A stretch of 64,000 bases of DNA from a virus. Of this stretch, positions 1-64,000 are shown piece by piece. The stretch spans positions 18,591 to 82,590 of the IMG/VR virus record IMGVR_UViG_3300042691_020932, one strand, 5' to 3'. The position numbers were made by a program, and so were the translations under genes. The notes under the pieces were generated by a model, which ran no database searches, had not been told where the DNA came from, and saw only the letters and a program-made list of their open reading frames with translations. Within the stretch, counting starts at the first letter, position 1. Every line of letters begins with the position of its first letter.

Positions 1-1156
1 CATTCATTTGAGATTTAAATCCTTTGATTGGATCTGGTTTAATTACATCCATAACTTCAATGAAAGTTTTCCCATTTAAGTCTTCTATTGTTTGTTCTGG
101 TACACAATTTGGAACTGCTTTTTTACCCTTCTTTTTCATTCCAACTTGCTTATACCCAGACCAACAATCCTCATCAACTTCATGCTCTCCACTATCAAGG
201 TAATCTGCTGCAGTGTCAATATAATCTGCTGCCTTTGTAATCTTTGATTGGACCCATGCCTCAATATTTCCCTCACCCTTTCCAACTTTTGCTTGCAATC
301 TTTTCACAGCATTCGTAATAGTTTGGAGTTCTCCACGAGCCATAGAGTATTCTTCATCCTTAACAGAAACCTTGTCCCATGCCTTCTCTCCATATGAACA
401 CTGAGATCTTGACTCTCTTTTATCGCACAGTGGGCAATATCTTTCTTCTTCTTTCACGATTTCCTCCGATTTGGTTCCCCAGTTTGCAGCACCAACTTTG
501 CGACATTTCACAAGTGCCCCAGATGCATATGCACTAGGCCAGACGGAGTATCTTGACTTTACTTTATTGTAGCAAGCATCCTTTTCGCCACTACCTTTAC
601 CTGGTTTGTCCTTTACTTCTTGTAAGTCCATTTCTTCAGTTCTAACATTTGTTGGTTTTGCCCCACTAGATTTCTGTGGTTGATTTGGGTCTTGAATATT
701 CTTTCTACGTCTTGCTGCTTCTTCCTCACCTGCCGAAAGTGACCTTTTCATTTTAGAACTTCCGCACTTTGGAGTGGAAGTTTGTCCGGGTTGGCGAGCG
801 CATGGTTTACCTGCCCATTTTCCGCCAAGTTGAACCCACCCCTTTTTATTGTCAGATGACTTTGACTTGCCAAACCAATCATGCAAACCTTCATCACCGG
901 ATTTAGTTTCTTCCTTTACATCTTTAAATTTTTTATGATGCTTTTTAGCATCTGCCTCCATTTTTTTCAGACGAGTGTAATAGTCTGGTATTTCATCTAG
1001 ATGTTGAAGAGCAATATCCATTGCAAGTTCATGATCTCTTGTATGTTCATGCTCAATAGGTTCTCCCATATCAAGTTGCTTCTGTATGAAAGAAACATCA
1101 AGACGATGCTTCTTTGCAATTTGTTCAACCGTTTTATAGGACTTCAATTTTGGCAT
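1..1156 (-). CDS. Conserved cyanophage hypothetical protein following gp16, with DUF5661-like N-terminus; runs off the window end
   Basis: Manual translation from ATG at 1156: MPKLKSYKTVEQIAKKH...EHEHT...IALQHLDEIPDYYTRLKKME...KDACYNKVKSRYSVWPSAYASGALVKCR; late promoter just upstream. Confidence 0.75.
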   Translation of the reverse strand, partial: MPKLKSYKTVEQIAKKHRLDVSFIQKQLDMGEPIEHEHTRDHELAMDIALQHLDEIPDYYTRLKKMEADAKKHHKKFKDVKEETKSGDEGLHDWFGKSKSSDNKKGWVQLGGKWAGKPCARQPGQTSTPKCGSSKMKRSLSAGEEEAARRRKNIQDPNQPQKSSGAKPTNVRTEEMDLQEVKDKPGKGSGEKDACYNKVKSRYSVWPSAYASGALVKCRKVGAANWGTKSEEIVKEEERYCPLCDKRESRSQCSYGEKAWDKVSVKDEEYSMARGELQTITNAVKRLQAKVGKGEGNIEAWVQSKITKAADYIDTAADYLDSGEHEVDEDCWSGYKQVGMKKKGKKAVPNCVPEQTIEDLNGKTFIEVMDVIKPDPIKGFKSQMN

Positions 1157-1178
1157 TTAACTGCAGAACATCTTTTTA

Positions 1179-1185
1179 TATTTAT
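1179..1185 (-). promoter_or_regulatory. T4-type late promoter (ATAAATA)
   Basis: ATAAATA about 22 nt upstream of ATG at 1156. Confidence 0.6.
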
Positions 1186-1187
1186 TA

Positions 1188-1619
1188 TTATAAATCTCCC
1201 TGAGTCTGCTGCTTCAATAGTTTCGCTAGTTCTGCAGTTGAACCTACAAAAAGAGCATTATTTACTGTAGTTGGACCTTTACCAATCTTTTCCTCTTCAA
1301 TATCTTTAAGTTTCTTTTGAAGATCCATTAACTTATCGGTAGCATCTGCAACATTCTTAATCAACTGACCCGCAACTTCATATGCCCTTGGCATTTCACT
1401 TTCTTGTGCTAATTCTAAAATTCCGTTGATTGCCTCTTGACCTTTTTCTATGATTGAATATAAGTTTCCTCTCGTATATTCATAATCCTTTTTAACATCA
1501 TCCATTGCTGAAGATATTTTTTCAAACTTCTCTACTTCGGATTTATTGTCAATAGGTACTATTTCACTATCAACATTGAAAGCATCGTTCAACTTGTCGA
1601 ATTTTTTTGTCATTTTCAT
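1188..1619 (-). CDS. gp16: Terminase small subunit gp16
   Basis: DYEYTRGNLY...PRAYEVAGQLIK...NNALFVGSTAEL motifs; follows gp15. Confidence 0.93.
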   Translation of the reverse strand: MKMTKKFDKLNDAFNVDSEIVPIDNKSEVEKFEKISSAMDDVKKDYEYTRGNLYSIIEKGQEAINGILELAQESEMPRAYEVAGQLIKNVADATDKLMDLQKKLKDIEEEKIGKGPTTVNNALFVGSTAELAKLLKQQTQGDL

Positions 1620-2617
1620 GCTACACTACCACTGAATCCAAAATCATCTCCTTCTTCTACTAGAGCATTATCTGCATCAGTAATTGATTTAATAGGAGCT
1701 CCTGCTAGATGTGAAGTTATAGTTGTATTATCTTTTCCTCTTTCCACCGTTATTGTATTGCCAGATTTTGCTTTGACATACAACTCTTCTCCTTCCAAGT
1801 CAATATAAGTATCGACCGAGATTGAAGATGCATTATTTACTTCAATTACAAAATCTCCAGTTCCAATATCATTAGTTAAGTTTGTTAAAATAGTTCCAGT
1901 ATAATTTCTAATAGCTCTAGGTTCCGCAGAATATACAATATCTCTAGATGGAGTTGTTGTATAATCTCCAGCAATATATCCAACAGAAGACTTTTTGATA
2001 ATATCCTTGGTTGCGGAGGAAAGTGGTCCAAATAGATATGTTTTTGCAGTAAATCTTAGTGTATAAATCAAAACCCTTCTTGTATTAAAATCACCCTCAT
2101 AATCATCCTGCATCGTAATATTCTCAAGAATTACAGGAATATCTCTTTTTTCATTAATCGTATCAACCAGATTAACTGTCATAGTGTATGCTGGTTGAAA
2201 GTATGGTAAAATTTGCTCTACAATTTGAAGTGCATCGTCATTGAGTTTTGACATAATACTTAATTCAAATTGCATATTATATGGGACGGGTAAATATGCC
2301 TTTTTAATTTCAGTCCCATCTTGTGCTGATTTTTCAGTAAAATATTGAGTAGTTGTGGATTTTCTAGTCGAATCATATGTTAATCCAGTAAATTCAAATG
2401 ACATTCTTGGTAATGTAATTTGAACTGGTTTATTGAGATTTGGTGATTGGTTTAATCTTGCAAGGAATTTTTGAGTTGGCCCATATGCCAAAGGAACTTT
2501 AATTACACTAACTACCTGGTCTGAATTATTTGTATGTCTAATTTCTATATTATTAAATAAAGAACCAAAAGAAATTACAGTCCTTCTTAATATTTCGTTG
2601 TAAAAATATTCAAACAT
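1616..2617 (-). CDS. gp15: Tail sheath stabilizer/completion protein gp15
   Basis: MFEYFYNE..RRTVISFGSLFNNI, VPLAYGP.QKFLARL, LPRMSFE, QIVEQILPYFQP motifs. Confidence 0.93.
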   Translation of the reverse strand: MFEYFYNEILRRTVISFGSLFNNIEIRHTNNSDQVVSVIKVPLAYGPTQKFLARLNQSPNLNKPVQITLPRMSFEFTGLTYDSTRKSTTTQYFTEKSAQDGTEIKKAYLPVPYNMQFELSIMSKLNDDALQIVEQILPYFQPAYTMTVNLVDTINEKRDIPVILENITMQDDYEGDFNTRRVLIYTLRFTAKTYLFGPLSSATKDIIKKSSVGYIAGDYTTTPSRDIVYSAEPRAIRNYTGTILTNLTNDIGTGDFVIEVNNASSISVDTYIDLEGEELYVKAKSGNTITVERGKDNTTITSHLAGAPIKSITDADNALVEEGDDFGFSGSVA

Positions 2618-2660
2618 GATACTGAGTTGTGGTATTACTATTTAACAATCTGTTGAAGAC

Positions 2661-2667
2661 TATTTAT
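2661..2667 (-). promoter_or_regulatory. T4-type late promoter (ATAAATA)
   Basis: In the gp14-gp15 intergenic gap. Confidence 0.6.
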
Positions 2668-2671
2668 CTCT

Positions 2672-4090
2672 TTATGGCATTCCAAATGGATTAACTTCAC
2701 TGAAGTCTATAATTTGATCTGCCTCGTCCTCAATCTCATTATTTGCAGCATACCCATCATCTGCAATTCTAACATAATCATCAACTGTCTTTAAATAGTA
2801 CGATGCACTAGATGCAGATCCTACTATGTTCTCTCCGACAGTGAACTTACCGGTAATTTGAGATACTTGAAGAACTCTGGTCGTAGAGTTCCAAGATTTT
2901 ACTCTTGCAGTTGTACTACTTGATGAACCAACAACAACTTCATTTAAAACAAAGTTTCCTGTAGACGTTAGGATTGGATTTCCTATCGTGATTGTAGGAG
3001 CAATTGTATATCCTGCACCTGCGTTAGTGATGCGAATGGAAGTAATTGAGCCTCCTGTAGAAACAACTGCTGTCGCTGCCGCAGATACTGTAGAAACTCC
3101 AGTGAACGTAATCGTTGGTGGAGTTATATAACCAGAACCACCATTAGTTACTGTAATTATTCCAACAACACCACTTCCTATGGAAGCGATACCAGTAGCT
3201 CCTTTTCCACCACCACCTATAAATCTTACTCCAGGGGCAACTGTATATCCAAATCCGGGGTTTGTAATCTCTACACTTTGTACCGAAGATGCATTTGGTG
3301 AAACATTTTGGTTACATACAACAATATCATCAATCATTAATGCAACTGCAACTGCAGTTTTTCCTCCTGGCGGTGAGGATGATATTCCAACAGTTGGGGT
3401 AATAGTGTATCCCCCACCTCTATTAGTAACTTGAATATATCTAACTCCACCATTAACTACTGATGCCAATGCGGTTGCAGTGACTCCCGCACCAACCATT
3501 GTTAAATTAAACACATTTCCAATAGGATTTTTATCTCCATCAACTGAATCAGTACCACTAACAAGACCATCTATTTCATCAATATCAGTGTCAATAAGTT
3601 CATCCTCATATCTAAACAGTTCGCACTTAAGTTGATATGTATAAAGACCTTGAAGTTGATAAAATGGTTTTTCGTGCTCTACAAATTTAATTTCAAATAA
3701 TCTATTACCCAATGGAAAATAAATTAAATCACCTTCTTTTGGTCTTGATGATAATTTGATATTTGTTTGGTTTTGAATAAGTGGTGAAATATAGTTTTTA
3801 AATCTTTCTCTTGAAATTATCAAATTGACTTCATTTAAAGCCTGAATTCCAAACTTTGAAAGGATTGTTGTGTTGTCACCATATCCTTCATAGTTGTCTA
3901 TGTAAGCTTCTATTGGATATGCATTATTAAATTCAGATTCAATAACTTCTCTAATAACTGTTTTTTCTGTAATAAAACTTCTTGGAATATAATGCACGTC
4001 AATGCCATACATCCTAAGTTGTTCGTTAATCAAGTCCTGGATAAGCCCTTGTTCTGATTTTGAACCTTGCTGAAAAAATGGATTTAACAT
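2672..4090 (-). CDS. gp14: Neck protein gp14, with inserted GxGY beta-repeat region
   Basis: EQ.LIQDLINEQL, RPKEGDLIYFP, LFEIKFVEHEKPFYQL, C-terminal DFSE.NPFG. Confidence 0.92.
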   Translation of the reverse strand: MLNPFFQQGSKSEQGLIQDLINEQLRMYGIDVHYIPRSFITEKTVIREVIESEFNNAYPIEAYIDNYEGYGDNTTILSKFGIQALNEVNLIISRERFKNYISPLIQNQTNIKLSSRPKEGDLIYFPLGNRLFEIKFVEHEKPFYQLQGLYTYQLKCELFRYEDELIDTDIDEIDGLVSGTDSVDGDKNPIGNVFNLTMVGAGVTATALASVVNGGVRYIQVTNRGGGYTITPTVGISSSPPGGKTAVAVALMIDDIVVCNQNVSPNASSVQSVEITNPGFGYTVAPGVRFIGGGGKGATGIASIGSGVVGIITVTNGGSGYITPPTITFTGVSTVSAAATAVVSTGGSITSIRITNAGAGYTIAPTITIGNPILTSTGNFVLNEVVVGSSSSTTARVKSWNSTTRVLQVSQITGKFTVGENIVGSASSASYYLKTVDDYVRIADDGYAANNEIEDEADQIIDFSEVNPFGMP

Positions 4091-4093
4091 ATC

Positions 4094-4948
4094 TTACCCA
4101 ATCATGTCGAATGGTGGAAGTTCGTATGTATTCGACATCTTTTCCATCAAAATATCAATTTCTTTCTGGGCGTCTTCATACATTTGTCTTCCATTTAATT
4201 CAACTCCACCTGGAAGTTTAACACCAGTAAATTTCATCATATTTTGCCCCCACTGTCTCTTAATTAGTGAGGTTAGATATGGTTTTAAGAAAGAATCGTT
4301 CCAGACCCTTGAATAATCATTTGGGTCTAAAGTTGAGTAACAATCAATGATGATAAACTCACCTTCTCTAACCGAAGACCAATCAATATCCAAATATAGT
4401 CTATCTTGTCTTTTGTTGAATCTGATTTGCTTCTGAGTGTTTAGTAAAAAATCCAAGTCTTCCAAGTAAGTTTTAACCATTGCATAACTTAATAACTCAA
4501 CTGCACCCCAATAGTAAACATCATTCAAAAATAGTTGATATTTTACACTAAACATATTATGTGTTATAGTGTTTGCTCCATCAAAAGTAAAAATTTTATT
4601 AATTCCAATTATATTAGGTGGAACTTGAAGATAGTTACTATTCTCATAGTAATTGAAAGTCGTTGAAGTTCCTGAAATATTTGTTGTTACGCTAGTGCTT
4701 GCTATACCAACACCATTTTCTATTCCACCAGAGTGCCCTGCTCTTCCTCTATCAATATCACTCTGAGTTAGTTTGTACTTATAGAATGTTGGATATACCC
4801 CATCAAAATGCCTTTCTTGAAAAAACTGAATAGCATCATCTACCAAATCTTCAATTTGCTCGTCAGCAACGTTTATTTCTAAAACTGGCGCTCCCAGTTT
4901 TCTTTTACAATAATCTATTAATTCTTGTCTAGTAGATGGTTGCGCCAT
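4094..4948 (-). CDS. gp13: Neck protein gp13
   Basis: LIDYC.RKLGAPVLEINV, QWGQN..KF.GV.LPGGV.LNG motifs. Confidence 0.93.
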   Translation of the reverse strand: MAQPSTRQELIDYCKRKLGAPVLEINVADEQIEDLVDDAIQFFQERHFDGVYPTFYKYKLTQSDIDRGRAGHSGGIENGVGIASTSVTTNISGTSTTFNYYENSNYLQVPPNIIGINKIFTFDGANTITHNMFSVKYQLFLNDVYYWGAVELLSYAMVKTYLEDLDFLLNTQKQIRFNKRQDRLYLDIDWSSVREGEFIIIDCYSTLDPNDYSRVWNDSFLKPYLTSLIKRQWGQNMMKFTGVKLPGGVELNGRQMYEDAQKEIDILMEKMSNTYELPPFDMIG

Positions 4949-4965
4949 TATTCAGTCTTTTTAAA

Positions 4966-4972
4966 TATTTAT
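4966..4972 (-). promoter_or_regulatory. T4-type late promoter (ATAAATA)
   Basis: Directly upstream of the gp13 start. Confidence 0.6.
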
Positions 4973-4979
4973 GAATATG

Positions 4980-5147
4980 CTAAACCCATTTTGAAACAAC
5001 TTCTTGTTGCTTCAAATATAACTTTATGTACGATTTTGAATATTCTTTAAGAGTTTCTAAATCATTAATACTATCAATATCTCTAGCAAGTTTTTCATAT
5101 TCAAACATTTTATTGATGTCCTCTAAGACTATTTTATTTGGATCCAT
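4980..5147 (-). CDS. 55-aa NblA-like (phycobilisome degradation adaptor-like) protein
   Basis: Not in the ORF track. Manual translation MDPNKIVLEDINKMFEYEKLARDIDSINDLETLKEYSKSYIKLYLKQQEVVSKWV; size and helix-loop-helix pattern resemble NblA. Confidence 0.5.
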   Translation of the reverse strand: MDPNKIVLEDINKMFEYEKLARDIDSINDLETLKEYSKSYIKLYLKQQEVVSKWV

Positions 5148-5361
5148 CAATTAAACTCCTTAGTAAATTTTTAATGTCAGTTAAATCATCTTTCATATCA
5201 CTCACATCAGATTCTAACTTTTTTACGCGATTTGCCTCATTTTCTTTTATCTGTTTCAATTTCATATAATTATTGTATTCTTTCATATCAATGTTTAAAA
5301 TTGCTTGTGTATTTTGATCTCTAACCAAATTATTATAATCTTTTACTTTAAGGTAGTCCAT
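5134..5361 (-). CDS. Small conserved hypothetical protein with C-terminal coiled coil
   Basis: LVRD..T.AI.N motif; follows the VrlC-like gene. Confidence 0.75.
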   Translation of the reverse strand: MDYLKVKDYNNLVRDQNTQAILNIDMKEYNNYMKLKQIKENEANRVKKLESDVSDMKDDLTDIKNLLRSLIDGSK

Positions 5362-5362
5362 A

Positions 5363-7867
5363 TCATGCTAAACAAATAACTCTCAAATCTTTTACTCTTG
5401 GGGGGAAAGCTTGATTTGTGCCAGCACCTATTAATTTAATGCTAACATATTTAAAAGAAGGTAATTTTGAAATACTGAATTCATGATCTTTAAAAACAAG
5501 TTCATGACTTTCATATCCAAGAACATCTGTTTTTTGAACTTTTTCATCTGAAGTTCCATCACTGGATGCTCTAAAAAGATCGATATCAGAGGCAAATCTG
5601 TTAGAATAACCTGGGAAAGGATAATAAATCAATTCTTCATTAGGATTATTTTTGATAGCATATAAACATCTTAAATCACTGTACTCATTAATATATGCAG
5701 AAACTAGAACTTTTATAGAAGTTGCTGGAATTTCTAGTTGAATAGGATTTGTAGCATATACAAATGATGATGGGTCATCATTTAGATTTGAAACTCTATC
5801 ATCAGCTGCGTAGTTTTGGATAGGGTTATTAATTCTATTAGTCACAAAAATCATTGAAGTTCTATCTAAGTCAATAACAGGAGAAATAAATCTATTTGTT
5901 GTTTCTAAAAATAAATTAACTGTTAATGATTTATTTCCGAAAAAGTCGCTACTCGTTTCTAGGAACTGAGTTTCATTTTCTTTAGAACAAATTAATCTTG
6001 GTGAATCGAAATAATTATTTTTATTCAAGTCAATTTCTTCAAATCCCTGGTCTAAGAATGAAGATTCTAAACCATCCACACTTGTTCCGGATACTGTTCT
6101 AACTCTAGCAGAAACATCAGTTCCATTTAAAGTAAGTGCCTGAATTAGTGGTCTTGCAACTTCAAATTGAATATTTTGAGTTGCTGTTATTTTATTTCCA
6201 CCAGTTAGTTTTGTATCATTAATGAATAATTTTGGAAATGAAACTCCTACGCTTCTATCGACTTGTCCTTGTGGTAACGCTGCCGTTTTTCCTGATGAAG
6301 ATGTGTCAATCTTTATTGTATAATAATCAAAATCTATAGAATCTGTAATCGTAGAATCCTGAAGTGTATGTGTTTTATTGATTCTTCGCAGAGAGATTCC
6401 ATTTAATTCATATTTAAATACTTGAGTTCCTGCAGTATAACTAAAAGCATTAGTTTGATCTATTTCTCTTGTTATTCCTGTTAATCTATTTCCAACTATT
6501 CCTTGATATGCAAGAATTTCCCTACCGATCATCAAATATCCAGGATTTGTGCTACTAATACCAACATTCTCAAATATTCCAAAGTTAGTGGTTGAATCTA
6601 CAATAAGATCTGCTGTAGAAGTTTTATCATAATTTCCTTGCAACTTGACTGGTTTAATGTCTGGCAAAACGTCCCTTATTACTACGTTATTTTCTTCAGC
6701 GTGCATTCCATGATTTCTGTGATTTACTTTTATATGTAAACCATCAGATTCGATTTCAATTCCATCAGTTTGAATAAAGACTCCTCCACTATTTAAGAAG
6801 GTCGTTATTCCTGAACTATTAATATACTGGACCGTATTTCCCACACCAGTTACAAAGTCGCCTTGAACGTTATCTAGGATTAATTCGTTTATTCCCGATA
6901 ACGTTTGAACTGACAAGAGCATATTTACACCAATATCATTTTGTCCGAGTTGTGATATTGTAAGTACATCTCCGTCACTATATCCAGTTCCTCCGTTAGA
7001 TATTGTCGCAGCAACTGCTACTCCATCAGTTATTGTTATATCTACAGTTGCATTTTTTCCTTGTCCGGTGATGCTTGTCAAAGCAATGCCAGTATAAACT
7101 AAACTACCTGCAGATGGAGTGTATCCAATTCCTGGATTAATGATCGTTAAGTTTCCAGAAGCAATACCGGCAGAATCTACATAATTGCCTGACGCATTAC
7201 TCCCCAACTGAATAATAGTATTTCCTAATTTTAAATTATTATCTTGAACTGTGCTTCCCAAACCAACTCTAATTCTTTTTGAGTTGAATTCGAGTGGATT
7301 TGGAATCAAAGTTGCAATTTGACCGTTTGCTCTACTTAAATCTGGATTATAAAAATTAAAATCTCCGAAAGCAGTTGTAAAATTAGCTCTATAAAGAGTA
7401 AATTTTAAATCCTCATATCCACTTTCTGTCCAAGTAGATCCATTTTGAGATTTAAACAATCCGCCGGATAATGGTTGTTTAGTAACTAAAACTTGCTTGG
7501 ATTCTAGACCATTTAAACTAGTAACATCAACTTCATTTAATCTAGAAACCCAAAGACTATAAGTTGGTAGATTCGCTAAAACAACTAGTGCATGAAATTT
7601 TTTTCCAGGCAAATATACTGGAGATGGAAAAGTGACTCTAGTTGGTATAGATGCATCGGCGGAAACTTGAATATTTTTGGGGTTAAGTACAACCTCACTA
7701 AAAGGAAAAACTTTTTGTGTTGGTAGACCAAGTTCCATTGGTCTAAGTTGAACTGTAACTGGAAGTTTTTTATCTTTCTCTGCAAAATACAAGTCTACTG
7801 AAGTAACAAAAACTCCGGCATCGTTATCAACATAAAATGATTGAGCTAATGGATCTACAACTTTCAT
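5363..7867 (-). CDS. VrlC/DUF4815-like virion structural protein, C-terminal piece (part 3)
   Basis: Begins at the DPLAQSF motif; FKSQNGSTW, DLKFTLYRA.F, SPVIDL; ends P.VKDLRVICLA. Confidence 0.85.
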   Translation of the reverse strand: MKVVDPLAQSFYVDNDAGVFVTSVDLYFAEKDKKLPVTVQLRPMELGLPTQKVFPFSEVVLNPKNIQVSADASIPTRVTFPSPVYLPGKKFHALVVLANLPTYSLWVSRLNEVDVTSLNGLESKQVLVTKQPLSGGLFKSQNGSTWTESGYEDLKFTLYRANFTTAFGDFNFYNPDLSRANGQIATLIPNPLEFNSKRIRVGLGSTVQDNNLKLGNTIIQLGSNASGNYVDSAGIASGNLTIINPGIGYTPSAGSLVYTGIALTSITGQGKNATVDITITDGVAVAATISNGGTGYSDGDVLTISQLGQNDIGVNMLLSVQTLSGINELILDNVQGDFVTGVGNTVQYINSSGITTFLNSGGVFIQTDGIEIESDGLHIKVNHRNHGMHAEENNVVIRDVLPDIKPVKLQGNYDKTSTADLIVDSTTNFGIFENVGISSTNPGYLMIGREILAYQGIVGNRLTGITREIDQTNAFSYTAGTQVFKYELNGISLRRINKTHTLQDSTITDSIDFDYYTIKIDTSSSGKTAALPQGQVDRSVGVSFPKLFINDTKLTGGNKITATQNIQFEVARPLIQALTLNGTDVSARVRTVSGTSVDGLESSFLDQGFEEIDLNKNNYFDSPRLICSKENETQFLETSSDFFGNKSLTVNLFLETTNRFISPVIDLDRTSMIFVTNRINNPIQNYAADDRVSNLNDDPSSFVYATNPIQLEIPATSIKVLVSAYINEYSDLRCLYAIKNNPNEELIYYPFPGYSNRFASDIDLFRASSDGTSDEKVQKTDVLGYESHELVFKDHEFSISKLPSFKYVSIKLIGAGTNQAFPPRVKDLRVICLA

Positions 7868-7887
7868 TTTCTTGTGATTTTTTTTTA

Positions 7888-8142
7888 TTATTTATTTTGC
7901 TTAAGCAAATCTATTTCCATTTTCAATTCTTTAACCGCCTCTATCAAAACAGGAATCAATTGTTTATAGTCAACTGACAAATATCCACTCTCTTCTACAT
8001 TTACCATCTCAGGAAATTCTTTTTGAAGTTCCTGAGCTATGACACCATATTCAAAACCAGTTTTTCCTGTCAAATCTTTCATTTTGTCGTTCCATTCATA
8101 ATATTTGCCATTGATATTGGATAATTTATTTAAATACTTCAT
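7888..8142 (-). CDS. Peptidase S74 intramolecular chaperone domain, C-terminal half (stand-alone ORF)
   Basis: G..Y.W...G.IAQE....FPE.V......LSVDY..L.PVLIEA.KEL plus terminal coiled coil; lacks the SD.RLK motif. Confidence 0.85.
   Translation of the reverse strand: MKYLNKLSNINGKYYEWNDKMKDLTGKTGFEYGVIAQELQKEFPEMVNVEESGYLSVDYKQLIPVLIEAVKELKMEIDLLKQNK
7889..7895 (-). promoter_or_regulatory. T4-type late promoter (ATAAATA) for VrlC part 3
   Basis: Overlaps the stop of the S74 half-ORF, about 21 nt before ATG 7867. Confidence 0.5.
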
Positions 8143-8143
8143 T

Positions 8144-9871
8144 TTAAAAAATAAGATTCATCAACTTACTTAATGCACTATTTATAGAAACAATATTCTG
8201 CTTAAGACGAACATCACTCATACCACCCATTCCACCACCACCACCGCCGCCACCGCCCATTCCACCACCGCCACCGCCACCGCCGCCGCCACCGCCGCCA
8301 CCACCGCCGCCACCGCCCATTCCACCACCGCCACCACCACCGCCGCCGCCACCACCGCCACCGCCGCCGCCACCGCCGCCACCACCGCCGCCACCGCCCA
8401 TTCCACCACCGCCACCACCGCCGCCGCCGCCACCACCGCCGCCGCCACCGCCCATTCCACCACCGCCACCACCGCCGCCGCCACCGCCCATTCCACCACC
8501 GCCACCACCTCCAGATGGTGCTGGACCACCCATCGCACCACCGCCGCCGCCACCGCCCATTCCACCACCGCCAGACGGTGCTCCTCCCATTTGACCAGCA
8601 GTGCCAGTACTGACTCTGCTATCACTATCCCGCACTGCCACTTTATTATCCTTACCTATTACTGTTTTTTCACCATGTTTGATATTGCCGGTACTGACTT
8701 GAATATTTGCATTCTTTGCATACTCACTTTTGTTAATTTGATTAACAACTTTCTGTTGTTGTTTTGCAGTCATATCTGCATCAATTATTTTTCTCAGGTC
8801 TTTGGAAAGACCAGCATCTTTTGCAATTTCTTTTAGTCTGTTTGCACCACCATCATATAGTTGCTTAGTATTATAATTATAATAAACTGTAGTAGGTGGT
8901 GGTGGTGGTGATGGTTGGTTTGGAGAACTTACTGGTGGAGCTGGTGGTTGAGGAATAAACGATCCACCGCCACCACCGCCACCGCCACCACCGCCACCGC
9001 CACCACCGCCGCCATCATCAGATGGTGGAAACCCTGGGTTAAATGGATAATCTGGTTCGTTACCAGGTCCACCTATAACATTAATTACCTGAGTAATATT
9101 AGTTTCAACTCTTACTGGTCTTGTAACAATAACATTCTCCTGAACCATATTAACTTTACCTTCGGCATAATAATTCTCTTCTGCCGCCGTTGTATATGTA
9201 CCAACAACTAGAGAATTATTTCTGCTACTTGTTAATCTAAAAGGTCTAGTTCCTGCTTGGAAAACGGGATTAACATCAACGTTTGGGTTTGGAATAAAAA
9301 ATGAACCAATAACAACACCTTCATCATTAGTTACCAACTTAACATCAGTAACAACAGCCTCTGCTTTACTGGTAGAACCTCTTAATTTCATACCATTGGC
9401 AATGTATCCAAGAAAATCTGATGTTCTGTCGGATAAACTAAAAGTATCTACATTTAAAATAGTTGAGGTTGATGAATAATTTTCGGGAATTATTAAATTG
9501 GAATTATATGGATTTACATCAAAAATATCTTGGGGATTTGTATAATCCCCATACTTATGATTTTGTTTTGCCACTCTAAATCTAATAGTTGGCAAACTTG
9601 GGGAATCAAAAGAACCAATAACAGTTTCTGAAACTTGAAAGACTCCACTCGTCATTCTAATTTCAATTAGTTTTGGGACAACAAATGAATTAACATCAAC
9701 TCCATTAAAAAATGCAAAAACCCTTGTCAAAGGTTTCATTCTTTTTGAAATAAATTCAATATTCCTGGACCTCATATAAGGTAGGATTTTAGTATCTAAA
9801 ACCCTATCTCCAAAAGATACTGTTTTAGATACTGGTTCTTTATTAGGTGTTGGTGGTTTTACTATCGACAT
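8144..9871 (-). CDS. VrlC/DUF4815-like protein, middle piece (part 2), with Pro/Gly-rich tail ending in the S74 autocleavage motif
   Basis: PYMRSRNIEF...KP.TR.FAFF.G, VPKLIEI, GSFFIP motifs; C-terminal SDVRLKQNI. Confidence 0.85.
   Translation of the reverse strand: MSIVKPPTPNKEPVSKTVSFGDRVLDTKILPYMRSRNIEFISKRMKPLTRVFAFFNGVDVNSFVVPKLIEIRMTSGVFQVSETVIGSFDSPSLPTIRFRVAKQNHKYGDYTNPQDIFDVNPYNSNLIIPENYSSTSTILNVDTFSLSDRTSDFLGYIANGMKLRGSTSKAEAVVTDVKLVTNDEGVVIGSFFIPNPNVDVNPVFQAGTRPFRLTSSRNNSLVVGTYTTAAEENYYAEGKVNMVQENVIVTRPVRVETNITQVINVIGGPGNEPDYPFNPGFPPSDDGGGGGGGGGGGGGGGGGSFIPQPPAPPVSSPNQPSPPPPPTTVYYNYNTKQLYDGGANRLKEIAKDAGLSKDLRKIIDADMTAKQQQKVVNQINKSEYAKNANIQVSTGNIKHGEKTVIGKDNKVAVRDSDSRVSTGTAGQMGGAPSGGGGMGGGGGGGAMGGPAPSGGGGGGGMGGGGGGGGGGGMGGGGGGGGGGGGGGGGGMGGGGGGGGGGGGGGGGGGGGGGGGGGMGGGGGGGGGGGGGGGGGGGMGGGGGGGGGMGGMSDVRLKQNIVSINSALSKLMNLIF
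8179..8186 (-). promoter_or_regulatory. Perfect T4 late promoter consensus (TATAAATA), internal to the ORF
   Basis: 36 nt upstream of ATG 8142. Confidence 0.4.
8221..8580 (-). repeat. Poly-glycine (GGT/GGC) tandem repeat punctuated by Met codons
   Basis: Repeated gccaccgcccattccaccaccgcca units on the + strand; encodes (M-Gn) blocks. Confidence 0.95.
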
Positions 9872-9925
9872 ATTTTTTATTACCTACAATTTTACTATTA
9901 AGTAAATCGTTTATCTAAGATATTT

Positions 9926-9932
9926 TATTTAT
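9926..9932 (-). promoter_or_regulatory. T4-type late promoter (ATAAATA) for VrlC part 2
   Basis: In the 75-nt gap between parts 1 and 2. Confidence 0.55.
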
Positions 9933-9946
9933 GATGGATGAACCTC

Positions 9947-12900
9947 TCAACGAATAGTACCCATTCTTGGACCCTTTATACCAAGTCCCATACCAGCACC
10001 CATGACTGAACCAGTATTGTTTGTTGGTTTACTGAGAATATTTGGATCCTTAATTTGTGGTTTTCCTCTTTCATCCCGTTTATTTCTGCCAGTTAATGGA
10101 TCTTTTGTTCTATCAACCAAACCTTTTTTACCTTTTTCTATTTGTGTCCCAACTGTATTTCTAACTTTAATACCTTTTGCATATTCATATTCAAGAACTT
10201 GTCTATCTTCCTCAGTAAATACCGCTGGTCTCATTACTCCTGGTTTATACTTGCCCTTTAATTCTGCATATTTTGCGTCAGATATTATCGCACTACCCAT
10301 GCTGCCACCGCCACCGAAGCCACCGCCCATTCCACCACCCATATTTCCACCAGTCTTGTCCTTAGATGGCAATATTACTGGGCCAGCTGGTAGAATTCTT
10401 TCTTTGGGAAATGGTTTTGCTGCAAGAGGTGGTGCTGCGGGTTGCTTAACTGGTCTTGGATTCACTGGTGAAGATATCGAATTTGCAGGGGATTGTGTCG
10501 CAGGTGTTGTTTTTGGTGGAGCCCAAGTCTCATGAGAATTCCAAGTAACTGGAGCAAGACCTGTTTGTTGGTCTGACTGTGTACTTTGTGTCTGCAGACT
10601 AGTTTCTGTATATGCGTCACCAATCTCCACAGTGTTTGCTTTCACCCTAACTTGATCTACCCATACGTCAGAAGATGGATATAAATCAATTGTTCCCGTA
10701 TAAAAATCTTCGGCAAAGGGATTTACGCTAACTGCCCTAGTTGCATATGGTTGATTTAATAGTCTAACTTCTGTATAATCCAGAGTTACAAGTTGTCCTG
10801 TTTTTCTTACACCGGAGCCTATGATATTATTATCAACTCTAGCGTCAGCATTTGGTCTTAATGCTGGACTATTTCTATTTAATTTTATTCTAGATGTTGT
10901 TCCTAATTGCAAATCAAGTGAAGTCGTATAGTGAGTTGGTCTTAATTCCAAATTCTTAGTGTCTATGGAATTTTTAACAATTGTTGATTTATTTTGAGCG
11001 ATTGTAGTTGAAAAATTATCAACAAAAAATCCAGATTTAAATCTATTTAAACCATTCTCATCAGTCACTGTAAAATTAGAAGCCTCAATTTCCAAAGCAG
11101 AAAGAGAAGTATAATACTCTAAATTTTCTATCCTACTTTCAAGTCTTCCAATATCTGCCATAGTATATCTTCTATGTTCTTTCAACTCAACTTCTGCAGT
11201 TTCGGCATTGCAAAGATAAGGTGGAAGATATACCGTCGCTAATTCTAGGGCATCGTCATTTGAAGTTGGAACCTGTGGAATTTCTGCAGGAATTCCATAT
11301 TTTACATAAAATAAACCATTTTTATCCAAAAGTATCTTATCAATTCTTGGTAGGTAAAACGAATAAGTTAATAATATTGATTCGTCTGAAGCCAAAACAT
11401 CTGATGCGGAACTACCTAAAGCGGTAATGTCTCTTCCCAAAAACTCAAATGGCGATCTTGTACCTTCTGTTGCTACTATTGATGACACTCTAGGTCTTAT
11501 GTCAATAGTATCTGTACTTCTTATTTCACCATCTACTAGTTCAACCTCACAAAAATCAAACTGATCGTAAGAATTTGCTGTTGTTATATCTCCAGTATCT
11601 GAGAAAGAAAAACTTGCAGACTCAAAGACTACTTTTAATTTTCTTGTCAGTGTTTTTGTTGTATTTTCCCTGACCAATTTGGAATAATCATAAATCGTTG
11701 GTTTTTGATTACTATCAAGACGGAACAGAGTAGTTACATTTCTATCACCAACATCAACTGAAGAAACAGTCGCAGTAATTCCACTTTCTCTGAAAGTTAT
11801 AGTTTCTCCCTCAATAAAAGTGTTTGAGTTTATATAAACAAACCCTAATTTCAAATCATTTATTTTTTCTACATAAATTCCAATTGCTTTGCTTGTACTA
11901 CCTATAAACTCTTCCCCTACTAGTAGATCTCCAACTTTATTTGTTGGGCCATTTAGAGCAGTTAGTACTACGGAAGGTAAATCCGGAGTGTTTGTGTCAT
12001 TTGACTCAAAAATTCCATATACTTTTGTAACATCTGGTTCAAGTAAACAAATTTCATTATCTTGCACTCTAGTTCCATATGGATAATTTCCATACACTAG
12101 TCCATCATTTAAGGTGGTTGATCCAATTCCAGAAGCAGATGAACTTGATTTGTCTATTACTAGAACTTTAGCTCTATTTTTATTTTTAATTTTAGACTTT
12201 ACATTAATTTTTCTAAGGGTTGCAATTAGTTTAGCATTTCCATTTTCAGTAAGTCCTGTTACAACTAAAGACTTTGACCCATTTGAATAAACAAAATTTT
12301 CCTGTCTTAATGATTGTGTAGTACCATTCTCTGTTATTAAAACATATCTTTCCTCATCAAATGGTAAAAATGTTTCGTCCGTGTCTGCAGTTAAAGTCTG
12401 TGTTGACCCCTGGGTTATAAGAACATTAAATTGTTTTCTTATAGTTAAGTTTGTTTCGCTTAAATCGACACTTTCTACATTTTTTTTAGGAAGAACAGTG
12501 TATAAAGTATTATCAATAGAATTTTGAACGTTTGATGATAATACTTTAAAGTCTGATGGATTTATAGCAGTTGTTGGGAGAGCACCATCACATATTCCAA
12601 TAACTGTTGTTACACCAACAATGGTTAGTGTTTTTCCAGAAACCGATTGAACTACAGCTAAAGTAGTTGTAGTTAATCCTGGGTTTGAAAATGCAACTAG
12701 ATTTCCGGTAGTGACTATTCCAGTAAAAAAGTTTTCTGTGGAAGTTACTATTGAAGTTCCTCCGGATCTTGCTGATATGTTTACCTGATCTAGCTGCAGT
12801 GATACGACGGGAAGAGTGTCGCCTGAGAAAGTATATGCACTTCCTACAGTTCCATATACTGACTGAACCTCATTTATGTTATAACTTCTTGTTTTTTTAA

Positions 12901-14542
12901 TTATTCTGTTGTTGTTTTCTCCATTAAAAATTAATTTTTCTCCAATAGAAAAAGTTCCTTTCGTATCATAAACCGTTAAACCCACACCAGCGGCAACAGA
13001 ATATCGCAAAAATCCTGATGCACCACTTTGTCTACCTTTTACATGAACCGGTGCAGTTAGTGTTATGGGCTCATTCAAAGTTAACTCAGTATACATCTGA
13101 GTATCGTATAAAGATATATCCCACCTATTTTCTTGTGGTCTTGATGTAGAATATGAACCAGATTCTAGTGCGAAATCATAGACCCTAGATATGCCAATTT
13201 CTTTTCCTGCAGCGGTTGTTGGTGATACCCCCACCCTAGAATCTCTAAGTGTTATATAATAACTTGTACCAAGACCTATAGAAGGAGATCCATGCACCCT
13301 ATTTAAGGTAAATGTTGCTCCAGTGGTATAATTTATACTCTGATCAGCTAATGTTTTTGTAGTTCTTGGTTTTTCTATATCAAAAAACCCAGGACTTATT
13401 GATTCAATTTCAAATCCTTTAACATAGGCTTTTGTTGGAGAAATTACATATGTCGCAAGACTTTCGCTTGGTTGATTATTTTCATAAGTTAGTTGATTTT
13501 CATTGAAAATACCATCATTACCCTTTAAATTATTTAAACTTTCTTGTAACGTAATTACTGGCGTATTAATATAATAATCGCCAGATTCATCATAAGTTCT
13601 TCTTGCAATTTCTTGTGCTAAGATATTATATTCTGGTTTACGGTTTAATTTGAGAAGTTTTCCATCTTCAATTTCCATTAAAACAATAAAATTACTTAAA
13701 TCGGTACTGTCTGATGGAATTTGCTCTAATTTTACAAAAATTGATAATCTGTCAGCGCCTGGGGCGGCAAAATTGGAAAATCCTTGAGAGTTATCATTTA
13801 AAGTCTCATCATCATACGAATCTAGTATTCTTTCGTATATTCTAAGTCCAACTTTGCAAGTTGGTGTCGTCGTGTAAGGAGATACATATAATATACTCGT
13901 AGGAACTGATACAAAAAATCCTCTAATAAAGTAAATACCTTCTTCTAGGTATACAGCAGATCCCTTAAAAGTGCTTCCACCGGATAATGTTGTTGCAAAT
14001 CCTTGTCCTCTTAATAGATTTAATTCTTCAATATCTTCTTCGTCATCATTTTCTATTGTTTCTGGATTTATTACAATAGTATCATCATCATCTACTAATA
14101 AATTTTCTCCGTCTAGAAATCTAGCTTGACCTACGGTAGATCCTGAAGCAAGGTATTTTACAAATAGTGTAGTATTAACTACGCCGTTTCCTTTTGCAAT
14201 AAATTCCTGAATTACTGCAGTTACTCCACTCGTTTGTCCCTTTATCTGAGTTCCTACAAGGGTATCGAGGTAATAAGTGGAAGGTTTTCCCTGAAAATCA
14301 TCTTCTAAAATTACGGCATTTAAATCATTTTTATATGTTATATTTCCCGGAATAACTACAGAACCTTCTTTGAAAAAATGATTTCCAAATTGTTCGATTT
14401 GATTTTGTAGAATAGACTGTAGAGTAGTTAATTCTCTTGCTTGTACTGGATATCCTGGTTTAAATAATACTCTAAAGAAGTTTTTTTGACTATCATAGTC
14501 ATCATAATATGGTGATATGTTTAAATTAAGCTCTTGTGCCAT
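9947..14542 (-). CDS. VrlC/DUF4815-like virion structural protein, N-terminal piece (part 1)
   Basis: PYYDDY, LFKPG.PVQARELT.LQSILQNQI, APGADRL, RRTYDESGDY, YLPRID, RYTM.DIG.LE.RI.NLEYYTSLS.LE, RFKSGFFVDNF. Confidence 0.9.
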   Translation of the reverse strand: MAQELNLNISPYYDDYDSQKNFFRVLFKPGYPVQARELTTLQSILQNQIEQFGNHFFKEGSVVIPGNITYKNDLNAVILEDDFQGKPSTYYLDTLVGTQIKGQTSGVTAVIQEFIAKGNGVVNTTLFVKYLASGSTVGQARFLDGENLLVDDDDTIVINPETIENDDEEDIEELNLLRGQGFATTLSGGSTFKGSAVYLEEGIYFIRGFFVSVPTSILYVSPYTTTPTCKVGLRIYERILDSYDDETLNDNSQGFSNFAAPGADRLSIFVKLEQIPSDSTDLSNFIVLMEIEDGKLLKLNRKPEYNILAQEIARRTYDESGDYYINTPVITLQESLNNLKGNDGIFNENQLTYENNQPSESLATYVISPTKAYVKGFEIESISPGFFDIEKPRTTKTLADQSINYTTGATFTLNRVHGSPSIGLGTSYYITLRDSRVGVSPTTAAGKEIGISRVYDFALESGSYSTSRPQENRWDISLYDTQMYTELTLNEPITLTAPVHVKGRQSGASGFLRYSVAAGVGLTVYDTKGTFSIGEKLIFNGENNNRIIKKTRSYNINEVQSVYGTVGSAYTFSGDTLPVVSLQLDQVNISARSGGTSIVTSTENFFTGIVTTGNLVAFSNPGLTTTTLAVVQSVSGKTLTIVGVTTVIGICDGALPTTAINPSDFKVLSSNVQNSIDNTLYTVLPKKNVESVDLSETNLTIRKQFNVLITQGSTQTLTADTDETFLPFDEERYVLITENGTTQSLRQENFVYSNGSKSLVVTGLTENGNAKLIATLRKINVKSKIKNKNRAKVLVIDKSSSSASGIGSTTLNDGLVYGNYPYGTRVQDNEICLLEPDVTKVYGIFESNDTNTPDLPSVVLTALNGPTNKVGDLLVGEEFIGSTSKAIGIYVEKINDLKLGFVYINSNTFIEGETITFRESGITATVSSVDVGDRNVTTLFRLDSNQKPTIYDYSKLVRENTTKTLTRKLKVVFESASFSFSDTGDITTANSYDQFDFCEVELVDGEIRSTDTIDIRPRVSSIVATEGTRSPFEFLGRDITALGSSASDVLASDESILLTYSFYLPRIDKILLDKNGLFYVKYGIPAEIPQVPTSNDDALELATVYLPPYLCNAETAEVELKEHRRYTMADIGRLESRIENLEYYTSLSALEIEASNFTVTDENGLNRFKSGFFVDNFSTTIAQNKSTIVKNSIDTKNLELRPTHYTTSLDLQLGTTSRIKLNRNSPALRPNADARVDNNIIGSGVRKTGQLVTLDYTEVRLLNQPYATRAVSVNPFAEDFYTGTIDLYPSSDVWVDQVRVKANTVEIGDAYTETSLQTQSTQSDQQTGLAPVTWNSHETWAPPKTTPATQSPANSISSPVNPRPVKQPAAPPLAAKPFPKERILPAGPVILPSKDKTGGNMGGGMGGGFGGGGSMGSAIISDAKYAELKGKYKPGVMRPAVFTEEDRQVLEYEYAKGIKVRNTVGTQIEKGKKGLVDRTKDPLTGRNKRDERGKPQIKDPNILSKPTNNTGSVMGAGMGLGIKGPRMGTIR

Positions 14543-14548
14543 AATTTT

Positions 14549-16102
14549 TTAAAACTGCAAAACAACTTTAATGTCTTCTCTTTGATTAATCGACCTAGTT
14601 ATTGATGGTCTATTATCAATATAAATTATATCTCCAGAGTATTTCTTTACGTCTGGTTTTGATACACCATTAGTAAATACTTGACCAAGATAATATGTCC
14701 TACTATTTATGACTGTAGATATACCACTAAAACTTGTATCTATTCCCAAAGTAACGGATCCACCATCTATAATTAGTGATCCACCAGATGCGGGTGAAGA
14801 AGTAAATTTATTTAACTTAAACCCATATGTTGAGGAGGAAGTTCGTGAACCATCTGTATTAAATCCAACCAAAGACTTATCTTGCCAATATTTTAATACT
14901 CCAGTGATCTTATCATATGAGACCACTCTTCCAACTGCAGTTGATCCAATACCAATTGTTTGTCTAACTTGAGTATCTGGAAGAAAAACTGCTGTACTAT
15001 ATCCTATTCCAGTTAATCTTAATGCATAAATACCACTTGCTTTATCTGCAGTAAGATTAGAATCCGAATCTATATTTTTTGGATTTCTAACCAAACCAAT
15101 CCTAGCGATTTGATTTCCTGTGGTAAAAACCGTGTTCTGGTCGCTATTCTCTATTCTAGAATGTAACAATACCTGATATGCACCCAATTCTCTATATATA
15201 TCTGCTCCATGACCGCCATCTGGAGGAATGATTACATCAAAAGATGGAGTAATAGTTGCAGTTGGAACACCCCCCGCTACTAAATCTACAGTGCCATAAG
15301 TATATCCAGAACCACCATCTGAAACTGTTACAGAAGAAACTTTGGAATCACCATCAACAACAATAGTTACCTTCGCATCTGAACCATCTCCGTTAATTGG
15401 AATATTTGTATAAACCGCATTAGCAGTTCCAACACCAACACCACGGTTTTTAATCGTTACGATTTTTATTTGCCCACTTGTTGCGGCATTATTTCTTATG
15501 GATGCATTTTCCGTATTTGTTAACCAGTTTCTTGGTACTGGTATAAAATTTGCAGAATCAAATTTTAATATCTCATTTGGTTTTATTGTAAAAAGATATT
15601 TCCATATGTACCCATCTCCACTATCGCCCGCTATTCTTGGTTCTAAGTCGGTAAATGTTGGTTGATCCAAAGAAGGCCTACCAAGAAGATTTTCTGGATC
15701 TGTCCCATTATGTAAACATATATAAACTTTATAATCTTCGTTGACAACATAATAATTTGCGCCGTATAGATGAGTTGCTTCAGATGGTTTTGATGTGTTA
15801 GTTCTACTTATATCATGTCTATACATATCATAAGTTGTTCCAGACGACCAGACATTCTTTTTTACCACCTGTCTAGCGTCTTCACTAAATATTCTCTTCA
15901 ATGCAATTATAGTATCCCAACAATCATCCTCCTGCTCGAAACTATCTTTTGGCGCAGGGGGACTAAAATCCCAGTTTTCGTTATAATTTGTTGGATTTGG
16001 TAGTCCAACAAATGAATAATAACTATTTTCTCCAGAGTCTAAATCTGAGATAAAATTGTTTGCATTTAAAACTCTAAACTGATTTGTTATAATCGCAGCC
16101 AT
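14549..16102 (-). CDS. gp8: Baseplate wedge subunit gp8
   Basis: MAAIIT.QFR.LNA, YKVYICL.NG, DGYIWKYLFTI, SGDIIYIDNR..I.R...Q.EDIKVVL.F. Confidence 0.92.
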   Translation of the reverse strand: MAAIITNQFRVLNANNFISDLDSGENSYYSFVGLPNPTNYNENWDFSPPAPKDSFEQEDDCWDTIIALKRIFSEDARQVVKKNVWSSGTTYDMYRHDISRTNTSKPSEATHLYGANYYVVNEDYKVYICLHNGTDPENLLGRPSLDQPTFTDLEPRIAGDSGDGYIWKYLFTIKPNEILKFDSANFIPVPRNWLTNTENASIRNNAATSGQIKIVTIKNRGVGVGTANAVYTNIPINGDGSDAKVTIVVDGDSKVSSVTVSDGGSGYTYGTVDLVAGGVPTATITPSFDVIIPPDGGHGADIYRELGAYQVLLHSRIENSDQNTVFTTGNQIARIGLVRNPKNIDSDSNLTADKASGIYALRLTGIGYSTAVFLPDTQVRQTIGIGSTAVGRVVSYDKITGVLKYWQDKSLVGFNTDGSRTSSSTYGFKLNKFTSSPASGGSLIIDGGSVTLGIDTSFSGISTVINSRTYYLGQVFTNGVSKPDVKKYSGDIIYIDNRPSITRSINQREDIKVVLQF

Positions 16103-16114
16103 TTTTAAGTTTTT

Positions 16115-16125
16115 TATTTATTTAT
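16115..16125 (-). promoter_or_regulatory. T4-type late promoter (overlapping ATAAATA copies)
   Basis: Upstream of the gp8 start. Confidence 0.6.
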
Positions 16126-16128
16126 GAG

Positions 16129-18063
16129 TTATACTGCAACCGTACTTAAGGTGCCAGCATCATCTACAATTAAACGGTATTGCGTACCATTGGGCGATGT
16201 AAGAATAATACCCTGAGATGTATTAATACCAACCTTTACATCACCTATAACATCAAGTGTTTTGCTTGGCGATGTTGAATTAATTCCAACTAAACCATTT
16301 GATGTTGTAGTAATTACAGTTCCACCAGTTCCAACATTAAAAGTAGAAGTTGATGTAACTATACCAGAAACATTTAGATTCTGATAAATTTCTACACCTG
16401 CACTATTAAATGTGGAATAATTAATCAATCCAGTTTCATCAGTTATTCTTACTTGCTTAGCACCCACTATGACTGGAAAATTACCAGAAATATCTCTTAC
16501 ATGACTGCTTCTACCACCAACCCATTCATTAGAAGCGTGATAAACTTTAAATGAATTTGAATTACCTAAATTTAATTCTTTGTCATCTATGAAAAATGCG
16601 TGATCGGAAAAATTGACATCATTGTTGAGATATAATGGTTGACTAAAAGTAGAAACCCCAGATACGCTAAGTTGGTTTGCAAAAAATGTAGATCCACTTA
16701 TCGTATTAACAGTAGATAAAGTTGAAACTCCAGAAACATTGAGTTGATCTGAAGATAAATTTGTTACGGTGCAAGCAACTCCAGTGAAATTCGTAATAAT
16801 ACCACTGATAATAGACGCATTTGTAATATTTGAATTGGTTAAAGTACTGATGCCACTTGAGTTTATATTGGAAATTGTTAATTGGTTTGAGGTTAATACT
16901 TCAGTATCACCTATCTTATACGATTTATTCGATGGAATATTTATATTTTCGCTAGATTTTAATGATTCACTGCTGTAGTTCCAAAGGAATGTTTTTCTAA
17001 TGTTAGTTGAACCAATACCAATACCTGAACCATCTAAAAGTAGATCTGTTTCTACAATTGTAGCAATTCCAACTGTAAAATCTCCAATAGTAATCTCTCC
17101 AGTAGAAACACTAAATTGAGATCCATCAACATAAAGATCTCCCTTTATTCTTAGAGATCCTGTATTATTACCAACTCCAGATGGATCAATAATAATTTCA
17201 GAAGGTCCGCTAATTGTGTTTTGGTTTATATTAATTGCAGAACCTTCGGAACCAACTGAAAATTGGGTTGATGTTATAATACCAGAAGAGATAATATTTG
17301 TATTTGAAATTGTTACTAGTGTAGATATGCCACTATAATTTAGATTTGATCCATCTAGATTGGATATAGATGCGTTTGTACTAGTTAAACTAGTTACTAC
17401 TCCACTTCCAACATTTAGTGTGGTTAAAGTAGCCGCTATTCCTATTATATTAGCGATATTTCCATTTGTTATCGTAGCAGCAGACCCTGTTACTGTTAAA
17501 TTTCCAAGAGTGCAATTTATAATATTTGCATCGGTACTATTAAGGGTTGTTATTGTCGCTGCAGTTCCTGTTAAATTCGTTACTGTTCCACTAGAACTAT
17601 TAAGCCTTGTTATAGTACCGGCAGCACTTACTAAATTAGTTACATTATTATTTGTACTGGTTGAATTTGTGACAGTTAAATCCGTTCCAAAATAAGTTGT
17701 AATAGTAGCTGCAGTTCCGGTTAAATTGGTAATGGTGCTATTTGTATTAATAATATTTGCAATTGTACCAAAACCAGAGTTAACTTGACCGTTAAAAGTT
17801 ACTGATGTCACAACACCAGTAAAACTTCCATCACCAGATACAGTCAAAGAACTGCTTGCATTTGTAGTTCCAATACCAACACTTAGTGTGGTGTTAATTC
17901 CGGTGGAATTTTTATTCCAAATACCAACGTTTAAAGTTGCACCATTTCCAAGAAAACTATACAACTCATTAAAATTACTATTAATTTTAATAGCACCAAC
18001 TAATAGTGTATCACCATCACCAACATTGGGAGCAGAACCAGTATTTATCCCTAATTTTGCCAT
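16129..18063 (-). CDS. Baseplate/tail-fibre protein with gp9/gp10-like N-terminus
   Basis: N-terminal GINTG..PN.G.GDTL..GA.KINSNF.ELY; Thr/Asn-rich beta repeats; C-terminal LTSPNGT.YRL.VDD.G.L. Confidence 0.75.
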   Translation of the reverse strand: MAKLGINTGSAPNVGDGDTLLVGAIKINSNFNELYSFLGNGATLNVGIWNKNSTGINTTLSVGIGTTNASSSLTVSGDGSFTGVVTSVTFNGQVNSGFGTIANIINTNSTITNLTGTAATITTYFGTDLTVTNSTSTNNNVTNLVSAAGTITRLNSSSGTVTNLTGTAATITTLNSTDANIINCTLGNLTVTGSAATITNGNIANIIGIAATLTTLNVGSGVVTSLTSTNASISNLDGSNLNYSGISTLVTISNTNIISSGIITSTQFSVGSEGSAININQNTISGPSEIIIDPSGVGNNTGSLRIKGDLYVDGSQFSVSTGEITIGDFTVGIATIVETDLLLDGSGIGIGSTNIRKTFLWNYSSESLKSSENINIPSNKSYKIGDTEVLTSNQLTISNINSSGISTLTNSNITNASIISGIITNFTGVACTVTNLSSDQLNVSGVSTLSTVNTISGSTFFANQLSVSGVSTFSQPLYLNNDVNFSDHAFFIDDKELNLGNSNSFKVYHASNEWVGGRSSHVRDISGNFPVIVGAKQVRITDETGLINYSTFNSAGVEIYQNLNVSGIVTSTSTFNVGTGGTVITTTSNGLVGINSTSPSKTLDVIGDVKVGINTSQGIILTSPNGTQYRLIVDDAGTLSTVAV

Positions 18064-18085
18064 TGATAGATATACCTTTTTTAGA

Positions 18086-18092
18086 TATTTAT
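18086..18092 (-). promoter_or_regulatory. T4-type late promoter (ATAAATA)
   Basis: In the gp7-fibre intergenic gap. Confidence 0.6.
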
Positions 18093-18095
18093 GAG

Positions 18096-21000
18096 TTAAT
18101 TGTAGTCATTATATTTCAATGGATTAAATCTAATAACAGATGCGGAAGTGCTAATTCCACCAATTCCATAAGAGTTAAATTCATTTGGCGATGTTCGATT
18201 AAGATTGGAAATTTTTCCCCATGTAAAATTACCACCATAGTAAACAGTATTGTATGGAATTAGTGAAGATGTGTCGAAATAATCAAAAGTATAACTAGTA
18301 GAGTCAAAAGTGATTGCAGGAGATCCGAATCCAATAGTGCTAAGTCCGACAGATGAATCGTCATCAGATTTTGTAACTACTCTTTTAACAGAAGTTGTTC
18401 CAATTCCAACTATTTCAGAAGTAATAGTTTGTATATTACTTACTTGATATATTCCATCAATGTATTGTGTAGAAACTCCAATTACTGAGTCATCATTTCT
18501 ATAATTTGTATAAGTTTCTGTTGTTAGACTTACATTTGAATTTTGTATGACAAAATAATCTCCAATTTCTATCTGACTAATTGTGACGGCAGTTCCAACA
18601 ATATCCTCATCTCTTAGTATAGAATTATTTGGAATATGGAAATCGAATATTTTATATTTACTAATACCAATCATAGTTTTTCCATATCCAACCACAGCTC
18701 CAAAATCACCAGAATAACTAATATTATCAATTACTTCAGACTTGGGTGTTGGTGGTTCAACTAAAACAACAGGAGAACTCAACGTTGTATATCCAGACCC
18801 TACAAAATCTATATTAATTGATGAGACTGTACCTGCAACAGAAACATTTGTTGTCGCTCTTGCTGCATACTCGCTTCCAAATCCTATTGGATTTTGAATG
18901 GTAATTGAAGGTGGGTTTATTGGATCATATCCAATACCACCATCAGTAATTAATATCGAAGAAACAATGCCCGCAGAAGAAATAATTGCTGTTACTGATG
19001 CCGAAACAATCACATCTTGAGATGCGACCAATATCTTATTTTGGGGTTCTTGTGCTACAAGATATTCTTTTTTGCTGTCAAAAAATGTCTTTACACTTTC
19101 AACGTATATTTCAGTAGAACCAACACTAACACTTTGAATTATATTTGTTGTTGGTTGAATAATTGGTTCATTTATAATTCTATCTTTTGTGAATAATTTA
19201 TTGTCAATAAACAAATCATCTGTCTGTCGATATAAATTAATAGTTCTTAACAGCGATTGATTCTGTGATATTCCTGGACCTGGATAATTATTGGTATTAA
19301 CTGAGTCAACAGAGTTTATTCTAGTTATTATTCTATCATTTTGACTTAAAGCGGGAGATTCATTCGTTATTCTTACAAAATCTCCAATCTTAATTTTTTG
19401 TTGTGGAGTTACATTTGCAATATCAACACTCGATGTTCCTTGATAGAAAATAATTCTGCAAGTATCTCCATACTTTGGAGCCTCAGTGAATAGTATTGTA
19501 CTTCCTCCATCAAATATGTAACTTCTATTTGGAACTTGTAAGATGTCATTTAAAAATACTAACAATGTTGCCTGAACTTCAATCAACGATCCGAGTCTTG
19601 ATTTTATGGAAACAGCAGATTCGTTATACGTTAATGGGAATAAAGTTCTAATTCCATCAAACAAATCATCTAGAGGATCGAAAATTTGTAAGTCACCAAA
19701 GAACAATCCTGAGAATGTGTCGGATGTTGTTCTATCAATTTCTAAAGAAAACTCTGAGAAAGTTAAACTATTATCTGTTGGTATACCGACAATTCCACCA
19801 ATATCAACTGTCAATACTTCCCCTTGTCCGTATCCATATCCAAAGTTTTTAATATCAAAGTTAATTACACTTGATCCGTTGCCGACAACAATATCAACTT
19901 TTGCACCAGTTCCAAATCCAGTTGAAGATGATTGGCTATAAACTAATGGAATATTTGAATATGGTAGAGGATTATCAAAGACAACTTTTGGTGGATTTGA
20001 TCTTGTATATCCAATACCAGGATTAGTGACAGCAACACTTACAATTCTTCCATTACTTACTGCAGCTGTTCCAATGAATTGAATATTCGGAGTACCAGTT
20101 GATGAAGTATAAACTCCAACATTGACAAAAGTTTGAATTCCTGCTCTATATCCAGAACCGCTATTTCCAATACTAATCGAAGATATTGTACCTGCAGCAG
20201 AAACTATCGCAGTTCCACCTGCAGCAACCAGAGGTTGATATCCAAATCCACCTGTTGAAGCAACCGATACAATTATTCCACCTTTAGGAACATTTGTTGA
20301 ATTGATGTCATAAGATGAAGTTGGAGTAGATCCTGTAAATGTTATTGTTGTAATTCCCGCACTTTCTTCAAGTAAATAATCTCCAATAATTGTTTTAGGT
20401 ATAGTTAATCTCTGTGGACTTTGTGCTACCTGATTGATTAATAAAATTCCATTGCTAGTAACAATTCCTGATAGATTATTTTTATTTGATTTTAAGATAA
20501 AATCTGTTTTAATACCATTGAAAGAATCTGAAATATCATCGAGAATGTAATTTGTAGAATATGCTTCACTTGCAGTATTTTTAAATCCGGATCTTAAAAA
20601 GATTCTTCCACTAAAAGTAGAATGAGTTGTTATTCCAGTCCAATCAGTTTCATTATTTGCTGATGTCGGAACTGGTGTTGGTCCATATGGTGGATTAATA
20701 AAGTTGATCTTGTTATTTGTTATGTTATAAGATCCAAAAAGTTTTGTAACCAAAGAGTTCTGGGAGTGTGTTGATATACCAGTACCCATCCAGGATCTAT
20801 CAACCAAAATTGAGTTTGTTTGGCCGTATCCAACACTCCTAACCTTCATTATTTCGTCATCAATCTTCAGAAGATCACCACCAAAAATAGAAGTTATTCC
20901 GGATAGACGAACAACGTCGTCAGATATTAATAACGGTGCTGCAAGAGTTGAAGTGACCGCTGTAGAAACAATAGGAGATTGGATAACATTGTCAATTGTT

Positions 21001-24000
21001 ATCAATGATTTTGAATTTTGATTTGTAGATGTTAATTTGTGTATAGAACCTATTCCAACTGATGTAATATTTAAAACTTGAGGGACTTCTTTTAGAGCAT
21101 TCTGAGCCGTAGAAGCAAGTTTAATTGTCGAATCGTTTATTTTAACAACGTATAAATTAGAATGTAACTTATCAGTAACTCCAATTCCAGCAAAAGAAGT
21201 TTCTGCAATTCCTATTGGACGGGCAAGTTCCCCTTCATAACTATAGGTTACTCTTTCTCCAGTGACAAAGAAATGATTTGGTAGTCTGATGGTGCTATCT
21301 GTTATATTAACAATACTTGGATTGTTTCCATCAAATGTTCTTTGGAATATCGGAAGTTGTTTATATAGTAGATCAAATTCTCTCCTAACTTCGGATGAAG
21401 TAGAATTATAAATTGCATTCCCAGTTTCAACTGAACCACTAAGTAAATCTATTCTAGAAGCGCCTGGATCTGTTATTCCAACTCCTAAAATATTTTCAAA
21501 TACTCTAACTTCCAATTCAGTATTTTGAATTGGAATAAAGCAAAGTTGAACATTATCTCCAGTAATTTTTGCACTAACTTCACCGAGATTTAAATCTGTA
21601 TAAATTTTTCCAAACTCCAGTATGTTTGCATCCACATTTGTGCTTGCAACAACAACTTCAGACATTTGATGTCTATTGTTTACTTTATCGGAAATAGAAA
21701 TAATATAATATGAAGAATTAAAGTCTCTCTTATCGTATTCGCAAATTACATTTTCTCCAGGAATTGCAGTTGCTCCTACTGATACATAATTAGACTTTAA
21801 TCTATTTGTAGATACATTCAAATAACCGGAATTAATAGAGGTAGAGTCATTTGCTAATGAATATACGACAGAATTGACGGTGCATGAAGTGTTAAACCCT
21901 ACATTTGGGGTAAAACTTATATTTAAGGTAGATCCAGAAAGATAAGCTCCATAAGTTCCAAAACCTGATGAAGATGATGTTATATTGTTATTAAAAGATC
22001 CATATTCTAAAAACACAACATCTGTTCCATCATGAATGACACTTATTTCATTATATTCATAGAATGTATTATTATCTGAAGAAATTTGTACTAAAATTTT
22101 TGATGCTCGATAAGATGATGCAATAGAAACTATATTAGTCGCATTTGTATCATTTTCTGAAATTGTATAATTTGAGGTTTTAATCTCAACAATATTACCT
22201 AAGAAAATAGTTGATATTCCAGATGCATCATTCTCTAAATCATATGAAATATAATTTATGTTGAAATTATTTGTTTTATATTGGTTTGGATAAAATAGGA
22301 GATTAGCTTCGTTTCCAATGAAAGATACATCAAATGACCCCAAATCTCCAACAGTTTCTACCCTAGCATATTGGTTTATATGAGCGTAATTGCCATCATG
22401 TAATATAGTTACCAAAGAGATTTGTTTCTCGCTAGAAAATCTTCTATCAAAAACATCAATAATATATTTTTTACTTCTATTAGTATTTCTCTTGAAACTA
22501 TTAACTGCCACAGATCTTGAAGATCTCTCTTCACTATTAAATTGATTGCTTATATCATCAACAATTAATACTCTATTGTTTAAAACTTGTGTATAATTGG
22601 ATACTTCAGTATTTTGGAATATAATTTCGTTAGATAAAATTTCGGAATCTATAGTTATTGTTTTTTCTTTTACAAAATCAAAATCATTAACACAATTGAA
22701 TCCAACAACTTGGGGAGAAAATGACTCTACATCAATTTCGCCAAAGTCTTGTGTGGTAGATATTCCAGTGAAACTATCAATTCCGGACTCAACAACTAAA
22801 TCGCCAAATTTTTTAAATCCTAAAGTATGATTTTGTGAAGTAACTACTTCATCCCATTTATTATACTCTACTTTCGATTTAATAGAGTACGAGAAGAACT
22901 GATAATAATCACTATCATGAATTTTTTGATAATCATTATTTAAAAATCCACTTTGAGTTTGAAATCCCTTTTTAACTATTGAATTTGATGATACTGAATA
23001 GTCTGCCTCATATTTTTCTACAGACAATATAATTGCATGAGTATTTGATGAAGAACCTCTTATTGTTTCTCCAACAATGAAAGTTTCATCGCTAAAAATT
23101 TTTAATGATTTTGAAATAGAATCCCACTCATCAACAATTCCTATAGAATTTTTAGATTTTACTTCTTCTTTGTTGAAAAAGTTATTATATAGTAGATCCG
23201 CTTCAAATATTGGGAAAAACTTTTTGGGAACTATTTTTGCCGATAAATTTTGATTTACAAAAACTCCTGGATTTTCATTGCCATTTAAATATTCTGATAA
23301 ATTATAAGTTACGTATGGATATCCTCCAATATTAACATTTGCAGAGGTTAGGGAGAATAAACTATATCCGTAAGATGATGAATTGTATCCTCTAAGAGTA
23401 GTTCCAATCCCAACACTTGTTCCTTCAATTAAAACCTCATCTCCGACAGAAAATGGAAAATCTTCAGAATTTGAGTATGTACTAGCTAATGAAACGATTA
23501 CATCTTTAGTTGCTGGATTAAAAGTGATTGAATTAATTCCTATTCCATTAGAATTATTAATTGGGAGAATTATTGGTTGTTGGTCGCTTAGTTTTGCAGT
23601 GTCTCTTATGACAGTAACTACCCTATCACCCAAATCGAAAGTTAAATCAACATCATCAATAACTTCATTTCTAGTGGAGTCTATTAGTATTAAGTCTGGT
23701 GCTATGTTATAATTCTTTCCTACAGATGTTATTCCAATTCTGTTGATAGAAAGTAAAGGATCTACTCTTACAATATACGGTAGTTTGATAGTTGGTCTTA
23801 TAGTATTATCTGCAGAATACTCAAAACCAATGTCTTCAATCTCCGTTGCAACAATTTTACCAACACTTGATGATTTCGGAACTACTAAAGCAAATTTACC
23901 TTCGGATGATGCAATTGATGTGATCTTAGGTAAAAACTTATATTGATTTCCGCCCGAAATAAATTTAAAGTTATCAATCTCACCATCAGCGAAGAATGAA

Positions 24001-27000
24001 TCTGTTGTGTATGATAATTTAGCTTCAGATGACAAATATGAAACTCTTTCTGGTTTATCCTTTGTATTATATGAGAAAGTTGTTGATGTAATTCCAGAAA
24101 TTAAATGACTTCCAGAATAAACACTATCTTTGATCTCTATTTTATTATTTTCTATAATATCTTCAAAGTCTCTGATTATTTCATTATTTTCTGCATAGTT
24201 TGTATTTGTATTAATTGGTTCTAATCCATAATACAGAACTTTTGGTAAAGTATTGGAGACAGATAAAGTAACTTTAGCATCTGTAGTTATACCAACAGTT
24301 CCTGATTTTACAATCTCAAATGAATTTTGAACTCCAGATGATTCGATAGTGTTTTTTAATTTTTGATCTGTATATAATTTAAAATCAAAAGATGGATATG
24401 GAATGGAATTTATAAGATGACTCAAAGAACTATCTGATAAATCAAAAATAACACTTTGATTTCTGAATACTTCAATTTTTGGATTTATTAATGATAGAGT
24501 ACCGTTTCCAGTACTAGTTAAATTTATGTAATTTGGTTCTGATAGTGTAGTTTCATGGTATGTCGTTGTTAGTTTAATTTTATTTTCATCGATAACTAAA
24601 ATGAAATATATTTGGTTGTTTTCTAGCCCACCAACTGGAGAATTTGATGTGTAAATTGCCTTTTGCCCCGTTTTATATCCATGAGAAACTATGGTAATAG
24701 TATCCTTAATTGTGTCAACATCTGATGTAAGAAAATCTTTTGGATTGACTACCATCCTACGATGGTAACCATTATATTTGATAGCGTAATTTACACTCAA
24801 TTGGGAAAGGGTCAGCATTGTAACTCTATCATTCACCTGAAGACCATGAGAAGATGCTGTAGATACAGTAACTAAGTTTTTGTCAACTTTTCCTACAATT
24901 ATATCTTTATAATCGGTTTTAAAACTATGTACGACTCCGGTGCCAATACCAGTAAAGAATAAAGTATTTGTAAATATTTCGGTGTTTATTCCTACAAAAT
25001 TTCCAGCAGAACCAATTCCAATAGGATTCGTTGCAATTCCGATTAAATTATTTTTTGTTACGGCTGCATAAACTATTTGGTTATTTAATAATTCAAAAGA
25101 TGATTGTCCGTCAGTTGATACTGAAATTGATGTTCCACCATTATTTGAATAGATTAAAGAATCTCCTGTGAGTAAATTATGATCTGGTAAGAAAATTGAT
25201 TTAGTTGGAATAAACAAAGTTGTTCTTCCGAATCCAGGATTGGAAAAAACTAAAGTGTGTCCTATACCAATTCCATTTATAGTTCCGAGACCAACAGAAT
25301 CTGATGGATTAAAGTAAATTTCTTGATTTAAAGATCTACTGTATATTGATGTGATTACTCCTGAAGTAATTTCAAATTTTCTAGATCTTTGCGATAGCAG
25401 TGAAGATATTGAATGGGATGACCCAACAGTATTTTCATAACCTCTAACAACTCTTATTCTTTTTAGTTCTGGTTCAATATTTAAAACTTTTACTTTTTCC
25501 GTTTCAATTTCTAAAATATCATTTTCCCTTATATAAGGATATCCTAAAAATCCAGCAACTTCAAAATAAGTAACAATACCAGTTGATGTTATTGAATCTG
25601 CTGCAGAAACTAAAACTAAAGTATCAGTTCTTACACCAACTCTGTATGATCCATTTAAACCACTTCCAAATGTACTTATCCCACTGACATTTATTATGTC
25701 AAAATCTGAAAGATTGTGTGGAGAATAAGAAAAACCTATGAATGTATTGCCTCCAAAGTTACTTGGATAAAATTCTACATTTAAAATGGAGGTTGTGCTC
25801 GAAGAAACTTGATTTACGACTTTGCCCTTTAATTGAGAAACTTCAAATGATGCTTCTTGTCCTCCAGTTCCTTGATTATTGAAGATAATACGATCTCCAA
25901 TTTTATAATTTTTTCCAGAAGAAGTTATTCCAACAGAGTCAATAAAACCAACACTAGTTTTTTTAACTATTGAATTTTGCGATTTTATTTTTTCTGGTTG
26001 AGTTAAGAAGTAATAACCACTTCTATTATTTTGTAATTTGTAAGGTTTTGTATTTCTAAAAAATTCCGTTTTATTTAAATCTACCTCATCTTGATTTGAG
26101 GTAAGTTTAAAATTATAATCTATAGGGATAGATTTAAATTTATTACCTATTAAATATGGAAATACTGGTTTTCTATAATTTCTAAATGATCCAGATTGTT
26201 CGTTATTATTTGTATCTATTGTTGCAAAGTATGCATAAGTTCCTTTTGGATATTCTGGAGTAACTCCAAATCTACCATTAAACTCATCAAGATCTCCAGA
26301 ATTTGTATATTCGTAATCTTCAACAAAAAATCCTGCTGAATACGTAGATGTACTTGGTCTCTCAGATTTTAAAGATAATGTATATCCAGACTTTAAGAGT
26401 TTTATTGGTCCTCCACTAGAGGTTGAGTGTCCATATGGACCATAAATTGGATTACCATCATAAGCCCACCCAATTATTGGAGAATGTGTGTTTGAAAGTA
26501 ATTCTACACCAGCATCTAATCTAAGATCTGGAGTGAAAATTTCGGTATCGTTAAGATTTGATATTCTACCCAGTATCCTTCTTAGATATCTTGGAGCATA
26601 TGCATGAGTATATGCTAATCCATACTTAGAACCAATCTCTGGGTGAATAATACCATCATCATCGGAAATTATATTATCTGTAAGATTTTTTTGTACTAAA
26701 TTAATTTTCCAAGTCTTTGGAACAGATTGGAATGCTGCCCCAGACCCAGATGGAATAACATTAATCGCAGTGGTTGCAGTTGTAAATCCTTGTCCCCCAT
26801 TAATTACTTTAATTTCTGAGATAGAACCATTAGAAATAACAGGAGATAATATCGCACCAAAACCTTTACCAACAATTTCTAAAGATGGTGGAGAATTGTA
26901 CTCAGAACCACCCTTAATGATTATTACTTGGGATATTTTATCTCCAGAAACAATTGGCAATAGTTGTGCATTTTTTCCAGTTTTTAATGTAAATGTTGCT

Positions 27001-30000
27001 TGTCTGTTGAAATTTAATATATCTTCAGAACCATACCCAAATCCTCCAGTTTCTATGAATACTGATTTAATTTCTCCACGCACAATTGGTTGAACAATTG
27101 CGTTAAAATTTTGATTTGTTCTTGAAGATACCCCTATTATTCCATCTAATTTTACTGTAATTGGTTCATAATTGAAATTGTGAATTCCAGATCCTTTTGT
27201 TTTGAAATTTACAAATTGTTTTGTTTTATAATAAAAATCTTGCGTAGTAGTTACACCGACAACAGCAGAACCAATACCAACTGTTAATGCAGTACCGACC
27301 CTAGATAATTTAAAATAATTTTCATCGATTGATGTTACGTAATAAGATTTTCCTGAAGATAAACCAACTATTTCTTGTCCCGTTGTTGAATATACTACAA
27401 TTTCGCCTGTCTTATAATTATGATTTGGTGCAAAAACTGAATTAGAACTAGTGCTAATTCCTGATGGAAATACAGAAATTTTTCTATTTCGGTATCCTTT
27501 TCCAGGATTTGTAATTTTAATTGAACTTACTTTCTTTTTTATTATTTGTGAAGAAAAGTTGTGTATTCCCACACCATAAGAAGTTAAGTCCACGGTGTTA
27601 ATACCAACAAGAGCATCTTCATATGTCTTATGAAGTGTTATTGTATTTGAATCAATTACATAAGTATAATAAGTAGAATCTGTTGATAATCCACCAATAG
27701 ATTGCTGACCCTTTGTTTTATAAATAATGCCTTCAGCATCTCTAAATTTATGATACGTTGTGAACCCTATAGTATTATTTGCTAGATTTACAAGTCCAAT
27801 CGATTCAGTAGAGTTAAAAGAAACTGTATGTTCGACTGGGAATAAATCTACTTCTGCTATTGCACCACTTCCACTTCCGCCTGTTATAGAAACAGTTGGA
27901 GGTTTTAAATAATCAAAACCGCCATCTATGACAACAATATTTTCAAATAAACCTTCAACTTCACAATATGCACTAGCGCCAGTGCCTACAGAATCTGATA
28001 TTGAAAGAACTGGTGGTGTGATTACATCATAATCCTCCCCAGAAGCTAAAACATTTATCTTTTCTAATGGACCATAAAAAACAGTGTCATCTGATTTATA
28101 ATTTAAAATTTCTACACCGTTTGCAAGTATGCCAATAGTTCCCGTTTTAGTTTCATTTACTTCAGATACTTCTTGTGGTTTTTTTAATTTTTTTACTAAT
28201 TTTTGAGACTGCAAGTACTTATTTGCCTGATCTGACATAACAATCTCATTATCCGTTACAGTCCCTGTAAGAGATATGTAAATATTTTTATATAAATTTT
28301 CTCTACTTCTAGATAATTTTATAGTAGATGAGTCAACTTTTTTTACAAAATAAATTCCTTCTGATATATTCAGTGAATTTTCTGTGGATTTTGGTTTATA
28401 AAAGATGGAATCTCCCGTTAAAAAGTTGTGCTGCCCTACATTGATATTTTCAGAATAGTCAAAAGTTCCACTAAAAGTTACTGATCTTTTTTTAGTTTCT
28501 AGTTGAGAATTGAAATAATTAGGTATCGATGAAGATGTTACGAGATAATTTCCTAAATTATCAACGTAAACATTCTGAACATTTGCAGTATAAACACTTG
28601 CTTCGGGAAAATTTTGAAATTTTCCTTTTGATAAAACCCTATGAACCCAATCTTTCTTAGTCGTATCTATTTCGCCCTGACCACTTATATTAAATGATTT
28701 TGGATTCGAAATTGATATTATGGTAGACTCAATTTTTGTACCATCTGTCAAAAATACTGAGATCCTATCTCCAATATGAAAATCGTTAGCATCAAAGGTC
28801 TTTACTTGATACGTGAAATTCTGAGTATCAATCAAAACTAAAGAATCTATCTGATATCTTGTTGCAACGTTAAACATCCAATTGTTTGCAACAATATCTT
28901 CACTATATTTTCCTAGCGTCTTAATTTTTATATTATTTCCTTCAGAAAAAAGTTTTGTATCAGAACCTAGATTAATATCAGATAAAACACCAGTAACTCT
29001 AACTTTTACGATATTATTTGTTCCTATTCCAGAATATGCATAAGCATAAGAGTCAATTCTAATGTCTTGAGTCTGTGGAATAACTTGTGAAATTCCAGAG
29101 CATTCATAAAATTGAGTATATGATTTTGATTTATAACTTATGGAAATGGAAGTTCCGTTATTCAAATCTGCAATTAAAGTTCCTGAATTTGGAAATCCTA
29201 GTGTGGAATCAACATCTATAACACTAGAACCAATTGAAACTGGGGTAATAGTTTTTGTGATTGGATGTATAGAAAATTCTCCGGAATTACTATTACTTTC
29301 ATTTGGATTATAATCTAGACTAAGAACATAATATTCTTTTTCTCCTCTAATAATTCTTTCAACATTGTTTATAGAACCAAATGCTTTTTGAAAAAAGTCA
29401 GTTTTGTCTTGGAATAAAGTTCTATTTACAATTTTTTCAGGATCTCCCTCAATAGCTTCAACGACTAAATCTTTTACAATCCGATATTGAGCATTTGATG
29501 GGATTAGTAAATAATCGCGAGGTTTAATTACCTCAATCTCATCTCCATATAATGCTTTGAATAAAATTTTAAAAGATTGATCTGTACCTTTAGATGAATA
29601 AAAATCCTTTGACTGCTTAATAAATATATCCTGATTTAAATCAGAATAGAGTTTTCTATCCTCAAAACCAGGAGCAAACTGTTTTTTTATTTTTATAAAA
29701 AATTCTTTTAAAAATAAAATGCTAAGGTTAGTAACTGTTGAGCCTTCAAGATGTTCGTTAATTTGCGATGTAGAAAATACTAAATGATCTTTGCGACTTG
29801 GATTTTCATACGAGGTTACTCCACTAAAGCCTCTTACACAACCATTAAAAGATGTATTTGTCTTTGATGTATATGTGATAATTTCATTATCAATCTGGAT
29901 AAGTCCATAAGAATTGGGAAATCCTCCGGTAGATACTACATTAATAGTATCATCTGTTAAAGAAATACTAGATGTAGTTTTTGTCGAACTAGTTAATTTA

Positions 30001-30182
30001 GTTAAGTTATCTATTTTTACATACTCATCAATATTATTGAGAATATCTAAAGCACCACTTTGATATTCCAGTGATGAATAATATGTAGATAAAAATTCTT
30101 CAACTAATGGAAATTCTTCCTTTACAAAATCTGGAAGTTGATTTTCAATAACTGAACTAATTTTAACTCGTGTGTTTCCCAT
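18096..30182 (-). CDS. gp7: Giant baseplate wedge initiator gp7-like protein (4028 aa)
   Basis: IENQLP.FV.EEFP, DFYSSKGT..SF.ILF.ALYG, HSPIIGWAYDGNPIYGPYG, DSDYYQ.FSY.IKS; lies between gp6 and gp8. Confidence 0.85.
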   Translation of the reverse strand: MGNTRVKISSVIENQLPDFVKEEFPLVEEFLSTYYSSLEYQSGALDILNNIDEYVKIDNLTKLTSSTKTTSSISLTDDTINVVSTGGFPNSYGLIQIDNEIITYTSKTNTSFNGCVRGFSGVTSYENPSRKDHLVFSTSQINEHLEGSTVTNLSILFLKEFFIKIKKQFAPGFEDRKLYSDLNQDIFIKQSKDFYSSKGTDQSFKILFKALYGDEIEVIKPRDYLLIPSNAQYRIVKDLVVEAIEGDPEKIVNRTLFQDKTDFFQKAFGSINNVERIIRGEKEYYVLSLDYNPNESNSNSGEFSIHPITKTITPVSIGSSVIDVDSTLGFPNSGTLIADLNNGTSISISYKSKSYTQFYECSGISQVIPQTQDIRIDSYAYAYSGIGTNNIVKVRVTGVLSDINLGSDTKLFSEGNNIKIKTLGKYSEDIVANNWMFNVATRYQIDSLVLIDTQNFTYQVKTFDANDFHIGDRISVFLTDGTKIESTIISISNPKSFNISGQGEIDTTKKDWVHRVLSKGKFQNFPEASVYTANVQNVYVDNLGNYLVTSSSIPNYFNSQLETKKRSVTFSGTFDYSENINVGQHNFLTGDSIFYKPKSTENSLNISEGIYFVKKVDSSTIKLSRSRENLYKNIYISLTGTVTDNEIVMSDQANKYLQSQKLVKKLKKPQEVSEVNETKTGTIGILANGVEILNYKSDDTVFYGPLEKINVLASGEDYDVITPPVLSISDSVGTGASAYCEVEGLFENIVVIDGGFDYLKPPTVSITGGSGSGAIAEVDLFPVEHTVSFNSTESIGLVNLANNTIGFTTYHKFRDAEGIIYKTKGQQSIGGLSTDSTYYTYVIDSNTITLHKTYEDALVGINTVDLTSYGVGIHNFSSQIIKKKVSSIKITNPGKGYRNRKISVFPSGISTSSNSVFAPNHNYKTGEIVVYSTTGQEIVGLSSGKSYYVTSIDENYFKLSRVGTALTVGIGSAVVGVTTTQDFYYKTKQFVNFKTKGSGIHNFNYEPITVKLDGIIGVSSRTNQNFNAIVQPIVRGEIKSVFIETGGFGYGSEDILNFNRQATFTLKTGKNAQLLPIVSGDKISQVIIIKGGSEYNSPPSLEIVGKGFGAILSPVISNGSISEIKVINGGQGFTTATTAINVIPSGSGAAFQSVPKTWKINLVQKNLTDNIISDDDGIIHPEIGSKYGLAYTHAYAPRYLRRILGRISNLNDTEIFTPDLRLDAGVELLSNTHSPIIGWAYDGNPIYGPYGHSTSSGGPIKLLKSGYTLSLKSERPSTSTYSAGFFVEDYEYTNSGDLDEFNGRFGVTPEYPKGTYAYFATIDTNNNEQSGSFRNYRKPVFPYLIGNKFKSIPIDYNFKLTSNQDEVDLNKTEFFRNTKPYKLQNNRSGYYFLTQPEKIKSQNSIVKKTSVGFIDSVGITSSGKNYKIGDRIIFNNQGTGGQEASFEVSQLKGKVVNQVSSSTTSILNVEFYPSNFGGNTFIGFSYSPHNLSDFDIINVSGISTFGSGLNGSYRVGVRTDTLVLVSAADSITSTGIVTYFEVAGFLGYPYIRENDILEIETEKVKVLNIEPELKRIRVVRGYENTVGSSHSISSLLSQRSRKFEITSGVITSIYSRSLNQEIYFNPSDSVGLGTINGIGIGHTLVFSNPGFGRTTLFIPTKSIFLPDHNLLTGDSLIYSNNGGTSISVSTDGQSSFELLNNQIVYAAVTKNNLIGIATNPIGIGSAGNFVGINTEIFTNTLFFTGIGTGVVHSFKTDYKDIIVGKVDKNLVTVSTASSHGLQVNDRVTMLTLSQLSVNYAIKYNGYHRRMVVNPKDFLTSDVDTIKDTITIVSHGYKTGQKAIYTSNSPVGGLENNQIYFILVIDENKIKLTTTYHETTLSEPNYINLTSTGNGTLSLINPKIEVFRNQSVIFDLSDSSLSHLINSIPYPSFDFKLYTDQKLKNTIESSGVQNSFEIVKSGTVGITTDAKVTLSVSNTLPKVLYYGLEPINTNTNYAENNEIIRDFEDIIENNKIEIKDSVYSGSHLISGITSTTFSYNTKDKPERVSYLSSEAKLSYTTDSFFADGEIDNFKFISGGNQYKFLPKITSIASSEGKFALVVPKSSSVGKIVATEIEDIGFEYSADNTIRPTIKLPYIVRVDPLLSINRIGITSVGKNYNIAPDLILIDSTRNEVIDDVDLTFDLGDRVVTVIRDTAKLSDQQPIILPINNSNGIGINSITFNPATKDVIVSLASTYSNSEDFPFSVGDEVLIEGTSVGIGTTLRGYNSSSYGYSLFSLTSANVNIGGYPYVTYNLSEYLNGNENPGVFVNQNLSAKIVPKKFFPIFEADLLYNNFFNKEEVKSKNSIGIVDEWDSISKSLKIFSDETFIVGETIRGSSSNTHAIILSVEKYEADYSVSSNSIVKKGFQTQSGFLNNDYQKIHDSDYYQFFSYSIKSKVEYNKWDEVVTSQNHTLGFKKFGDLVVESGIDSFTGISTTQDFGEIDVESFSPQVVGFNCVNDFDFVKEKTITIDSEILSNEIIFQNTEVSNYTQVLNNRVLIVDDISNQFNSEERSSRSVAVNSFKRNTNRSKKYIIDVFDRRFSSEKQISLVTILHDGNYAHINQYARVETVGDLGSFDVSFIGNEANLLFYPNQYKTNNFNINYISYDLENDASGISTIFLGNIVEIKTSNYTISENDTNATNIVSIASSYRASKILVQISSDNNTFYEYNEISVIHDGTDVVFLEYGSFNNNITSSSSGFGTYGAYLSGSTLNISFTPNVGFNTSCTVNSVVYSLANDSTSINSGYLNVSTNRLKSNYVSVGATAIPGENVICEYDKRDFNSSYYIISISDKVNNRHQMSEVVVASTNVDANILEFGKIYTDLNLGEVSAKITGDNVQLCFIPIQNTELEVRVFENILGVGITDPGASRIDLLSGSVETGNAIYNSTSSEVRREFDLLYKQLPIFQRTFDGNNPSIVNITDSTIRLPNHFFVTGERVTYSYEGELARPIGIAETSFAGIGVTDKLHSNLYVVKINDSTIKLASTAQNALKEVPQVLNITSVGIGSIHKLTSTNQNSKSLITIDNVIQSPIVSTAVTSTLAAPLLISDDVVRLSGITSIFGGDLLKIDDEIMKVRSVGYGQTNSILVDRSWMGTGISTHSQNSLVTKLFGSYNITNNKINFINPPYGPTPVPTSANNETDWTGITTHSTFSGRIFLRSGFKNTASEAYSTNYILDDISDSFNGIKTDFILKSNKNNLSGIVTSNGILLINQVAQSPQRLTIPKTIIGDYLLEESAGITTITFTGSTPTSSYDINSTNVPKGGIIVSVASTGGFGYQPLVAAGGTAIVSAAGTISSISIGNSGSGYRAGIQTFVNVGVYTSSTGTPNIQFIGTAAVSNGRIVSVAVTNPGIGYTRSNPPKVVFDNPLPYSNIPLVYSQSSSTGFGTGAKVDIVVGNGSSVINFDIKNFGYGYGQGEVLTVDIGGIVGIPTDNSLTFSEFSLEIDRTTSDTFSGLFFGDLQIFDPLDDLFDGIRTLFPLTYNESAVSIKSRLGSLIEVQATLLVFLNDILQVPNRSYIFDGGSTILFTEAPKYGDTCRIIFYQGTSSVDIANVTPQQKIKIGDFVRITNESPALSQNDRIITRINSVDSVNTNNYPGPGISQNQSLLRTINLYRQTDDLFIDNKLFTKDRIINEPIIQPTTNIIQSVSVGSTEIYVESVKTFFDSKKEYLVAQEPQNKILVASQDVIVSASVTAIISSAGIVSSILITDGGIGYDPINPPSITIQNPIGFGSEYAARATTNVSVAGTVSSINIDFVGSGYTTLSSPVVLVEPPTPKSEVIDNISYSGDFGAVVGYGKTMIGISKYKIFDFHIPNNSILRDEDIVGTAVTISQIEIGDYFVIQNSNVSLTTETYTNYRNDDSVIGVSTQYIDGIYQVSNIQTITSEIVGIGTTSVKRVVTKSDDDSSVGLSTIGFGSPAITFDSTSYTFDYFDTSSLIPYNTVYYGGNFTWGKISNLNRTSPNEFNSYGIGGISTSASVIRFNPLKYNDYN

Positions 30183-30185
30183 TTT

Positions 30186-32093
30186 TTACTTTCTTATAAG
30201 ACTTCCGTTTGTGTAACTTGTAGTTGCCGTATAGAATGAAGCAGAACTGTCATAACCAGTTTCAATTTCATCCAACTTCATTTTTAAATCACTGCTATTA
30301 ATATCTAGTTGCAAATAAAGATCCTGTTTTCCAATGACATCATTCGAAAGTGGTATTGCAGAAATTTCAATTATTGAATTTCCATTAGATTTTTTAACTG
30401 TTGAAGCTATATTGATAGGAGACAAATTAATTTCTCCCTTAACATAATCAATGACACCTACAGACTGTTTAACAATTATGGCATCACTGCCTGTTCTTGT
30501 TGCAAAAATAAAAAGAGTTCCTGTTTGCTTATCGGCGTTTGGTATATCTCCAAGATAAACGGTGTCTTGTATGCCGACAATATTAAATCCGGAAGATTTA
30601 ATATTGTATCCACTGGCACTTTTTACATAAAAACTATTTCCATAGCAAATTTCGTATTCTGCTAACTGGTTTACCAAAACATTCAAATCCCTTCTTATAT
30701 TGACTAATGTAATATTTGAAGTTATTGATTGATGACTATCATCAATAATTTTCTGAAATTTGCTATACTTAAATTTAGCTCCGTACTTATTAATCTCAGT
30801 GGAGTTTGCATAAGTATTAATATTATTGTAGATGATAGATCTTATAGAATCTGCATCTGGAGCTAAGTTTCCATTATAGTTTGCAGTAACATCAACTTCA
30901 ACGTATATGTACTTCAGATCTATAAAGTCTACAACTATCCCAGCAACGCTATAATCTCTCAGTTTAACTTTTAGGTTTTCTTTTATAGTTTGTGGAATAA
31001 AAGTACCATTATATGGTTTTACGCTAACGAAGATTCTCCCAAATTCGGGTGGATCTAGAGTTTCTCCTCCATAAACAGAAACTGATTGAGCTTCTGGATA
31101 AATTCTGGGTATAATAACCTCATAGTCTGAGGCAGTAACTGCTCTGTTTTGGGTCGAATAAAATCTTGGAGCGTACTTTTTAATTGAATTGATTGATTCA
31201 ATTTCTTGCCCGCCACTTGATGTAATATTAGTTGTCAGTAAAGAAATGCCAGAAGTTATTGATAACCCAGAATTATCTAATATTCTTCCATTAAAAACAA
31301 ATGAATTAACGCCATTTGCTGATTCTCCATTTGTCACCAAATAAGATGCCTCAATATAATTCAGAGAATCTAATTTTTCTCCAAATACACCATCTCCAAA
31401 AATAAGTTCATATCTTTCATCTTCAACTTCTTGGAGGAAAAAAATCTTTGAAGATGATGTTATAGAAAATAAATTATTTGACTGTACGAACTTTCTTGAT
31501 ACTGAACTTGATTGATTATCTCTTACCGTAACAGTAATAAGTGAACTATCAATATTTGGGTTTGATAGAATAAATCTTTGATTTGCAATTTCTGAAGAAA
31601 CTGTAAAATTGTCGGTTACATAGTTTCCTTCATAAATGGCAATATCTTCAAACAATGCAATTCCATTTACAACAGGAACTGTCACATCACTTAAAATAGC
31701 AAAAGAATATCCTTGATCTCCTATTGTTGGTGTCGTAGCCACTACACCTTTCTTTAATGTTAAAGTGAGGGGATTTGTTGCGAGATCTGTTGTGTCTACA
31801 AAGAATGAGATATTTGCTCTAGATGCGGTTCTAGACTTAGGAATATAACCAATATTTCTTGCAAGAGAAACCACATTTTCTCTTAGGGTTGCACTATCAA
31901 TAAAAACCTCATTGCTAAGCATGTTAGCATTATATGAGGAAATATATGTGTTATACGCTAAGGTATCAATTAAAACTGATAGATTTGATCCTTCGAAGTC
32001 ATAATCAGTAAAATTTGAATTCGATCTAAGGTACTCCTTAATCGAACTTTTTATTTGGTCGAAATCTAGATTTGTAAAATTAACTAATGGCAT
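30186..32093 (-). CDS. gp6: Baseplate wedge subunit gp6
   Basis: LDFDQIK, FTDYDFEGSNLS.LID.LAYNTY, FGDG.FG, QNRAVT..DY. Confidence 0.94.
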   Translation of the reverse strand: MPLVNFTNLDFDQIKSSIKEYLRSNSNFTDYDFEGSNLSVLIDTLAYNTYISSYNANMLSNEVFIDSATLRENVVSLARNIGYIPKSRTASRANISFFVDTTDLATNPLTLTLKKGVVATTPTIGDQGYSFAILSDVTVPVVNGIALFEDIAIYEGNYVTDNFTVSSEIANQRFILSNPNIDSSLITVTVRDNQSSSVSRKFVQSNNLFSITSSSKIFFLQEVEDERYELIFGDGVFGEKLDSLNYIEASYLVTNGESANGVNSFVFNGRILDNSGLSITSGISLLTTNITSSGGQEIESINSIKKYAPRFYSTQNRAVTASDYEVIIPRIYPEAQSVSVYGGETLDPPEFGRIFVSVKPYNGTFIPQTIKENLKVKLRDYSVAGIVVDFIDLKYIYVEVDVTANYNGNLAPDADSIRSIIYNNINTYANSTEINKYGAKFKYSKFQKIIDDSHQSITSNITLVNIRRDLNVLVNQLAEYEICYGNSFYVKSASGYNIKSSGFNIVGIQDTVYLGDIPNADKQTGTLFIFATRTGSDAIIVKQSVGVIDYVKGEINLSPINIASTVKKSNGNSIIEISAIPLSNDVIGKQDLYLQLDINSSDLKMKLDEIETGYDSSASFYTATTSYTNGSLIRK

Positions 32094-32494
32094 TATCGTG
32101 TTGGTTCTAATGCGAACGAGAGTTGTTGTGCGGGAACATCGATCCCAACAATGTTATAAATGACAGTAACGTTAAACTCATTACTGTCATAATTTGGTAC
32201 TACATTTACTTCAATTAAATCAACTCTTGGTTCATAGTTTACAATTGTAAATTCAATCTCATCTTTAATAGCAATTGCAGTATTATCATCTAAGTTTTCA
32301 AATAAAAATCTAGAAATCCTTGATCCAATATTTTCATTAAAAAATCTTTCTCCAGGAGAAGTAAATACAAGATTTCTAATTGAACGAGATATAGCCGTTT
32401 CATTTTTAAGTGCGATTAAGTCATAATTTAAAGGGCTGACCAAAAAGGACATACTTAAGTCTTTAAATCCTATGCTTGTCCTTTCTAAAGGCAT
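32093..32494 (-). CDS. gp25: Baseplate wedge subunit gp25
   Basis: AI.RSIRNLV.T.PGERFF, YEPRV motifs. Confidence 0.93.
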   Translation of the reverse strand: MPLERTSIGFKDLSMSFLVSPLNYDLIALKNETAISRSIRNLVFTSPGERFFNENIGSRISRFLFENLDDNTAIAIKDEIEFTIVNYEPRVDLIEVNVVPNYDSNEFNVTVIYNIVGIDVPAQQLSFALEPTR

Positions 32495-32516
32495 GAAATC
32501 GCACTTAAATCTATCT

Positions 32517-32523
32517 TATTTAT
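32517..32523 (-). promoter_or_regulatory. T4-type late promoter (ATAAATA)
   Basis: Upstream of gp25. Confidence 0.6.
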
Positions 32524-32774
32524 TAGGGTTTTACCTCATATAGGGGTTCCGTACCATAACCCCAGTCATCATAATCCTCATCATTTCTGATTTTAGAGTG
32601 AATTTCATTTTGATGAAAAAAATCGTGTTTTTTGGGAGTTATTTCATCATTTGCAATCTCACGAAGCATCTTTTGCTTCTGAATTTGTTGCTCCCAACCA
32701 TATTCTGAAGACAAATATTGGGTCCCCCACTGGTTTTTCATAAAATTTTGGTCTTTATCAACTTGTTTTGTCAT
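32523..32774 (-). CDS. Hypothetical protein
   Basis: Co-oriented ORF overlapping the upstream gene end. Confidence 0.7.
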   Translation of the reverse strand: MTKQVDKDQNFMKNQWGTQYLSSEYGWEQQIQKQKMLREIANDEITPKKHDFFHQNEIHSKIRNDEDYDDWGYGTEPLYEVKP

Positions 32775-33450
32775 TTTTTGCTCCTGATTCGTTAAAATCA
32801 GAACTTTTTACGGGGTTGCTATCCCGAATTTTTGTAATTTCGTACATAAAATCGTCAGATGTTTCAATTTTTCTACGATTTTCGACAGAATATTCGGTTA
32901 AATCAATTTCATACCCTGGATTTTTGGTAATTCTGTTCTTAGTCCATGCATCATCGTACCATAAAATCTTATTATTTGGGTATGCATAGAAATTTCCATT
33001 ATCCATCTTAAAAAAGTGAGCACATTTATGCTCAGGAGTTTCACTAAAGTTAGTATTCAGTGTAGATTTTGATTCCCACGACCAATCAAGAGTAAAAAGA
33101 TAAGTTCCTTCATTCTTTTCTCCGCGATAATTGATTAATTCGGCCCGTAAGTTAGCAAGTCTCGAACGAATTTGAATGTCAATATAGGGAGAAAAACAAT
33201 CCCACCACATACACTCTTCTAATTCGGGTGCTGGTGCATTTGGTTTCCAACAAAATGCATGAATTGGTCTACGAGTCCAGTTGACTCCATTCTCTAGAAA
33301 CGCCTCAAAGAGGGGTACATGCTTCTCTAAGGACGCTACGGAGTGTACGTCACATAAAGTTACCTCACCATGACCTTTTTTGTGATTGTAGAGGAACTCA
33401 TTACGAATATAACAGGTAATCGTTGGAAGATTATGATTTAGATATGCCAT
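32758..33450 (-). CDS. Conserved phage hypothetical protein
   Basis: MAYLNHNLP...R.EFLY....GHG...PIHAF...WDCFS...Y.FT.DW...EHKC.H...GNF.AYPNN. Confidence 0.8.
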   Translation of the reverse strand: MAYLNHNLPTITCYIRNEFLYNHKKGHGEVTLCDVHSVASLEKHVPLFEAFLENGVNWTRRPIHAFCWKPNAPAPELEECMWWDCFSPYIDIQIRSRLANLRAELINYRGEKNEGTYLFTLDWSWESKSTLNTNFSETPEHKCAHFFKMDNGNFYAYPNNKILWYDDAWTKNRITKNPGYEIDLTEYSVENRRKIETSDDFMYEITKIRDSNPVKSSDFNESGAKNDKTS

Positions 33451-33460
33451 ATTATGATAC

Positions 33461-33485
33461 AAAAAAAGCAGGAGTAAATCCTGCT
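33461..33485 (-). terminator. Rho-independent terminator
   Basis: AGCAGGA/TCCTGCT stem followed by a T run on the minus strand. Confidence 0.7.
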
Positions 33486-33497
33486 CTATCTATAATA

Positions 33498-33641
33498 TTA
33501 ACCTCTACCTTGACCGCGATACCTTTTCTTACGCCCATTACGAGAGGTTGCACTGAGTAGTGTGCGAGCAGAACGTCCTTGACGAGTCTTCTTCGGTGCT
33601 CCGGGTTCGAACACAGTCTTATTACTTCCACCTTTAGCCAT
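33498..33641 (-). CDS. 47-aa highly basic protein
   Basis: Manual translation MAKGGSNKTVFEPGAPKKTRQGRSARTLLSATSRNGRKKRYRGQGRG; GGAGG upstream. Confidence 0.75.
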   Translation of the reverse strand: MAKGGSNKTVFEPGAPKKTRQGRSARTLLSATSRNGRKKRYRGQGRG

Positions 33642-33789
33642 CGTTAATTTCCTCCAGTTCAATTAAATTAGGATCAACATCTTCATCCGAGTAAAAACGC
33701 TCAGCGAAGTCTTGAAGAACCTCACTACATTCTTCGGCAGTGAGGTTCATATAAATTTTACGTCCTTTATAAAGTACGTTATAACTCAT
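33634..33789 (-). CDS. 51-aa hypothetical protein
   Basis: Manual translation MSYNVLYKGRKIY...; TAATG coupling to the upstream gene. Confidence 0.7.
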   Translation of the reverse strand: MSYNVLYKGRKIYMNLTAEECSEVLQDFAERFYSDEDVDPNLIELEEINDG

Positions 33790-34556
33790 TAGATTACGCG
33801 AGTTTTTTCATGTCCGACTCTAATACGAGGATCGCACCAGATTTCGAAGCCCTCTTCCTTTGCATCAAGACAGAATGAAACATCTTCTCCACACATATCT
33901 TGAACTGCTCCAGACTCAAAGACTTGCATCTTAGGCGCAAACCAAGGATATTCAAGTCTCTCAAAAACTCCATTCTTAATCATAACCCATCCAAAACCTG
34001 TATAATCTACAGTGAATGGCTTACGACGCTTTGAAATTGATTCCACAGTTTCATGATTCATCACTCCACCATTCTTACGGAAATCATCCTCTTCTAACCA
34101 GTGTGCGACAGAAGTTGTGTGACCGTCCTCAGTTGCATACCAACCTGCAACGATCTCTTTTTCCTCACCCTCTTCATTGAGAGCAACATCACAGAGTTGC
34201 CAGAACTTTTCACTTGTAAAAACAATATCACTATCAATCCATAGTTGATAATCATATTGTAGTTTTCCATCCCAAGGAACCTGCTTTGGTCCCCTTAGAA
34301 CATTTGCTCCGAGTACTTTACAACGTGCAAAGTTAACCATTGATGAGTAATCTTGCGAAATCTGAATACTCATTCCATTCTGTACTAGATCAAAACAAAG
34401 TTGTACGAATGCTTTGAGAAAAATAAAAGAACATCCTCTACCAGGAAGACAGAAGACAATTGATTTACCTTTCATTCGTTCTTTAATTGCATCATAATCC
34501 CATTCTTGTTCTTTGGGTTTAGGTGCAGTAGCTTTAACAGTGAATCCTTTTGCCAT
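33789..34556 (-). CDS. GT-A-fold glycosyltransferase-like protein
   Basis: NFAR, LWIDSD (DxD), VDYTGFG, GEDVSFC, VGHEK motifs. Confidence 0.75.
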   Translation of the reverse strand: MAKGFTVKATAPKPKEQEWDYDAIKERMKGKSIVFCLPGRGCSFIFLKAFVQLCFDLVQNGMSIQISQDYSSMVNFARCKVLGANVLRGPKQVPWDGKLQYDYQLWIDSDIVFTSEKFWQLCDVALNEEGEEKEIVAGWYATEDGHTTSVAHWLEEDDFRKNGGVMNHETVESISKRRKPFTVDYTGFGWVMIKNGVFERLEYPWFAPKMQVFESGAVQDMCGEDVSFCLDAKEEGFEIWCDPRIRVGHEKTRVI

Positions 34557-34580
34557 AAGTTAAAATAACCTTCAACATCA

Positions 34581-34609
34581 ATTTTAACAGTCTATATATG
34601 CGTTGTCAA
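34581..34609 (-). promoter_or_regulatory. Sigma70-type promoter
   Basis: TTGACA-17 nt-TAAAAT with extended TG. Confidence 0.75.
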
Positions 34610-34614
34610 TTTTT

Positions 34615-34815
34615 CTAGTGTGATGAATTTAGAACCACTTCCTTATTCATAACTAACTCCTCATACTGCAAATCCTCCTTCTGAATATTCATATCAAGAA
34701 ACTCAATCATTCTGTGTAACATCTCCCATGTTTCAGAAAATTTATCCTCTGAAAGGCTGTGATATATGCACCTGTCCTTTGCGTATATGTGATATATCTT
34801 CTCTTCTTTTCTCAT
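34615..34815 (-). CDS. Hypothetical protein
   Basis: Co-oriented 66-aa ORF. Confidence 0.7.
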   Translation of the reverse strand: MRKEEKIYHIYAKDRCIYHSLSEDKFSETWEMLHRMIEFLDMNIQKEDLQYEELVMNKEVVLNSSH

Positions 34816-34837
34816 AAAAAATTTTTTCGGAATTTTT

Positions 34838-35002
34838 TTATCTAGTCATTGCATTATATATCATGACTATCAGTATTCCAAGGGGCACTCCAATAATTCG
34901 GAATACCTTCCCTGGATACCGTATTAACCATCCTGCAAAGACAACCTTCCAGAATCCCCAGTGGGGACCCCTATTCCAATATGGGGTTTTTGCTCTTCTC
35001 AT
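34838..35002 (-). CDS. 54-aa small membrane protein
   Basis: Manual translation MRRAKTPYW...FWKVVFAGWLIRYPGKVFRIIGVPLGILIVMIYNAMTR. Confidence 0.65.
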   Translation of the reverse strand: MRRAKTPYWNRGPHWGFWKVVFAGWLIRYPGKVFRIIGVPLGILIVMIYNAMTR

Positions 35003-35150
35003 ACCTTCCGGAAAATTTTTAAGAGATTGATATAACTTGGTCGATTTGTCACCTCTGTAGGTTAGGGTAGTTTGGGTTTTTTATAACCGCAACGCCGCCG
35101 CGACGATATAAACAATCGGCGCAAAACGCTGCCGATCACTGTTATCACCA

Positions 35151-35190
35151 AGCATAACATAAGTGCCCCTCAGTGTCAACCAAGGGGCAC
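35151..35190 (-). promoter_or_regulatory. Sigma70-type promoter with its -35 in the loop of an 8-bp inverted repeat
   Basis: TTGACA-17 nt-TATGCT; arms GTGCCCCT (35163-35170) and AGGGGCAC (35183-35190). Confidence 0.7.
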
Positions 35191-35201
35191 ACAGTAGACT
35201 A

Positions 35202-35342
35202 TCAGAACTCGATCGTATTCAGTGTCCCCAGACTATCAGTATCCTCAGCAACATTGTCACTGGTGAGATAGTCAAGAATCGACAGAATCTCAGTGCCGTT
35301 ATCACATTCAGCCAGCATCGAGATCATCACAGACTTAGACAT
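35202..35342 (-). CDS. 46-aa acidic hypothetical protein (paralog A)
   Basis: MSKSVMISMLAECDNGTEILSILD...; start reassigned by similarity to its neighbour. Confidence 0.7.
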   Translation of the reverse strand: MSKSVMISMLAECDNGTEILSILDYLTSDNVAEDTDSLGTLNTIEF

Positions 35343-35435
35343 GTTGAGTGTTTGAGTGTTAGTTAGTGTGTGGTGAGTTGGGTATATTTTATGACCCCCC
35401 AATTCATAGGGTCACTGATGCTAACTGTACTGTAC

Positions 35436-35573
35436 TCAGTTAACTGCGAAGACTTCAGCGCAACTATCAATGCCCTCTTGCTCAATGTCAGAGACGATAA
35501 CATCGAGGATGGAGAGAATCTCATCACCAGTGTTACCTTGTGCCAGCATCGAAAGGATAACGGTCTTGGACAT
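35436..35573 (-). CDS. 45-aa acidic hypothetical protein (paralog B)
   Basis: Manual translation MSKTVILSMLAQGNTGDEILSILD... Confidence 0.7.
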   Translation of the reverse strand: MSKTVILSMLAQGNTGDEILSILDVIVSDIEQEGIDSCAEVFAVN

Positions 35574-35642
35574 AATAACGAAGAAAAGTGTAGTGAACTG
35601 TGAGTGCCTAGTTTATACTCATGCGACAGGAGTTGGTGTTAC

Positions 35643-35888
35643 TTAGAAGTCGAACACGTCGCTATTCAGTTGGATCACATTCACCCTAGGGTCAGAGAAC
35701 TTAACACCGTCAGGAGTAGAGTATCCAACACCGATCTCTTTTACGAAGGTTTGGTAATCACCACACTCACGAGCGAGGTTATACAAACCCTCATCATTGT
35801 TGATCCAGAGAGCAACATTCCAGGTCTCATAATTCTCCCAACCGTTATAGGAAATGTCGAGAGCATTGCGTTGGAAAGTGTTAGTCAT
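35643..35888 (-). CDS. Conserved phage hypothetical protein (YNGW.NYETWNV.LWI.ND family)
   Basis: Recurrent phage motif; first gene after repeat copy 1. Confidence 0.8.
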   Translation of the reverse strand: MTNTFQRNALDISYNGWENYETWNVALWINNDEGLYNLARECGDYQTFVKEIGVGYSTPDGVKFSDPRVNVIQLNSDVFDF

Positions 35889-35932
35889 TTGGTAAGTCTT
35901 GAGTGTTAGCGGGGCGGTGAACTTGTGCCCCT

Positions 35933-35961
35933 CATACTATTAGGACACTTTACGGGGCCCA
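35933..35961 (-). repeat. 29-bp intergenic element, copy 1 of 16
   Basis: TGGGCCCCGTAAAGTGTCCTAATAGTATG. Confidence 0.95.
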
Positions 35962-35964
35962 GTA

Positions 35965-36144
35965 TTAGTCACTCACCCTACTTTGAATATCACTGAGAAT
36001 CTCAGCTATCACCTCTACGCTATCCCTATCGTTCTGCTCTAGTTGTTGCATAACGTCTTGCAGTTGTGGTAGGATACTGATGACTAGTTGCGGCACCCTG
36101 ATAATACTCATTTCACCCAAATTCTTATACTTTAGTGGTCTCAT
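35965..36144 (-). CDS. 59-aa putative DNA-binding (ribbon-helix-helix-like) protein
   Basis: Manual translation MRPLKYKNLGEMSIIRVPQLVISILPQLQDVMQQLE... Confidence 0.55.
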   Translation of the reverse strand: MRPLKYKNLGEMSIIRVPQLVISILPQLQDVMQQLEQNDRDSVEVIAEILSDIQSRVSD

Positions 36145-36196
36145 AGTTTTGTTAACATAACTGGGGGTATTTAGGGGGGGTTATGTTAACAAAACT
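36145..36196. repeat. Perfect 17-bp inverted repeat with 18-nt G-rich spacer (operator-like)
   Basis: AGTTTTGTTAACATAAC ... GTTATGTTAACAAAACT. Confidence 0.9.
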
Positions 36197-36208
36197 CACA
36201 TCACTAAA

Positions 36209-36382
36209 TCACCACTTATCAGGACGGCTGAGGTCTTCCACGTATGCCGAAACCTTCTCAGCTGGTTCCAATTTGAATACCTTCTCCCACTCTAATTGAT
36301 GAGGGTCGAAGTCCTCAAAGACTTCAAGTTCCAGAGTGACCCTATAACGCTGCTTCTGGGCTTGACGATATGCAACCGACAT
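36209..36382 (-). CDS. 57-aa hypothetical protein
   Basis: Manual translation MSVAYRQAQKQRYRVTLELEVFEDFDPHQLEWEKVF...; downstream of a sigma70 promoter. Confidence 0.7.
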   Translation of the reverse strand: MSVAYRQAQKQRYRVTLELEVFEDFDPHQLEWEKVFKLEPAEKVSAYVEDLSRPDKW

Positions 36383-36411
36383 AAGTGTGCTCCGTGAGTG
36401 TTACTGAGGAC

Positions 36412-36440
36412 AGTATAAGATGCTGAGGGCATTGTGTCAA
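36412..36440 (-). promoter_or_regulatory. Sigma70-type promoter
   Basis: TTGACA-17 nt-TATACT. Confidence 0.75.
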
Positions 36441-36511
36441 GGTCTGGGGGTATTTATGAGGGGGTTTATATGTGGCGGAGGATGTGTGGGGATTTGATGA
36501 CGCGGGGGTGC

Positions 36512-36540
36512 TTGACATTTCTGGGAGTTTGTGATAGCTT
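36512..36540 (+). promoter_or_regulatory. Sigma70-type promoter, divergent, facing non-coding DNA
   Basis: TTGACA-17 nt-TAGCTT with extended TG. Confidence 0.55.
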
Positions 36541-36730
36541 GCGCGCAAAGATAACAAGACTCTGAGGCATTTAAAGGGCATTAAAAGGGTCTCTAATTGA
36601 TACGAATTCTTATCATTATCACCTCTTAATAACAATAATTATCGCACAAATAAATCACTCAGCTATAATTAAAAAAGGCTTTTTCAAACGTTTTAATACA
36701 TTTTTGACACTAAATCACGTTTTTAGGCAT

Positions 36731-36756
36731 AAAAAAAGACCTCACGAATGAGGTCT
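36731..36756 (-). terminator. Rho-independent terminator
   Basis: AGACCTCA-ttcg-TGAGGTCT plus T run on the minus strand. Confidence 0.8.
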
Positions 36757-36766
36757 CTATGTATAT

Positions 36767-37003
36767 TCAATCAAGTGCTAATCGGTAACGAGCATAATCC
36801 TCTGCATCGCTACGTTTGCGGAATCGTGCTTCTTCTCCTTCAAATCGTAGAGGCAAATACCTATACTTCTTACCTTCCTTAGTCATAACAATTCGGGAGA
36901 ATAGGTGCAGTGAGTAACTACCATCCTCACTTCTTTCCTTCTCTTTCTTGACAATGAAAGGGAGAACTTGTTGATCGTTGAATGACTGTTTAGAGAGTAA
37001 CAT
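36767..37003 (-). CDS. Hypothetical protein
   Basis: Co-oriented ORF ending before the terminator. Confidence 0.7.
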   Translation of the reverse strand: MLLSKQSFNDQQVLPFIVKKEKERSEDGSYSLHLFSRIVMTKEGKKYRYLPLRFEGEEARFRKRSDAEDYARYRLALD

Positions 37004-37017
37004 GACGGAATTGATTA

Positions 37018-37203
37018 TCAGAAACGAATGATAAGTTGATCTAGACCAAAGACATCAGAATCATATGGAGCAGACACTAACTCTACACCTGACTGATAAT
37101 ACATTGGCAAATCATCAAATCCAGAATCACAAATGACGACATCTTGATTGAGTTGATCTTCGGTGAGAGATTGCAGTTGTGAGAGAAGTTCTTTGTAAGT
37201 CAT
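37018..37203 (-). CDS. Hypothetical protein (MTY.ELL..LQ.L..EQL.Q.V family)
   Basis: Recurrent phage N-terminal motif; ATGA coupling. Confidence 0.7.
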   Translation of the reverse strand: MTYKELLSQLQSLTEDQLNQDVVICDSGFDDLPMYYQSGVELVSAPYDSDVFGLDQLIIRF

Positions 37204-37382
37204 TTGGTATAATCAATAATGAGTTGTTCGAGTGTATGAAGCGTCTTTACATTCCAGTTCTTAATATCACCATGAGGAGCATACAGTTTGCTATACCATC
37301 GACCATAAAGTTCAGGATTTAGATGTTGAACTTTCTCTAGAGTGTCAGCAATGAGAAAGTCAATTTGTTCTTGGTAATTCAC
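37200..37382 (-). CDS. Hypothetical protein
   Basis: Co-oriented small ORF. Confidence 0.6.
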   Translation of the reverse strand: MNYQEQIDFLIADTLEKVQHLNPELYGRWYSKLYAPHGDIKNWNVKTLHTLEQLIIDYTK

Positions 37383-37511
37383 TGTACTAATTCAGCAGGA
37401 CTTCCACAGGAGAGATAGAATTGAACCATCCTTTGTGCTTCATCAAGTGTAGGAAAGCTTTGCGTTCTCCATTGTTGTTGATAAGGCGTAAAGTATCGGA
37501 TTGTGAACATT

Positions 37512-37700
37512 TTAGTTTTGATTGTTGGAATAAAGAATGTCTAGCATTTGTTGGTAGTAGTTATCTGCTTCTACCTCACATTGATGAGACTGAGTTGCAT
37601 CTTCAATCTCATATTGTTTCATATTAAGAGAGTGAATCACGTTGTCTAGAAGATTAGTCAGTGCTTCAATCTTTTGTTCGTTAGTCATTACAAACACCAA
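37512..37700 (-). CDS. Hypothetical protein
   Basis: Co-oriented small ORF. Confidence 0.6.
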   Translation of the reverse strand: MVFVMTNEQKIEALTNLLDNVIHSLNMKQYEIEDATQSHQCEVEADNYYQQMLDILYSNNQN

Positions 37701-37842
37701 TCAGCTCCTTCGGGATCGAATAACGTCCAGTTGCTAATATCTTGTGGGATGATATTATCTCGGGCAAAATCTCTTGCTTCTTGTTCAGTCTCAAACTCGT
37801 GAAAGTCGAGAATGTCATCATCGTTTTGGAGAAGATAAGACA

Positions 37843-38160
37843 TCACTTAAGCACCATACCTTCAGTGAAAGGAATTGTGTTGTCATTATCTACAACAAAC
37901 CATTCAAAGTCACGTTGAAAGATACGGGCATCATTTCCGTGAACTTTCAGAATAGCATTGAGACGTGATTTGGTGGTAGGAGTCTTATACCCACAGGTGT
38001 AAAGTTCAAGGAAGGTATCACCAATCGTTGCAATATGATTGCCATGAAGCATAACATATGAAGCATCACGTTCGGGCGAATAAGTTACCTCCGTGTTGTC
38101 ATTTTTCCAGTCAGTGCAATCACAGATTGCTTTGTTCATTTGGGATTCGATCTTTCTCAT
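37843..38160 (-). CDS. Conserved phage hypothetical protein
   Basis: MRKIE..M..AI...W...NT.V...LHGNHIA...TTKSRLNAIL...IFQ.DF.WF; start set downstream of the repeat. Confidence 0.8.
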   Translation of the reverse strand: MRKIESQMNKAICDCTDWKNDNTEVTYSPERDASYVMLHGNHIATIGDTFLELYTCGYKTPTTKSRLNAILKVHGNDARIFQRDFEWFVVDNDNTIPFTEGMVLK

Positions 38161-38178
38161 GGTAGGAAGTGTTGTGGT

Positions 38179-38207
38179 TATACTACTAGGACACTTTGGG
38201 TGGCCCA
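38179..38207 (-). repeat. 29-bp intergenic element, copy 2
   Basis: TGGGCCACCCAAAGTGTCCTAGTAGTATA. Confidence 0.95.
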
Positions 38208-38218
38208 CTATTTGTTAC

Positions 38219-38473
38219 TCAGAACTTTTCGATCCATTGTTGAATCTTTTGCAGTGCAGTTTGTTGATCGTTACACTTACACTTGCGGAACTTGGTAGTG
38301 TTTAATCCCTTGGAAATTAGTTCCAGTTTGCCATCAGCAAGACAGAAGATTCCATAGCGTGAGTTATGAAAAATGTTGTTAATCCATGACTCTTGACTAT
38401 CAGCACTGACCTTAATAAAAGTGGAATTGCGCCCACTTAAAGTGCTATTGTCGATGTGAAGATAAGGGAACAT
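38219..38473 (-). CDS. Hypothetical protein
   Basis: W.N.IFHNSRY motif; co-oriented. Confidence 0.7.
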   Translation of the reverse strand: MFPYLHIDNSTLSGRNSTFIKVSADSQESWINNIFHNSRYGIFCLADGKLELISKGLNTTKFRKCKCNDQQTALQKIQQWIEKF

Positions 38474-38477
38474 AATT

Positions 38478-38660
38478 TCAGAGAGAGAATACTTTATATG
38501 TCACAAGTTGGGAATCTCGATCATACTTTTCATAGGACCAAGTACCTTCGGTTTGTTCAACATAAGAGTGAACATTGTCATTGGAATCTTCTTTCCAAAA
38601 GGCACCAGTTTCAGGTTGGAAGAAATAACCAGAAGCGATAAGTGCGTCAGTGAATGTCAT
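38478..38660 (-). CDS. Hypothetical protein (paralog of 40612-40836)
   Basis: MTFTDALIASGY N-terminus. Confidence 0.7.
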   Translation of the reverse strand: MTFTDALIASGYFFQPETGAFWKEDSNDNVHSYVEQTEGTWSYEKYDRDSQLVTYKVFSL

Positions 38661-38687
38661 TGTGATTTCAGTGTTAAGTAACAATAA

Positions 38688-38894
38688 TCAGGCAGCGATT
38701 GCAGACTCTAGACATACCTCACGGGTTTCCATGATAGCATAATCAAAACCCTCAACTTCTTCTAGGTGCTTTTGATAAGCAACAGCAGCAGAGAAACAAT
38801 CAAACAAGCGGAGAGATTTGAAGTTTTCACCTTCATAATCATAACCACCGATTACAGCGTAGACTTTCATTTCGGACATTTGGGAAGCGTTCAT
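38688..38894 (-). CDS. Hypothetical protein
   Basis: Starts at the ATG of repeat copy 3. Confidence 0.7.
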   Translation of the reverse strand: MNASQMSEMKVYAVIGGYDYEGENFKSLRLFDCFSAAVAYQKHLEEVEGFDYAIMETREVCLESAIAA

Positions 38895-38920
38895 ACTACT
38901 AGGACACTTTGGGTGGCCCA
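38892..38920 (-). repeat. 29-bp intergenic element, copy 3
   Basis: TGGGCCACCCAAAGTGTCCTAGTAGTATG. Confidence 0.95.
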
Positions 38921-39099
38921 GTGTTTATCATCATCAATATCAAGACTTTTTATAATCTCGATTCATTGCAGCAACTTGATAGGATGAACGTGCCACAATT
39001 TCATTCCTAGAAGTGTGTTGAGATTGTGCGCGATGATTATATCCTACCCACACAAAACCTTGTGTTTTAAGGTCACATGCAACATTGTAAATCATGAGA

Positions 39100-39333
39100 T
39101 CAAGAATAGTAAAGATTTGCAATTTCATTGCGAAGACGATTCAGAGTCTCCCAGTTTGAAATATATCCAACCTCGGAAGAGATGCTATCATCGAAGGTCG
39201 CATATCCAAGGACATCGACAATATCGTTCACATACAATCCTTGGTGAGCATTGAGTTCTTCATCATCAAACTGGTTGAAGTAACGAACCAGAAAGTTGAG
39301 TGCTTCAGTGTAAAGTTCTTGAGTCATTTGCAT
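39100..39333 (-). CDS. Hypothetical protein
   Basis: Co-oriented small ORF. Confidence 0.6.
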   Translation of the reverse strand: MQMTQELYTEALNFLVRYFNQFDDEELNAHQGLYVNDIVDVLGYATFDDSISSEVGYISNWETLNRLRNEIANLYYS

Positions 39334-39351
39334 TTGATAGTATTTGGCAAT

Positions 39352-39519
39352 TCAGCGAAGTGTCAGAGAGCGAGTATCAATCCAAACACCTTTATCAGTA
39401 CCCATTCGGAAACTATGATCCCACACAAAGTGTGTCGCTTCCTGATTGGTAAGAATAAACTGTTTGCAGAGAATCTCTACTGCTTCAAAGATATTTGAGA
39501 ATCGGAGAGTTGTAGACAT
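39352..39519 (-). CDS. Hypothetical protein
   Basis: First gene after repeat copy 4. Confidence 0.6.
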   Translation of the reverse strand: MSTTLRFSNIFEAVEILCKQFILTNQEATHFVWDHSFRMGTDKGVWIDTRSLTLR

Positions 39520-39540
39520 TTTGGGAAGTCTGTAAGGGGT

Positions 39541-39569
39541 TATACTACTAGGACACTTTGGGTGGCCCA
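39541..39569 (-). repeat. 29-bp intergenic element, copy 4
   Basis: TGGGCCACCCAAAGTGTCCTAGTAGTATA. Confidence 0.95.
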
Positions 39570-39716
39570 CTAATCATTTGAAACTAAAATCGTCGGACCT
39601 TCAACTTGACAAAACTCCAACAGATAGTAATCAATAGTGATTCCAAGTTGTGATGCTTCAGTATAAAACTGTTGATATTGTTGACCGTCAAGAATAAAGA
39701 AATCAGTTTCAATCAT
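39570..39716 (-). CDS. Hypothetical protein (EA..L...DYYL.EF family)
   Basis: Motif shared with 53012-53149. Confidence 0.65.
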   Translation of the reverse strand: MIETDFFILDGQQYQQFYTEASQLGITIDYYLLEFCQVEGPTILVSND

Positions 39717-39866
39717 GGGGTGCGATAATGTCAGCGACAGTGTGTAATGTGGTTGAAGTTGTGTTACGAACTGCAGGAGAAAGTATAAACGCAACAGCAA
39801 AGATCAGGAGAATTGTCTTCACTTTGTCGGGTGACTTGAATGTTAGACTTTTGCGTGACATTCAAA

Positions 39867-40082
39867 CTAAGATCCACCGTACACATATTCGATTACACCT
39901 GCCTCATCAAGTCCTACAGATTCGATGACAGTGAATCGTGCATAGTTATCAAACTCATCTGCATAGTAATCTCCAACCTCTTTGATAAACAACTCGCGGC
40001 ATTGTTCTTTGTTCTCAGCAGCAATAACTACCATTCCAGAGGTATAATCAGAGAGGACATTGTTAATGATAAACAGTTTCAT
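39867..40082 (-). CDS. Hypothetical protein
   Basis: Co-oriented small ORF. Confidence 0.7.
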   Translation of the reverse strand: MKLFIINNVLSDYTSGMVVIAAENKEQCRELFIKEVGDYYADEFDNYARFTVIESVGLDEAGVIEYVYGGS

Positions 40083-40097
40083 GGTTTTAGTTAAGTT

Positions 40098-40328
40098 TCA
40101 GTCGAAGCGAGAGGATACATCAGGACCAGGATTCTCAAGGTGTGCAACACTATCAGCAACACCTTCAGCAGTTAGTGCAAATTGTACTTTTTTGCCTTCG
40201 TGATAGATGTCAAAGACAGATTGGACGTAAGGTGTTAGGTTGCCTTGCGAATCCCAGGCATTTCGTGTATGCGAAGTCTCAACGATTTCGTAGACTTTAG
40301 AGGTGAGAGGTGAAGTGTAGGTCATCAT
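40098..40328 (-). CDS. Hypothetical protein
   Basis: Starts at the ATG of repeat copy 5. Confidence 0.7.
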   Translation of the reverse strand: MMTYTSPLTSKVYEIVETSHTRNAWDSQGNLTPYVQSVFDIYHEGKKVQFALTAEGVADSVAHLENPGPDVSSRFD

Positions 40329-40354
40329 ACTACTAGGACACTTTGGGGGGCCCA
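40326..40354 (-). repeat. 29-bp intergenic element, copy 5
   Basis: TGGGCCCCCCAAAGTGTCCTAGTAGTATG. Confidence 0.95.
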
Positions 40355-40615
40355 CTATTTGTTTCGGGTGGATTCAGTTGTTACACTCTCCACCAATTCT
40401 TGCAGTTCATCGTCATCATAATAGTGCGACAGTTCTTCCATCAATTCACTCTCTTTATAGTCAATCATACTATCACAAATTGTGTCAATCGCAAATGCAC
40501 ACAAATCGCGCACATCCATATTGTCAACAACTCGCTCAGCATAGAGTTGAACGATCTTGGAAAGTTGGTCTTGAGAAAGTGTCATTTTGTTTGTAGGATT
40601 AGGAAGGGAAATCAT
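40355..40615 (-). CDS. Acidic hypothetical protein
   Basis: Y..R.VD.MD..DL motif; stop abuts the repeat. Confidence 0.7.
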   Translation of the reverse strand: MISLPNPTNKMTLSQDQLSKIVQLYAERVVDNMDVRDLCAFAIDTICDSMIDYKESELMEELSHYYDDDELQELVESVTTESTRNK

Positions 40616-40836
40616 TGAATAACAGTGCTAGTATCAGGATTGAAAGTAACTTCGGAGATCACATCAAAATCATCACTCATCTTGACATAATTCCAGAGAG
40701 TGTCAGTCTCATCATCCACATTTTCCTGATAAAGGTGAATGAAACCGTCATCACCTTGTTTTACATAACAACCATCATAATTCTCATCATCAAATACATA
40801 ACCAGATGCAATCAGTGCTTCAGTAAATGTCATCAT
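40612..40836 (-). CDS. Acidic hypothetical protein (paralog of 38478-38660)
   Basis: MTFTEALIASGY N-terminus. Confidence 0.7.
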   Translation of the reverse strand: MMTFTEALIASGYVFDDENYDGCYVKQGDDGFIHLYQENVDDETDTLWNYVKMSDDFDVISEVTFNPDTSTVIQ

Positions 40837-41115
40837 TTGCAGTAGTTAGGGTTAATTTGGCAGAACTGATCTGCTTGGCGTTCTTGATACTCACTGGTCG
40901 TTGCGTGTGCTATCAAACCAAAGCGAAGACCGAGTGCTAGAGTAGCAATCAAAAAAGCAATTCGCATCAGACTTCATCCCTCATTTCGGTGAGTTTGTCA
41001 TACAGAGCAGGAATATCTGTCTCTGTAAGTTCAGTCAAATAGCACCAATCGCTAGACTCAAGAACTGCAAGAAGAGTATCAATCTCTTCAAAAGTGAGAG
41101 TGGTTTGTGTCATAT

Positions 41116-41301
41116 TCAATCAACGACAGAGTAACAAGCAACCCAGGAAGGAATCCCAGAGAGTGATAACGAACCATTGCGGGCATCGCAATAGTCTTGT
41201 GCGTCATCTTCAGTGTAGAAAGGTCCAATATACTCGGGAGAATTGAGTGCATTGGAATCGAAGCGAACTGTGAATGTTTCAGTCATTGTGGTTTGTCTCA
41301 T
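41116..41301 (-). CDS. Hypothetical protein
   Basis: YIGPF...DA..Y motif; starts at the ATG of repeat copy 6. Confidence 0.65.
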   Translation of the reverse strand: MRQTTMTETFTVRFDSNALNSPEYIGPFYTEDDAQDYCDARNGSLSLSGIPSWVACYSVVD

Positions 41302-41327
41302 ACTACTAGGACACTTTGCAGGGCCCA
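41299..41327 (-). repeat. 29-bp intergenic element, copy 6
   Basis: TGGGCCCTGCAAAGTGTCCTAGTAGTATG. Confidence 0.95.
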
Positions 41328-41334
41328 GTGTTTA

Positions 41335-41661
41335 TCAGTTACGCATCAGGGAAAGATAACCATCCTCGGAGAGAGTATCCTCAGACAGGTTGACATTGCG
41401 AGCACAAGAGATTGCATCAGCAAAGTTATCGAAAGTACCAAAGTTTTTCTGATTACCACACCAGCAACCTTTGTACTCATAAATCATTGCTTCCACAGTA
41501 AATACATCGTTTTTGAAGTTACGATCTACACTGTGCTTGATATAAACTTTCCCGTCATTTCGGGTGTACTTATCGAAGATGGAAGACTTGAAAGTAAGAG
41601 TGAAATCAGTGATGAAATCACCAGTGAGATTGATGCTTTTTTGGAAGAGAGTTTCAGTCAT
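41335..41661 (-). CDS. Hypothetical protein (single gene between repeats 7 and 6)
   Basis: 108-aa ORF filling the inter-repeat interval. Confidence 0.75.
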   Translation of the reverse strand: MTETLFQKSINLTGDFITDFTLTFKSSIFDKYTRNDGKVYIKHSVDRNFKNDVFTVEAMIYEYKGCWCGNQKNFGTFDNFADAISCARNVNLSEDTLSEDGYLSLMRN

Positions 41662-41685
41662 TTAGTGGTTTTTCGTTTGAGTCCT

Positions 41686-41714
41686 TATACTACTAGGACA
41701 CTTTAGGTGGCCCA
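41686..41714 (-). repeat. 29-bp intergenic element, copy 7
   Basis: TGGGCCACCTAAAGTGTCCTAGTAGTATA. Confidence 0.95.
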
Positions 41715-41718
41715 CTAA

Positions 41719-41862
41719 TCATTTGAAACTCACATTCACTCCAACAATTCTAGCAGTAGGATTGCGTACTTTTGCTGTCTCGCGTGCATCTTTTGGAGAG
41801 TTAGCATATACTTCCTCCTTAAAGACTTTGCCACCAACGTAGAGATCAACGATGTACTTCAT
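41719..41862 (-). CDS. 47-aa conserved hypothetical protein
   Basis: Manual translation MKYIVDLYVGGKVFKEEVYANSPKDARETAKVRNPTARIVGVNVSFK. Confidence 0.75.
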   Translation of the reverse strand: MKYIVDLYVGGKVFKEEVYANSPKDARETAKVRNPTARIVGVNVSFK

Positions 41863-41874
41863 GTGCTTGTTTGT

Positions 41875-41991
41875 ATTTTAGAAAAAATTGATGATTTCAC
41901 TGCAGTGGATGACCTTTGACCCGTGTGCAGTGAAATTGCAGAAAAATCAGGTTTTTGGTTGAGTGGTGGACTGGGTTCTCGGTGAGACTCA
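41875..41991. repeat. About 117-bp non-coding structured element, copy A
   Basis: Similar to 48098-48215; internal 11-bp inverted repeat ATTTCACTGCA/TGCAGTGAAAT. Confidence 0.85.
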
Positions 41992-41999
41992 AGTGAGAA

Positions 42000-42194
42000 T
42001 CACAGGGTCTGCCAGTCTTGTGCCTCTTTCAAGTTAGAGTTAAAGAACTTTTGCAAGATAGACTCAATTACAGGTTGCCACTGTTTGTCTTTAATTGAGT
42101 CACGATTCTGTGCTTCGACAAGAAACTTAAGGATGCAAGTCTCTTCGTTTGGAGTGAAGTCAACGCGAGTGAAAGTGTAACCGTCAGTCATCAT
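42000..42194 (-). CDS. Hypothetical protein
   Basis: ATGA-coupled ORF. Confidence 0.65.
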   Translation of the reverse strand: MMTDGYTFTRVDFTPNEETCILKFLVEAQNRDSIKDKQWQPVIESILQKFFNSNLKEAQDWQTL

Positions 42195-42424
42195 TTAATC
42201 CAGCAACTTTTGTTTGATTTGTTTTGTGCTCTTGCAAAAGAACCAGCATCGTGGCATAATTTAGAGAGTTTAATTAGAACCTCACGATCTTTCACTGGAC
42301 GCTCAAATGCAAGATCATTGTTCATACTTAGAGAGACCAAATCTCTCAACAATCTTTCACATCGAAGTGCCTCATTGATTGTAAAGTTTTCGTTGATAAT
42401 TGGGCGAAAGTTCTTCATAATCAA
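42191..42424 (-). CDS. Hypothetical protein
   Basis: Co-oriented ORF. Confidence 0.6.
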   Translation of the reverse strand: MIMKNFRPIINENFTINEALRCERLLRDLVSLSMNNDLAFERPVKDREVLIKLSKLCHDAGSFARAQNKSNKSCWIK

Positions 42425-42587
42425 ACAGGAAAAACTTCTACAGAACGAATAAGATTTGTGCGATCTTGTGCTAGGTAATCATCAGCGATTTTACCACACG
42501 ATGAACGAGATTGAATAATCTTTTCCTCATAAAGATTCTCATCTTCATCAGGAACCCAATACTCAATCAGCATACGATAGGTTTTCA

Positions 42588-42836
42588 TCAGTAGTGTGCC
42601 TCAGAGTAGTCAAGAACTTCGCTGTACTTAGCGATACCATCATAGCAACGCTTTGCCATTTCAGAATCACCTTCAGCGATGTAACCTTTCAGAAACTCAA
42701 AGCAGTATTTGATACGCTGCTCTGGAGTAACTTTAGCGAGTTGTTGTTGCTTACGCTCATAGGCAGCGTTGTAGGCAAACATCTCACGATCTTCGAGGGA
42801 GATGTTGTGAAACTTGCGGTCGGTAGTGTTATTCAT
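42588..42836 (-). CDS. Hypothetical protein
   Basis: Starts at the ATG of repeat copy 8. Confidence 0.7.
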   Translation of the reverse strand: MNNTTDRKFHNISLEDREMFAYNAAYERKQQQLAKVTPEQRIKYCFEFLKGYIAEGDSEMAKRCYDGIAKYSEVLDYSEAHY

Positions 42837-42862
42837 ACTACTAGGACACTTTGCAGGGCCCA
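42834..42862 (-). repeat. 29-bp intergenic element, copy 8
   Basis: TGGGCCCTGCAAAGTGTCCTAGTAGTATG. Confidence 0.95.
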
Positions 42863-42869
42863 CTATTTG

Positions 42870-43124
42870 TTACCAGCGGCCTTGTTGTATGAGAATCTTT
42901 TTGATTTCAGTATAAATGAACTGACGAAGTTTAGTGTCGGCAGTGTTATCAAAAGCATAATAAAGACGATTCAAATACTCATTCTGTGTCAGTCCAATGT
43001 TACCATCACCACCGATTTCATTGAGTGATGAACCTGCCTGCACACGATTCTTTCCAAAGTTGCCAGACACACGCCCAGTTGTTCTCAGTTTGGGCTTTAT
43101 CTTTGAGAGATTAGAGTATGTCAT
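42870..43124 (-). CDS. Hypothetical protein
   Basis: ATGA-coupled ORF. Confidence 0.7.
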   Translation of the reverse strand: MTYSNLSKIKPKLRTTGRVSGNFGKNRVQAGSSLNEIGGDGNIGLTQNEYLNRLYYAFDNTADTKLRQFIYTEIKKILIQQGRW

Positions 43125-43306
43125 TTGAATTGTTCTAGAACATCAATAAAGTGTTGGATACAATCTTTGGGGATGTGGATGGTTTGGTATCCAGGACCAT
43201 TACCATCTTCCACACTCACAGTGCCATACTCATCAGCAGTAAAATCAAAACTCCAACCATCTTCTTCGTGTTCGATTTTGATGTGTTTGGTGATAGTGTA
43301 AGTCAT
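43121..43306 (-). CDS. Hypothetical protein
   Basis: Co-oriented ORF. Confidence 0.65.
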   Translation of the reverse strand: MTYTITKHIKIEHEEDGWSFDFTADEYGTVSVEDGNGPGYQTIHIPKDCIQHFIDVLEQFK

Positions 43307-43472
43307 TCATCCTCCTCATAAGGAAACATTTCGTCGTATTCTTCGTCAGTTAGAGTGAGATACTGAACATCAGCATTTTTGTGCTCTTCAGCATACACTA
43401 ATTGATAGTGTGCGAAAGAAGATGGGTCACTGCTAGCATACTCTACCAGACCATCAACAATACAAAGGTAGT

Positions 43473-43703
43473 TCATCGTGCCAAAGATAAGTTGTATTTG
43501 ATAATCAAAAGGTCTCGCACTTGTTCTCGGTCGATACTATCACCACAGAACGGCACTTCTTTAATCTTTGCAATCCTGATAATGTCGTTGGTTGCTTTAC
43601 GAACTAGAGTACGATTTGCACCCATCGGATATAATCCATCAGGACCATAGAACGACATCACATAATCAATGAAATCGTTAATAAACTCTTTAGACATAAT
43701 CAC
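43473..43703 (-). CDS. Hypothetical protein (F.DYV.SFYG..GLY...F.GDS.DRE family)
   Basis: Recurrent cyanophage motif. Confidence 0.75.
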   Translation of the reverse strand: MIMSKEFINDFIDYVMSFYGPDGLYPMGANRTLVRKATNDIIRIAKIKEVPFCGDSIDREQVRDLLIIKYNLSLAR

Positions 43704-44134
43704 TTAGCGTAGAGATAACCACCAGACCAATCGGCATTCTCCAGCAGATATTCACGATCTTTGATCAATCGCAGATCATAACGAACACCTTTGGCAGGAG
43801 ATTTCCAAGTCGCAGACTTATATACTTCGCCAGTGTTCTTGTCAATGAAGCAATGAACGGAGCGGGAACCGCCACCACTCACAAAGATGACTTTGTGATA
43901 CTTTTTACCAGTCTCAACAGTATAATCAATGTCACACTTGCCAGACTTGAGTTCATCAACCTTGCGAATGTGATACTCTACATTCTCACCACGCTCAGCA
44001 GAAGTCTGATGACCGCGAATAGAATACTGACGATAGTTGTCTTTCAGTGCTTCAATCAGCAGGAGAGTGTGCTTATACACATTCTCTGCGATGGTTTGTT
44101 TTGCTTGTGCTTGCATTTCAGTGGTTGTACTCAT
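43700..44134 (-). CDS. Conserved phage hypothetical protein
   Basis: GKKYHKV...SVHCFIDK.TG.VYK.A.WK.PAKGVRY...W.GGYLY. Confidence 0.8.
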   Translation of the reverse strand: MSTTTEMQAQAKQTIAENVYKHTLLLIEALKDNYRQYSIRGHQTSAERGENVEYHIRKVDELKSGKCDIDYTVETGKKYHKVIFVSGGGSRSVHCFIDKNTGEVYKSATWKSPAKGVRYDLRLIKDREYLLENADWSGGYLYAK

Positions 44135-44160
44135 ACTACTAGGACACTTTGCAGGGCCCA
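44132..44160 (-). repeat. 29-bp intergenic element, copy 9
   Basis: TGGGCCCTGCAAAGTGTCCTAGTAGTATG. Confidence 0.95.
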
Positions 44161-44161
44161 A

Positions 44162-45076
44162 TTACCAACTCTTTGCCATTGTGAAGTTTGCGTGAGAGAA
44201 TGTCTCGCGATCCACTACTTTGAAGATGCCGTAATCGTTTTTGATTACATAACCCTCGTGGAAACTTGCCACATCCCACAGGAAACATTCGATGTCGTCT
44301 TCTTCGTGAATGAAGAGGAACAAATCATCCTTGATTGTCTTCACCAACTTCCAAAGCCGGATGAGGTTCTTGTCACAATCACATTTTTCTGCAATTTCAT
44401 CCTCACAGATGATACGTTGCTCCCTGATGCAAGCATTGATCTCTTTTTTGATTTGTGATGCCTTGCGATCACTCACAAACTCACACAGAGTTGACATTTG
44501 CTTGGCAAACTTACACACATCTGCCAAATCCTCACGATAAGGATTCAGGGACACTGCAGGTTGCACGAATAAGCATTTCTTAGTGCTTGCAAACTTGCTG
44601 GTGATAGGGTGTGCTACCATTTCAGGCAGACGCTCACCAGTGTAGTAAGTATGGGGAGCAACGATAATCTCTTGACGAACAACCTCAGGAAACTTATAGG
44701 TAATGGTGTTGGGTTTGAATGTATCAAGACCCTTACCGAAACCAATCCAATCTCCCTGATACACATTGTTAGTGCGAGGCAGGAAATCCAAGCAATAGAT
44801 GAGGATTTGCGTTACGCGAGGTTGACCGCCAAAATGGGTAAAGATGTCGTCCTCGTTATAGCACAGGCGAATCTTTTGCTTATTAAATGCTGCTTTGGTG
44901 CAGACAAAAAACTTACCATTCTCAGGATTAGTGCCCCAAACAATAGCAGGAGCGCCATCCATCTTGACACTGATAGTAGAATCAGCACTGAACCAATCGA
45001 GCACCGAAAGATCACCATTTAGGATAGAATCTTCGGGATGTTCGATATGTTTGTTTTGCATTGGTTGCTTACTCAT
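44162..45076 (-). CDS. DUF6267-like protein with ATP-dependent ligase/nucleotidyltransferase-type motifs
   Basis: H.EHPED, SVKMDGAPA (KxDG), YQGD, EGYV, K.VDR..FS..NF. Confidence 0.65.
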   Translation of the reverse strand: MSKQPMQNKHIEHPEDSILNGDLSVLDWFSADSTISVKMDGAPAIVWGTNPENGKFFVCTKAAFNKQKIRLCYNEDDIFTHFGGQPRVTQILIYCLDFLPRTNNVYQGDWIGFGKGLDTFKPNTITYKFPEVVRQEIIVAPHTYYTGERLPEMVAHPITSKFASTKKCLFVQPAVSLNPYREDLADVCKFAKQMSTLCEFVSDRKASQIKKEINACIREQRIICEDEIAEKCDCDKNLIRLWKLVKTIKDDLFLFIHEEDDIECFLWDVASFHEGYVIKNDYGIFKVVDRETFSHANFTMAKSW

Positions 45077-45102
45077 ACTACTAGGACACTTTGCAGGGCC
45101 CA
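45074..45102 (-). repeat. 29-bp intergenic element, copy 10
   Basis: TGGGCCCTGCAAAGTGTCCTAGTAGTATG. Confidence 0.95.
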
Positions 45103-45105
45103 GAA

Positions 45106-45309
45106 TCAAACCTCTGCCAGTTTCTGTAGACGATTGCGAATATCAAAGAGTTCCATATCATCCATATCTACAGCATCCAAATCTACAGGAGCAAACTCCT
45201 CCAGATTTACACTACCATCAGAATAAATGGGGGCATAGTACAACTCATCGCCATCTTCTTGCGATAGAGTATAAACGCAACCGTGATTAGTGGAAGTAAC
45301 GAAAATCAT
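45106..45309 (-). CDS. Acidic hypothetical protein
   Basis: ELYYAPI..DG motif. Confidence 0.65.
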   Translation of the reverse strand: MIFVTSTNHGCVYTLSQEDGDELYYAPIYSDGSVNLEEFAPVDLDAVDMDDMELFDIRNRLQKLAEV

Positions 45310-45331
45310 TGGAGTTTCAAGAACAAAGGTA

Positions 45332-45367
45332 CAATAAAGGAGCACCTGCTAAATTACAAGTGCTCCT
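45332..45367 (-). promoter_or_regulatory. Stem-loop overlapping a weak sigma70-like promoter or terminator
   Basis: AGGAGCAC/GTGCTCCT arms; TTGTAA-17 nt-TATTGT. Confidence 0.45.
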
Positions 45368-45377
45368 GTGCTAATTA

Positions 45378-45620
45378 TCAAACTGCTACACGACGTGCAG
45401 ACAGTTGTTGATTCACAAAGTTCAATACTTGCTTCACATAAGGAGAAACAGTTTGAGTGAACTTAACCACATCTTCACGAAGTTTGTTGACTTCATACTG
45501 ATGGATTTGCCAGCGAACCTGAATGTCTTGGAAGTATTGATCGCGAGTAATCAGTACCTGAGGGACGGACACTTCGGGAGCAACAACAACATTAGTGGTT
45601 TGCTTGCGAGCGCGAGGCAT
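45378..45620 (-). CDS. Hypothetical protein
   Basis: First gene after repeat copy 11. Confidence 0.7.
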   Translation of the reverse strand: MPRARKQTTNVVVAPEVSVPQVLITRDQYFQDIQVRWQIHQYEVNKLREDVVKFTQTVSPYVKQVLNFVNQQLSARRVAV

Positions 45621-45635
45621 GAAATGAATGCGTCT

Positions 45636-45664
45636 TACATTACTAGGACACTTTACAGGGCCCA
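45636..45664 (-). repeat. 29-bp intergenic element, copy 11
   Basis: TGGGCCCTGTAAAGTGTCCTAGTAATGTA. Confidence 0.93.
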
Positions 45665-45666
45665 CT

Positions 45667-46743
45667 CTATGCAAAGAATGATTTTAGTGGATTTTGATTG
45701 ATCCTATGCTGTTCTGGTAGTGCTTGCCAGATAGTTTTCTCAATAATATCAAATCTGAGGTTATATGCACCATTTGTGGATGCAAAAGATACTTCAGACC
45801 AGTTAATTGATTGCATCACACTATCAAGAATCTTCTTGTCAGTAAGTGCTACAATTCCATAACCTCTACGATGTGGCAAATCCTCAAAATGTGTGTAATA
45901 CTTCATTGCTTCTGCACCAAAACATGTAGAAGGTAGATAATAGTCACATGCGTAGAGATGTTTCTTATTTCTTGTGCTTCCTGGAGTTCCACCATCAGAC
46001 AAAGAATACAATTTCACAATGTTACTCAGATCAACCTTTTCTTCCTCAATTTTGTGATGTTTGGCCCAAATCTGAAAGACAACATTAACGCTAACATCTT
46101 TGCCACCAGGATAATGAAACTCAGAATCTACAACCTCACTATGAATGAGATTCATATCTTTGACTCTTGATTTGCAACTACCCTTTCCGTTGCTATCAAA
46201 TAGTTGTGGCAAAATAAAGCACACAAAATCAGAGAACTGTGCGGCATGATTGATAAACTTAAGTGCCAAATGTCCTCGCAATCCGAATGGTGGATTACCG
46301 ATACATACGTTCTTCTCAGTGGTAGGTTTCCAGCGTAAAAAGTCCTGTTTCTCTACACCTTCACAGCGAGGTTCAATGTCTACACCAACGCGCTGATAGA
46401 TGGGTAGAACCTTATAGAAACTACCATCGCCAGCTGAGGGTTCAATGAACGTATATTCACGCAAATCTACACCAAGATCACCCAGAACTTTGAGAGTTTG
46501 CTTGTAGCAATACTCTGCAGTATCTGGGTGAGTAAAGAACTGATCTTTCTCTTTATCAGTGAAATTGGAGTAGAGAATTGGAACACCTGCTAACCGACAC
46601 AAATCAAAGTAGTATTGTGGCGGAACCTCTTTCTTCTCCATCCACCGATTTACTGTACCTTTGTGTAGATACAACTCCTCGCAGACAGCATCAATGCCAA
46701 ACTTTTGGTAGATGGGAAGAAAGAAGTCGTAGATGTTTTTCAT
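45667..46743 (-). CDS. DNA amino-methyltransferase (probably N6-adenine) with N-terminal HTH
   Basis: DQFFT (motif X), FIEPSAGDGSF (motif I), GNPPFG (motif IV), FILP; N-terminal EEL.LHKGTVNRW HTH. Confidence 0.88.
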   Translation of the reverse strand: MKNIYDFFLPIYQKFGIDAVCEELYLHKGTVNRWMEKKEVPPQYYFDLCRLAGVPILYSNFTDKEKDQFFTHPDTAEYCYKQTLKVLGDLGVDLREYTFIEPSAGDGSFYKVLPIYQRVGVDIEPRCEGVEKQDFLRWKPTTEKNVCIGNPPFGLRGHLALKFINHAAQFSDFVCFILPQLFDSNGKGSCKSRVKDMNLIHSEVVDSEFHYPGGKDVSVNVVFQIWAKHHKIEEEKVDLSNIVKLYSLSDGGTPGSTRNKKHLYACDYYLPSTCFGAEAMKYYTHFEDLPHRRGYGIVALTDKKILDSVMQSINWSEVSFASTNGAYNLRFDIIEKTIWQALPEQHRINQNPLKSFFA

Positions 46744-47345
46744 GCAAGTTTGTTTGTCAGGAACTCCGATAGTGCTTCATCATCTGGATTTTCTACATCA
46801 TAGCAGAAAGTATAACCATTAGCAACACCCAGATGAACTTGCTTGTCGCGAAAATCCCACTTGTATTTGTCATTTTGATCGTTACGGAGAGTTGGTTTTG
46901 TGCCAAAGATTCCGTGACGAGCATCAAAAGTCACCTCAGAATAATCAAGAATAGTGAACCAAATCGTAGAATACTCAAAGTCAATGAAGACCAGTTTATC
47001 CCACTTCTCAGAGGCATAAAGATTCTCATGTTGCCATGCAGATTTCTTACCAGTTCCACGGCTAGCAGTCTTTACTTCGATGCGGAGTTTTGTACTATCA
47101 GGACGGTTAATCCAAATGTCATAAACACCGTCAGAGTTGTTGATGTTTTGATCCTCATCCCATTCTACATTGTAGGGAGTCAGTGCTTTGATAAACTTAT
47201 AGAGAGTTTGTTCTCCCCACTTACCACGTTCGTCGTTGCTAAGTTGTACGATCTCTTCAAAGTAAGATCCTTTCCAATAGTTACGCTCACGCAGTTTCTT
47301 GACAGCATCGCTGACAGTTTCGTTAAGAATGGTGCGGGATGACAT
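46740..47345 (-). CDS. PD-(D/E)xK nuclease, putative restriction endonuclease
   Basis: GKWGE...YDIWI...IEVKTA...WQHE catalytic pattern; ATGA overlap with the MTase. Confidence 0.7.
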   Translation of the reverse strand: MSSRTILNETVSDAVKKLRERNYWKGSYFEEIVQLSNDERGKWGEQTLYKFIKALTPYNVEWDEDQNINNSDGVYDIWINRPDSTKLRIEVKTASRGTGKKSAWQHENLYASEKWDKLVFIDFEYSTIWFTILDYSEVTFDARHGIFGTKPTLRNDQNDKYKWDFRDKQVHLGVANGYTFCYDVENPDDEALSEFLTNKLA

Positions 47346-47360
47346 GAATTGAGTTGTGCT

Positions 47361-47389
47361 TATATTATTGGGACAATTTAAAGGGCCCA
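47361..47389 (-). repeat. 29-bp intergenic element, copy 12 (most divergent)
   Basis: TGGGCCCTTTAAATTGTCCCAATAATATA. Confidence 0.88.
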
Positions 47390-47392
47390 CTA

Positions 47393-47572
47393 TCAGTCAA
47401 TGGGAAGTTTTGCCACACTTTTACCATTCTTGTGATCTGTGATATACTTTCGTGCAGAACTTTCAGTCCTACAAAGTTTCTCAAGTTGCTGACCGTTGTG
47501 GATAATAAGATACTGCTTCCCATAAGGAATAGCAGCATATGTATCCTTAAACATCGTAAATCCTTCTTTCAT
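47393..47572 (-). CDS. 59-aa hypothetical protein
   Basis: Manual translation MKEGFTMFKDTYAAIPYGKQYLIIHNGQQL... Confidence 0.7.
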   Translation of the reverse strand: MKEGFTMFKDTYAAIPYGKQYLIIHNGQQLEKLCRTESSARKYITDHKNGKSVAKLPID

Positions 47573-48099
47573 ACAAGAAACCTCTTTTCATATTCCAGCA
47601 AATCAGATGGTGCAGGAATAATGTTGTCATCACATTCTACAGCATTTTCCCATCTTGCACCACTCTTTTGATATAGTTTGATATTAAGATGCTGGTACTT
47701 TAGGTTAGTTGGAACGTGTACTTTATAGTCAATTCCATCATTCTCAGTCAGCAAGCTAAGTTGCTTATTCTCACTCTTAGTCACTGTAATTGTGGAGCAA
47801 GATAACCAGAACAGATTCTCAAAAACATCATAATCTGATAGGTATTTGTCTGGGTTATCCATAATCATTCGACCAATGAATTGAGGTGACAAACAATGGT
47901 CGTGAGTGCGCTCTTTTGGATTATTCTTTGCTTCCTCACTTATCAATCCAAGATGATTCACTTGAGCGCAATCAAATACACCAATGTAGTAAATGCGTGT
48001 GATAGGTCGGAAGAAATCAGGGTCGCCCCAGTTGTCTACATTAGCACTCAAAGAGTTGAATGTAGTCTGACAGTAGGCTTTCCAGTTCTTGGAGTTCAT
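47569..48099 (-). CDS. Hypothetical protein, possible His-Me (HNH-like) nuclease
   Basis: THDHCLSP...VT..EN..L pattern. Confidence 0.5.
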   Translation of the reverse strand: MNSKNWKAYCQTTFNSLSANVDNWGDPDFFRPITRIYYIGVFDCAQVNHLGLISEEAKNNPKERTHDHCLSPQFIGRMIMDNPDKYLSDYDVFENLFWLSCSTITVTKSENKQLSLLTENDGIDYKVHVPTNLKYQHLNIKLYQKSGARWENAVECDDNIIPAPSDLLEYEKRFLV

Positions 48100-48215
48100 T
48101 TTAGAAAAAATCGGTGTTTTTGTTGCAGTGGATGGGTTCTAGGTCGGTTGCAGTGAAATTGCAGAAAAATCAGGGTTTTGGTCTAGGTGGCCACTGGATT
48201 CTTGGGTGAGACTCA
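48098..48215. repeat. About 117-bp non-coding structured element, copy B
   Basis: Similar to 41875-41991. Confidence 0.85.
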
Positions 48216-49457
48216 CCGCCTCACCACCGATACGGCAGGTTCTCCCTTCTCGAAGATGGTATCAACCACAGACTGAACTGCGCGAGCGGTGCTGATACCA
48301 ACCTTGCTGTAGACAGGAATGCAAACCAGACCGAACGATTTGCTATACTGACTCAGGTTGCCAGGTTCGATACGTCCTTCGCGCATAGCTTTGGCATCAT
48401 CGTGATGCAAACGGATGCAACGTCCGATGGTCTGACTGATGCCAATGAAGTCCATATTACGCAGGAACAGCACTGCTTCCAGACCGCTCACATTGATACC
48501 CTCAGCAAGGATACTGTGGTGAAGAACAACAAACTTCTTATCGTTATCCTTACCCCATGCAGATAGAGTGTCGAAGAATACCTCACGGTTGACCTTCTGA
48601 CCGTCAATAACTGCGCCAGTCTTGGCAGTAATATACATCCAAGAGTATCCGCGACATTCCAGTTGGAAACAGAAATCAGTTTCAGTCACCAGCGATACGA
48701 TTTGCTTGGTTGCCTTAGCACAAATCAGAATCTTGCCGACCTTGTTCTCATCAATCGTTTCCAGCAGATTCTCAGAATCGCGGTCGAAGTTGGTCTGCTT
48801 ACCAGTTACCATAGCCAGTTGCTTGACGATGACTTTGGGGGGCACAATGTAACCACCTTCAACCAACTCAGGAGCAGGAACTTTGCAGATTACCTGACCG
48901 TAAACATCAGCATCATTCATCCCAGGTTTGCCAGTAGCAAGGGAATGTTTGGGAGTTGCAGTGAAGAAATAGCAGCGGCGAGCAGTAGCAGCAAAGTGCT
49001 CTGTTGCAGGGAAAAAGTGACGCTGAACGCTGTTATGTGCCTCATCAAAGTAAATAGTATCCACATCAACTTCTGCCACTTGCAGACGCGACAGAGAGTT
49101 GTAGGTAGTTACAATCAAGCGATGGCTATCAGCATTGGCATCAACCCAGTTACGAATCTCACGGGGGCGAGTAGAGGATTCGTGATGAGTTTCGCCACTG
49201 TGAACGTGCAAAACTTTAGCGTTGGTGATGAACTCCAGGAACTCGCTAGAGAGTTGCTCTGCCAACAAAATACGAGGAGCAACAACAACAATGGTCTGGG
49301 GAGTTTCAGACTGCAACTCACGCAGAGCATCATAGATCATCTTGAGAGTCTTGCCACCGCCAGTAGGAACAATGATCTGACCTTTATCATGCTGTTGCAT
49401 AGCAGCAACACCACGTTCTTGATGCGGACGAAGTTGGATTTGCATTGGTTTCATCAT
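48213..49457 (-). CDS. SF2 (DEAH, ResIII-like) helicase
   Basis: LRPHQ, PTGGGKT, DEAH, TATP, EGINV, QTIGRCIR. Confidence 0.92.
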   Translation of the reverse strand: MMKPMQIQLRPHQERGVAAMQQHDKGQIIVPTGGGKTLKMIYDALRELQSETPQTIVVVAPRILLAEQLSSEFLEFITNAKVLHVHSGETHHESSTRPREIRNWVDANADSHRLIVTTYNSLSRLQVAEVDVDTIYFDEAHNSVQRHFFPATEHFAATARRCYFFTATPKHSLATGKPGMNDADVYGQVICKVPAPELVEGGYIVPPKVIVKQLAMVTGKQTNFDRDSENLLETIDENKVGKILICAKATKQIVSLVTETDFCFQLECRGYSWMYITAKTGAVIDGQKVNREVFFDTLSAWGKDNDKKFVVLHHSILAEGINVSGLEAVLFLRNMDFIGISQTIGRCIRLHHDDAKAMREGRIEPGNLSQYSKSFGLVCIPVYSKVGISTARAVQSVVDTIFEKGEPAVSVVRR

Positions 49458-49485
49458 CTAGTATTAGGACACTTTGCAGGGCCCA
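49457..49485 (-). repeat. 29-bp intergenic element, copy 13
   Basis: TGGGCCCTGCAAAGTGTCCTAATACTAGA. Confidence 0.92.
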
Positions 49486-49488
49486 GTA

Positions 49489-49689
49489 TCAGTTACAAAC
49501 TTTTTTATAGCAGTTCAGTCTATCAATTACACCTTGCATTGTAGCACGATTGTAACCATTTGCAAAGGGTAGACTTCTCTCAGTTTCAGGATTAGAACCA
49601 AAATCAACATTTTGGGAGACATTAACACCCTCTTGAAGAAGGCGAATGACATCATCAAAGACAAAATCAGGGATTTGAATGTAATTCAT
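49489..49689 (-). CDS. Hypothetical protein
   Basis: Start moved to MNYIQ, downstream of the hairpin. Confidence 0.6.
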   Translation of the reverse strand: MNYIQIPDFVFDDVIRLLQEGVNVSQNVDFGSNPETERSLPFANGYNRATMQGVIDRLNCYKKVCN

Positions 49690-49717
49690 TGTTCTCAGTG
49701 GTTTGGTATCTAAAGAC

Positions 49718-49753
49718 AAAAATAGCACGCTTAGAGGTCAATCTGAGCGTGCT
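49718..49753 (-). terminator. Stem-loop with T run (terminator-like)
   Basis: AGCACGCTCAGA-TTGACC-TCTAAGCGTGCT-ATTTTT. Confidence 0.55.
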
Positions 49754-49943
49754 GGTGGGGTTTAATCAACCTCCAAACATTTCATCAAACAACCAATCAC
49801 CAGAACGCTCTTTTTCTTCCCAGACTTTGTTAGCGTTTGCTTCAATCATTGCTCGTTCAATCTTAATGTCAAGGGCAGATTTAGTGCTGAACCAGTTACC
49901 GTTGCGGTCTTGCCAGAGCATAATGTCGTTTGAGTGTTGTCCT

Positions 49944-49972
49944 TATACTACTAGGACACTTTAGAGGGCCCA
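49944..49972 (-). repeat. 29-bp intergenic element, copy 14
   Basis: TGGGCCCTCTAAAGTGTCCTAGTAGTATA. Confidence 0.95.
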
Positions 49973-49982
49973 GTATTTGTTA

Positions 49983-50561
49983 TCAGGGTTGATATTTGGA
50001 AGCGGGAAGATCTCTACCTTTGATGATGTCTGAATGTAAACGCTTACCAGCTCTTACCATCTTCTTCTTCTCATCTCTAGTATATTCGTGCTTGGTTGTT
50101 CTTTCAATCTTCTCACCTTTTGGCGCTTCTTCTTTCTTCTTGGTGAGAAGTTTTGATGCTTGCTTTACTAAATCTTTTGATTTAGGTTTTGCTGCTGGAG
50201 TTTCACCACCAGACTTTGCTGCTCTTCTAGCAAGTGCTGCCTTTCTTCTTTCTTCCTTTGCTGCTGCTAGTTGTCTCTCTCTAGCAGATCCACGCTCTTG
50301 TTCTGGTGCTTGAGTTCTAGTTTCAGAACTACGCTGAGTTCCAATATCTTTGCGTGGTTTGTATTCTTTTGCAGGTACAGTTGTGCCACCTGGACCTCTC
50401 TTAGTTCTGCGTCTTTCAGCTTCAGTCTTCTTGCGTTCTTTACCTATTCTTCCACCCGCACCCTGGCGGGTGATGGATGCACCACCACCCCAACCAAGTT
50501 GTTTAGCGGCATCGGCATCAGATGCTTCGCAAAGAGACATAAACTGTGAAAAGGTACGCAT
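49983..50561 (-). CDS. Basic putative internal head protein with capsid-targeting-like N-terminus
   Basis: MRTFSQFMSLCE resembles the T4 internal-protein leader; K/R rich; CTAAATA at 50588-50594. Confidence 0.6.
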   Translation of the reverse strand: MRTFSQFMSLCEASDADAAKQLGWGGGASITRQGAGGRIGKERKKTEAERRRTKRGPGGTTVPAKEYKPRKDIGTQRSSETRTQAPEQERGSARERQLAAAKEERRKAALARRAAKSGGETPAAKPKSKDLVKQASKLLTKKKEEAPKGEKIERTTKHEYTRDEKKKMVRAGKRLHSDIIKGRDLPASKYQP

Positions 50562-50590
50562 TGGACTATCTAAACACTACTTTTTAGTAT

Positions 50591-50791
50591 TTAGAAGTCC
50601 TCTTCCTTTGCTTTATATGAACCCTTGAAGACACGTCCTTCAGCATAAAATTGCTTCACACGTTCGCGGCGAGTAGCAATCAAAAGATCATACTCTTCTT
50701 GCTGTTGTTTGGTGAAGTTGAAATCTTGACGCCTCCAAGCATCTTTCAGTTCTTGAATGTGGGGGAGCACGTTAGGGATTTGTTCGATCAT
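50591..50791 (-). CDS. Hypothetical protein
   Basis: Co-oriented ORF. Confidence 0.7.
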   Translation of the reverse strand: MIEQIPNVLPHIQELKDAWRRQDFNFTKQQQEEYDLLIATRRERVKQFYAEGRVFKGSYKAKEEDF

Positions 50792-50835
50792 TTTAGAATA
50801 ATAAAGGATCAGGAGTCAGTGTGGGGGATTTGGTA

Positions 50836-50853
50836 GACAGTTTGAGAACTGTC
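50836..50853. promoter_or_regulatory. Palindromic site GACAGTT-N4-AACTGTC
   Basis: Perfect 7-4-7 palindrome upstream of a -10-like TATTAT and ATG 50791. Confidence 0.5.
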
Positions 50854-50986
50854 AGTAGTCGATGTTTGATTTAAGATATTCATTCATATTGAAATCTTTT
50901 ACATCTTCAACAAGATCAGAAAGATCTTCGTCAATGAAGTCGAAGTTTTCAAGTTCCTCAATTTGAATGTCGTCGAACCAGTCCAT
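50852..50986 (-). CDS. 44-aa very acidic peptide
   Basis: Manual translation MDWFDDIQIEELENFDFIDEDLSDLVEDVKDFNMNEYLKSNIDY. Confidence 0.7.
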   Translation of the reverse strand: MDWFDDIQIEELENFDFIDEDLSDLVEDVKDFNMNEYLKSNIDY

Positions 50987-51000
50987 AGTGTGTGGGTGAT

Positions 51001-51029
51001 TACATTATTAGGACACTTTACAGGGCCCA
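51001..51029 (-). repeat. 29-bp intergenic element, copy 15
   Basis: TGGGCCCTGTAAAGTGTCCTAATAATGTA. Confidence 0.93.
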
Positions 51030-51035
51030 ATAATA

Positions 51036-51683
51036 TTAAAGTGGAGAGTTGCTAGTGTTTTGAATCATTCTCTTCATAAATCCACTAGAAGGTTGTGTTT
51101 TTTGTGGTTGCTTCACTTTCATTGGAGGAGGTCCAGATGGCTTCATAGCAGAACGAAGATTTTGTTGTGATGTTGTGTCAAGTGGAATTACATTTTCTGG
51201 TTTGATTGCATCACCCACAGCTTCTCTAGCAATTTCTCTTTTTATCTCTGATTTTAGTTGTTCTTTTTCTCTTCTTTTTGCAAGTCTTTTTCTATTTGCA
51301 TTTACTCGCGCAGATATTCTTTCCTTAAACTGACTAACACCTTCTCTTTGTCTTTGCATTAGTTGCTTTCTTCTTTGCTCCAAATCTTCAAATAGATCAT
51401 GATCTAGATGATTTGGATCCATTGAAGGACTTTGTTCTTCAATCTTCTTGACTGATTTTGCCAACTTCTTCAGTCTTTGTTTTACTGCCTTTCCACCACT
51501 ACGCTTTACAACTAGCTTATCAATTTCTTTCTTTTTTGGTTTACCCAATGGTCCATCATAACTCTGAAGAGTATATGAAATAGTTCCTTCACTGTCTCTC
51601 TTATAAGTTCCTGGAACTGCGTGTGGAGCAGTATCGGGTTTTTTACCTTCGCAGATTTCGTAGAACTCTCTAAATGTTAGCAT
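51036..51683 (-). CDS. Basic putative internal head protein with capsid-targeting-like N-terminus
   Basis: MLTFREFYEICE leader; ATAAATA at 51703-51709. Confidence 0.6.
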   Translation of the reverse strand: MLTFREFYEICEGKKPDTAPHAVPGTYKRDSEGTISYTLQSYDGPLGKPKKKEIDKLVVKRSGGKAVKQRLKKLAKSVKKIEEQSPSMDPNHLDHDLFEDLEQRRKQLMQRQREGVSQFKERISARVNANRKRLAKRREKEQLKSEIKREIAREAVGDAIKPENVIPLDTTSQQNLRSAMKPSGPPPMKVKQPQKTQPSSGFMKRMIQNTSNSPL

Positions 51684-51702
51684 CTTACTTATACTTTTTG
51701 AT

Positions 51703-51709
51703 TATTTAT
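51703..51709 (-). promoter_or_regulatory. T4-type late promoter (ATAAATA)
   Basis: 19 nt upstream of ATG 51683. Confidence 0.6.
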
Positions 51710-51711
51710 TT

Positions 51712-52002
51712 TTACTCAAACTCAAGAGTTCTATTTGATACTTTCATAGGTGGAGTTTTATATTCTGGAAGTGTAGAAGTTTCAACGTATACTTCTATCT
51801 TAGTCTCATCATTCCAATGACGGATTGCATTTGCCACAATGAAACAGTTGGTAATGAGAATGGATAGAAACATCAAAAGGCGGATAAGAGCAATCTTATC
51901 CGCTTCTTTATCACATTTACTTGCTTTTTCACCCAATGCTTTAGCAAGCAGTCGCCAGACAGTTTTGTTCTTCTTCATAGACCGATTCTCTTGATTTAAC
52001 AT
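51712..52002 (-). CDS. Small membrane protein (WR..AKALGEK...EAD.IA.IR family)
   Basis: Recurrent phage motif plus one transmembrane helix. Confidence 0.7.
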   Translation of the reverse strand: MLNQENRSMKKNKTVWRLLAKALGEKASKCDKEADKIALIRLLMFLSILITNCFIVANAIRHWNDETKIEVYVETSTLPEYKTPPMKVSNRTLEFE

Positions 52003-52204
52003 ACTCCAACTGTTTCCATTGATTATTATAGCAAATTACAAGCAATCTTTCATTTGCGTGAATAGAGCAGGCGCGATAATTGAGTTCATCTTTAGGCCGA
52101 ACACTATATTCAATAGTAATGTATTCTTCGCACTTGAAATAAACCCAGCCCTCAACACCTTTAGTCCATTTTACATAGTCGTTGACTCTTGGAGTGTAAT
52201 CCAT
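51941..52204 (-). CDS. Hypothetical protein
   Basis: DYV.W...EGWVYF..EYITIE motif. Confidence 0.7.
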   Translation of the reverse strand: MDYTPRVNDYVKWTKGVEGWVYFKCEEYITIEYSVRPKDELNYRACSIHANERLLVICYNNQWKQLEYVKSRESVYEEEQNCLATAC

Positions 52205-52206
52205 AT

Positions 52207-52524
52207 CTAAACAAAAAACGCATCCAATGGAGATTGCTTAAGTGGCATCGCAGTATAATTCCGCGTATCCTTGATATTTACACGAGCACCGATGGACTTA
52301 CTATTGATGGGGGAGAAGTATTCTCTGGTTTTGGTATTGTAGAAGGAGTGTATAGTCCTGGTTGGAGCACCGCCATTATAGACAAACTTGCGAGTGTTGC
52401 ATAACCAAATACTGACAACATTTCGCTTGAAGTCTTCACATTCATAATAGTATCCTTCTGGAGGAGAATATGGAAGAGGTGGAACTTCAACAGTCATAGA
52501 ACTTATCTTGCGACATATACTCAA
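52207..52524 (-). CDS. Hypothetical protein
   Basis: PPEGY.Y...PINSK..G...T..YTAM motif. Confidence 0.7.
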   Translation of the reverse strand: MSICRKISSMTVEVPPLPYSPPEGYYYECEDFKRNVVSIWLCNTRKFVYNGGAPTRTIHSFYNTKTREYFSPINSKSIGARVNIKDTRNYTAMPLKQSPLDAFFV

Positions 52525-52656
52525 TTTGTTTTTGTAGTTGTGAGATTTCTTGTTCCTGTTCTTTAATTTTCTTTTCCAAATGATCTATTCGTTTCTGATA
52601 CTGTTCCTTGAGATCAAACAACATTTTATTTGTGTGAGAAACGTGGTTAGTCATAA

Positions 52657-52887
52657 TCAAGTCGTGAAATGTTCAACAATACGGGATTCTTCGTCATCCA
52701 CAAGTGCAAAACGAGGAGCAGCAACTACACGCTCCATAATTTTACTTTCGTATCGGTCATCATAATCATCTGAGTCTCGTAGAATATCGTGGCACTCAAT
52801 ATCATTTTCAGCAATAACATTGATTACTCCACCATACTCAGAAGAAGGAAAAGGAACCCAGTAGTCAACAATATACAGATACTTCAT
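52657..52887 (-). CDS. Hypothetical protein
   Basis: YIVDYWVPFPSSEYGG motif. Confidence 0.75.
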   Translation of the reverse strand: MKYLYIVDYWVPFPSSEYGGVINVIAENDIECHDILRDSDDYDDRYESKIMERVVAAPRFALVDDEESRIVEHFTT

Positions 52888-52910
52888 TTGTTTTTGTAAA
52901 TTACCTCTTG

Positions 52911-52939
52911 AGTTTAGAACTGTTTGTTTTCTTTGTCAA
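52911..52939 (-). promoter_or_regulatory. Sigma70-type promoter
   Basis: TTGACA-17 nt-TAAACT. Confidence 0.65.
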
Positions 52940-53011
52940 TATCATTGGCAACTATAAGAGAAACTCCTACAGTCAAAAGGATACCAACTCCCATACCAAG
53001 AATAAAAGTCA

Positions 53012-53149
53012 TCAATAAAATTCAGCAAGATAGTAGTCAACAGGAACTTCAAGTTTAGCCGCTTCGCGCTCAACTTCTTTCCAGAACTCTTCTGCTACTT
53101 TGCACATTTCTGCCCGTTTAATGAGGTCTCGGATGTTTTTAGGAATCAT
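53012..53149 (-). CDS. 45-aa hypothetical protein (EA..L...DYYL.EF family)
   Basis: Manual translation ending EREAAKLEVPVDYYLAEFY. Confidence 0.65.
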   Translation of the reverse strand: MIPKNIRDLIKRAEMCKVAEEFWKEVEREAAKLEVPVDYYLAEFY

Positions 53150-53398
53150 TTAGACTTCTCCTTGAGTTGATTTTCTTCGCGTGGATACATTACCTTATAG
53201 TAATATATCATAATGGACGATACAAATGCAACAAGTGCAGTGTAAATTGTAAACGCAAGTCCGATACTCATTTCATTTGTTGAGTTGCTTGTTGGCGATA
53301 GTGCGATTTATAGAGAACACTATCGCGTTGAATTAGAAACACATTCCAACCAAGAATGACTGCAAAACCAATCAATCCCGTGACAATGTACTTTTTAT

Positions 53399-53806
53399 TC
53401 ATTTATTCATTTGAAGTGTAGGAACAGGCATACCACCTTCGGTAGGAACATAGATGGTAACATTACCATTCTTTGCGCCATCTTCGATACCAGTGATATA
53501 CAGGTACTGCAGATACTCACGGTTATCTTTCAGTGAATCACCAATAATCTGGTTTGCTTTGGCAACACCACCAGCGCGAATAATCTCTGCTTCAGCAAGT
53601 TGTTGTGCAGAATCTTTCTTTGCTTGTGCTTCAAGCACTGCTACCTGGCGAGTGTATTCTGCTTTTTGCAATTCTGCTTTACCAGCAAGAGATTGTTGCC
53701 ACACATTGTATTGGGGACCACCAATAAAGATGATACCACCAATCACAACGACACCGATAGCAAGGAGAGCAACACCAGGGTCAATAAATCCGTTTTGTTG
53801 TTTCAT
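53399..53806 (-). CDS. Membrane-anchored SPFH/band-7-tail-like protein
   Basis: N-terminal transmembrane helix, Ala/Glu coiled coil AE..RA.GVAKAN.II..SL, IYVPTEGG.P. Confidence 0.6.
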   Translation of the reverse strand: MKQQNGFIDPGVALLAIGVVVIGGIIFIGGPQYNVWQQSLAGKAELQKAEYTRQVAVLEAQAKKDSAQQLAEAEIIRAGGVAKANQIIGDSLKDNREYLQYLYITGIEDGAKNGNVTIYVPTEGGMPVPTLQMNK

Positions 53807-53912
53807 TTTTGTTCAAACTCCTTTACAATTTCATTAATTCGTTTGTTGGACTGATAATTACGGATAATATCCATAATACAATATCCAAAGGCAAATCCTG
53901 CCATAATTTCAA

Positions 53913-54104
53913 TCATTTAGAAGAAACTCCAGTATCTTTAAAAATCAGATTAGCAAGAGCAATGATAGCAAAGTTCTGCCAGAAGGTCAAAGACACGTTG
54001 AACCAAGACAGAATGAGTCCAAGTAACCACGCTTCAAAGAAAAGTCCAGCAGTAGCAAGGACAATAACAACAAAGACAGCAGCAAGAGTAGTAGAAGTTT
54101 TCAT
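53913..54104 (-). CDS. Small membrane protein
   Basis: Hydrophobic; LTFWQ motif. Confidence 0.65.
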   Translation of the reverse strand: MKTSTTLAAVFVVIVLATAGLFFEAWLLGLILSWFNVSLTFWQNFAIIALANLIFKDTGVSSK

Positions 54105-54107
54105 AGG

Positions 54108-54548
54108 TCAAACGTGAAGAGCAGCAGAGGGGATTTCAACAACTTCGGGAAGTTTGCTTTCTACATAACAGTTCATATTATAGCACACCCATTCACCATT
54201 GCGGAAGACATAGTGATACTCTTCACCATTAGCAGGAAGAAGATACTCACAAAGGTCAGCATCAAGGCGAGGAGGGCAATTTTCACCGCGCTGAGAGTAG
54301 TATTGGGGCCCATATTTTTGAGAACCAACTCCTTTCACACCAGGAATAATTTCTTCATTAGTCCAACATTCTTCGGACCAGCAAGAACTCATATCACCAC
54401 CATCAATCAGTTCGGCAACTTGTTGACGAGTGTTGTAATGAGTCTTCAGAATACGACCCAACCATTCGGGATACGAATCCCAATGGTGGTACACAGAGAG
54501 AATAGAACCGTTTTTGAGTTCAAGACCGATGCGACCCCGAGTTGACAT
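54108..54548 (-). CDS. Conserved phage hypothetical protein (M.TR.RIG...Y.HWD.YP..LG family)
   Basis: Recurrent motif; first gene after repeat 16. Confidence 0.8.
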   Translation of the reverse strand: MSTRGRIGLELKNGSILSVYHHWDSYPEWLGRILKTHYNTRQQVAELIDGGDMSSCWSEECWTNEEIIPGVKGVGSQKYGPQYYSQRGENCPPRLDADLCEYLLPANGEEYHYVFRNGEWVCYNMNCYVESKLPEVVEIPSAALHV

Positions 54549-54562
54549 TTAAGTGATGTGCT

Positions 54563-54591
54563 TACATTACTAGGACACTTTCAGGGGCCCA
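54563..54591 (-). repeat. 29-bp intergenic element, copy 16
   Basis: TGGGCCCCTGAAAGTGTCCTAGTAATGTA. Confidence 0.93.
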
Positions 54592-54598
54592 ATAAGAA

Positions 54599-54763
54599 TC
54601 AACCACCACGCTCTCGCAAACTGCGTACAAGATACTCGGTAAATTGCTCCATCTTCTCAGGAACCACAGCAGCAGGGAGTTGATTGATTACATTTTTAAG
54701 TGCGGTCATTTCATTGAACTCTTCATCTGTCAATTTTTGGTTCCCTTTTGAAGAAAGTGTCAT
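54599..54763 (-). CDS. 54-aa hypothetical protein
   Basis: Manual translation MTLSSKGNQKLTDEEFNEMTALK...P...PEKMEQFTEYLVRSL. Confidence 0.65.
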   Translation of the reverse strand: MTLSSKGNQKLTDEEFNEMTALKNVINQLPAAVVPEKMEQFTEYLVRSLRERGG

Positions 54764-54855
54764 ACTTTTGCTCCCGCGATTATGTTCGTATCCTAACAGT
54801 ATTTAAGGGAGATATGAGGTTTCTTAATATTCTCTTTGGGATTGGTTAATTGTTC

Positions 54856-55086
54856 TTAACTAAAGAACGTTCCGAAAGATCCTTTATCTTCACCAAATCC
54901 TTTCATACGATCTTCCAATTTATCCAAAAGTTGATCTGTCTTAATTAGACTATCAATCCTACAAATCATCTCTGAAATCTGACGCGAAACAAAAGGTTTC
55001 TCTTGTCGTGCAGAGTATGCCAGAGCATTTCTTAGATTTGCTTCTGCTTCTTTTAGACTTTGTTCTACTGATTCACTCAGGGCCAT
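54856..55086 (-). CDS. Conserved hypothetical protein
   Basis: MALS.SV..SL.EA..NLRNAL..AR.E.P motif. Confidence 0.75.
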   Translation of the reverse strand: MALSESVEQSLKEAEANLRNALAYSARQEKPFVSRQISEMICRIDSLIKTDQLLDKLEDRMKGFGEDKGSFGTFFS

Positions 55087-55606
55087 TTACTTTCCTCAAT
55101 TCAAAACTACCGTCTCCACGGTCAATCCATTCTACCATATCTCCCTCTTTTAGATTTGCTGCTTCCAGAAGGTCATCTGGAAAAGTTACAAAATATTCAC
55201 CACTTGCTCCATCAACTTCAACAGGAAGTTGCCACTTTACTACTTTATCTTTTACTGGATAAATGTCTCCATCTTCAGTTATATGAAGTTTGGATTCTTC
55301 TGGATAATACTGTTCTTCCCAAAAATCACTCCAAGCACCTTTACATTCGGGTGATGAGTCATCTTTATCACAACTCAAGACTTCATTTAGATAATCCTGA
55401 TATTTGTTATTGTCAACACCACTATTCAAAAGAGCAAGAAGTTCATATGCTTGAGATGTTTGATGCTTGTAAGTGTAATAGTTTTCTTTTACTACACCGA
55501 CAATCACATCATAAATCTCCTGAGGTGTTGCTTCACCAACAGACATTGCATCGTGCATCCAATTCTCAAGATTTTCAAGAGAATATTTTTTATAATCCAT
55601 AATCAA
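55073..55606 (-). CDS. Protein with C-terminal AbrB/MazE/SpoVT-like domain
   Basis: YFVTFPDDLLEAANLKEGD.VEW...DGSF.LRK. Confidence 0.75.
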   Translation of the reverse strand: MIMDYKKYSLENLENWMHDAMSVGEATPQEIYDVIVGVVKENYYTYKHQTSQAYELLALLNSGVDNNKYQDYLNEVLSCDKDDSSPECKGAWSDFWEEQYYPEESKLHITEDGDIYPVKDKVVKWQLPVEVDGASGEYFVTFPDDLLEAANLKEGDMVEWIDRGDGSFELRKVNGPE

Positions 55607-55806
55607 TCTTTGGGTTTGGGTTTAGAGCAGTCGTGGCAGTAGTAAGAGAAACCATCACGAAAGTATTTTACAACCTGATAGTGGTCCTTGTCAAGTGGTT
55701 TTTCCACTCCACATTTATCACAAATCCTTGTCTTTCTTGATGGACTTTCGTACTCGTTTGAGTTCTTTGAGTTCCATTTTAATATTTTTGTAAGCAGCGT
55801 CAGCAT
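55603..55806 (-). CDS. Small zinc-finger protein
   Basis: CxxC...KPL...YCxxC. Confidence 0.6.
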   Translation of the reverse strand: MLTLLTKILKWNSKNSNEYESPSRKTRICDKCGVEKPLDKDHYQVVKYFRDGFSYYCHDCSKPKPKD

Positions 55807-55918
55807 CTAATTTGCCTCCAATCTCCATTGCAATAATAATATCTACTCGTGTACCAAAGTGTGCTAATGCGCGTTCGAATGAATCCAATTCATACATCTT
55901 TTTTGTTCCAATTTTCAA
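55718..55918 (-). CDS. Hypothetical protein
   Basis: FE.AL.HFG.RV..I.AME.GGK motif. Confidence 0.7.
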   Translation of the reverse strand: MKIGTKKMYELDSFERALAHFGTRVDIIIAMEIGGKLDADAAYKNIKMELKELKRVRKSIKKDKDL

Positions 55919-56156
55919 GAGTTAGAATATCTATACGAGCATCAACTGCATCAATGGAATTAGATAGTTCATATAAACAATTTGATGTTTCTATATTTTC
56001 TTCCTCAAGTCTTTTTACATCCATTAGAAGACATAAATATCTTTCCTCTAATTCTGCCAACCTACAAGAAATACTGCTGACAGTAGTTGATAGTGGTTTT
56101 TCATTCGGAGAAATAAACCATTTAATAAACTTTCTAATCATTATCAAGTAATCCAA
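55890..56156 (-). CDS. Coiled-coil hypothetical protein
   Basis: LE.ENIE..N.LYEL.N motif. Confidence 0.65.
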   Translation of the reverse strand: MDYLIMIRKFIKWFISPNEKPLSTTVSSISCRLAELEERYLCLLMDVKRLEEENIETSNCLYELSNSIDAVDARIDILTLENWNKKDV

Positions 56157-56636
56157 CAGATTTCAAATAACGTCTATATGACATAAAACGCCCCAGAGAT
56201 GGTTGTCCTGGAGCATTTAGTTGATGACAAATTTCACAATAACATAACCACTCATACCAAGGAGTAGTTTTATCAAGAACGTGATAAGGATATTCTACAG
56301 TAGTTCTTTCCAAAATTGCTCTCCTTTTTGTAGTGCCAATACAACAGTTGTGTGCTCTCGTGCGTGTCTATCAAGGTCTTTATCTTGAAAGTAAATGTTA
56401 GACCTTTCTACAGCACACTTAAAGATGTTAGCCCAAAATTGTTGATTAGGTGTTAGACGCATTATCATTCTTCAGGTCAGGATGTGGAGCATAAAGGGGT
56501 CCAGGATAATTACCAGCAAACTTTCGTTCATTCACACTTTTTACAGTTTCGTGAAGTTGTTTGAGTGCCTCAATAGTTTCTGGTGTTTCAATCCATTCCC
56601 AAGAATTTCCGTTTTTATCTACAAAATTACGTTCAG

Positions 56637-56855
56637 TCATAGTTTTCCTCCAACTTCTCCAGAATAACTCTTTTCAGGTGATTTGTCAAACTCACCTTCT
56701 TGTTTTGCTTTCAAATACCAACGAGTAGCAGTTACGCATTGGTCTTCAGTTAGTGATGTGATAATACCACTACCATCGGGATAGTGCGATTGCCAAGTTC
56801 CCCAACTTTTCTTCTCCACATAGAAAGCATCGTCGTCATAAAATTGTTTATCCAT
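56637..56855 (-). CDS. Hypothetical protein
   Basis: Ends Y.G.VGGKL. Confidence 0.7.
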   Translation of the reverse strand: MDKQFYDDDAFYVEKKSWGTWQSHYPDGSGIITSLTEDQCVTATRWYLKAKQEGEFDKSPEKSYSGEVGGKL

Positions 56856-57122
56856 AATGACTCAATTGCCTCTTTAGTTCTACTTGTGTTGAAATCAATT
56901 TACTGTATAGAAACTCTTGATACTCATTACCTTCCAAGAGTTTTGTAAGATTATCAATCTGCATTAGAGCAAGAATGAGTTTGGTTTTATCATTCATTGT
57001 CATTTAGTTTTTGAAGATGTTCCATAATGACTTTGATGAAGTCTTCTTCAGTCCAGGTGTTGAGAATACTTTCCGTAGGAGAAGTCTCGTCCCAACTGAT
57101 AGTGAATGATTTGTCTTCATTT

Positions 57123-57374
57123 TCAATTACTTGTATCATTTTTCATCGCTGATTGAGTGTTATTACAATGTAAGAAGTATTTGTATTCGGCAAGTGCTCC
57201 ATAATGCCATTGAATTATATCACATCCTTTATATGTACCAACCACTTTTGTTTCTTGCGAATGTTCTGTTGGGCTATCACCCCAAGAGATAAAACCAATA
57301 ATAATAATAGCAACTACAACAGCACCAACTACTCCAAGAAACTCTTTCCGTGCTTGTTTATCATCTTCAGTCAT
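57123..57374 (-). CDS. Small membrane protein
   Basis: Transmembrane helix; V..Y.GC....YFL.C. Confidence 0.65.
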   Translation of the reverse strand: MTEDDKQARKEFLGVVGAVVVAIIIIGFISWGDSPTEHSQETKVVGTYKGCDIIQWHYGALAEYKYFLHCNNTQSAMKNDTSN

Positions 57375-58375
57375 TTTCTGTCTCCCAAAGTTCATCCCAA
57401 GGTGCTTTTTTATTCATAATTTTCCTGAGTCTTTCTACTTTCTCAGGGTCTGGTGGTGCATTAATTGCAGCAATCAGAGCATCATATGCTTCTTGACTCA
57501 CATACATCTTTTGTGGTTTCATACCAAGATGCTTGATACATTTGCGTTCGTATCTCCACTCTTTATACCTATACCATAATGACCGTAGAAAGTTCATTTA
57601 TTTCTCATTACATAAGAATAGTATGGGTCTCTGCCCGATAGATTGTATGGGTCAAATCCTGGTCGAGTCATAATCCATTCATCTTCCATTTGCATATAAC
57701 CCCATGAAAGTTCTTCAAAAAATGCAAGTCTATCAATATTATCTTCTAATTGCAAACGAAAGTCAATGCAGTTTCTCCAAGACCACCAACACTCTTCAAA
57801 CCAATAAGTAATCAACATAAGAACTGATATTACAAATAATGTTATCCAACTCTTTTTAATTTTTTCCATTGATACTCCACCAGAAATCTTGTGCTCTTAT
57901 ATAATCATCCAACCGATAATCGGAATGGTTGATGAGACGATACCAATACCAGAATGGAGTATGTTTAATCGGAAAAAATCCGATTATCCACTTATTTAAG
58001 AACACAGGAAAGTCCATCAGCAGGTTTCATCACTCCAAAAATAATTTAGTTGATTATCTTTTGCTACGATGTTTAGGTGATAAATTTTATTGTCTTGTGT
58101 ATAGCACCCAACCCAGAGAGCATTAGAATCCATACTCTCTAAGTGAAACATTTTGAGATTCTCCAGTACAATTTCATCTGGATTCTTTACCCACTTACTC
58201 ATTTTGCTTTCTGTTCTACATTAGAAGTTGCATAGTGTTTGTCAATATGAACGGCTGATACTACAATTACCAGACCACAAATTGCAGCGAGCATTACATC
58301 TCCAAGTTTCATTGTTTTCTCCTTAGTTTTCATTTCTACGTAGTTGTCAATAAATGAACTTTGTATTAAATGTTA

Positions 58376-58687
58376 TTATTTCAGCAACTCATCAACATCA
58401 ACTTGATAAAAGTCCATTGGTTTGTTTTTACCCAACAATCCTAGCACATATCCCTCAAAATCCGTAGAATCCGACTCGTAGATGACATGGCCGTGATTAT
58501 TGTCACTCTCAGTATAGTTGGCAAGATAATCAGAGAATGTGACAAAGATTGCCATAGCTCGTGCTTTATCGTGCTCCGTAAGTGTTTTATGTGGATGTGC
58601 CACAATACACATAATGGTGTTGAATAGTTCCTCTGGCGTATAAGAAAACGCTGGCGCTTCTTCGTTGAGTTTCAATGGATTAGTCAT
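58376..58687 (-). CDS. Hypothetical protein
   Basis: ATGA-coupled ORF. Confidence 0.7.
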   Translation of the reverse strand: MTNPLKLNEEAPAFSYTPEELFNTIMCIVAHPHKTLTEHDKARAMAIFVTFSDYLANYTESDNNHGHVIYESDSTDFEGYVLGLLGKNKPMDFYQVDVDELLK

Positions 58688-59001
58688 TTTTTAGATTTTG
58701 GAGTGCGAGTAGTGTTTCTAGTGGAATCCACGCTGGATTTTCGTTTGCGAACTGGACTTTTACTTCCGTCACTTTTTGGTTGAGACTTTTGCTCCACACT
58801 TCTCTTGTGTTTTTTACTGGTGTCAATGGGTTTTCCATCACGATAATCAATCTTTGTTTTCTTAGTATCTAGTTTATACCTTTCTAGGTATTTGTCAAGG
58901 TGTTCTTGACACTCAAACCAACAAATTGTAGGGTTCTTTCCGTCACCAAACTCTAGTCTAAATCCAAACTTATCATATGGAAACAGTTCAGTGGAAATCA
59001 T
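58684..59001 (-). CDS. Hypothetical protein
   Basis: CWF.C.EHL.KY..RY motif. Confidence 0.7.
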   Translation of the reverse strand: MISTELFPYDKFGFRLEFGDGKNPTICWFECQEHLDKYLERYKLDTKKTKIDYRDGKPIDTSKKHKRSVEQKSQPKSDGSKSPVRKRKSSVDSTRNTTRTPKSKK

Positions 59002-59378
59002 CGGGTGATGTGTTCGTACTCAACTAATCTACCATACTTGAAGTGGATTCTGCAACGGGGCCAGTCTTCCCACTGTCCATCCCAAGTTGCAGGATAAACC
59101 TCAACATAATCGGTGATGTAGCAGGGTTCTACTTTACCGTGTTTCCCTGTTGGTATCCATTCAAAGTTTAAAAATCCTCTTTTTGGATCATAACGATCAT
59201 CATCTTCCTTAATATCTTCAAATGTATGAGTTTCCCTGTAAGTAAGTTCATATAAAGATCCATCAGGTGCAATCCAATAATGGCACATTGCACAAGCAAG
59301 TCCTTTAGTTTGCATTGGTACATTAGTGAATTGTTCTCCCAAATCATAAGAAGAACGAATGTCGTCATATAGTCCCAT
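58998..59378 (-). CDS. Conserved phage hypothetical protein (MG.YD...QTK...Y.I..DG family)
   Basis: Recurrent motif. Confidence 0.75.
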   Translation of the reverse strand: MGLYDDIRSSYDLGEQFTNVPMQTKGLACAMCHYWIAPDGSLYELTYRETHTFEDIKEDDDRYDPKRGFLNFEWIPTGKHGKVEPCYITDYVEVYPATWDGQWEDWPRCRIHFKYGRLVEYEHITR

Positions 59379-59519
59379 TATTTTTCTCCAAGTTTAACAG
59401 GAAACTCCTCATCACTCAAGTCATTATACAACAGTTTTGCAAAGATTTCATATGCAGGTTGTCTGGTTTCAATCGCAGATGAGGTTGCAACAGACCACAT
59501 AATCCTCAACTGAAACTTA

Positions 59520-59900
59520 TCAGGCAAAGTCTTCATCATTCAACTCCACATCTTTTACAAGGTCTTTGACTCTATCAAAAAAGTCTTCATCAAGCGGAAC
59601 AACTTTTTCCTTACCACTATCAATATCATCAACCATTTGAAGCAAACTATCCAAGAAGTGTTTAGGATAAATTTCATCTTCAAGACTATCCCAGAAGTAA
59701 AGAATACACTGCTCCAATGGGTCATCAGTTTTGAGAAGTGCATAGTCTTGATAGTTATTTCCCATCAAGTCAGCCCAATTCTTAAAGGCATACCAGCAAT
59801 TATACCAACCCTGAATAATACAAGATTGCCAATAGTATTCAATCCAGGATAGTTTAACTTTCTTTGTATTAGTCCCTAGAAGTGGTCTTGAGAATATCAT
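59520..59900 (-). CDS. Hypothetical protein
   Basis: Co-oriented ORF. Confidence 0.7.
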   Translation of the reverse strand: MIFSRPLLGTNTKKVKLSWIEYYWQSCIIQGWYNCWYAFKNWADLMGNNYQDYALLKTDDPLEQCILYFWDSLEDEIYPKHFLDSLLQMVDDIDSGKEKVVPLDEDFFDRVKDLVKDVELNDEDFA

Positions 59901-60074
59901 TGTAAGTATCGCGGTTTTTCTGTGTCAAACTGGTAGAACTTCACGTCTTTCATATCAAGGCACATTCGCACAGTTTCGTGCTCTCTGTGTTCCCTATCTG
60001 TTCCTCTATATAGTCCCCTGCGTTGATAAGCACAGCACCAAACATTATAGTAAATTTTAGATTTCTCGTTCATT

Positions 60075-60464
60075 TCAATCCCAACTTACGTTCTGAATTA
60101 GGAATCCAGGCATTACATAAGTCCACGAACCAAGTTCTTGATTTCCACCAACCTTATATTCCCATTTGTATTCATATTTGTTATGAGAATCCCAGGTCAT
60201 ATATCCTTTCTCTTTATCAAATCGACCCTTAATAGTGAGGCCAAACTTATTGGAAAAGATGTTACGAGTGCGAAGTGCTCCACCAGTTTCGCGAGTTTCA
60301 ATCACCACACAGGTATCAGGATAGGTTTGACTACCTGCCTCCAAAATGCAAGGAGTTTCATAACGAAATGGACGATAAGTTTTTACATCCTGTGCGAAAG
60401 CAGGGGAAGAGAAGAGAATAAAGGCAAGAGCAAATAGTTTTTTCATCCGATTACACGATAACAA
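60075..60464 (-). CDS. Secreted/periplasmic hypothetical protein
   Basis: Signal peptide MKKLFALAFILFSSPAFA. Confidence 0.7.
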   Translation of the reverse strand: MLSCNRMKKLFALAFILFSSPAFAQDVKTYRPFRYETPCILEAGSQTYPDTCVVIETRETGGALRTRNIFSNKFGLTIKGRFDKEKGYMTWDSHNKYEYKWEYKVGGNQELGSWTYVMPGFLIQNVSWD

Positions 60465-60757
60465 ACAGTAGCATTACCCTTACGGGTTGATTGAATGTGA
60501 GCGAATGCAGCATAACTTAAGTCAATGTCTGCATGAGAATATGGACCTCTATCATTTACACGAACAATTACCTGTTTTCCATTGTCTTGATTTGTGACCC
60601 TAATTCTACTTCCCATTGGGAGATATGGGTGAGCGGCAGTCCAACGATAAGCGTCAAATCTTTCACCATTTGCAGTAATTTGGCCGTGAAATCCATCACC
60701 AATTCCATAAAAAGTTGCAATTCCACAGGTAAGTCCAGCAATTAAAGATTCTACCAT
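60443..60757 (-). CDS. rlpA: RlpA-like (DPBB) lytic transglycosylase domain protein
   Basis: A.FYG..FHG..TANGE.FD...TAAH..LP.G...RVTN..NG..V.VRVNDRGPY....DLS.AAF. Confidence 0.88.
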   Translation of the reverse strand: MVESLIAGLTCGIATFYGIGDGFHGQITANGERFDAYRWTAAHPYLPMGSRIRVTNQDNGKQVIVRVNDRGPYSHADIDLSYAAFAHIQSTRKGNATVCYRVIG

Positions 60758-60758
60758 A

Positions 60759-61286
60759 TTATGAGAAGTTGTAATGAACTCGGGTGTAGAAATCTTTGAA
60801 GCAACTCTTATTAGACAGCTTCATCATCACAGGGGGGATGTAATATGAACATTCAGCAAAGAAATCTTCTTTGGAAAGGAATTTGAGACCATGAAGATAC
60901 CAAGTGCCAAACTGTTTGTGAAACTCTCTCACAGCACGATACTGTTTGGAATTGATGGGCACATACCGATTATCTTCTGTAAAGTCATCACCATATGGTG
61001 TTGCCTGTGTCATCATAATACAAGTGGTTTGACCTTCACCTGTGCCGAAGTATTCAGAAATCATATACACCCAGTATTCATCACATGGGAATACATCACG
61101 CTGATACTTCTGCTCATATTCTACCATACAAGCATCAGCAACCAATTGAAAGTTTTCTTTCTTCTTTGCTTGCAGTTCTTCAATCAGTTCTTCGTGTTCA
61201 ATCTTACGAAGTTCTTTGAGAGCATCAGAATACTTACCGATACCAGCAATAGCAGTTCTGATTGTTTCGTTGTAATCTTCAGTCAC
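60759..61286 (-). CDS. Hypothetical protein
   Basis: Y..TGEG.T motif; coupled ORF. Confidence 0.7.
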   Translation of the reverse strand: MTEDYNETIRTAIAGIGKYSDALKELRKIEHEELIEELQAKKKENFQLVADACMVEYEQKYQRDVFPCDEYWVYMISEYFGTGEGQTTCIMMTQATPYGDDFTEDNRYVPINSKQYRAVREFHKQFGTWYLHGLKFLSKEDFFAECSYYIPPVMMKLSNKSCFKDFYTRVHYNFS

Positions 61287-61561
61287 GATAGAAATACCTT
61301 AAGTGTGCGTCCATTGTCTTGTTCTGATATTTGAACATTAGAGCAGTCATATTGAACAAACTCTCGTCCATTCTTACCAATCACTTCTACACGATTGATA
61401 AGTGGATAAGACTTAATGTAATCACCATTCGGTGCTTCATAGTCTACATCGTCTTCACCTTGGAAATCACCATATTCAATTCCAAGTGATTCTAATGCTT
61501 TGTTTTCTGCTTCTCTTCGTGCTGCTTCTTCAAGCATTTCTTCGTGTGTTGGGTCAGTCAT
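61283..61561 (-). CDS. Hypothetical protein
   Basis: RVEVI...GR....QD.GRTLKVF motif. Confidence 0.75.
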   Translation of the reverse strand: MTDPTHEEMLEEAARREAENKALESLGIEYGDFQGEDDVDYEAPNGDYIKSYPLINRVEVIGKNGREFVQYDCSNVQISEQDNGRTLKVFLS

Positions 61562-61796
61562 TTTTAATCACCTCAAATGTATCATCCGTAAGTTTTCGGT
61601 TTAGAATCTTGACTTCAGATTCAAGTGATTCAATTCTATCACAAAACTCTGCGATAATGCCAATCAGACAATCATAATCAATATTCTCAATATCCTCTCC
61701 ATATTCTGGGTCATTATAGGAATAATGGTTGAGTTCTTTTTTGAAGTTGCGGTCAGTCATACACTCCACTCCCTTGCTTCCCAATCCATCAGGCAC
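61554..61796 (-). CDS. Hypothetical protein
   Basis: Probable start MTDRNF at 61760. Confidence 0.6.
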   Translation of the reverse strand: MPDGLGSKGVECMTDRNFKKELNHYSYNDPEYGEDIENIDYDCLIGIIAEFCDRIESLESEVKILNRKLTDDTFEVIKND

Positions 61797-61951
61797 ATAT
61801 CAGTTTGTTGCTTGTCTGTGTAATTTTCATAAGCATATTGACGACACTCTTCTTCAGTGCCCTCAAATAGCATTTCATACATCTTGTGGTCTCCATCGTA
61901 GGTAATCTTATAAAGACCCCACTCATCATAGCAGTCAGGAAAGAATGGCAT
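61757..61951 (-). CDS. Acidic hypothetical protein
   Basis: Coupled ORF. Confidence 0.6.
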   Translation of the reverse strand: MPFFPDCYDEWGLYKITYDGDHKMYEMLFEGTEEECRQYAYENYTDKQQTDMCLMDWEAREWSV

Positions 61952-62682
61952 TATCGTAGTTTACTCTTGATTTTGTTGAGACAATCGTTGAAACCTTCTA
62001 CTGTACATTCAACATAAACATTTTGAGAACCAGAAGCAGATTGTTCTTTCGGCAACCACAACTGAATTTGGTCTACCAAATCTTCAATAGAAGTTTCCAT
62101 ATCCCAATCACTATGAGTTGTGAATACATCTTCCCACCAATCATAAATCAAATCAGTAAGATTTTGTGGTTTATTTTTTTCTCTCCATTCTTTGATAATG
62201 TCAAGAGAGTTCTTGAAATTCTTATCATTATCCTCTTCATCAATTTTCTTTTGAATTTCTTTCCAGTTTTCTGTTTGTTGTGCTTTTACAAATGCCTCTT
62301 TGAGTGATTGTGATGTTTGCTCTGGTGTCTGTGGTTTCAACCAATCTAATGGGTCTTTATCGGGATTTTCTTCACACCATTCCAGATTCTCCTTCACAAC
62401 TCTTTCTACATCCTTATGAAGTCGTTCTCCCCGTTCTTGTGCGGTTTCTTTCACCTTCTCTTCATAAGCAGCATCATAACCCTTCTGGAAAGCATCCCAA
62501 GAAATTACATTCCAATTATCTAGTGGAGTAAGGTCTTCACTAACATCTTTCACAGGATACTTACCATAAACTCTTTTATATGCTTCTTCTACTGGTGTTT
62601 TTGTTTTTTCCAGTTCTTCAAGGAATGAGAGTTTCTTTTCAAGCACTTTGATTTGTGCTTTTACTTCTTCAAGTTCAGTCAT
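61951..62682 (-). CDS. Hypothetical protein (mosaic)
   Basis: Coiled N-terminus; C-terminus similar to 62679-63005. Confidence 0.75.
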   Translation of the reverse strand: MTELEEVKAQIKVLEKKLSFLEELEKTKTPVEEAYKRVYGKYPVKDVSEDLTPLDNWNVISWDAFQKGYDAAYEEKVKETAQERGERLHKDVERVVKENLEWCEENPDKDPLDWLKPQTPEQTSQSLKEAFVKAQQTENWKEIQKKIDEEDNDKNFKNSLDIIKEWREKNKPQNLTDLIYDWWEDVFTTHSDWDMETSIEDLVDQIQLWLPKEQSASGSQNVYVECTVEGFNDCLNKIKSKLR

Positions 62683-63005
62683 TTCAATTTTTCCTCCATT
62701 TTCCTGATTGCATCATTATAACCCAAAAAATACTCTGAAAGACCAACACCTTCATAAGTATCAGGCATAAACTCCTTCACAATATTCAGTATCTCAATTA
62801 CCAACAAATCTTTATGTTCTTTGGATTGTGTGAAGTTTAGTGTTTCAATCCATCCTTCCAGTTTATTGGAAAGAGTTGGAGGTTCTTCAATCCTCTTATA
62901 TTTCACACCACCAATCTCAATAGTGTCTGGTGGTTGTTTATCTTTGTTAAGTGGTCCATAAACTTGTTCCATTAGTTTTTGAAAGTCCTTTTCAATACCA
63001 AACAT
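62679..63005 (-). CDS. Hypothetical protein
   Basis: IEI.GVKY.R motif; coupled ORF. Confidence 0.7.
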   Translation of the reverse strand: MFGIEKDFQKLMEQVYGPLNKDKQPPDTIEIGGVKYKRIEEPPTLSNKLEGWIETLNFTQSKEHKDLLVIEILNIVKEFMPDTYEGVGLSEYFLGYNDAIRKMEEKLK

Positions 63006-63205
63006 TACAGGTTCTCCAACTCATCACATACATCAAGAATATCACGAGCATCAAGTACCATATCTTCTACACCTTCATCTCCACAACACTGATAGTATTG
63101 AAGTTCAAATACTAACTCACGGAGAGCAGCAACTAAACCACTTCCAGTATATGAGGTTTCGTATGCTTCATTAACTGCTTGTGCTACTTCTTTTTTGTTA
63201 GTCAT
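63005..63205 (-). CDS. Hypothetical protein
   Basis: Ends DELENL. Confidence 0.65.
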   Translation of the reverse strand: MTNKKEVAQAVNEAYETSYTGSGLVAALRELVFELQYYQCCGDEGVEDMVLDARDILDVCDELENL

Positions 63206-63432
63206 AGGTTCTCTAACTCATCACTCCAAGGATAATGATAATCTACCTCAATACATTCTAAAAGTGTGCGGGCAAACATAATCTCACCATAATCAGAACC
63301 ATCTTCAAAAATATCCCAGTTATGGTGTGGATATTCATAATCAGGATTTAGATTATAACAAGTTGGTTGTTCTGCGTAATTTTTGAGAACCTTGAGAAGA
63401 TGGGTGAGTTTTTCGGTGTCAGTCATAATCAA
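63202..63432 (-). CDS. Hypothetical protein
   Basis: Ends DELENL. Confidence 0.65.
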   Translation of the reverse strand: MIMTDTEKLTHLLKVLKNYAEQPTCYNLNPDYEYPHHNWDIFEDGSDYGEIMFARTLLECIEVDYHYPWSDELENL

Positions 63433-63594
63433 TAGTTTTCATCAACATACAGTTCTGCCTCATCATCTCTTCCTTTATTATACATTACTCGGGCAAACTC
63501 AAGAATAAGAGAAGGGGTTACTTTCCAATCTCTAATATCGTCTTCATCGTGACGGCAGAATTTGAAATTTTCAGCAAGTTGTAGGATTTGTTCG

Positions 63595-63906
63595 TTAGTC
63601 ATCACCAAACTCCTTTTTCAGTTTCTCATACTCTTTGCGTCTGCGTTCTTTTGCTTTGAGTTTTTCTGTTTTTTCTTTTTCCAGCAACTTCATTCGTTTC
63701 TCATACTCTTTGTCGTTTTCTTCACGATGCTTGTAAAGATAAGGAACTTCGTGTTCACAGCCTTCATAATCCAGTTCATACTTTGTTTCAATACCTTCCC
63801 AACCAGCATCTAATTCAGATTGAAGTGAAGAAATGATACTTTCAAGGGAACCTTCAAAGTCCCCATAATACTTTTCAGTTTCTTTTACTTGAATTCGGTT
63901 AGTCAT
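63595..63906 (-). CDS. Hypothetical protein
   Basis: R.E.D.EY..R...E...Y.KLK..F C-terminus. Confidence 0.7.
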   Translation of the reverse strand: MTNRIQVKETEKYYGDFEGSLESIISSLQSELDAGWEGIETKYELDYEGCEHEVPYLYKHREENDKEYEKRMKLLEKEKTEKLKAKERRRKEYEKLKKEFGDD

Positions 63907-64000
63907 TCTTCATCCTCATCAAATCCACCAACACCAATATCTACAAAGGTAGAACCATTTACCTCCTCAAAGAGTTGGAATTCAAAATCACCTTGATAAA

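What the first reader, a model, noticed from the sequence alone, without database searches (positions are those of the whole stretch)
7888..8222. Naturally split peptidase S74 autocleaving chaperone: trans-acting half or +1 frameshift
Seen: part 2 ends SDVRLKQNIVSINSALSKLMNLIF*. One nucleotide later an ORF supplies the rest of the S74 domain (LNKLSNINGKYYEW...GVIAQE...VDY..L). The L-x-K-L-x-N helix occurs in both halves. The junction reads ATT TTT TAA A ATG, where a +1 slip at UUU-stop (prfB-like) would fuse the halves in frame. A perfect TATAAATA lies 36 nt upstream of the second ATG. Established: S74 domains are normally cis C-terminal chaperones of trimeric fibres, cleaving at the Ser of SD.RLK through a Ser-Lys dyad. 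Inference: a two-component chaperone/protease that assembles in trans, or a frameshift-tuned one, here on a VrlC-type protein rather than a classical fibre.
Basis: partly seen in the sequence, partly recalled or inferred. Interest (0 to 1): 0.78.

Follow-up and report, generated by a model that had tools for sequence, protein, structure and literature searches.

The report
Split self-cleaving phage chaperone domain
In an uncultured freshwater T4-like phage and its relatives, a fold-and-self-cut domain that normally forms one piece at the end of tail proteins is encoded in two parts, a 24-residue tag on a large virion protein and a separate 84-residue protein with its own late promoter, so it most likely works in trans and not through a ribosomal frameshift.

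Summary
Part 2 of a VrlC/DUF4815-like virion protein ends with Ser-Asp-x-x-Leu-Lys plus one helix. One base after its stop, an 84-aa ORF supplies the rest of the peptidase S74 (ICA) domain.

It is neither an assembly error nor a pseudogene. An independent contig spans the T6A4 run unchanged. All 35 distinct relatives that carry this S74 are split at the same place, and both halves are under purifying selection (dN/dS about 0.2).

A conserved +1 frameshift is ruled out. The second ORF lies in frame 0, +1 or +2 in different relatives, with stop-to-start distances of -17 to +8 nt.

A T4-type late promoter motif ([AC]TAAATA) lies 26-47 nt upstream of the small ORF in 35 of 35 relatives, with frozen synonymous sites. 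Where one site was lost, another appeared nearby.

By fold, the small protein is the complete "cutter" body (alpha1 to alpha4). The tag carries the "cable" with the Ser-Lys dyad and a duplicated alpha1 helix.

Best reading: a two-gene ICA domain that reassembles in trans. Cleavage itself is inferred, not shown.

I found no published description. This scan has noted the same split on other DNA (e1-5380974 and others).

The parts
9947..14542 (-). Part 1 (1531 aa) of the VrlC/DUF4815-like virion protein
   Evidence: It matches phrog_358 positions 1-1146 and DUF4815 at 208.6 bits.
9926..9932 (-). ATAAATA late-promoter-like motif, 61 nt upstream of part 2
   Evidence: Genome-wide motif map.
8144..9871 (-). 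Part 2 gene (575 aa): a body homologous to the middle of VrlC, then a Pro-rich linker, a conserved module, a poly-Gly/Met tract and the S74a tag
   Evidence: Residues 12-258 match phrog_358 positions 1184-1400. Translation.
8219..8593 (-). Met-punctuated poly-glycine tract directly before the predicted cleavage site (limits approximate)
   Evidence: The tract length is hypervariable in relatives.
8147..8218 (-). S74a tag, Ser552-Phe575. It holds the 'cable' with the Ser552/Lys557 dyad (SDVRLKQNI) and an extra copy of helix alpha1 (SALSKLMNL). The stop codon is at 8144-8146.
   Evidence: It matches Pfam positions 1-23. S1, D2, L5, K6, N8, I9 and I12 are invariant in 35 relatives. Ser is encoded by both AGY and TCN codons.
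8179..8186 (-). TATAAATA, a T4-type late promoter motif inside the tag-coding sequence, 36 nt before the S74b ATG
   Evidence: Position. An equivalent [AC]TAAATA is present in 35 of 35 split relatives, against 1 of 23 canonical domains.
8140..8151 (-). Junction T6-A4-TG: the TAA stop of part 2, one base, then the ATG of S74b
   Evidence: Sequence. Contigs of runs X12 and X13 are identical across it.
7888..8142 (-). S74b gene (84 aa): the complete body of the S74/ICA domain, alpha1-beta1-alpha2-beta2-alpha3-beta3-beta4-alpha4
   Evidence: Pfam scores 36.3 bits. The AF2 model has pLDDT 89.6. Foldseek matches the MyRF ICA domain 7dc3 with TM 0.79. There are 74 clusters of 82-93 aa homologues.
7889..7895 (-). 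ATAAATA motif overlapping the S74b stop codon, 28 nt upstream of part 3
5363..7867 (-). Part 3 (834 aa) of the VrlC-like protein
   Evidence: It matches phrog_358 positions 1421-2055. It is 52% identical to the VrlC of Synechococcus phage S-SCSM1.

Best explanation
This is a genuine two-gene form of the peptidase S74 / intramolecular chaperone autocleavage (ICA) domain.

Shown:
- The large virion protein (part 2 of a VrlC-like protein) ends in a 24-residue tag. The tag holds the cleavage strand with the Ser-Lys dyad and one alpha1-type helix.
- The next gene encodes the whole remaining domain body, including its own alpha1 helix and the C-terminal coiled-coil helix.
- The two always occur together and are always split at this point.
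- Both are under purifying selection.
- The small gene has a conserved T4-type late promoter motif inside the tag-coding sequence, and its start lies within -17 to +8 nt of the upstream stop.

Inferred:
- The 84-aa protein trimerises through alpha4.
- It takes up the free C-terminal tags of three part-2 chains in its beta-strand 'donuts'. In one-piece ICA domains each donut already holds the cable of a neighbouring subunit.
- This brings the three chains together. The dyad then cuts between Met551 and Ser552, which leaves the poly-Gly end as the mature C-terminus and releases the tag together with the chaperone.
For: The split is real:
- An independent contig (run X13, a different study) and a contig from run X12 span the junction with no difference.
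- The exact 84-aa protein is on 20 contigs.

The split is conserved:
- All 50 IMG/VR loci whose S74b is at least 62% identical are split, giving 35 distinct pairs.
- All 30 loci at 51% identity or less are one-piece fibres.
- Tag and small ORF co-occur in all 8 complete loci of the first set and are absent together in 71.

Selection:
- dN/dS is 0.20 for S74b and 0.23 for the tag, with synonymous sites near saturation.
- The catalytic Ser uses both AGY and TCN codons, and the invariant Leu5 uses six codons.

Fold:
- The S74b model has pLDDT 89.6 and the element order of ICA.
- The best structural match is the MyRF ICA domain 7dc3, with TM 0.79 and E 7.5e-5.
- In that structure the cable from the neighbouring subunit threads the donut, and the alpha1 helices form a collar (PMC8326128).
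- The MyRF dyad acts within one chain (PMC5436001). This matches both dyad residues lying on the tag.

Promoter:
- [AC]TAAATA is present in 35 of 35 split loci, against a background of 0.07 per 80 nt and 1 of 23 canonical domains.
- Inside the motif, Leu is CTA in 30 of 30 and Asn is AAT in 29 of 29. The invariant Asn8 outside it is AAT 18 / AAC 17.
- The same motif precedes about 21 late genes of this genome by 18-61 nt.
- The consensus is the published one for T4-like phages (PMC1524935).
Against: - No experiment shows binding or cleavage.
- The sequence directly upstream of the cleavage site is a flexible poly-Gly or low-complexity tract, not the triple beta-helix that phage ICA domains normally cap. 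What is being chaperoned is therefore unclear.
- The tag's alpha1 copy overlaps the promoter motif in most relatives, so part of its conservation may be at the DNA level.
- The monomer model of a read-through form places the cable with confidence (pLDDT about 92), but the region around the duplicated helix only at 58-71.
- Transcription start and expression were not measured. Only two short contigs from an RNA library lie on the region.
Confidence: 0.6

Rival explanations
1. The tag is a docking peptide only. The 84-aa protein binds it and stays on as a permanent trimerising cap, or acts as a chaperone without proteolysis, so no cleavage occurs.
For: - The segment before the Ser is a flexible Gly tract, not a beta-helix whose folding would trigger cleavage.
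- Trimerisation by the alpha4 coiled coil is the main assembly force in ICA domains (PMC8326128).
Against: Ser1 and Lys6 of the tag are invariant in 35 distinct sequences. Ser switches between codon families, which points to selection on the catalytic residues themselves.
Confidence: 0.2
2. The tag is a remnant kept only because it carries the promoter of the small gene. The 84-aa protein works on something else, for example part 3 or another fibre.
For: - The most conserved part of the tag's helix (N-A-L-N-R-L) coincides with the CTAAATA motif.
- Relatives also carry one-piece S74 fibres elsewhere in their genomes.
Against: - The cable residues S, D, L, K, N, I, I lie upstream of the motif. 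They are invariant at the protein level while their codons vary freely.
- Tag and small gene are gained or lost together.
Confidence: 0.08
3. A programmed +1 ribosomal frameshift at UUU-UAA fuses the two ORFs into one S74-bearing chain.
For: In this window, tRNA-Phe on UUU can re-pair perfectly on the overlapping UUU with a stop codon in the A site, and the +1 frame is open.
Against: - Relatives have the small ORF in frame 0 (in-frame TAA), +1 or +2. Junctions include ATGA, TTGA and GTGA overlaps, a 17-nt overlap and 2-8 nt spacers.
- There is no Shine-Dalgarno-like element before the site.
- The fused chain would hold a 13-14 residue insertion with a second alpha1 that no one-piece S74 has.
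- The small ORF has its own conserved promoter motif.
Confidence: 0.03
4. The split is a sequencing or assembly error in the T6A4 homopolymer, or a decaying pseudogene.
For: The break lies in a homopolymer run. Only assembled contigs were available, not raw reads.
Against: - Contigs from two studies are identical across the run.
- There are 35 distinct relatives with other junction sequences and the same break point.
- dN/dS is about 0.2 in both halves.
- There are 74 protein clusters of conserved length, 82-93 aa.
Confidence: 0.01

Closest known systems
Peptidase S74 / C-terminal intramolecular chaperone (CIMCD, ICA) domain: K1F endosialidase (PDB 3GW6), GA-1 neck appendage (3GUD), MyRF (7DC3)
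   Same: - It has the Ser-x4-Lys dyad motif S-D-x-x-L-K.
- It matches the Pfam family.
- It has the same element order, alpha1 to alpha4, with a long C-terminal helix.
- It sits at the C-terminal end of a virion protein.
   Different: - It is encoded by two genes, not one chain.
- Helix alpha1 is present on both pieces.
- A promoter motif lies inside the tag-coding sequence.
- The upstream segment is poly-Gly, not a triple beta-helix.
- The carrier is a VrlC/DUF4815-like protein.
Naturally split inteins, such as the DnaE split intein (own knowledge, not tested here)
   Same: An autoprocessing domain is divided between two genes, and the fragments must reassemble to become active.
   Different: The fold and chemistry are unrelated. 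Here the predicted outcome is cleavage and trimer assembly, not splicing, and the small fragment is expected to be a trimer.
Separate tail-fibre chaperones of T4-like phages (gp38, gp57A, Tfa proteins; own knowledge)
   Same: A small, separately encoded late protein is expected to help a large virion protein assemble and may be absent from the virion.
   Different: Those chaperones are not S74 domains and have no catalytic dyad on the client.
prfB-type +1 programmed frameshift
   Same: In this window a shift-prone codon is followed by a stop codon (UUU UAA).
   Different: There is no upstream stimulator and no conservation of frame or site in relatives.

Membership tests
Peptidase S74 / ICA domain | Ser and Lys of the catalytic dyad in the S-D-x-x-x-K motif | tested here: met
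   Ser552 and Lys557 lie on the tag. Both are invariant in 35 distinct relatives.
Peptidase S74 / ICA domain | Match to Pfam PF13884 above the 22-bit gathering score | tested here: met
   S74b alone scores 36.3 bits and the read-through scores 52.8 bits. The tag alone scores 14 bits.
Peptidase S74 / ICA domain | Fold alpha1-beta1-alpha2-beta2-alpha3-beta3-beta4-alpha4 with a C-terminal coiled-coil helix | tested here: met
   The AF2 model has pLDDT 89.6. Foldseek matches 7dc3 with TM 0.79, followed by 3gw6 and 3gud. The element order follows PMC8326128.
Peptidase S74 / ICA domain | Intramolecular: cleavage site and body in one polypeptide | tested here: not met
   There are two ORFs in the window and in 35 of 35 distinct relatives.
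Peptidase S74 / ICA domain | Autocleavage N-terminal to the Ser after trimer formation | not testable with these tools
   This needs co-expression and mass spectrometry.
Peptidase S74 / ICA domain | Caps a trimeric beta-helical or fibre segment directly upstream | tested here: inconclusive
   The upstream segment is a poly-Gly or low-complexity tract of variable length. The structure of the part-2 body was not modelled.
prfB-type +1 programmed frameshift | Shift-prone P-site codon followed by a stop codon | tested here: met
   UUU UAA A in the window.
prfB-type +1 programmed frameshift | Shine-Dalgarno-like stimulator a few bases upstream | tested here: not met
   The upstream sequence AAGUUGAUGAAUCUUAUU has no such element.
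prfB-type +1 programmed frameshift | Site and frame relation conserved in relatives | tested here: not met
   Frame offsets are 0 (1 pair), +1 (11) and +2 (23), with gaps of -17 to +8 nt.
T4-type late promoter | [T/A/C]ATAAATA-type motif a short distance upstream of a late gene | tested here: met
   The window has TATAAATA at 8179-8186. The motif is present in 35 of 35 relatives with frozen synonymous sites, and it precedes late genes across the genome. The consensus is from PMC1524935.
T4-type late promoter | Transcript start about 6 nt downstream of the motif | not tested
   No raw RNA reads were available. The contigs of RNA run X19 do not reach the site.

The most novel reading that the evidence does not exclude
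The 84-aa protein is a free, reusable trans-acting trimerising chaperone-protease. It recognises a portable 22-30 residue C-terminal tag (cable plus helix), which can sit on more than one kind of virion protein: a VrlC-like protein here and a different Gly-rich fibre-like protein in L112/L113. The promoter embedded in the tag lets the phage set the chaperone dose independently of the client. This would turn a single-use intramolecular chaperone into an enzyme-like assembly factor.
Probability: 0.3. Interest if true: 0.8.

Novelty: new variant of a known kind. Interest (0 to 1): 0.65.

Why it matters
- S74/ICA domains are the textbook case of a chaperone that must be part of the chain it folds and then cuts itself off. 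The same domain controls release of the human transcription factor MYRF.
- A conserved natural form puts the cleavage strand and dyad on the client and the whole body on a separate small protein. This offers a direct test of whether the domain can assemble and cut in trans.
- It also defines a minimal recognition tag, which could be used as a removable trimerisation tag.
- It shows how a promoter can be maintained inside a coding sequence, with a replacement site appearing nearby where the original was lost.
- It documents stepwise fission of a giant phage structural gene at domain boundaries.

Tried and rejected
- Megablast of the region against the phage collection found no match. No cultured phage carries this split form: the best S74 hits are one-piece fibres at 44% identity or less.
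- Counting TATAAATA in the window alone gave 3 matches against 6.2 expected. I first took the motif for chance, and only the comparison with relatives changed that.
- Raw reads were not available, only Logan contigs. The contigs of X15 and RNA run X19 do not span the junction.
- A phmmer search of the read-through product against PDB sequences gave only weak hits. A profile of the small protein found MyRF, the S16 fibre and GA-1 weakly.
- AF2 of a read-through form of relative L086 did not settle which alpha1 copy occupies the canonical place. pLDDT is 58-71 there, and the model is a monomer of an obligate trimer.
- The sigma-70 promoter and terminator scan showed nothing relevant between part 2, S74b and part 3.
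- Full-text searches for a split or trans-acting S74 domain found no description.
- Distance correlations among tag, S74b and part 2 are all positive (0.46-0.59). They do not separate cassette transfer from vertical descent with loss.

Full report
**What is there**

All genes in this part of the window lie on the minus strand.
- ORF1 (8144-9871, 575 aa) ends in a long Met-punctuated poly-Gly tract followed by SDVRLKQNIVSINSALSKLMNLIF and TAA.
- One base later, ORF2 (7888-8142, 84 aa) begins MKYLNKLSNINGKYYEWND.
- Pfam Peptidase_S74 matches ORF1 residues 552-573 to profile positions 1-23 (14 bits). It matches ORF2 residues 3-47 to positions 16-57 (36.3 bits, cut-off 22).
- Reading through with one T skipped gives 52.8 bits, but in two stretches.

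**Setting**

The window belongs to an 82.6-kb linear IMG/VR virus record with 36% G+C, estimated 38% complete. It carries T4-like baseplate, neck and sheath-stabiliser genes.

One PHROG family of 2056 positions (phrog_358, DUF4815) is divided over three genes:
- Part 1 (9947-14542) covers positions 1-1146.
- ORF1, which is part 2, covers positions 1184-1400.
- The 834-aa protein at 5363-7867, part 3, covers positions 1421-2055.

The closest cultured relatives are T4-like cyanophages. In Synechococcus phage S-SCSM1 the same gene is a single 2603-aa CDS annotated VrlC, virion protein, in the same gene order. Runs that hold the sequence are freshwater and lake metagenomes, plus some labelled fungus metagenome.

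**Not an error, not a pseudogene**

- A 259-nt contig of run X13 (another study) and a 736-nt contig of X12 cover the T6A4 run with no difference.
- The exact 84-aa protein is recorded on 20 contigs, and 74 clusters of 82-93 aa homologues (63-100% identical) exist.
- Two scans of IMG/VR gave a clean dichotomy. All 50 loci whose S74 body is at least 62% identical are split, giving 35 distinct tag/body pairs including the window. All 30 loci at 51% identity or less are ordinary one-piece fibres.
- In the first set of 80 VrlC-like loci, tag and small ORF are both present in 8 and both absent in 71. The single apparent exception is a contig that ends inside the small ORF.
- Pairwise dN/dS is 0.20 for the small ORF and 0.23 for the first 22 tag codons, with synonymous differences near saturation.
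- In the tag, S1, D2, L5, K6, N8, I9 and I12 are invariant. The Ser is encoded by AGT/AGC in 25 and TCN in 10, and Leu5 by six different codons.

**Not a conserved frameshift**

- The stop-to-start distance ranges from -17 to +8 nt.
- The small ORF is in frame 0 in one pair (TAA AAA ATG in L004/L005/L086), in frame +1 in 11 pairs and in frame +2 in 23 pairs. These include ATGA-type overlaps.
- The window's UUU UAA site could slip in principle. However, there is no Shine-Dalgarno-like element before it.
- The fused chain would contain a 13-14 residue insertion that no one-piece domain has.
- What is conserved is two separate polypeptides whose stop and start lie close together.

**An internal late promoter**

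- Every one of the 35 distinct split loci has [AC]TAAATA starting 26-47 nt upstream of the small ORF's ATG. Background is 0.07 per 80 nt. One-piece domains have it in 1 of 23.
- In 30 loci the motif is CTAAATA, made by the codons Leu-Asn-Arg of the tag's helix. There the Leu codon is CTA in 30 of 30, although CTA is about 15% of Leu codons in this phage's structural genes. The Asn codon is AAT in 29 of 29, whereas the equally invariant Asn8 is AAT 18 / AAC 17.
- In the four lineages that changed these residues (the window, L086, L088, L091), an ATAAATA appears instead 12-15 nt further upstream, at Ile-Asn.
- In this genome, about 21 of 28 [AC]TAAATA motifs on the coding strand lie 18-61 nt before a gene start. 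These include part 2 (9932), the small ORF (8185) and part 3 (7895).
- TATAAATA, with a variable first base, and CTAAATA are the published late-promoter consensus sequences of T4-like phages (PMC1524935).
- Function as a promoter is inferred. No transcript start was mapped.

**Where the break lies in the fold**

- An AF2 model of the small protein (35-sequence alignment, pLDDT 89.6) has helix 2-8, strand, helix, strand, helix, two strands and a long helix 59-82.
- Its best structural match is the MyRF ICA domain (7dc3, TM 0.79, E 7.5e-5), followed by the endosialidase and GA-1 chaperones.
- The MyRF paper describes the monomer as alpha1-beta1-alpha2-beta2-alpha3-beta3...beta4-alpha4. The alpha4 coiled coil drives trimerisation and the alpha1 helices form a collar. 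The 'cable' that carries the Ser-Lys site comes from the neighbouring subunit and threads a 'donut' of beta-strands (PMC8326128).
- The small protein is therefore the complete body. The tag is the cable plus a second alpha1.
- Alignment with one-piece domains shows the extra segment directly.
- Because the cable-donut contact is already between chains, cutting the chain after the cable is structurally plausible.
- In MyRF the dyad works within one chain (PMC5436001), which matches both dyad residues lying on the tag.

**Most likely mechanism (inferred)**

The small protein trimerises and takes up three free C-terminal tags, bringing three part-2 chains together. The dyad then cuts before Ser552.

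Weak points:
- The segment before the Ser is a flexible, length-variable Gly tract, not a beta-helix.
- The tag's helix may be conserved partly for the promoter.
- Nothing has been tested at the bench.

**Evolution**

- On a tree of part 2, one-gene forms never carry S74.
- The S74 cassette needs at least five gains or losses on well-supported branches, and it is split wherever it occurs.
- Relatives carry one-piece S74 fibres elsewhere in the same record, so the split form is a specialised variant and not a lineage-wide change.

**Novelty**

Full-text searches found no description of a split or trans-acting S74 domain. Earlier notes of this scan describe the same family on other DNA, as well as other split S74 systems. 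I used them only as leads, after my own analysis.

Noticed in passing
L040:6502-8280 and L112:1520-3001: A Hint/intein-like module lies between the protein body and the Pro/Gly linker plus S74 tag. In L040 it scores 23.9 bits (E 5e-5) against PT-HINT. Its C-terminal motif ends ...SHN and is followed by K or I, so there is no +1 nucleophile. One chain therefore carries two different self-cleaving modules.
   Followed up: partly
L008:7813-8250, L009:7775-8242, L040:8544-8954: In some lineages a 135-155 aa SET-domain ORF (PF00856, 48 bits) is inserted between the small S74 gene and part 3.
   Followed up: partly
window 8219-8593; L004 versus L005: The poly-Gly tract before the tag is hypervariable in length. 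L004 and L005 are otherwise identical here but differ by 96 residues. The window has about 120 residues.
   Followed up: partly
L112 and L113, about 1520-3260: The same split S74 (tag plus an 85-aa ORF with a 4-nt overlap) sits on a different Gly-rich, fibre-like protein. No VrlC-like part was found within 3 kb, which suggests the tag is portable.
   Followed up: partly
window 5363-14542 and loci L004-L083: The VrlC/DUF4815-like gene occurs as one, two or three genes in relatives, broken at the same domain boundaries. Forms without S74 end in Gly/Asn/Lys/Arg-rich basic tails.
   Followed up: partly
window 9947-10540 (C-terminal ~190 aa of part 1): Part 1 ends in a Gly/Met-rich stretch followed by a basic tail. 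This region has no Pfam match.
   Followed up: no
whole genome, coding strand: [AC]TAAATA precedes most late genes by 18-61 nt, and several of these motifs lie inside the 3' end of the upstream gene.
   Followed up: partly
window 7644-7794 and 7957-8107: Two 151-nt contigs of a freshwater metatranscriptome run (X19) lie on part 3 and on the small ORF. This is only a weak hint of transcription.
   Followed up: no

Follow-up and report, generated by a model that had tools for sequence, protein, structure and literature searches.

What does a short element do that is repeated 16 times between the genes of one viral region? The window analysed here is a stretch of 64,000 nucleotides from an 82,590-bp contig, a fragment of about 38% completeness from a T4-like cyanomyovirus (Kyanoviridae), uncultured and of freshwater origin. 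A first-pass annotation took the element for an integron-like unit of expression and recombination that captures and shuffles genes. From the evidence below, the elements are most likely this lineage's own promoter signals and, in addition, seams for ordinary recombination, and not a means of integron-like capture.

Copies, placement and distribution of the element

A pattern search allowing up to two mismatches gave 16 matches to TGGGCC-N4-AAAGTGTCC, 15 exact and one with a single mismatch (47371-47389), against a chance expectation of 0.04 from shuffled sequences. The full consensus is TGGGCC-N4-AAAGTGTCC-TAGTAGTAT, about 30 bases long. All copies are on the minus strand, from which all genes here are read, and the single orientation first described was confirmed; the coordinates in Table 1 are plus-strand spans of the 29-mers, and the consensus reads 5' to 3' on the minus strand. 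When a PWM made from the 16 copies was scanned across the whole 82,590-bp contig, 16 matches of 46-61 bits were returned and no other site exceeded 12 bits, and the earlier statement that none lies outside the block therefore holds for the contig. The element has no hairpin or inverted repeat, no Rfam match and no conserved fold (z-scores -1.7 to +1.6), in agreement with the stem-loop having been called absent. The N4 spacer varies by position as already listed, with ACCY in copies 2, 3, 4 and 7 and CTGY in copies 6, 8-11, 13 and 15. The local gene conversion suggested for these clusters is not needed, since the closest relatives, too, have ACCC at the sites orthologous to copies 2 and 3, which fits a block-wise mosaic ancestry.

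Table 1. Copies of the element, with their sequence variants and the genes that they head
Copy	Position	Strand	Spacer or sequence	Gene start and related observations
1	35933..35961	-	TGGGCC CCGT AAAGTGTCC TAATAGTAT	Built-in ATG opens 9 codons only; gene start 35888, 47 nt further on
2	38179..38207	-	ACCC; ends ...TATAA without ATG	Gene start 38160, 21 nt past element position 26
3	38892..38920	-	ACCC	Built-in ATG in frame, open for 68 codons
4	39541..39569	-	ACCC	Gene start 39519; 35-nt exact run in common with copy 2, 46 nt at 98% identity with copy 7
5	40326..40354	-	CCCC	Built-in ATG is the start of MMTYTSPLTSKVY...; orthologues begin at the same built-in ATG
6	41299..41327	-	CTGC	Built-in ATG in frame; second ATG 5 codons after it (MRQTT-MTETFTVRF)
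7	41686..41714	-	ACCT	Heads single-gene cassette 41335-41661
8	42834..42862	-	CTGC	Built-in ATG is the start of MNNTTDRKFHNISLEDREMF, also in L009, L014 and L025; in the L050 orthologue the upstream box is GCTCACCTCC and the downstream 200 nt are 97% identical
9	44132..44160	-	CTGC	Built-in ATG in frame (MSTTTE-MQAQAKQ); heads DUF7717 gene
10	45074..45102	-	CTGC	Built-in ATG in frame (MSKQP-MQNKHIEHPED); heads DUF6267 gene, whose protein starts at the element's ATG in relatives
11	45636..45664	-	CTGT; TAGTAATGT variant	Variant inherited together with the downstream gene in relatives
12	47361..47389	-	AAATTGTCC CAATAATAT; most divergent	Heads module of 216-aa protein and methyltransferase-like gene
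13	49457..49485	-	CTGY group; TAATACTAG variant	UvsW-like helicase ATG at 49457, 2 nt beyond the usual place
14	49944..49972	-	CTCT	Gene start 49921; top PWM score
15	51001..51029	-	CTGT; TAATAATGT variant	Gene start 50986
16	54563..54591	-	CCTG	Gene start 54548; first in transcription order

The stop codon of the preceding ORF lies 0-19 nt before each of the 16 copies, and the next start codon lies at most 47 nt on, as the earlier description of their placement had it. The single-gene intervals were also recovered (41335-41661, and 44162-45061 with DUF6267). For the supposed nuclease and methyltransferase pair at 45667-47390, the 358-aa protein matches a PHROG DNA methyltransferase family (4e-18), and the 216-aa partner, the supposed nuclease, has only sub-threshold RmuC/NOV_C matches. 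In six copies the start codon is inside the 3' end of the element (38920, 40354, 41327, 42862, 44160 and 45102), and in eight of the 16 the downstream start codon lies 17-27 nt further on.

The array fills a hyperplastic region with UvsW/methylase genes on one side and baseplate genes (gp25/gp6) on the other, and corresponds in synteny to the small genes that lie between helicase/methylase and gp25/gp6 in Syn9, S-CREM1 and S-SM2. Elsewhere, the PWM found 272 sites (193 unique) at 59 loci in about 45 uncultured IMG/VR contigs, with a single orientation per locus at all 59. The complete genome of S-SM2 (NC_015279) contains 12 homologous copies of the form GGGGGGTCGC-NN-AAAGYGTCCC-TATAGTRT, each of them on the forward strand and none outside the syntenic 16 kb (42.7-58.5 kb); a reversed-pattern control in S-SM2 gave 0 matches. 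The element was not found in Syn9, S-CREM1 and S-CRM01 by pattern scan and is absent from the syntenic region of Bellamy. The clade with the signal comprises the marine S-SM2, SynMITS9220M01 and many uncultured freshwater relatives. Common to it is the downstream core AAAG(T/C)GTCC-TA(G)TAGTAT-(G/A)A(GCAC), inherited with the gene behind it, and the upstream box stands at a fixed distance and differs by lineage, being TGGGCC(C) here, GGGGGGTCGC in S-SM2 and GCTCACCTCC at six sites of one relative.

Column counts over the 193 sites were 192 for T22, 184 for A23, 192 for T25, 193 for a purine at position 26, 183 for T27 and 172 for A29. An ATG occupied positions 26-28 in 97 sites, 90 of which (93%) open an ORF of at least 40 codons, whereas the corresponding frame is open in 35 of the 96 sites without ATG (odds ratio 22, p=2e-17). 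Other start codons lie at least 11 nt past position 26, most often at 15, 18 or 21 nt, and hardly any fall at 1-10 nt; such spacing would be the pattern expected of leaderless together with leadered mRNAs. Orthologous proteins have their N-terminus exactly at the built-in ATG in some genomes and five codons later in others, and in S-SM2 this ATG is where GenBank places the start of SSM2_070, 071 and 075.

Probable exchange of cassettes between relatives

The only difference between the near-identical contigs L016 and L059 is one 916-nt cassette, absent from L059, and at the joint two element copies form an identical repeat of 36 nt, with the proviso that cassette differences among metagenome contigs could be assembly errors over this repeat. 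A 1,275-nt block, whose ends are 2-4 nt from elements, is 100% identical in L040 and L059, and the cassette headed by copy 7 (41335-41717) is at a different place in the relatives L025 and L050. Orthologous sites show different histories for the two halves of the element: the downstream one moves with its gene, and the upstream one keeps to the genome. These histories and the one-cassette difference indicate that the copies are also seams of homologous recombination. As co-oriented direct repeats with exact runs of 30-36 nt, the copies would be substrates for the general homologous recombination of the phage, by which whole cassettes may be deleted, inserted or swapped; no dedicated recombinase would be involved, and recombination would not be confined to the elements.

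Breakage specific to the element found less support. Gene adjacency breaks amounted to 57% at motif-less junctions and 69% at motif junctions; mean adjacency conservation per junction was 0.25 with the motif (n=14) and 0.38 at the others (n=37), which is not significant (Mann-Whitney p=0.22), and the pooled Fisher test (p=0.006) used non-independent counts. Only 7 of 47 unique breakpoints were within 10 nt of an element in pairs at least 93% identical. Among near-identical strains from four lake metagenomes, 0 of 15 listed joints were at an element, the indel joints being at motif-less gene boundaries, although assembly unitigs break at repeats and may hide element joints there. The recombination claimed in the first-pass annotation is supported in part, by the L059/L016 joint and the half histories; these breakpoint counts and the near-equal motif-less junctions count against the seam role.

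Probable promoter signal and alternative explanations

That the repeat is an expression unit is supported in part by its strict co-orientation, its placement between stop and start, its two boxes at fixed distance and its often built-in start codon. Considering the whole, we regard as probable, with appreciable room for doubt, a lineage-specific bipartite promoter that is also a seam for general recombination without a dedicated recombinase. Copies of this one promoter would stand before the cassettes of accessory and early-type genes in the hyperplastic region, the signal consisting of the clade-wide downstream core and the lineage-varying upstream box at fixed distance. The element failed a sigma-70 consensus scan, and because it does not fit the consensus of the host primary sigma, we infer that its reader is the host RNA polymerase core together with a putative specificity factor, which may be an alternative sigma of the host or be encoded by the phage. 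The sole sigma-like gene found in the contig and S-SM2 is of the gp55 type, and a search of both for T7-type RNA polymerase gave no match, but as the control genomes gave none either, this does not show absence. Among RNA runs, none contained this DNA. Transcription would start at the pyrimidine-purine step T25/R26, which is invariant (position 1 being the T of TGGGCC), so that cassettes with a built-in ATG would give leaderless mRNAs, probably starting at the built-in A/G, and those without it leaders of 11-27 nt. Between one S-SM2 copy and the helicase gene stands a further promoter of canonical form, TTGACA-N17-TATACT, which suggests that the element is a different promoter class.

An ordinary sigma-70-family promoter is the more serious alternative, unlikely yet deserving real weight, in which TGGGCC is a weak -35, followed by a fortuitously conserved 16-nt spacer and TAGTAT as -10. 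The two invariant boxes are exactly 16 nt apart and the second reads TAnnnT (A23 184/193, T27 183/193), which is -35/-10 geometry; the earlier statement that a -35 is missing holds with this qualification, TTGACA being matched at only three of six positions. Transcription of this kind would start about 7 nt past the -10 (element position 34-35), about 8 nt after the built-in ATG. The geometry counts against our start model, and a start at this point conflicts with the ATG as start codon, unless the ATG is used only on read-through from upstream. Such read-through is plausible because most cassettes have no terminator between them, and the in-frame rule for the ATG would be selected on read-through mRNA too. 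However, the built-in ATG is the only plausible start for about a quarter of all sites (in 24 of 90 built-in-ATG genes, no further ATG follows in frame over 40 codons) and is also where orthologous proteins begin, so that a sigma-70 promoter would never serve its own gene at these sites, and the remaining leaders would be just 3-13 nt. Recognition of a -10 also leaves the invariant T25 and the always-purine position 26 unexplained, and the wholesale replacement of the upstream box in relatives is hard to square with one conserved host sigma region 4.

We consider it improbable that the element acts on RNA, as a translation-initiation region or processing site on long polycistronic early transcripts with no promoter. 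The start codon at a fixed built-in position in 47% of sites, conservation over about -26 to +8 relative to it (close to the span that a ribosome covers), the closure of at least two reading frames by stops within 21 nt upstream (66% of sites versus 19% of control positions) and the absence of a sigma-70 consensus would all suit such a role. But half of the sites have no ATG and their genes begin 11-50 nt on in any frame (36:20:32), where a fixed initiation-region function fails; there is neither a conserved fold nor an Rfam match, a spacer of fixed length and free sequence between two boxes is typical of protein-DNA recognition, and the upstream box is swapped between genomes without compensating change elsewhere. 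The integron-like reading, in which a site-specific recombinase would use the elements as attachment sites to capture, excise and reshuffle cassettes, is largely refuted and in our judgement has almost no chance of being correct. It could draw on co-oriented copies that delimit one- or two-gene units, on the clean one-cassette difference bounded by two copies and on one cassette at different positions among relatives. Against this, the element has no hairpin, neither the contig nor the complete S-SM2 genome with its homologous array yielded a tyrosine or serine recombinase (integrase/resolvase), gene-order breaks are nearly as frequent at element-less junctions, and the observed joint is a simple 36-nt homology, as left by general recombination. 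Every cassette has a promoter-like signal, whereas integron cassettes share one upstream promoter.

Comparison with known systems

The likeness to integron attC/attI sites lies in co-oriented short repeats that delimit one- or two-gene cassettes; in contrast, the array has no integrase and no imperfect-palindrome attC structure, has a promoter-like signal per cassette, and its cassette exchange is explained by plain homology. T4 middle promoters consist of a MotA box and a TAnnnT -10 and work by "sigma appropriation". They resemble the element in a phage-specific box in place of the -35 at fixed distance from TAnnnT, and in serving pre-late genes, but the box sequence is unrelated, and T4-like cyanophages have neither motA nor asiA (PMC5780444).

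PeSL (promoter-early stem-loop) cassettes are described from the T4-type phages RB49/phi1, T4/PST and KVP40/nt-1 (Arbiol et al. 2010; Comeau et al. 2014, PMC4122927), and in them a stem-loop resembling a terminator is joined to a sigma-70 promoter at or near the consensus TTGACA-N17-TATAAT (PMC4122927). Like them, the element is a short repeated promoter-bearing motif in T4-like hyperplastic regions, where it precedes small ORFan genes and where indels and exchanges of gene modules are tied to homologous recombination between copies. Unlike them, it has no stem-loop and no sigma-70 consensus, is more compact (about 30-35 nt), often contains a start codon and has an upstream box that varies by lineage.

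A "novel regulatory element" of early genes in the T4-like cyanophages Syn9 and P-TIM40 was reportedly described by Doron et al. in 2016 (ISME J 10:1437). It belongs to the same virus family and the same syntenic small-gene region, and like our element it is reportedly a repeated signal of non-sigma-70 type that precedes early-type genes. Its box in Syn9, AAGTGTCCAC, has the octamer AAGTGTCC in common with our element. In Syn9, Bellamy and S-CREM1, a constant 29 nt separates the box from a distinct -10 hexamer downstream, in many cases with a -35 of host type in the interval, and the leader ATAAGAGTCAAAGG follows; here, by contrast, the box adjoins the TAGTAGTAT stretch, and homology of the two is unproven.

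The promoter search in the S-SM2 genome paper covered sigma-70, T4-late, Pho and NtcA only, and the repeat is unmentioned there (PMC3037559). This unannotated repeat of S-SM2 and SynMITS9220M01, AAAG(C/T)GTCCC-TATAGT(G/A)T-AAGCAC, is nevertheless a clear homologue of the element. It differs in the upstream box, GGGGGGTCGC instead of TGGGCCC-N3, and in the marine host, and agrees in a G-rich upstream box at the same distance, in 12 co-oriented copies within the syntenic 16 kb, and in built-in start codons in three annotated genes.

The element array and its phage

The window was derived from a single 82,590-bp contig (bases 18591-82590) with a CheckV completeness of 38%, in which Pfam matches were found to T4 gp6, gp8, a neck protein and gp15, to a UvsW-type helicase, DUF6267 and DUF7717, and to one gp55-type sigma domain. 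By gp15, the closest cultured phages were the Synechococcus phages S-SM2 (68% at the amino acid level), SynMITS9220M01 and Bellamy, all Kyanoviridae. The gene order was the same as in Syn9, S-CREM1 and S-SM2, with many small genes, a methylase and a helicase preceding gp25/gp6 and a giant baseplate/fibre protein, and the array occupied the whole small-gene (hyperplastic) stretch. An N4-like phage, suggested by an ORF of 4,028 aa, was rejected, the Pfam matches being to T4 baseplate and neck proteins. Sixteen studies had near-identical DNA in their freshwater and lake metagenomes, and no RNA run contained it.

The window contained 16 matches to the pattern TGGGCC-N4-AAAGTGTCC, none with more than one mismatch and all on the minus strand, against 0.04 expected in shuffled sequence, and a position weight matrix (PWM) built from these copies gave 16 sites of 46-61 bits in the whole contig and nothing else above 12 bits. 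The array of 16 same-orientation copies described in the first-pass annotation, and its statement that none lies outside this block, were thereby confirmed, and alignment of the copies also bore out the N4 spacer classes that it had listed. In the alignment the consensus reached approximately 35 nt, (A)(C/G)TGGGCC-N4-AAAGTGTCC-TAGTAGTAT-(G/A)A-(GCAC). Since all sizeable ORFs of the contig are on the minus strand, the elements are co-directional with the genes. Every copy began 0-19 nt downstream of the preceding ORF's stop codon, and the intergenic gaps holding elements measured only 29-87 nt. The DNA folds of 8 copies with their flanks gave z-scores of -1.7 to +1.6 and no common stem, hence no shared hairpin, and Rfam had no match anywhere in the window.

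Other signals were present in the same region (see table). A near-consensus host-type promoter and two terminator-like hairpins within the array indicate that the region mixes at least two signal types. The second non-coding repeat, of about 120 nt, was also present in a compared relative (L008), and had no Rfam match and no convincing common fold; ending in TTTTTTCTAAAAT(G), it may be another type of promoter or leader.

Coordinates of features in the window (strand in brackets)
Position	Feature	Observation
1-33000	Structural half	G+C 29-36%, with one 43% bin at 8-10 kb
8144-9871 (-)	575-aa protein	148 glycines; run of 17 G from GGTGGCGGTGG-type repeats
18096-30182 (-)	4,028-aa ORF	Counterpart of the giant baseplate/fibre protein beside gp6 in Syn9 and S-SM2
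34000-50000	Small-gene array	G+C 39-46%
35933-54591 (-)	Element copies 1-16	
36440-36412, 36758-36735, 45367-45338 (-)	One TTGACA-N17-TATACT host-type promoter (11/12) and two strong terminator-like hairpins	Inside the array, within or beside motif-less stretches
41335-41717	Cassette of element and one gene	At another location in relatives L025 and L050
41875-41991, 48098-48215 (-)	Two copies of the ~120-nt repeat	78% identical; occupy both long motif-less gaps, ahead of genes 41719-41862 and 47569-48099
47572/48188, 52004/52801, 37003/37200	Example joints, near-identical lake strains	Motif-less gene boundaries
55073-55606 (-)	177-aa protein	C-terminal AbrB/MazE-type (SpoVT) DNA-binding domain, Pfam E=9e-6; gene just upstream of the first element in transcription order

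Scanning IMG/VR for the exact pattern yielded 59 loci on approximately 45 contigs, over which the PWM found 272 sites (193 unique), each locus having a single orientation; the scan of genome and relatives proposed in the first-pass annotation gave 16 sites in the contig and 193 unique ones over the IMG/VR loci. TGGGCCC, AAAGTGT and TAGTAT were invariant in the contig consensuses, and the stretch between the last two varied (CCTAG, ACCAG or CCCTA). In one relative, L050 (IMGVR_UViG_3300042516_002999), GCTCACCTCC stood in place of the usual TGGGCCC-N3 at six sites and TGGGCCACCC was retained at one site of the same locus, so two box types coexist in one genome, which could represent two promoter classes or a recent mosaic. 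A clear homologue of the form AAGGGGGGTCGC-NN-AAAG(C/T)GTCCC-TATAGT(G/A)T-AAGCAC was carried by S-SM2, whose complete 190.8-kb genome held 12 copies, confined to the gene strand and to 42.7-58.5 kb (reversed-pattern control, 0), and also by SynMITS9220M01. The pattern scan did not raise the element above control level in Syn9, S-CREM1 and S-CRM01, and it was absent from the syntenic region of Bellamy. By blastn, the 36-nt element had no match among 50,697 phage records, and the S-SM2 version matched S-SM2, SynMITS9220M01 and one marine single-cell virus record, and otherwise gave two weak matches in unrelated phages at E=7. The promoter search in the S-SM2 genome paper was confined to sigma-70, T4-late, Pho and NtcA (PMC3037559); a description of the motif was not found in the literature searched, a full-text query with the core sequence returning unrelated papers only.

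Start codons and transcription

With the T of TGGGCC counted as position 0, T22, A23, T25 and T27 were near-invariant over the 193 unique sites, position 26 was a purine at every site, and position 28 was G or A, a G creating an ATG at 26-28. This ATG was present at 97 sites and opened an ORF of at least 40 codons at 90 of them, and the same frame was open at 35 of the 96 non-ATG sites (odds ratio 22, p=2e-17). Comparison of orthologous proteins shows that the built-in ATG is a real start codon. In several relatives the DUF6267 protein has its first residue at the element's ATG and reads MKNTHLEHPED or MQNKHIEHPED; the window version is MSKQP-MQNKHIEHPED, where another in-frame ATG follows five codons on. 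The same pattern was found for MNTTFTVRF versus MRQTT-MTETFTVRF. For SSM2_070, 071 and 075, the start codons given in GenBank were at the same element position. At non-ATG sites the gene started at least 11 nt past position 26, with modes at 15, 18 and 21 nt and in arbitrary frame, and hardly any start codons were found 1-10 nt past this position.

Judged from these sequence features, the element is probably a promoter, with transcription predicted to start at position 26. This start site is favored because start codons peak at zero distance from it, because a gap at 1-10 nt is followed by ordinary leader lengths, because the pyrimidine-purine step at 25/26 is invariant, and because conservation extends approximately 8 nt further. 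Initiation there would give leaderless mRNAs from about half of the cassettes. The geometry is equally exact for a sigma-70-family promoter composed of TGGGCC, a 16-nt spacer and TAGTAT, which would start near position 34; in that family the boxes are separated by 16-18 nt, the second has the form TAnnnT and the start lies 6-8 nt downstream, and the 16-nt spacing and TAnnnT form seen here agree with this. Nevertheless, such a start would fall past the start codon that about half of the cassettes use, and around a quarter of all adjacent genes would lose their start codon while the other leaders would be 3-13 nt, so the start at position 26 is preferred. Moreover, TGGGCC and TAGTAT match the sigma-70 consensus at only 3/6 and 4/6 positions, no copy passed a 9-of-12 scan, and sigma-70-like sites were not enriched in the region (60 versus 48.5 +/- 7.2 expected). 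Readings as sigma-54, NtcA or Pho-box sites were rejected on spacing or sequence in a by-eye comparison with consensus sequences.

A role at the RNA level, as an initiation region or processing site, explains part of the data. It accounts for the built-in ATG and for the excess of stop codons just upstream (for example, TGAGTAACAAATAG): within 21 nt upstream of TGGGCC, at least two frames were closed at 66% of the sites in the window and the 193 IMG/VR sites, compared with 19% at controls, and since TAGTAG and T(G/A)A within the element itself supply stops in two frames, only the frame of the built-in ATG stays open. It does not account, however, for genes that start elsewhere, as at half of the sites, and leaves unexplained both the two-box architecture and the wholesale swap of the upstream box.

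Beyond the promoter itself, we put forward a more speculative model, which we regard as doubtful. The S-SM2 clade would redirect host RNA polymerase by a putative specificity factor, made early or delivered with the virion, that might be either equivalent in function to T4 MotA/AsiA or a sigma-like protein of a new type. The promoter read by this factor would be compact, at 26 bp, with the start set on the A of the built-in ATG, giving rise to a class of leaderless phage mRNAs, and the upstream box (TGGGCCC, GGGGGGTCGC or GCTCACCTCC) and the specificity of the factor would be swapped together between lineages. Only one sigma-like gene, of the gp55 type, was detected in the contig and in S-SM2, with no extra sigma factor besides that match. 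A T7-type RNA polymerase was not matched in the contig or S-SM2, nor in the control genomes of that search; T4-like phages are not known to have a T7-like RNA polymerase. In a Pfam scan of the small proteins upstream of the array, the AbrB/MazE-like domain at 55073-55606 was the only DNA-binding candidate, and this protein is a candidate regulator.

Recombination at and away from the elements

In alignments with relatives, 147 of 575 alignment ends lay within 15 nt of an element, and such zones make up less than 5% of the region; as elements mark about a quarter of gene junctions, the count by itself tells only that breaks occur between genes. Where both genes of a pair were present in a relative, they were still neighbours at 32/44 motif junctions versus 128/156 other junctions, and when counted per present gene the neighbour was retained at 60/193 versus 153/353. 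The pooled Fisher test of neighbour retention gave p=0.006 with non-independent counts, and the per-junction means were 0.25 versus 0.38 (Mann-Whitney p=0.22). Pairs with an identity of 93% or more had 47 unique breakpoints, 7 of them within 10 nt of an element.

Some individual cases were cleaner. Relative L059 corresponded to L016 without one 916-nt cassette, the joint consisting of 36 nt that are the same in the two flanking copies, and L040 and L059 shared a 1,275-nt block that was 100% identical, with both ends 2-4 nt from elements. Together with the relocated one-gene cassette (41335-41717), these cases are evidence, convincing in form, that elements serve as recombination seams, with the reservation that contig differences may include assembly errors across the 36-nt repeat. 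Pairs of copies in the window shared exact runs of up to 35 nt. At orthologous sites, variants of the downstream half (e.g., TAATACTAG, TAATAATGTAATCAC) were inherited with the gene and the box and spacer followed the genome. An example is copy 8, which is 97% identical downstream to its orthologue in L050, although the two carry TGGGCCCTGC and GCTCACCTCC, respectively. This puts the crossovers within the common core. In the closest relatives, ACCC was again the spacer at the sites orthologous to copies 2 and 3, so the clustering of spacers, for which local gene conversion had been suggested, is better read as mosaic block ancestry.

Two observations speak against a special role for the element: tyrosine and serine recombinases had no match in the contig or S-SM2, and near-identical strains in four lake metagenomes had 15 listed joints at motif-less gene boundaries. 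The joints are weak evidence either way because the Logan unitigs are short and break at repeats, and may hide element-bounded joints. The first-pass annotation proposed to test whether breakpoints of gene gain and loss fall on the element, and this was so in part: the L016/L059 and L040/L059 differences are bounded by elements, but breaks are common at other junctions too.

T4-like cyanophages, which lack MotA and AsiA, are among the most abundant viruses of lakes and oceans, and the timing of their pre-late genes is understood only in part. The element is a sharply defined and easily scanned signal that marks one gene class across a clade, and its presence in the cultured pair S-SM2 and Synechococcus WH8017 makes the start site, the timing and the reader protein directly testable. 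Two concrete predictions follow from the start codon inside the element and from the interchangeable upstream box. They could bring to light a new transcription factor, as well as leaderless translation on a wide scale during cyanophage infection. A seam role helps to account for the reshuffling of the accessory-gene region, and for annotation the element fixes the start codons of many small ORFs.

Comparison with known cassette systems

The array is not an integron. The attC sites of integrons are imperfect inverted repeats that form single-strand hairpins, whereas the element had no shared stem. Integrons also have an adjacent tyrosine recombinase (IntI); PF00589 had no match in the 82.6-kb contig (about 38% complete) or in complete S-SM2, with matches in 14/14 control genomes, and PF00239 (resolvase) had none in the contig or S-SM2. 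Integron cassettes are promoterless and rely on one common upstream promoter; each cassette here carries the same promoter-like element, a putative promoter. Of the integron-like expression and recombination unit proposed earlier, the promoter-like and seam roles found support, unlike the integron analogy.

A closer parallel is found in T4-type coliphages and vibriophages, whose promoter-early stem-loop (PeSL) cassettes are promoters repeated within hyperplastic regions and also act as recombination seams (PMC4122927; PMC4503421). Hyperplastic location and motif-bounded differences between close relatives (L016, L059, L040) are shared with PeSLs. Unlike in PeSLs, a stem-loop was absent in or beside the element, and the stop codon 0-19 nt away leaves no room for one upstream; terminator-like sites were not enriched (13 versus 12.7 expected). 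PeSLs also contain a near-consensus sigma-70 early promoter, in contrast to the copies here, all of which fell short of nine matches in 12.

In Syn9 (L002/L003, 43-54 kb), S-CREM1 (L001) and Bellamy (L065), the syntenic region was punctuated by a different repeated cassette, in which TG(C/A)CAGT-N6-AAGTGTCCAC or AAGGTGGCAC is followed at exactly 29 nt by a -10 hexamer and a leader ATAAGAGTCAAAGG, often with a host-like -35 between box and -10. This geometry, as read from the Syn9 sequence, is absent here, where the box is followed directly by TAGTAGTAT. Doron et al. reportedly described in 2016 an early-gene regulatory element of Syn9 and P-TIM40 that is active in the first minutes of infection. 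The present element belongs with it to a family-wide theme, in which two kinds of element hold the same region in different lineages.
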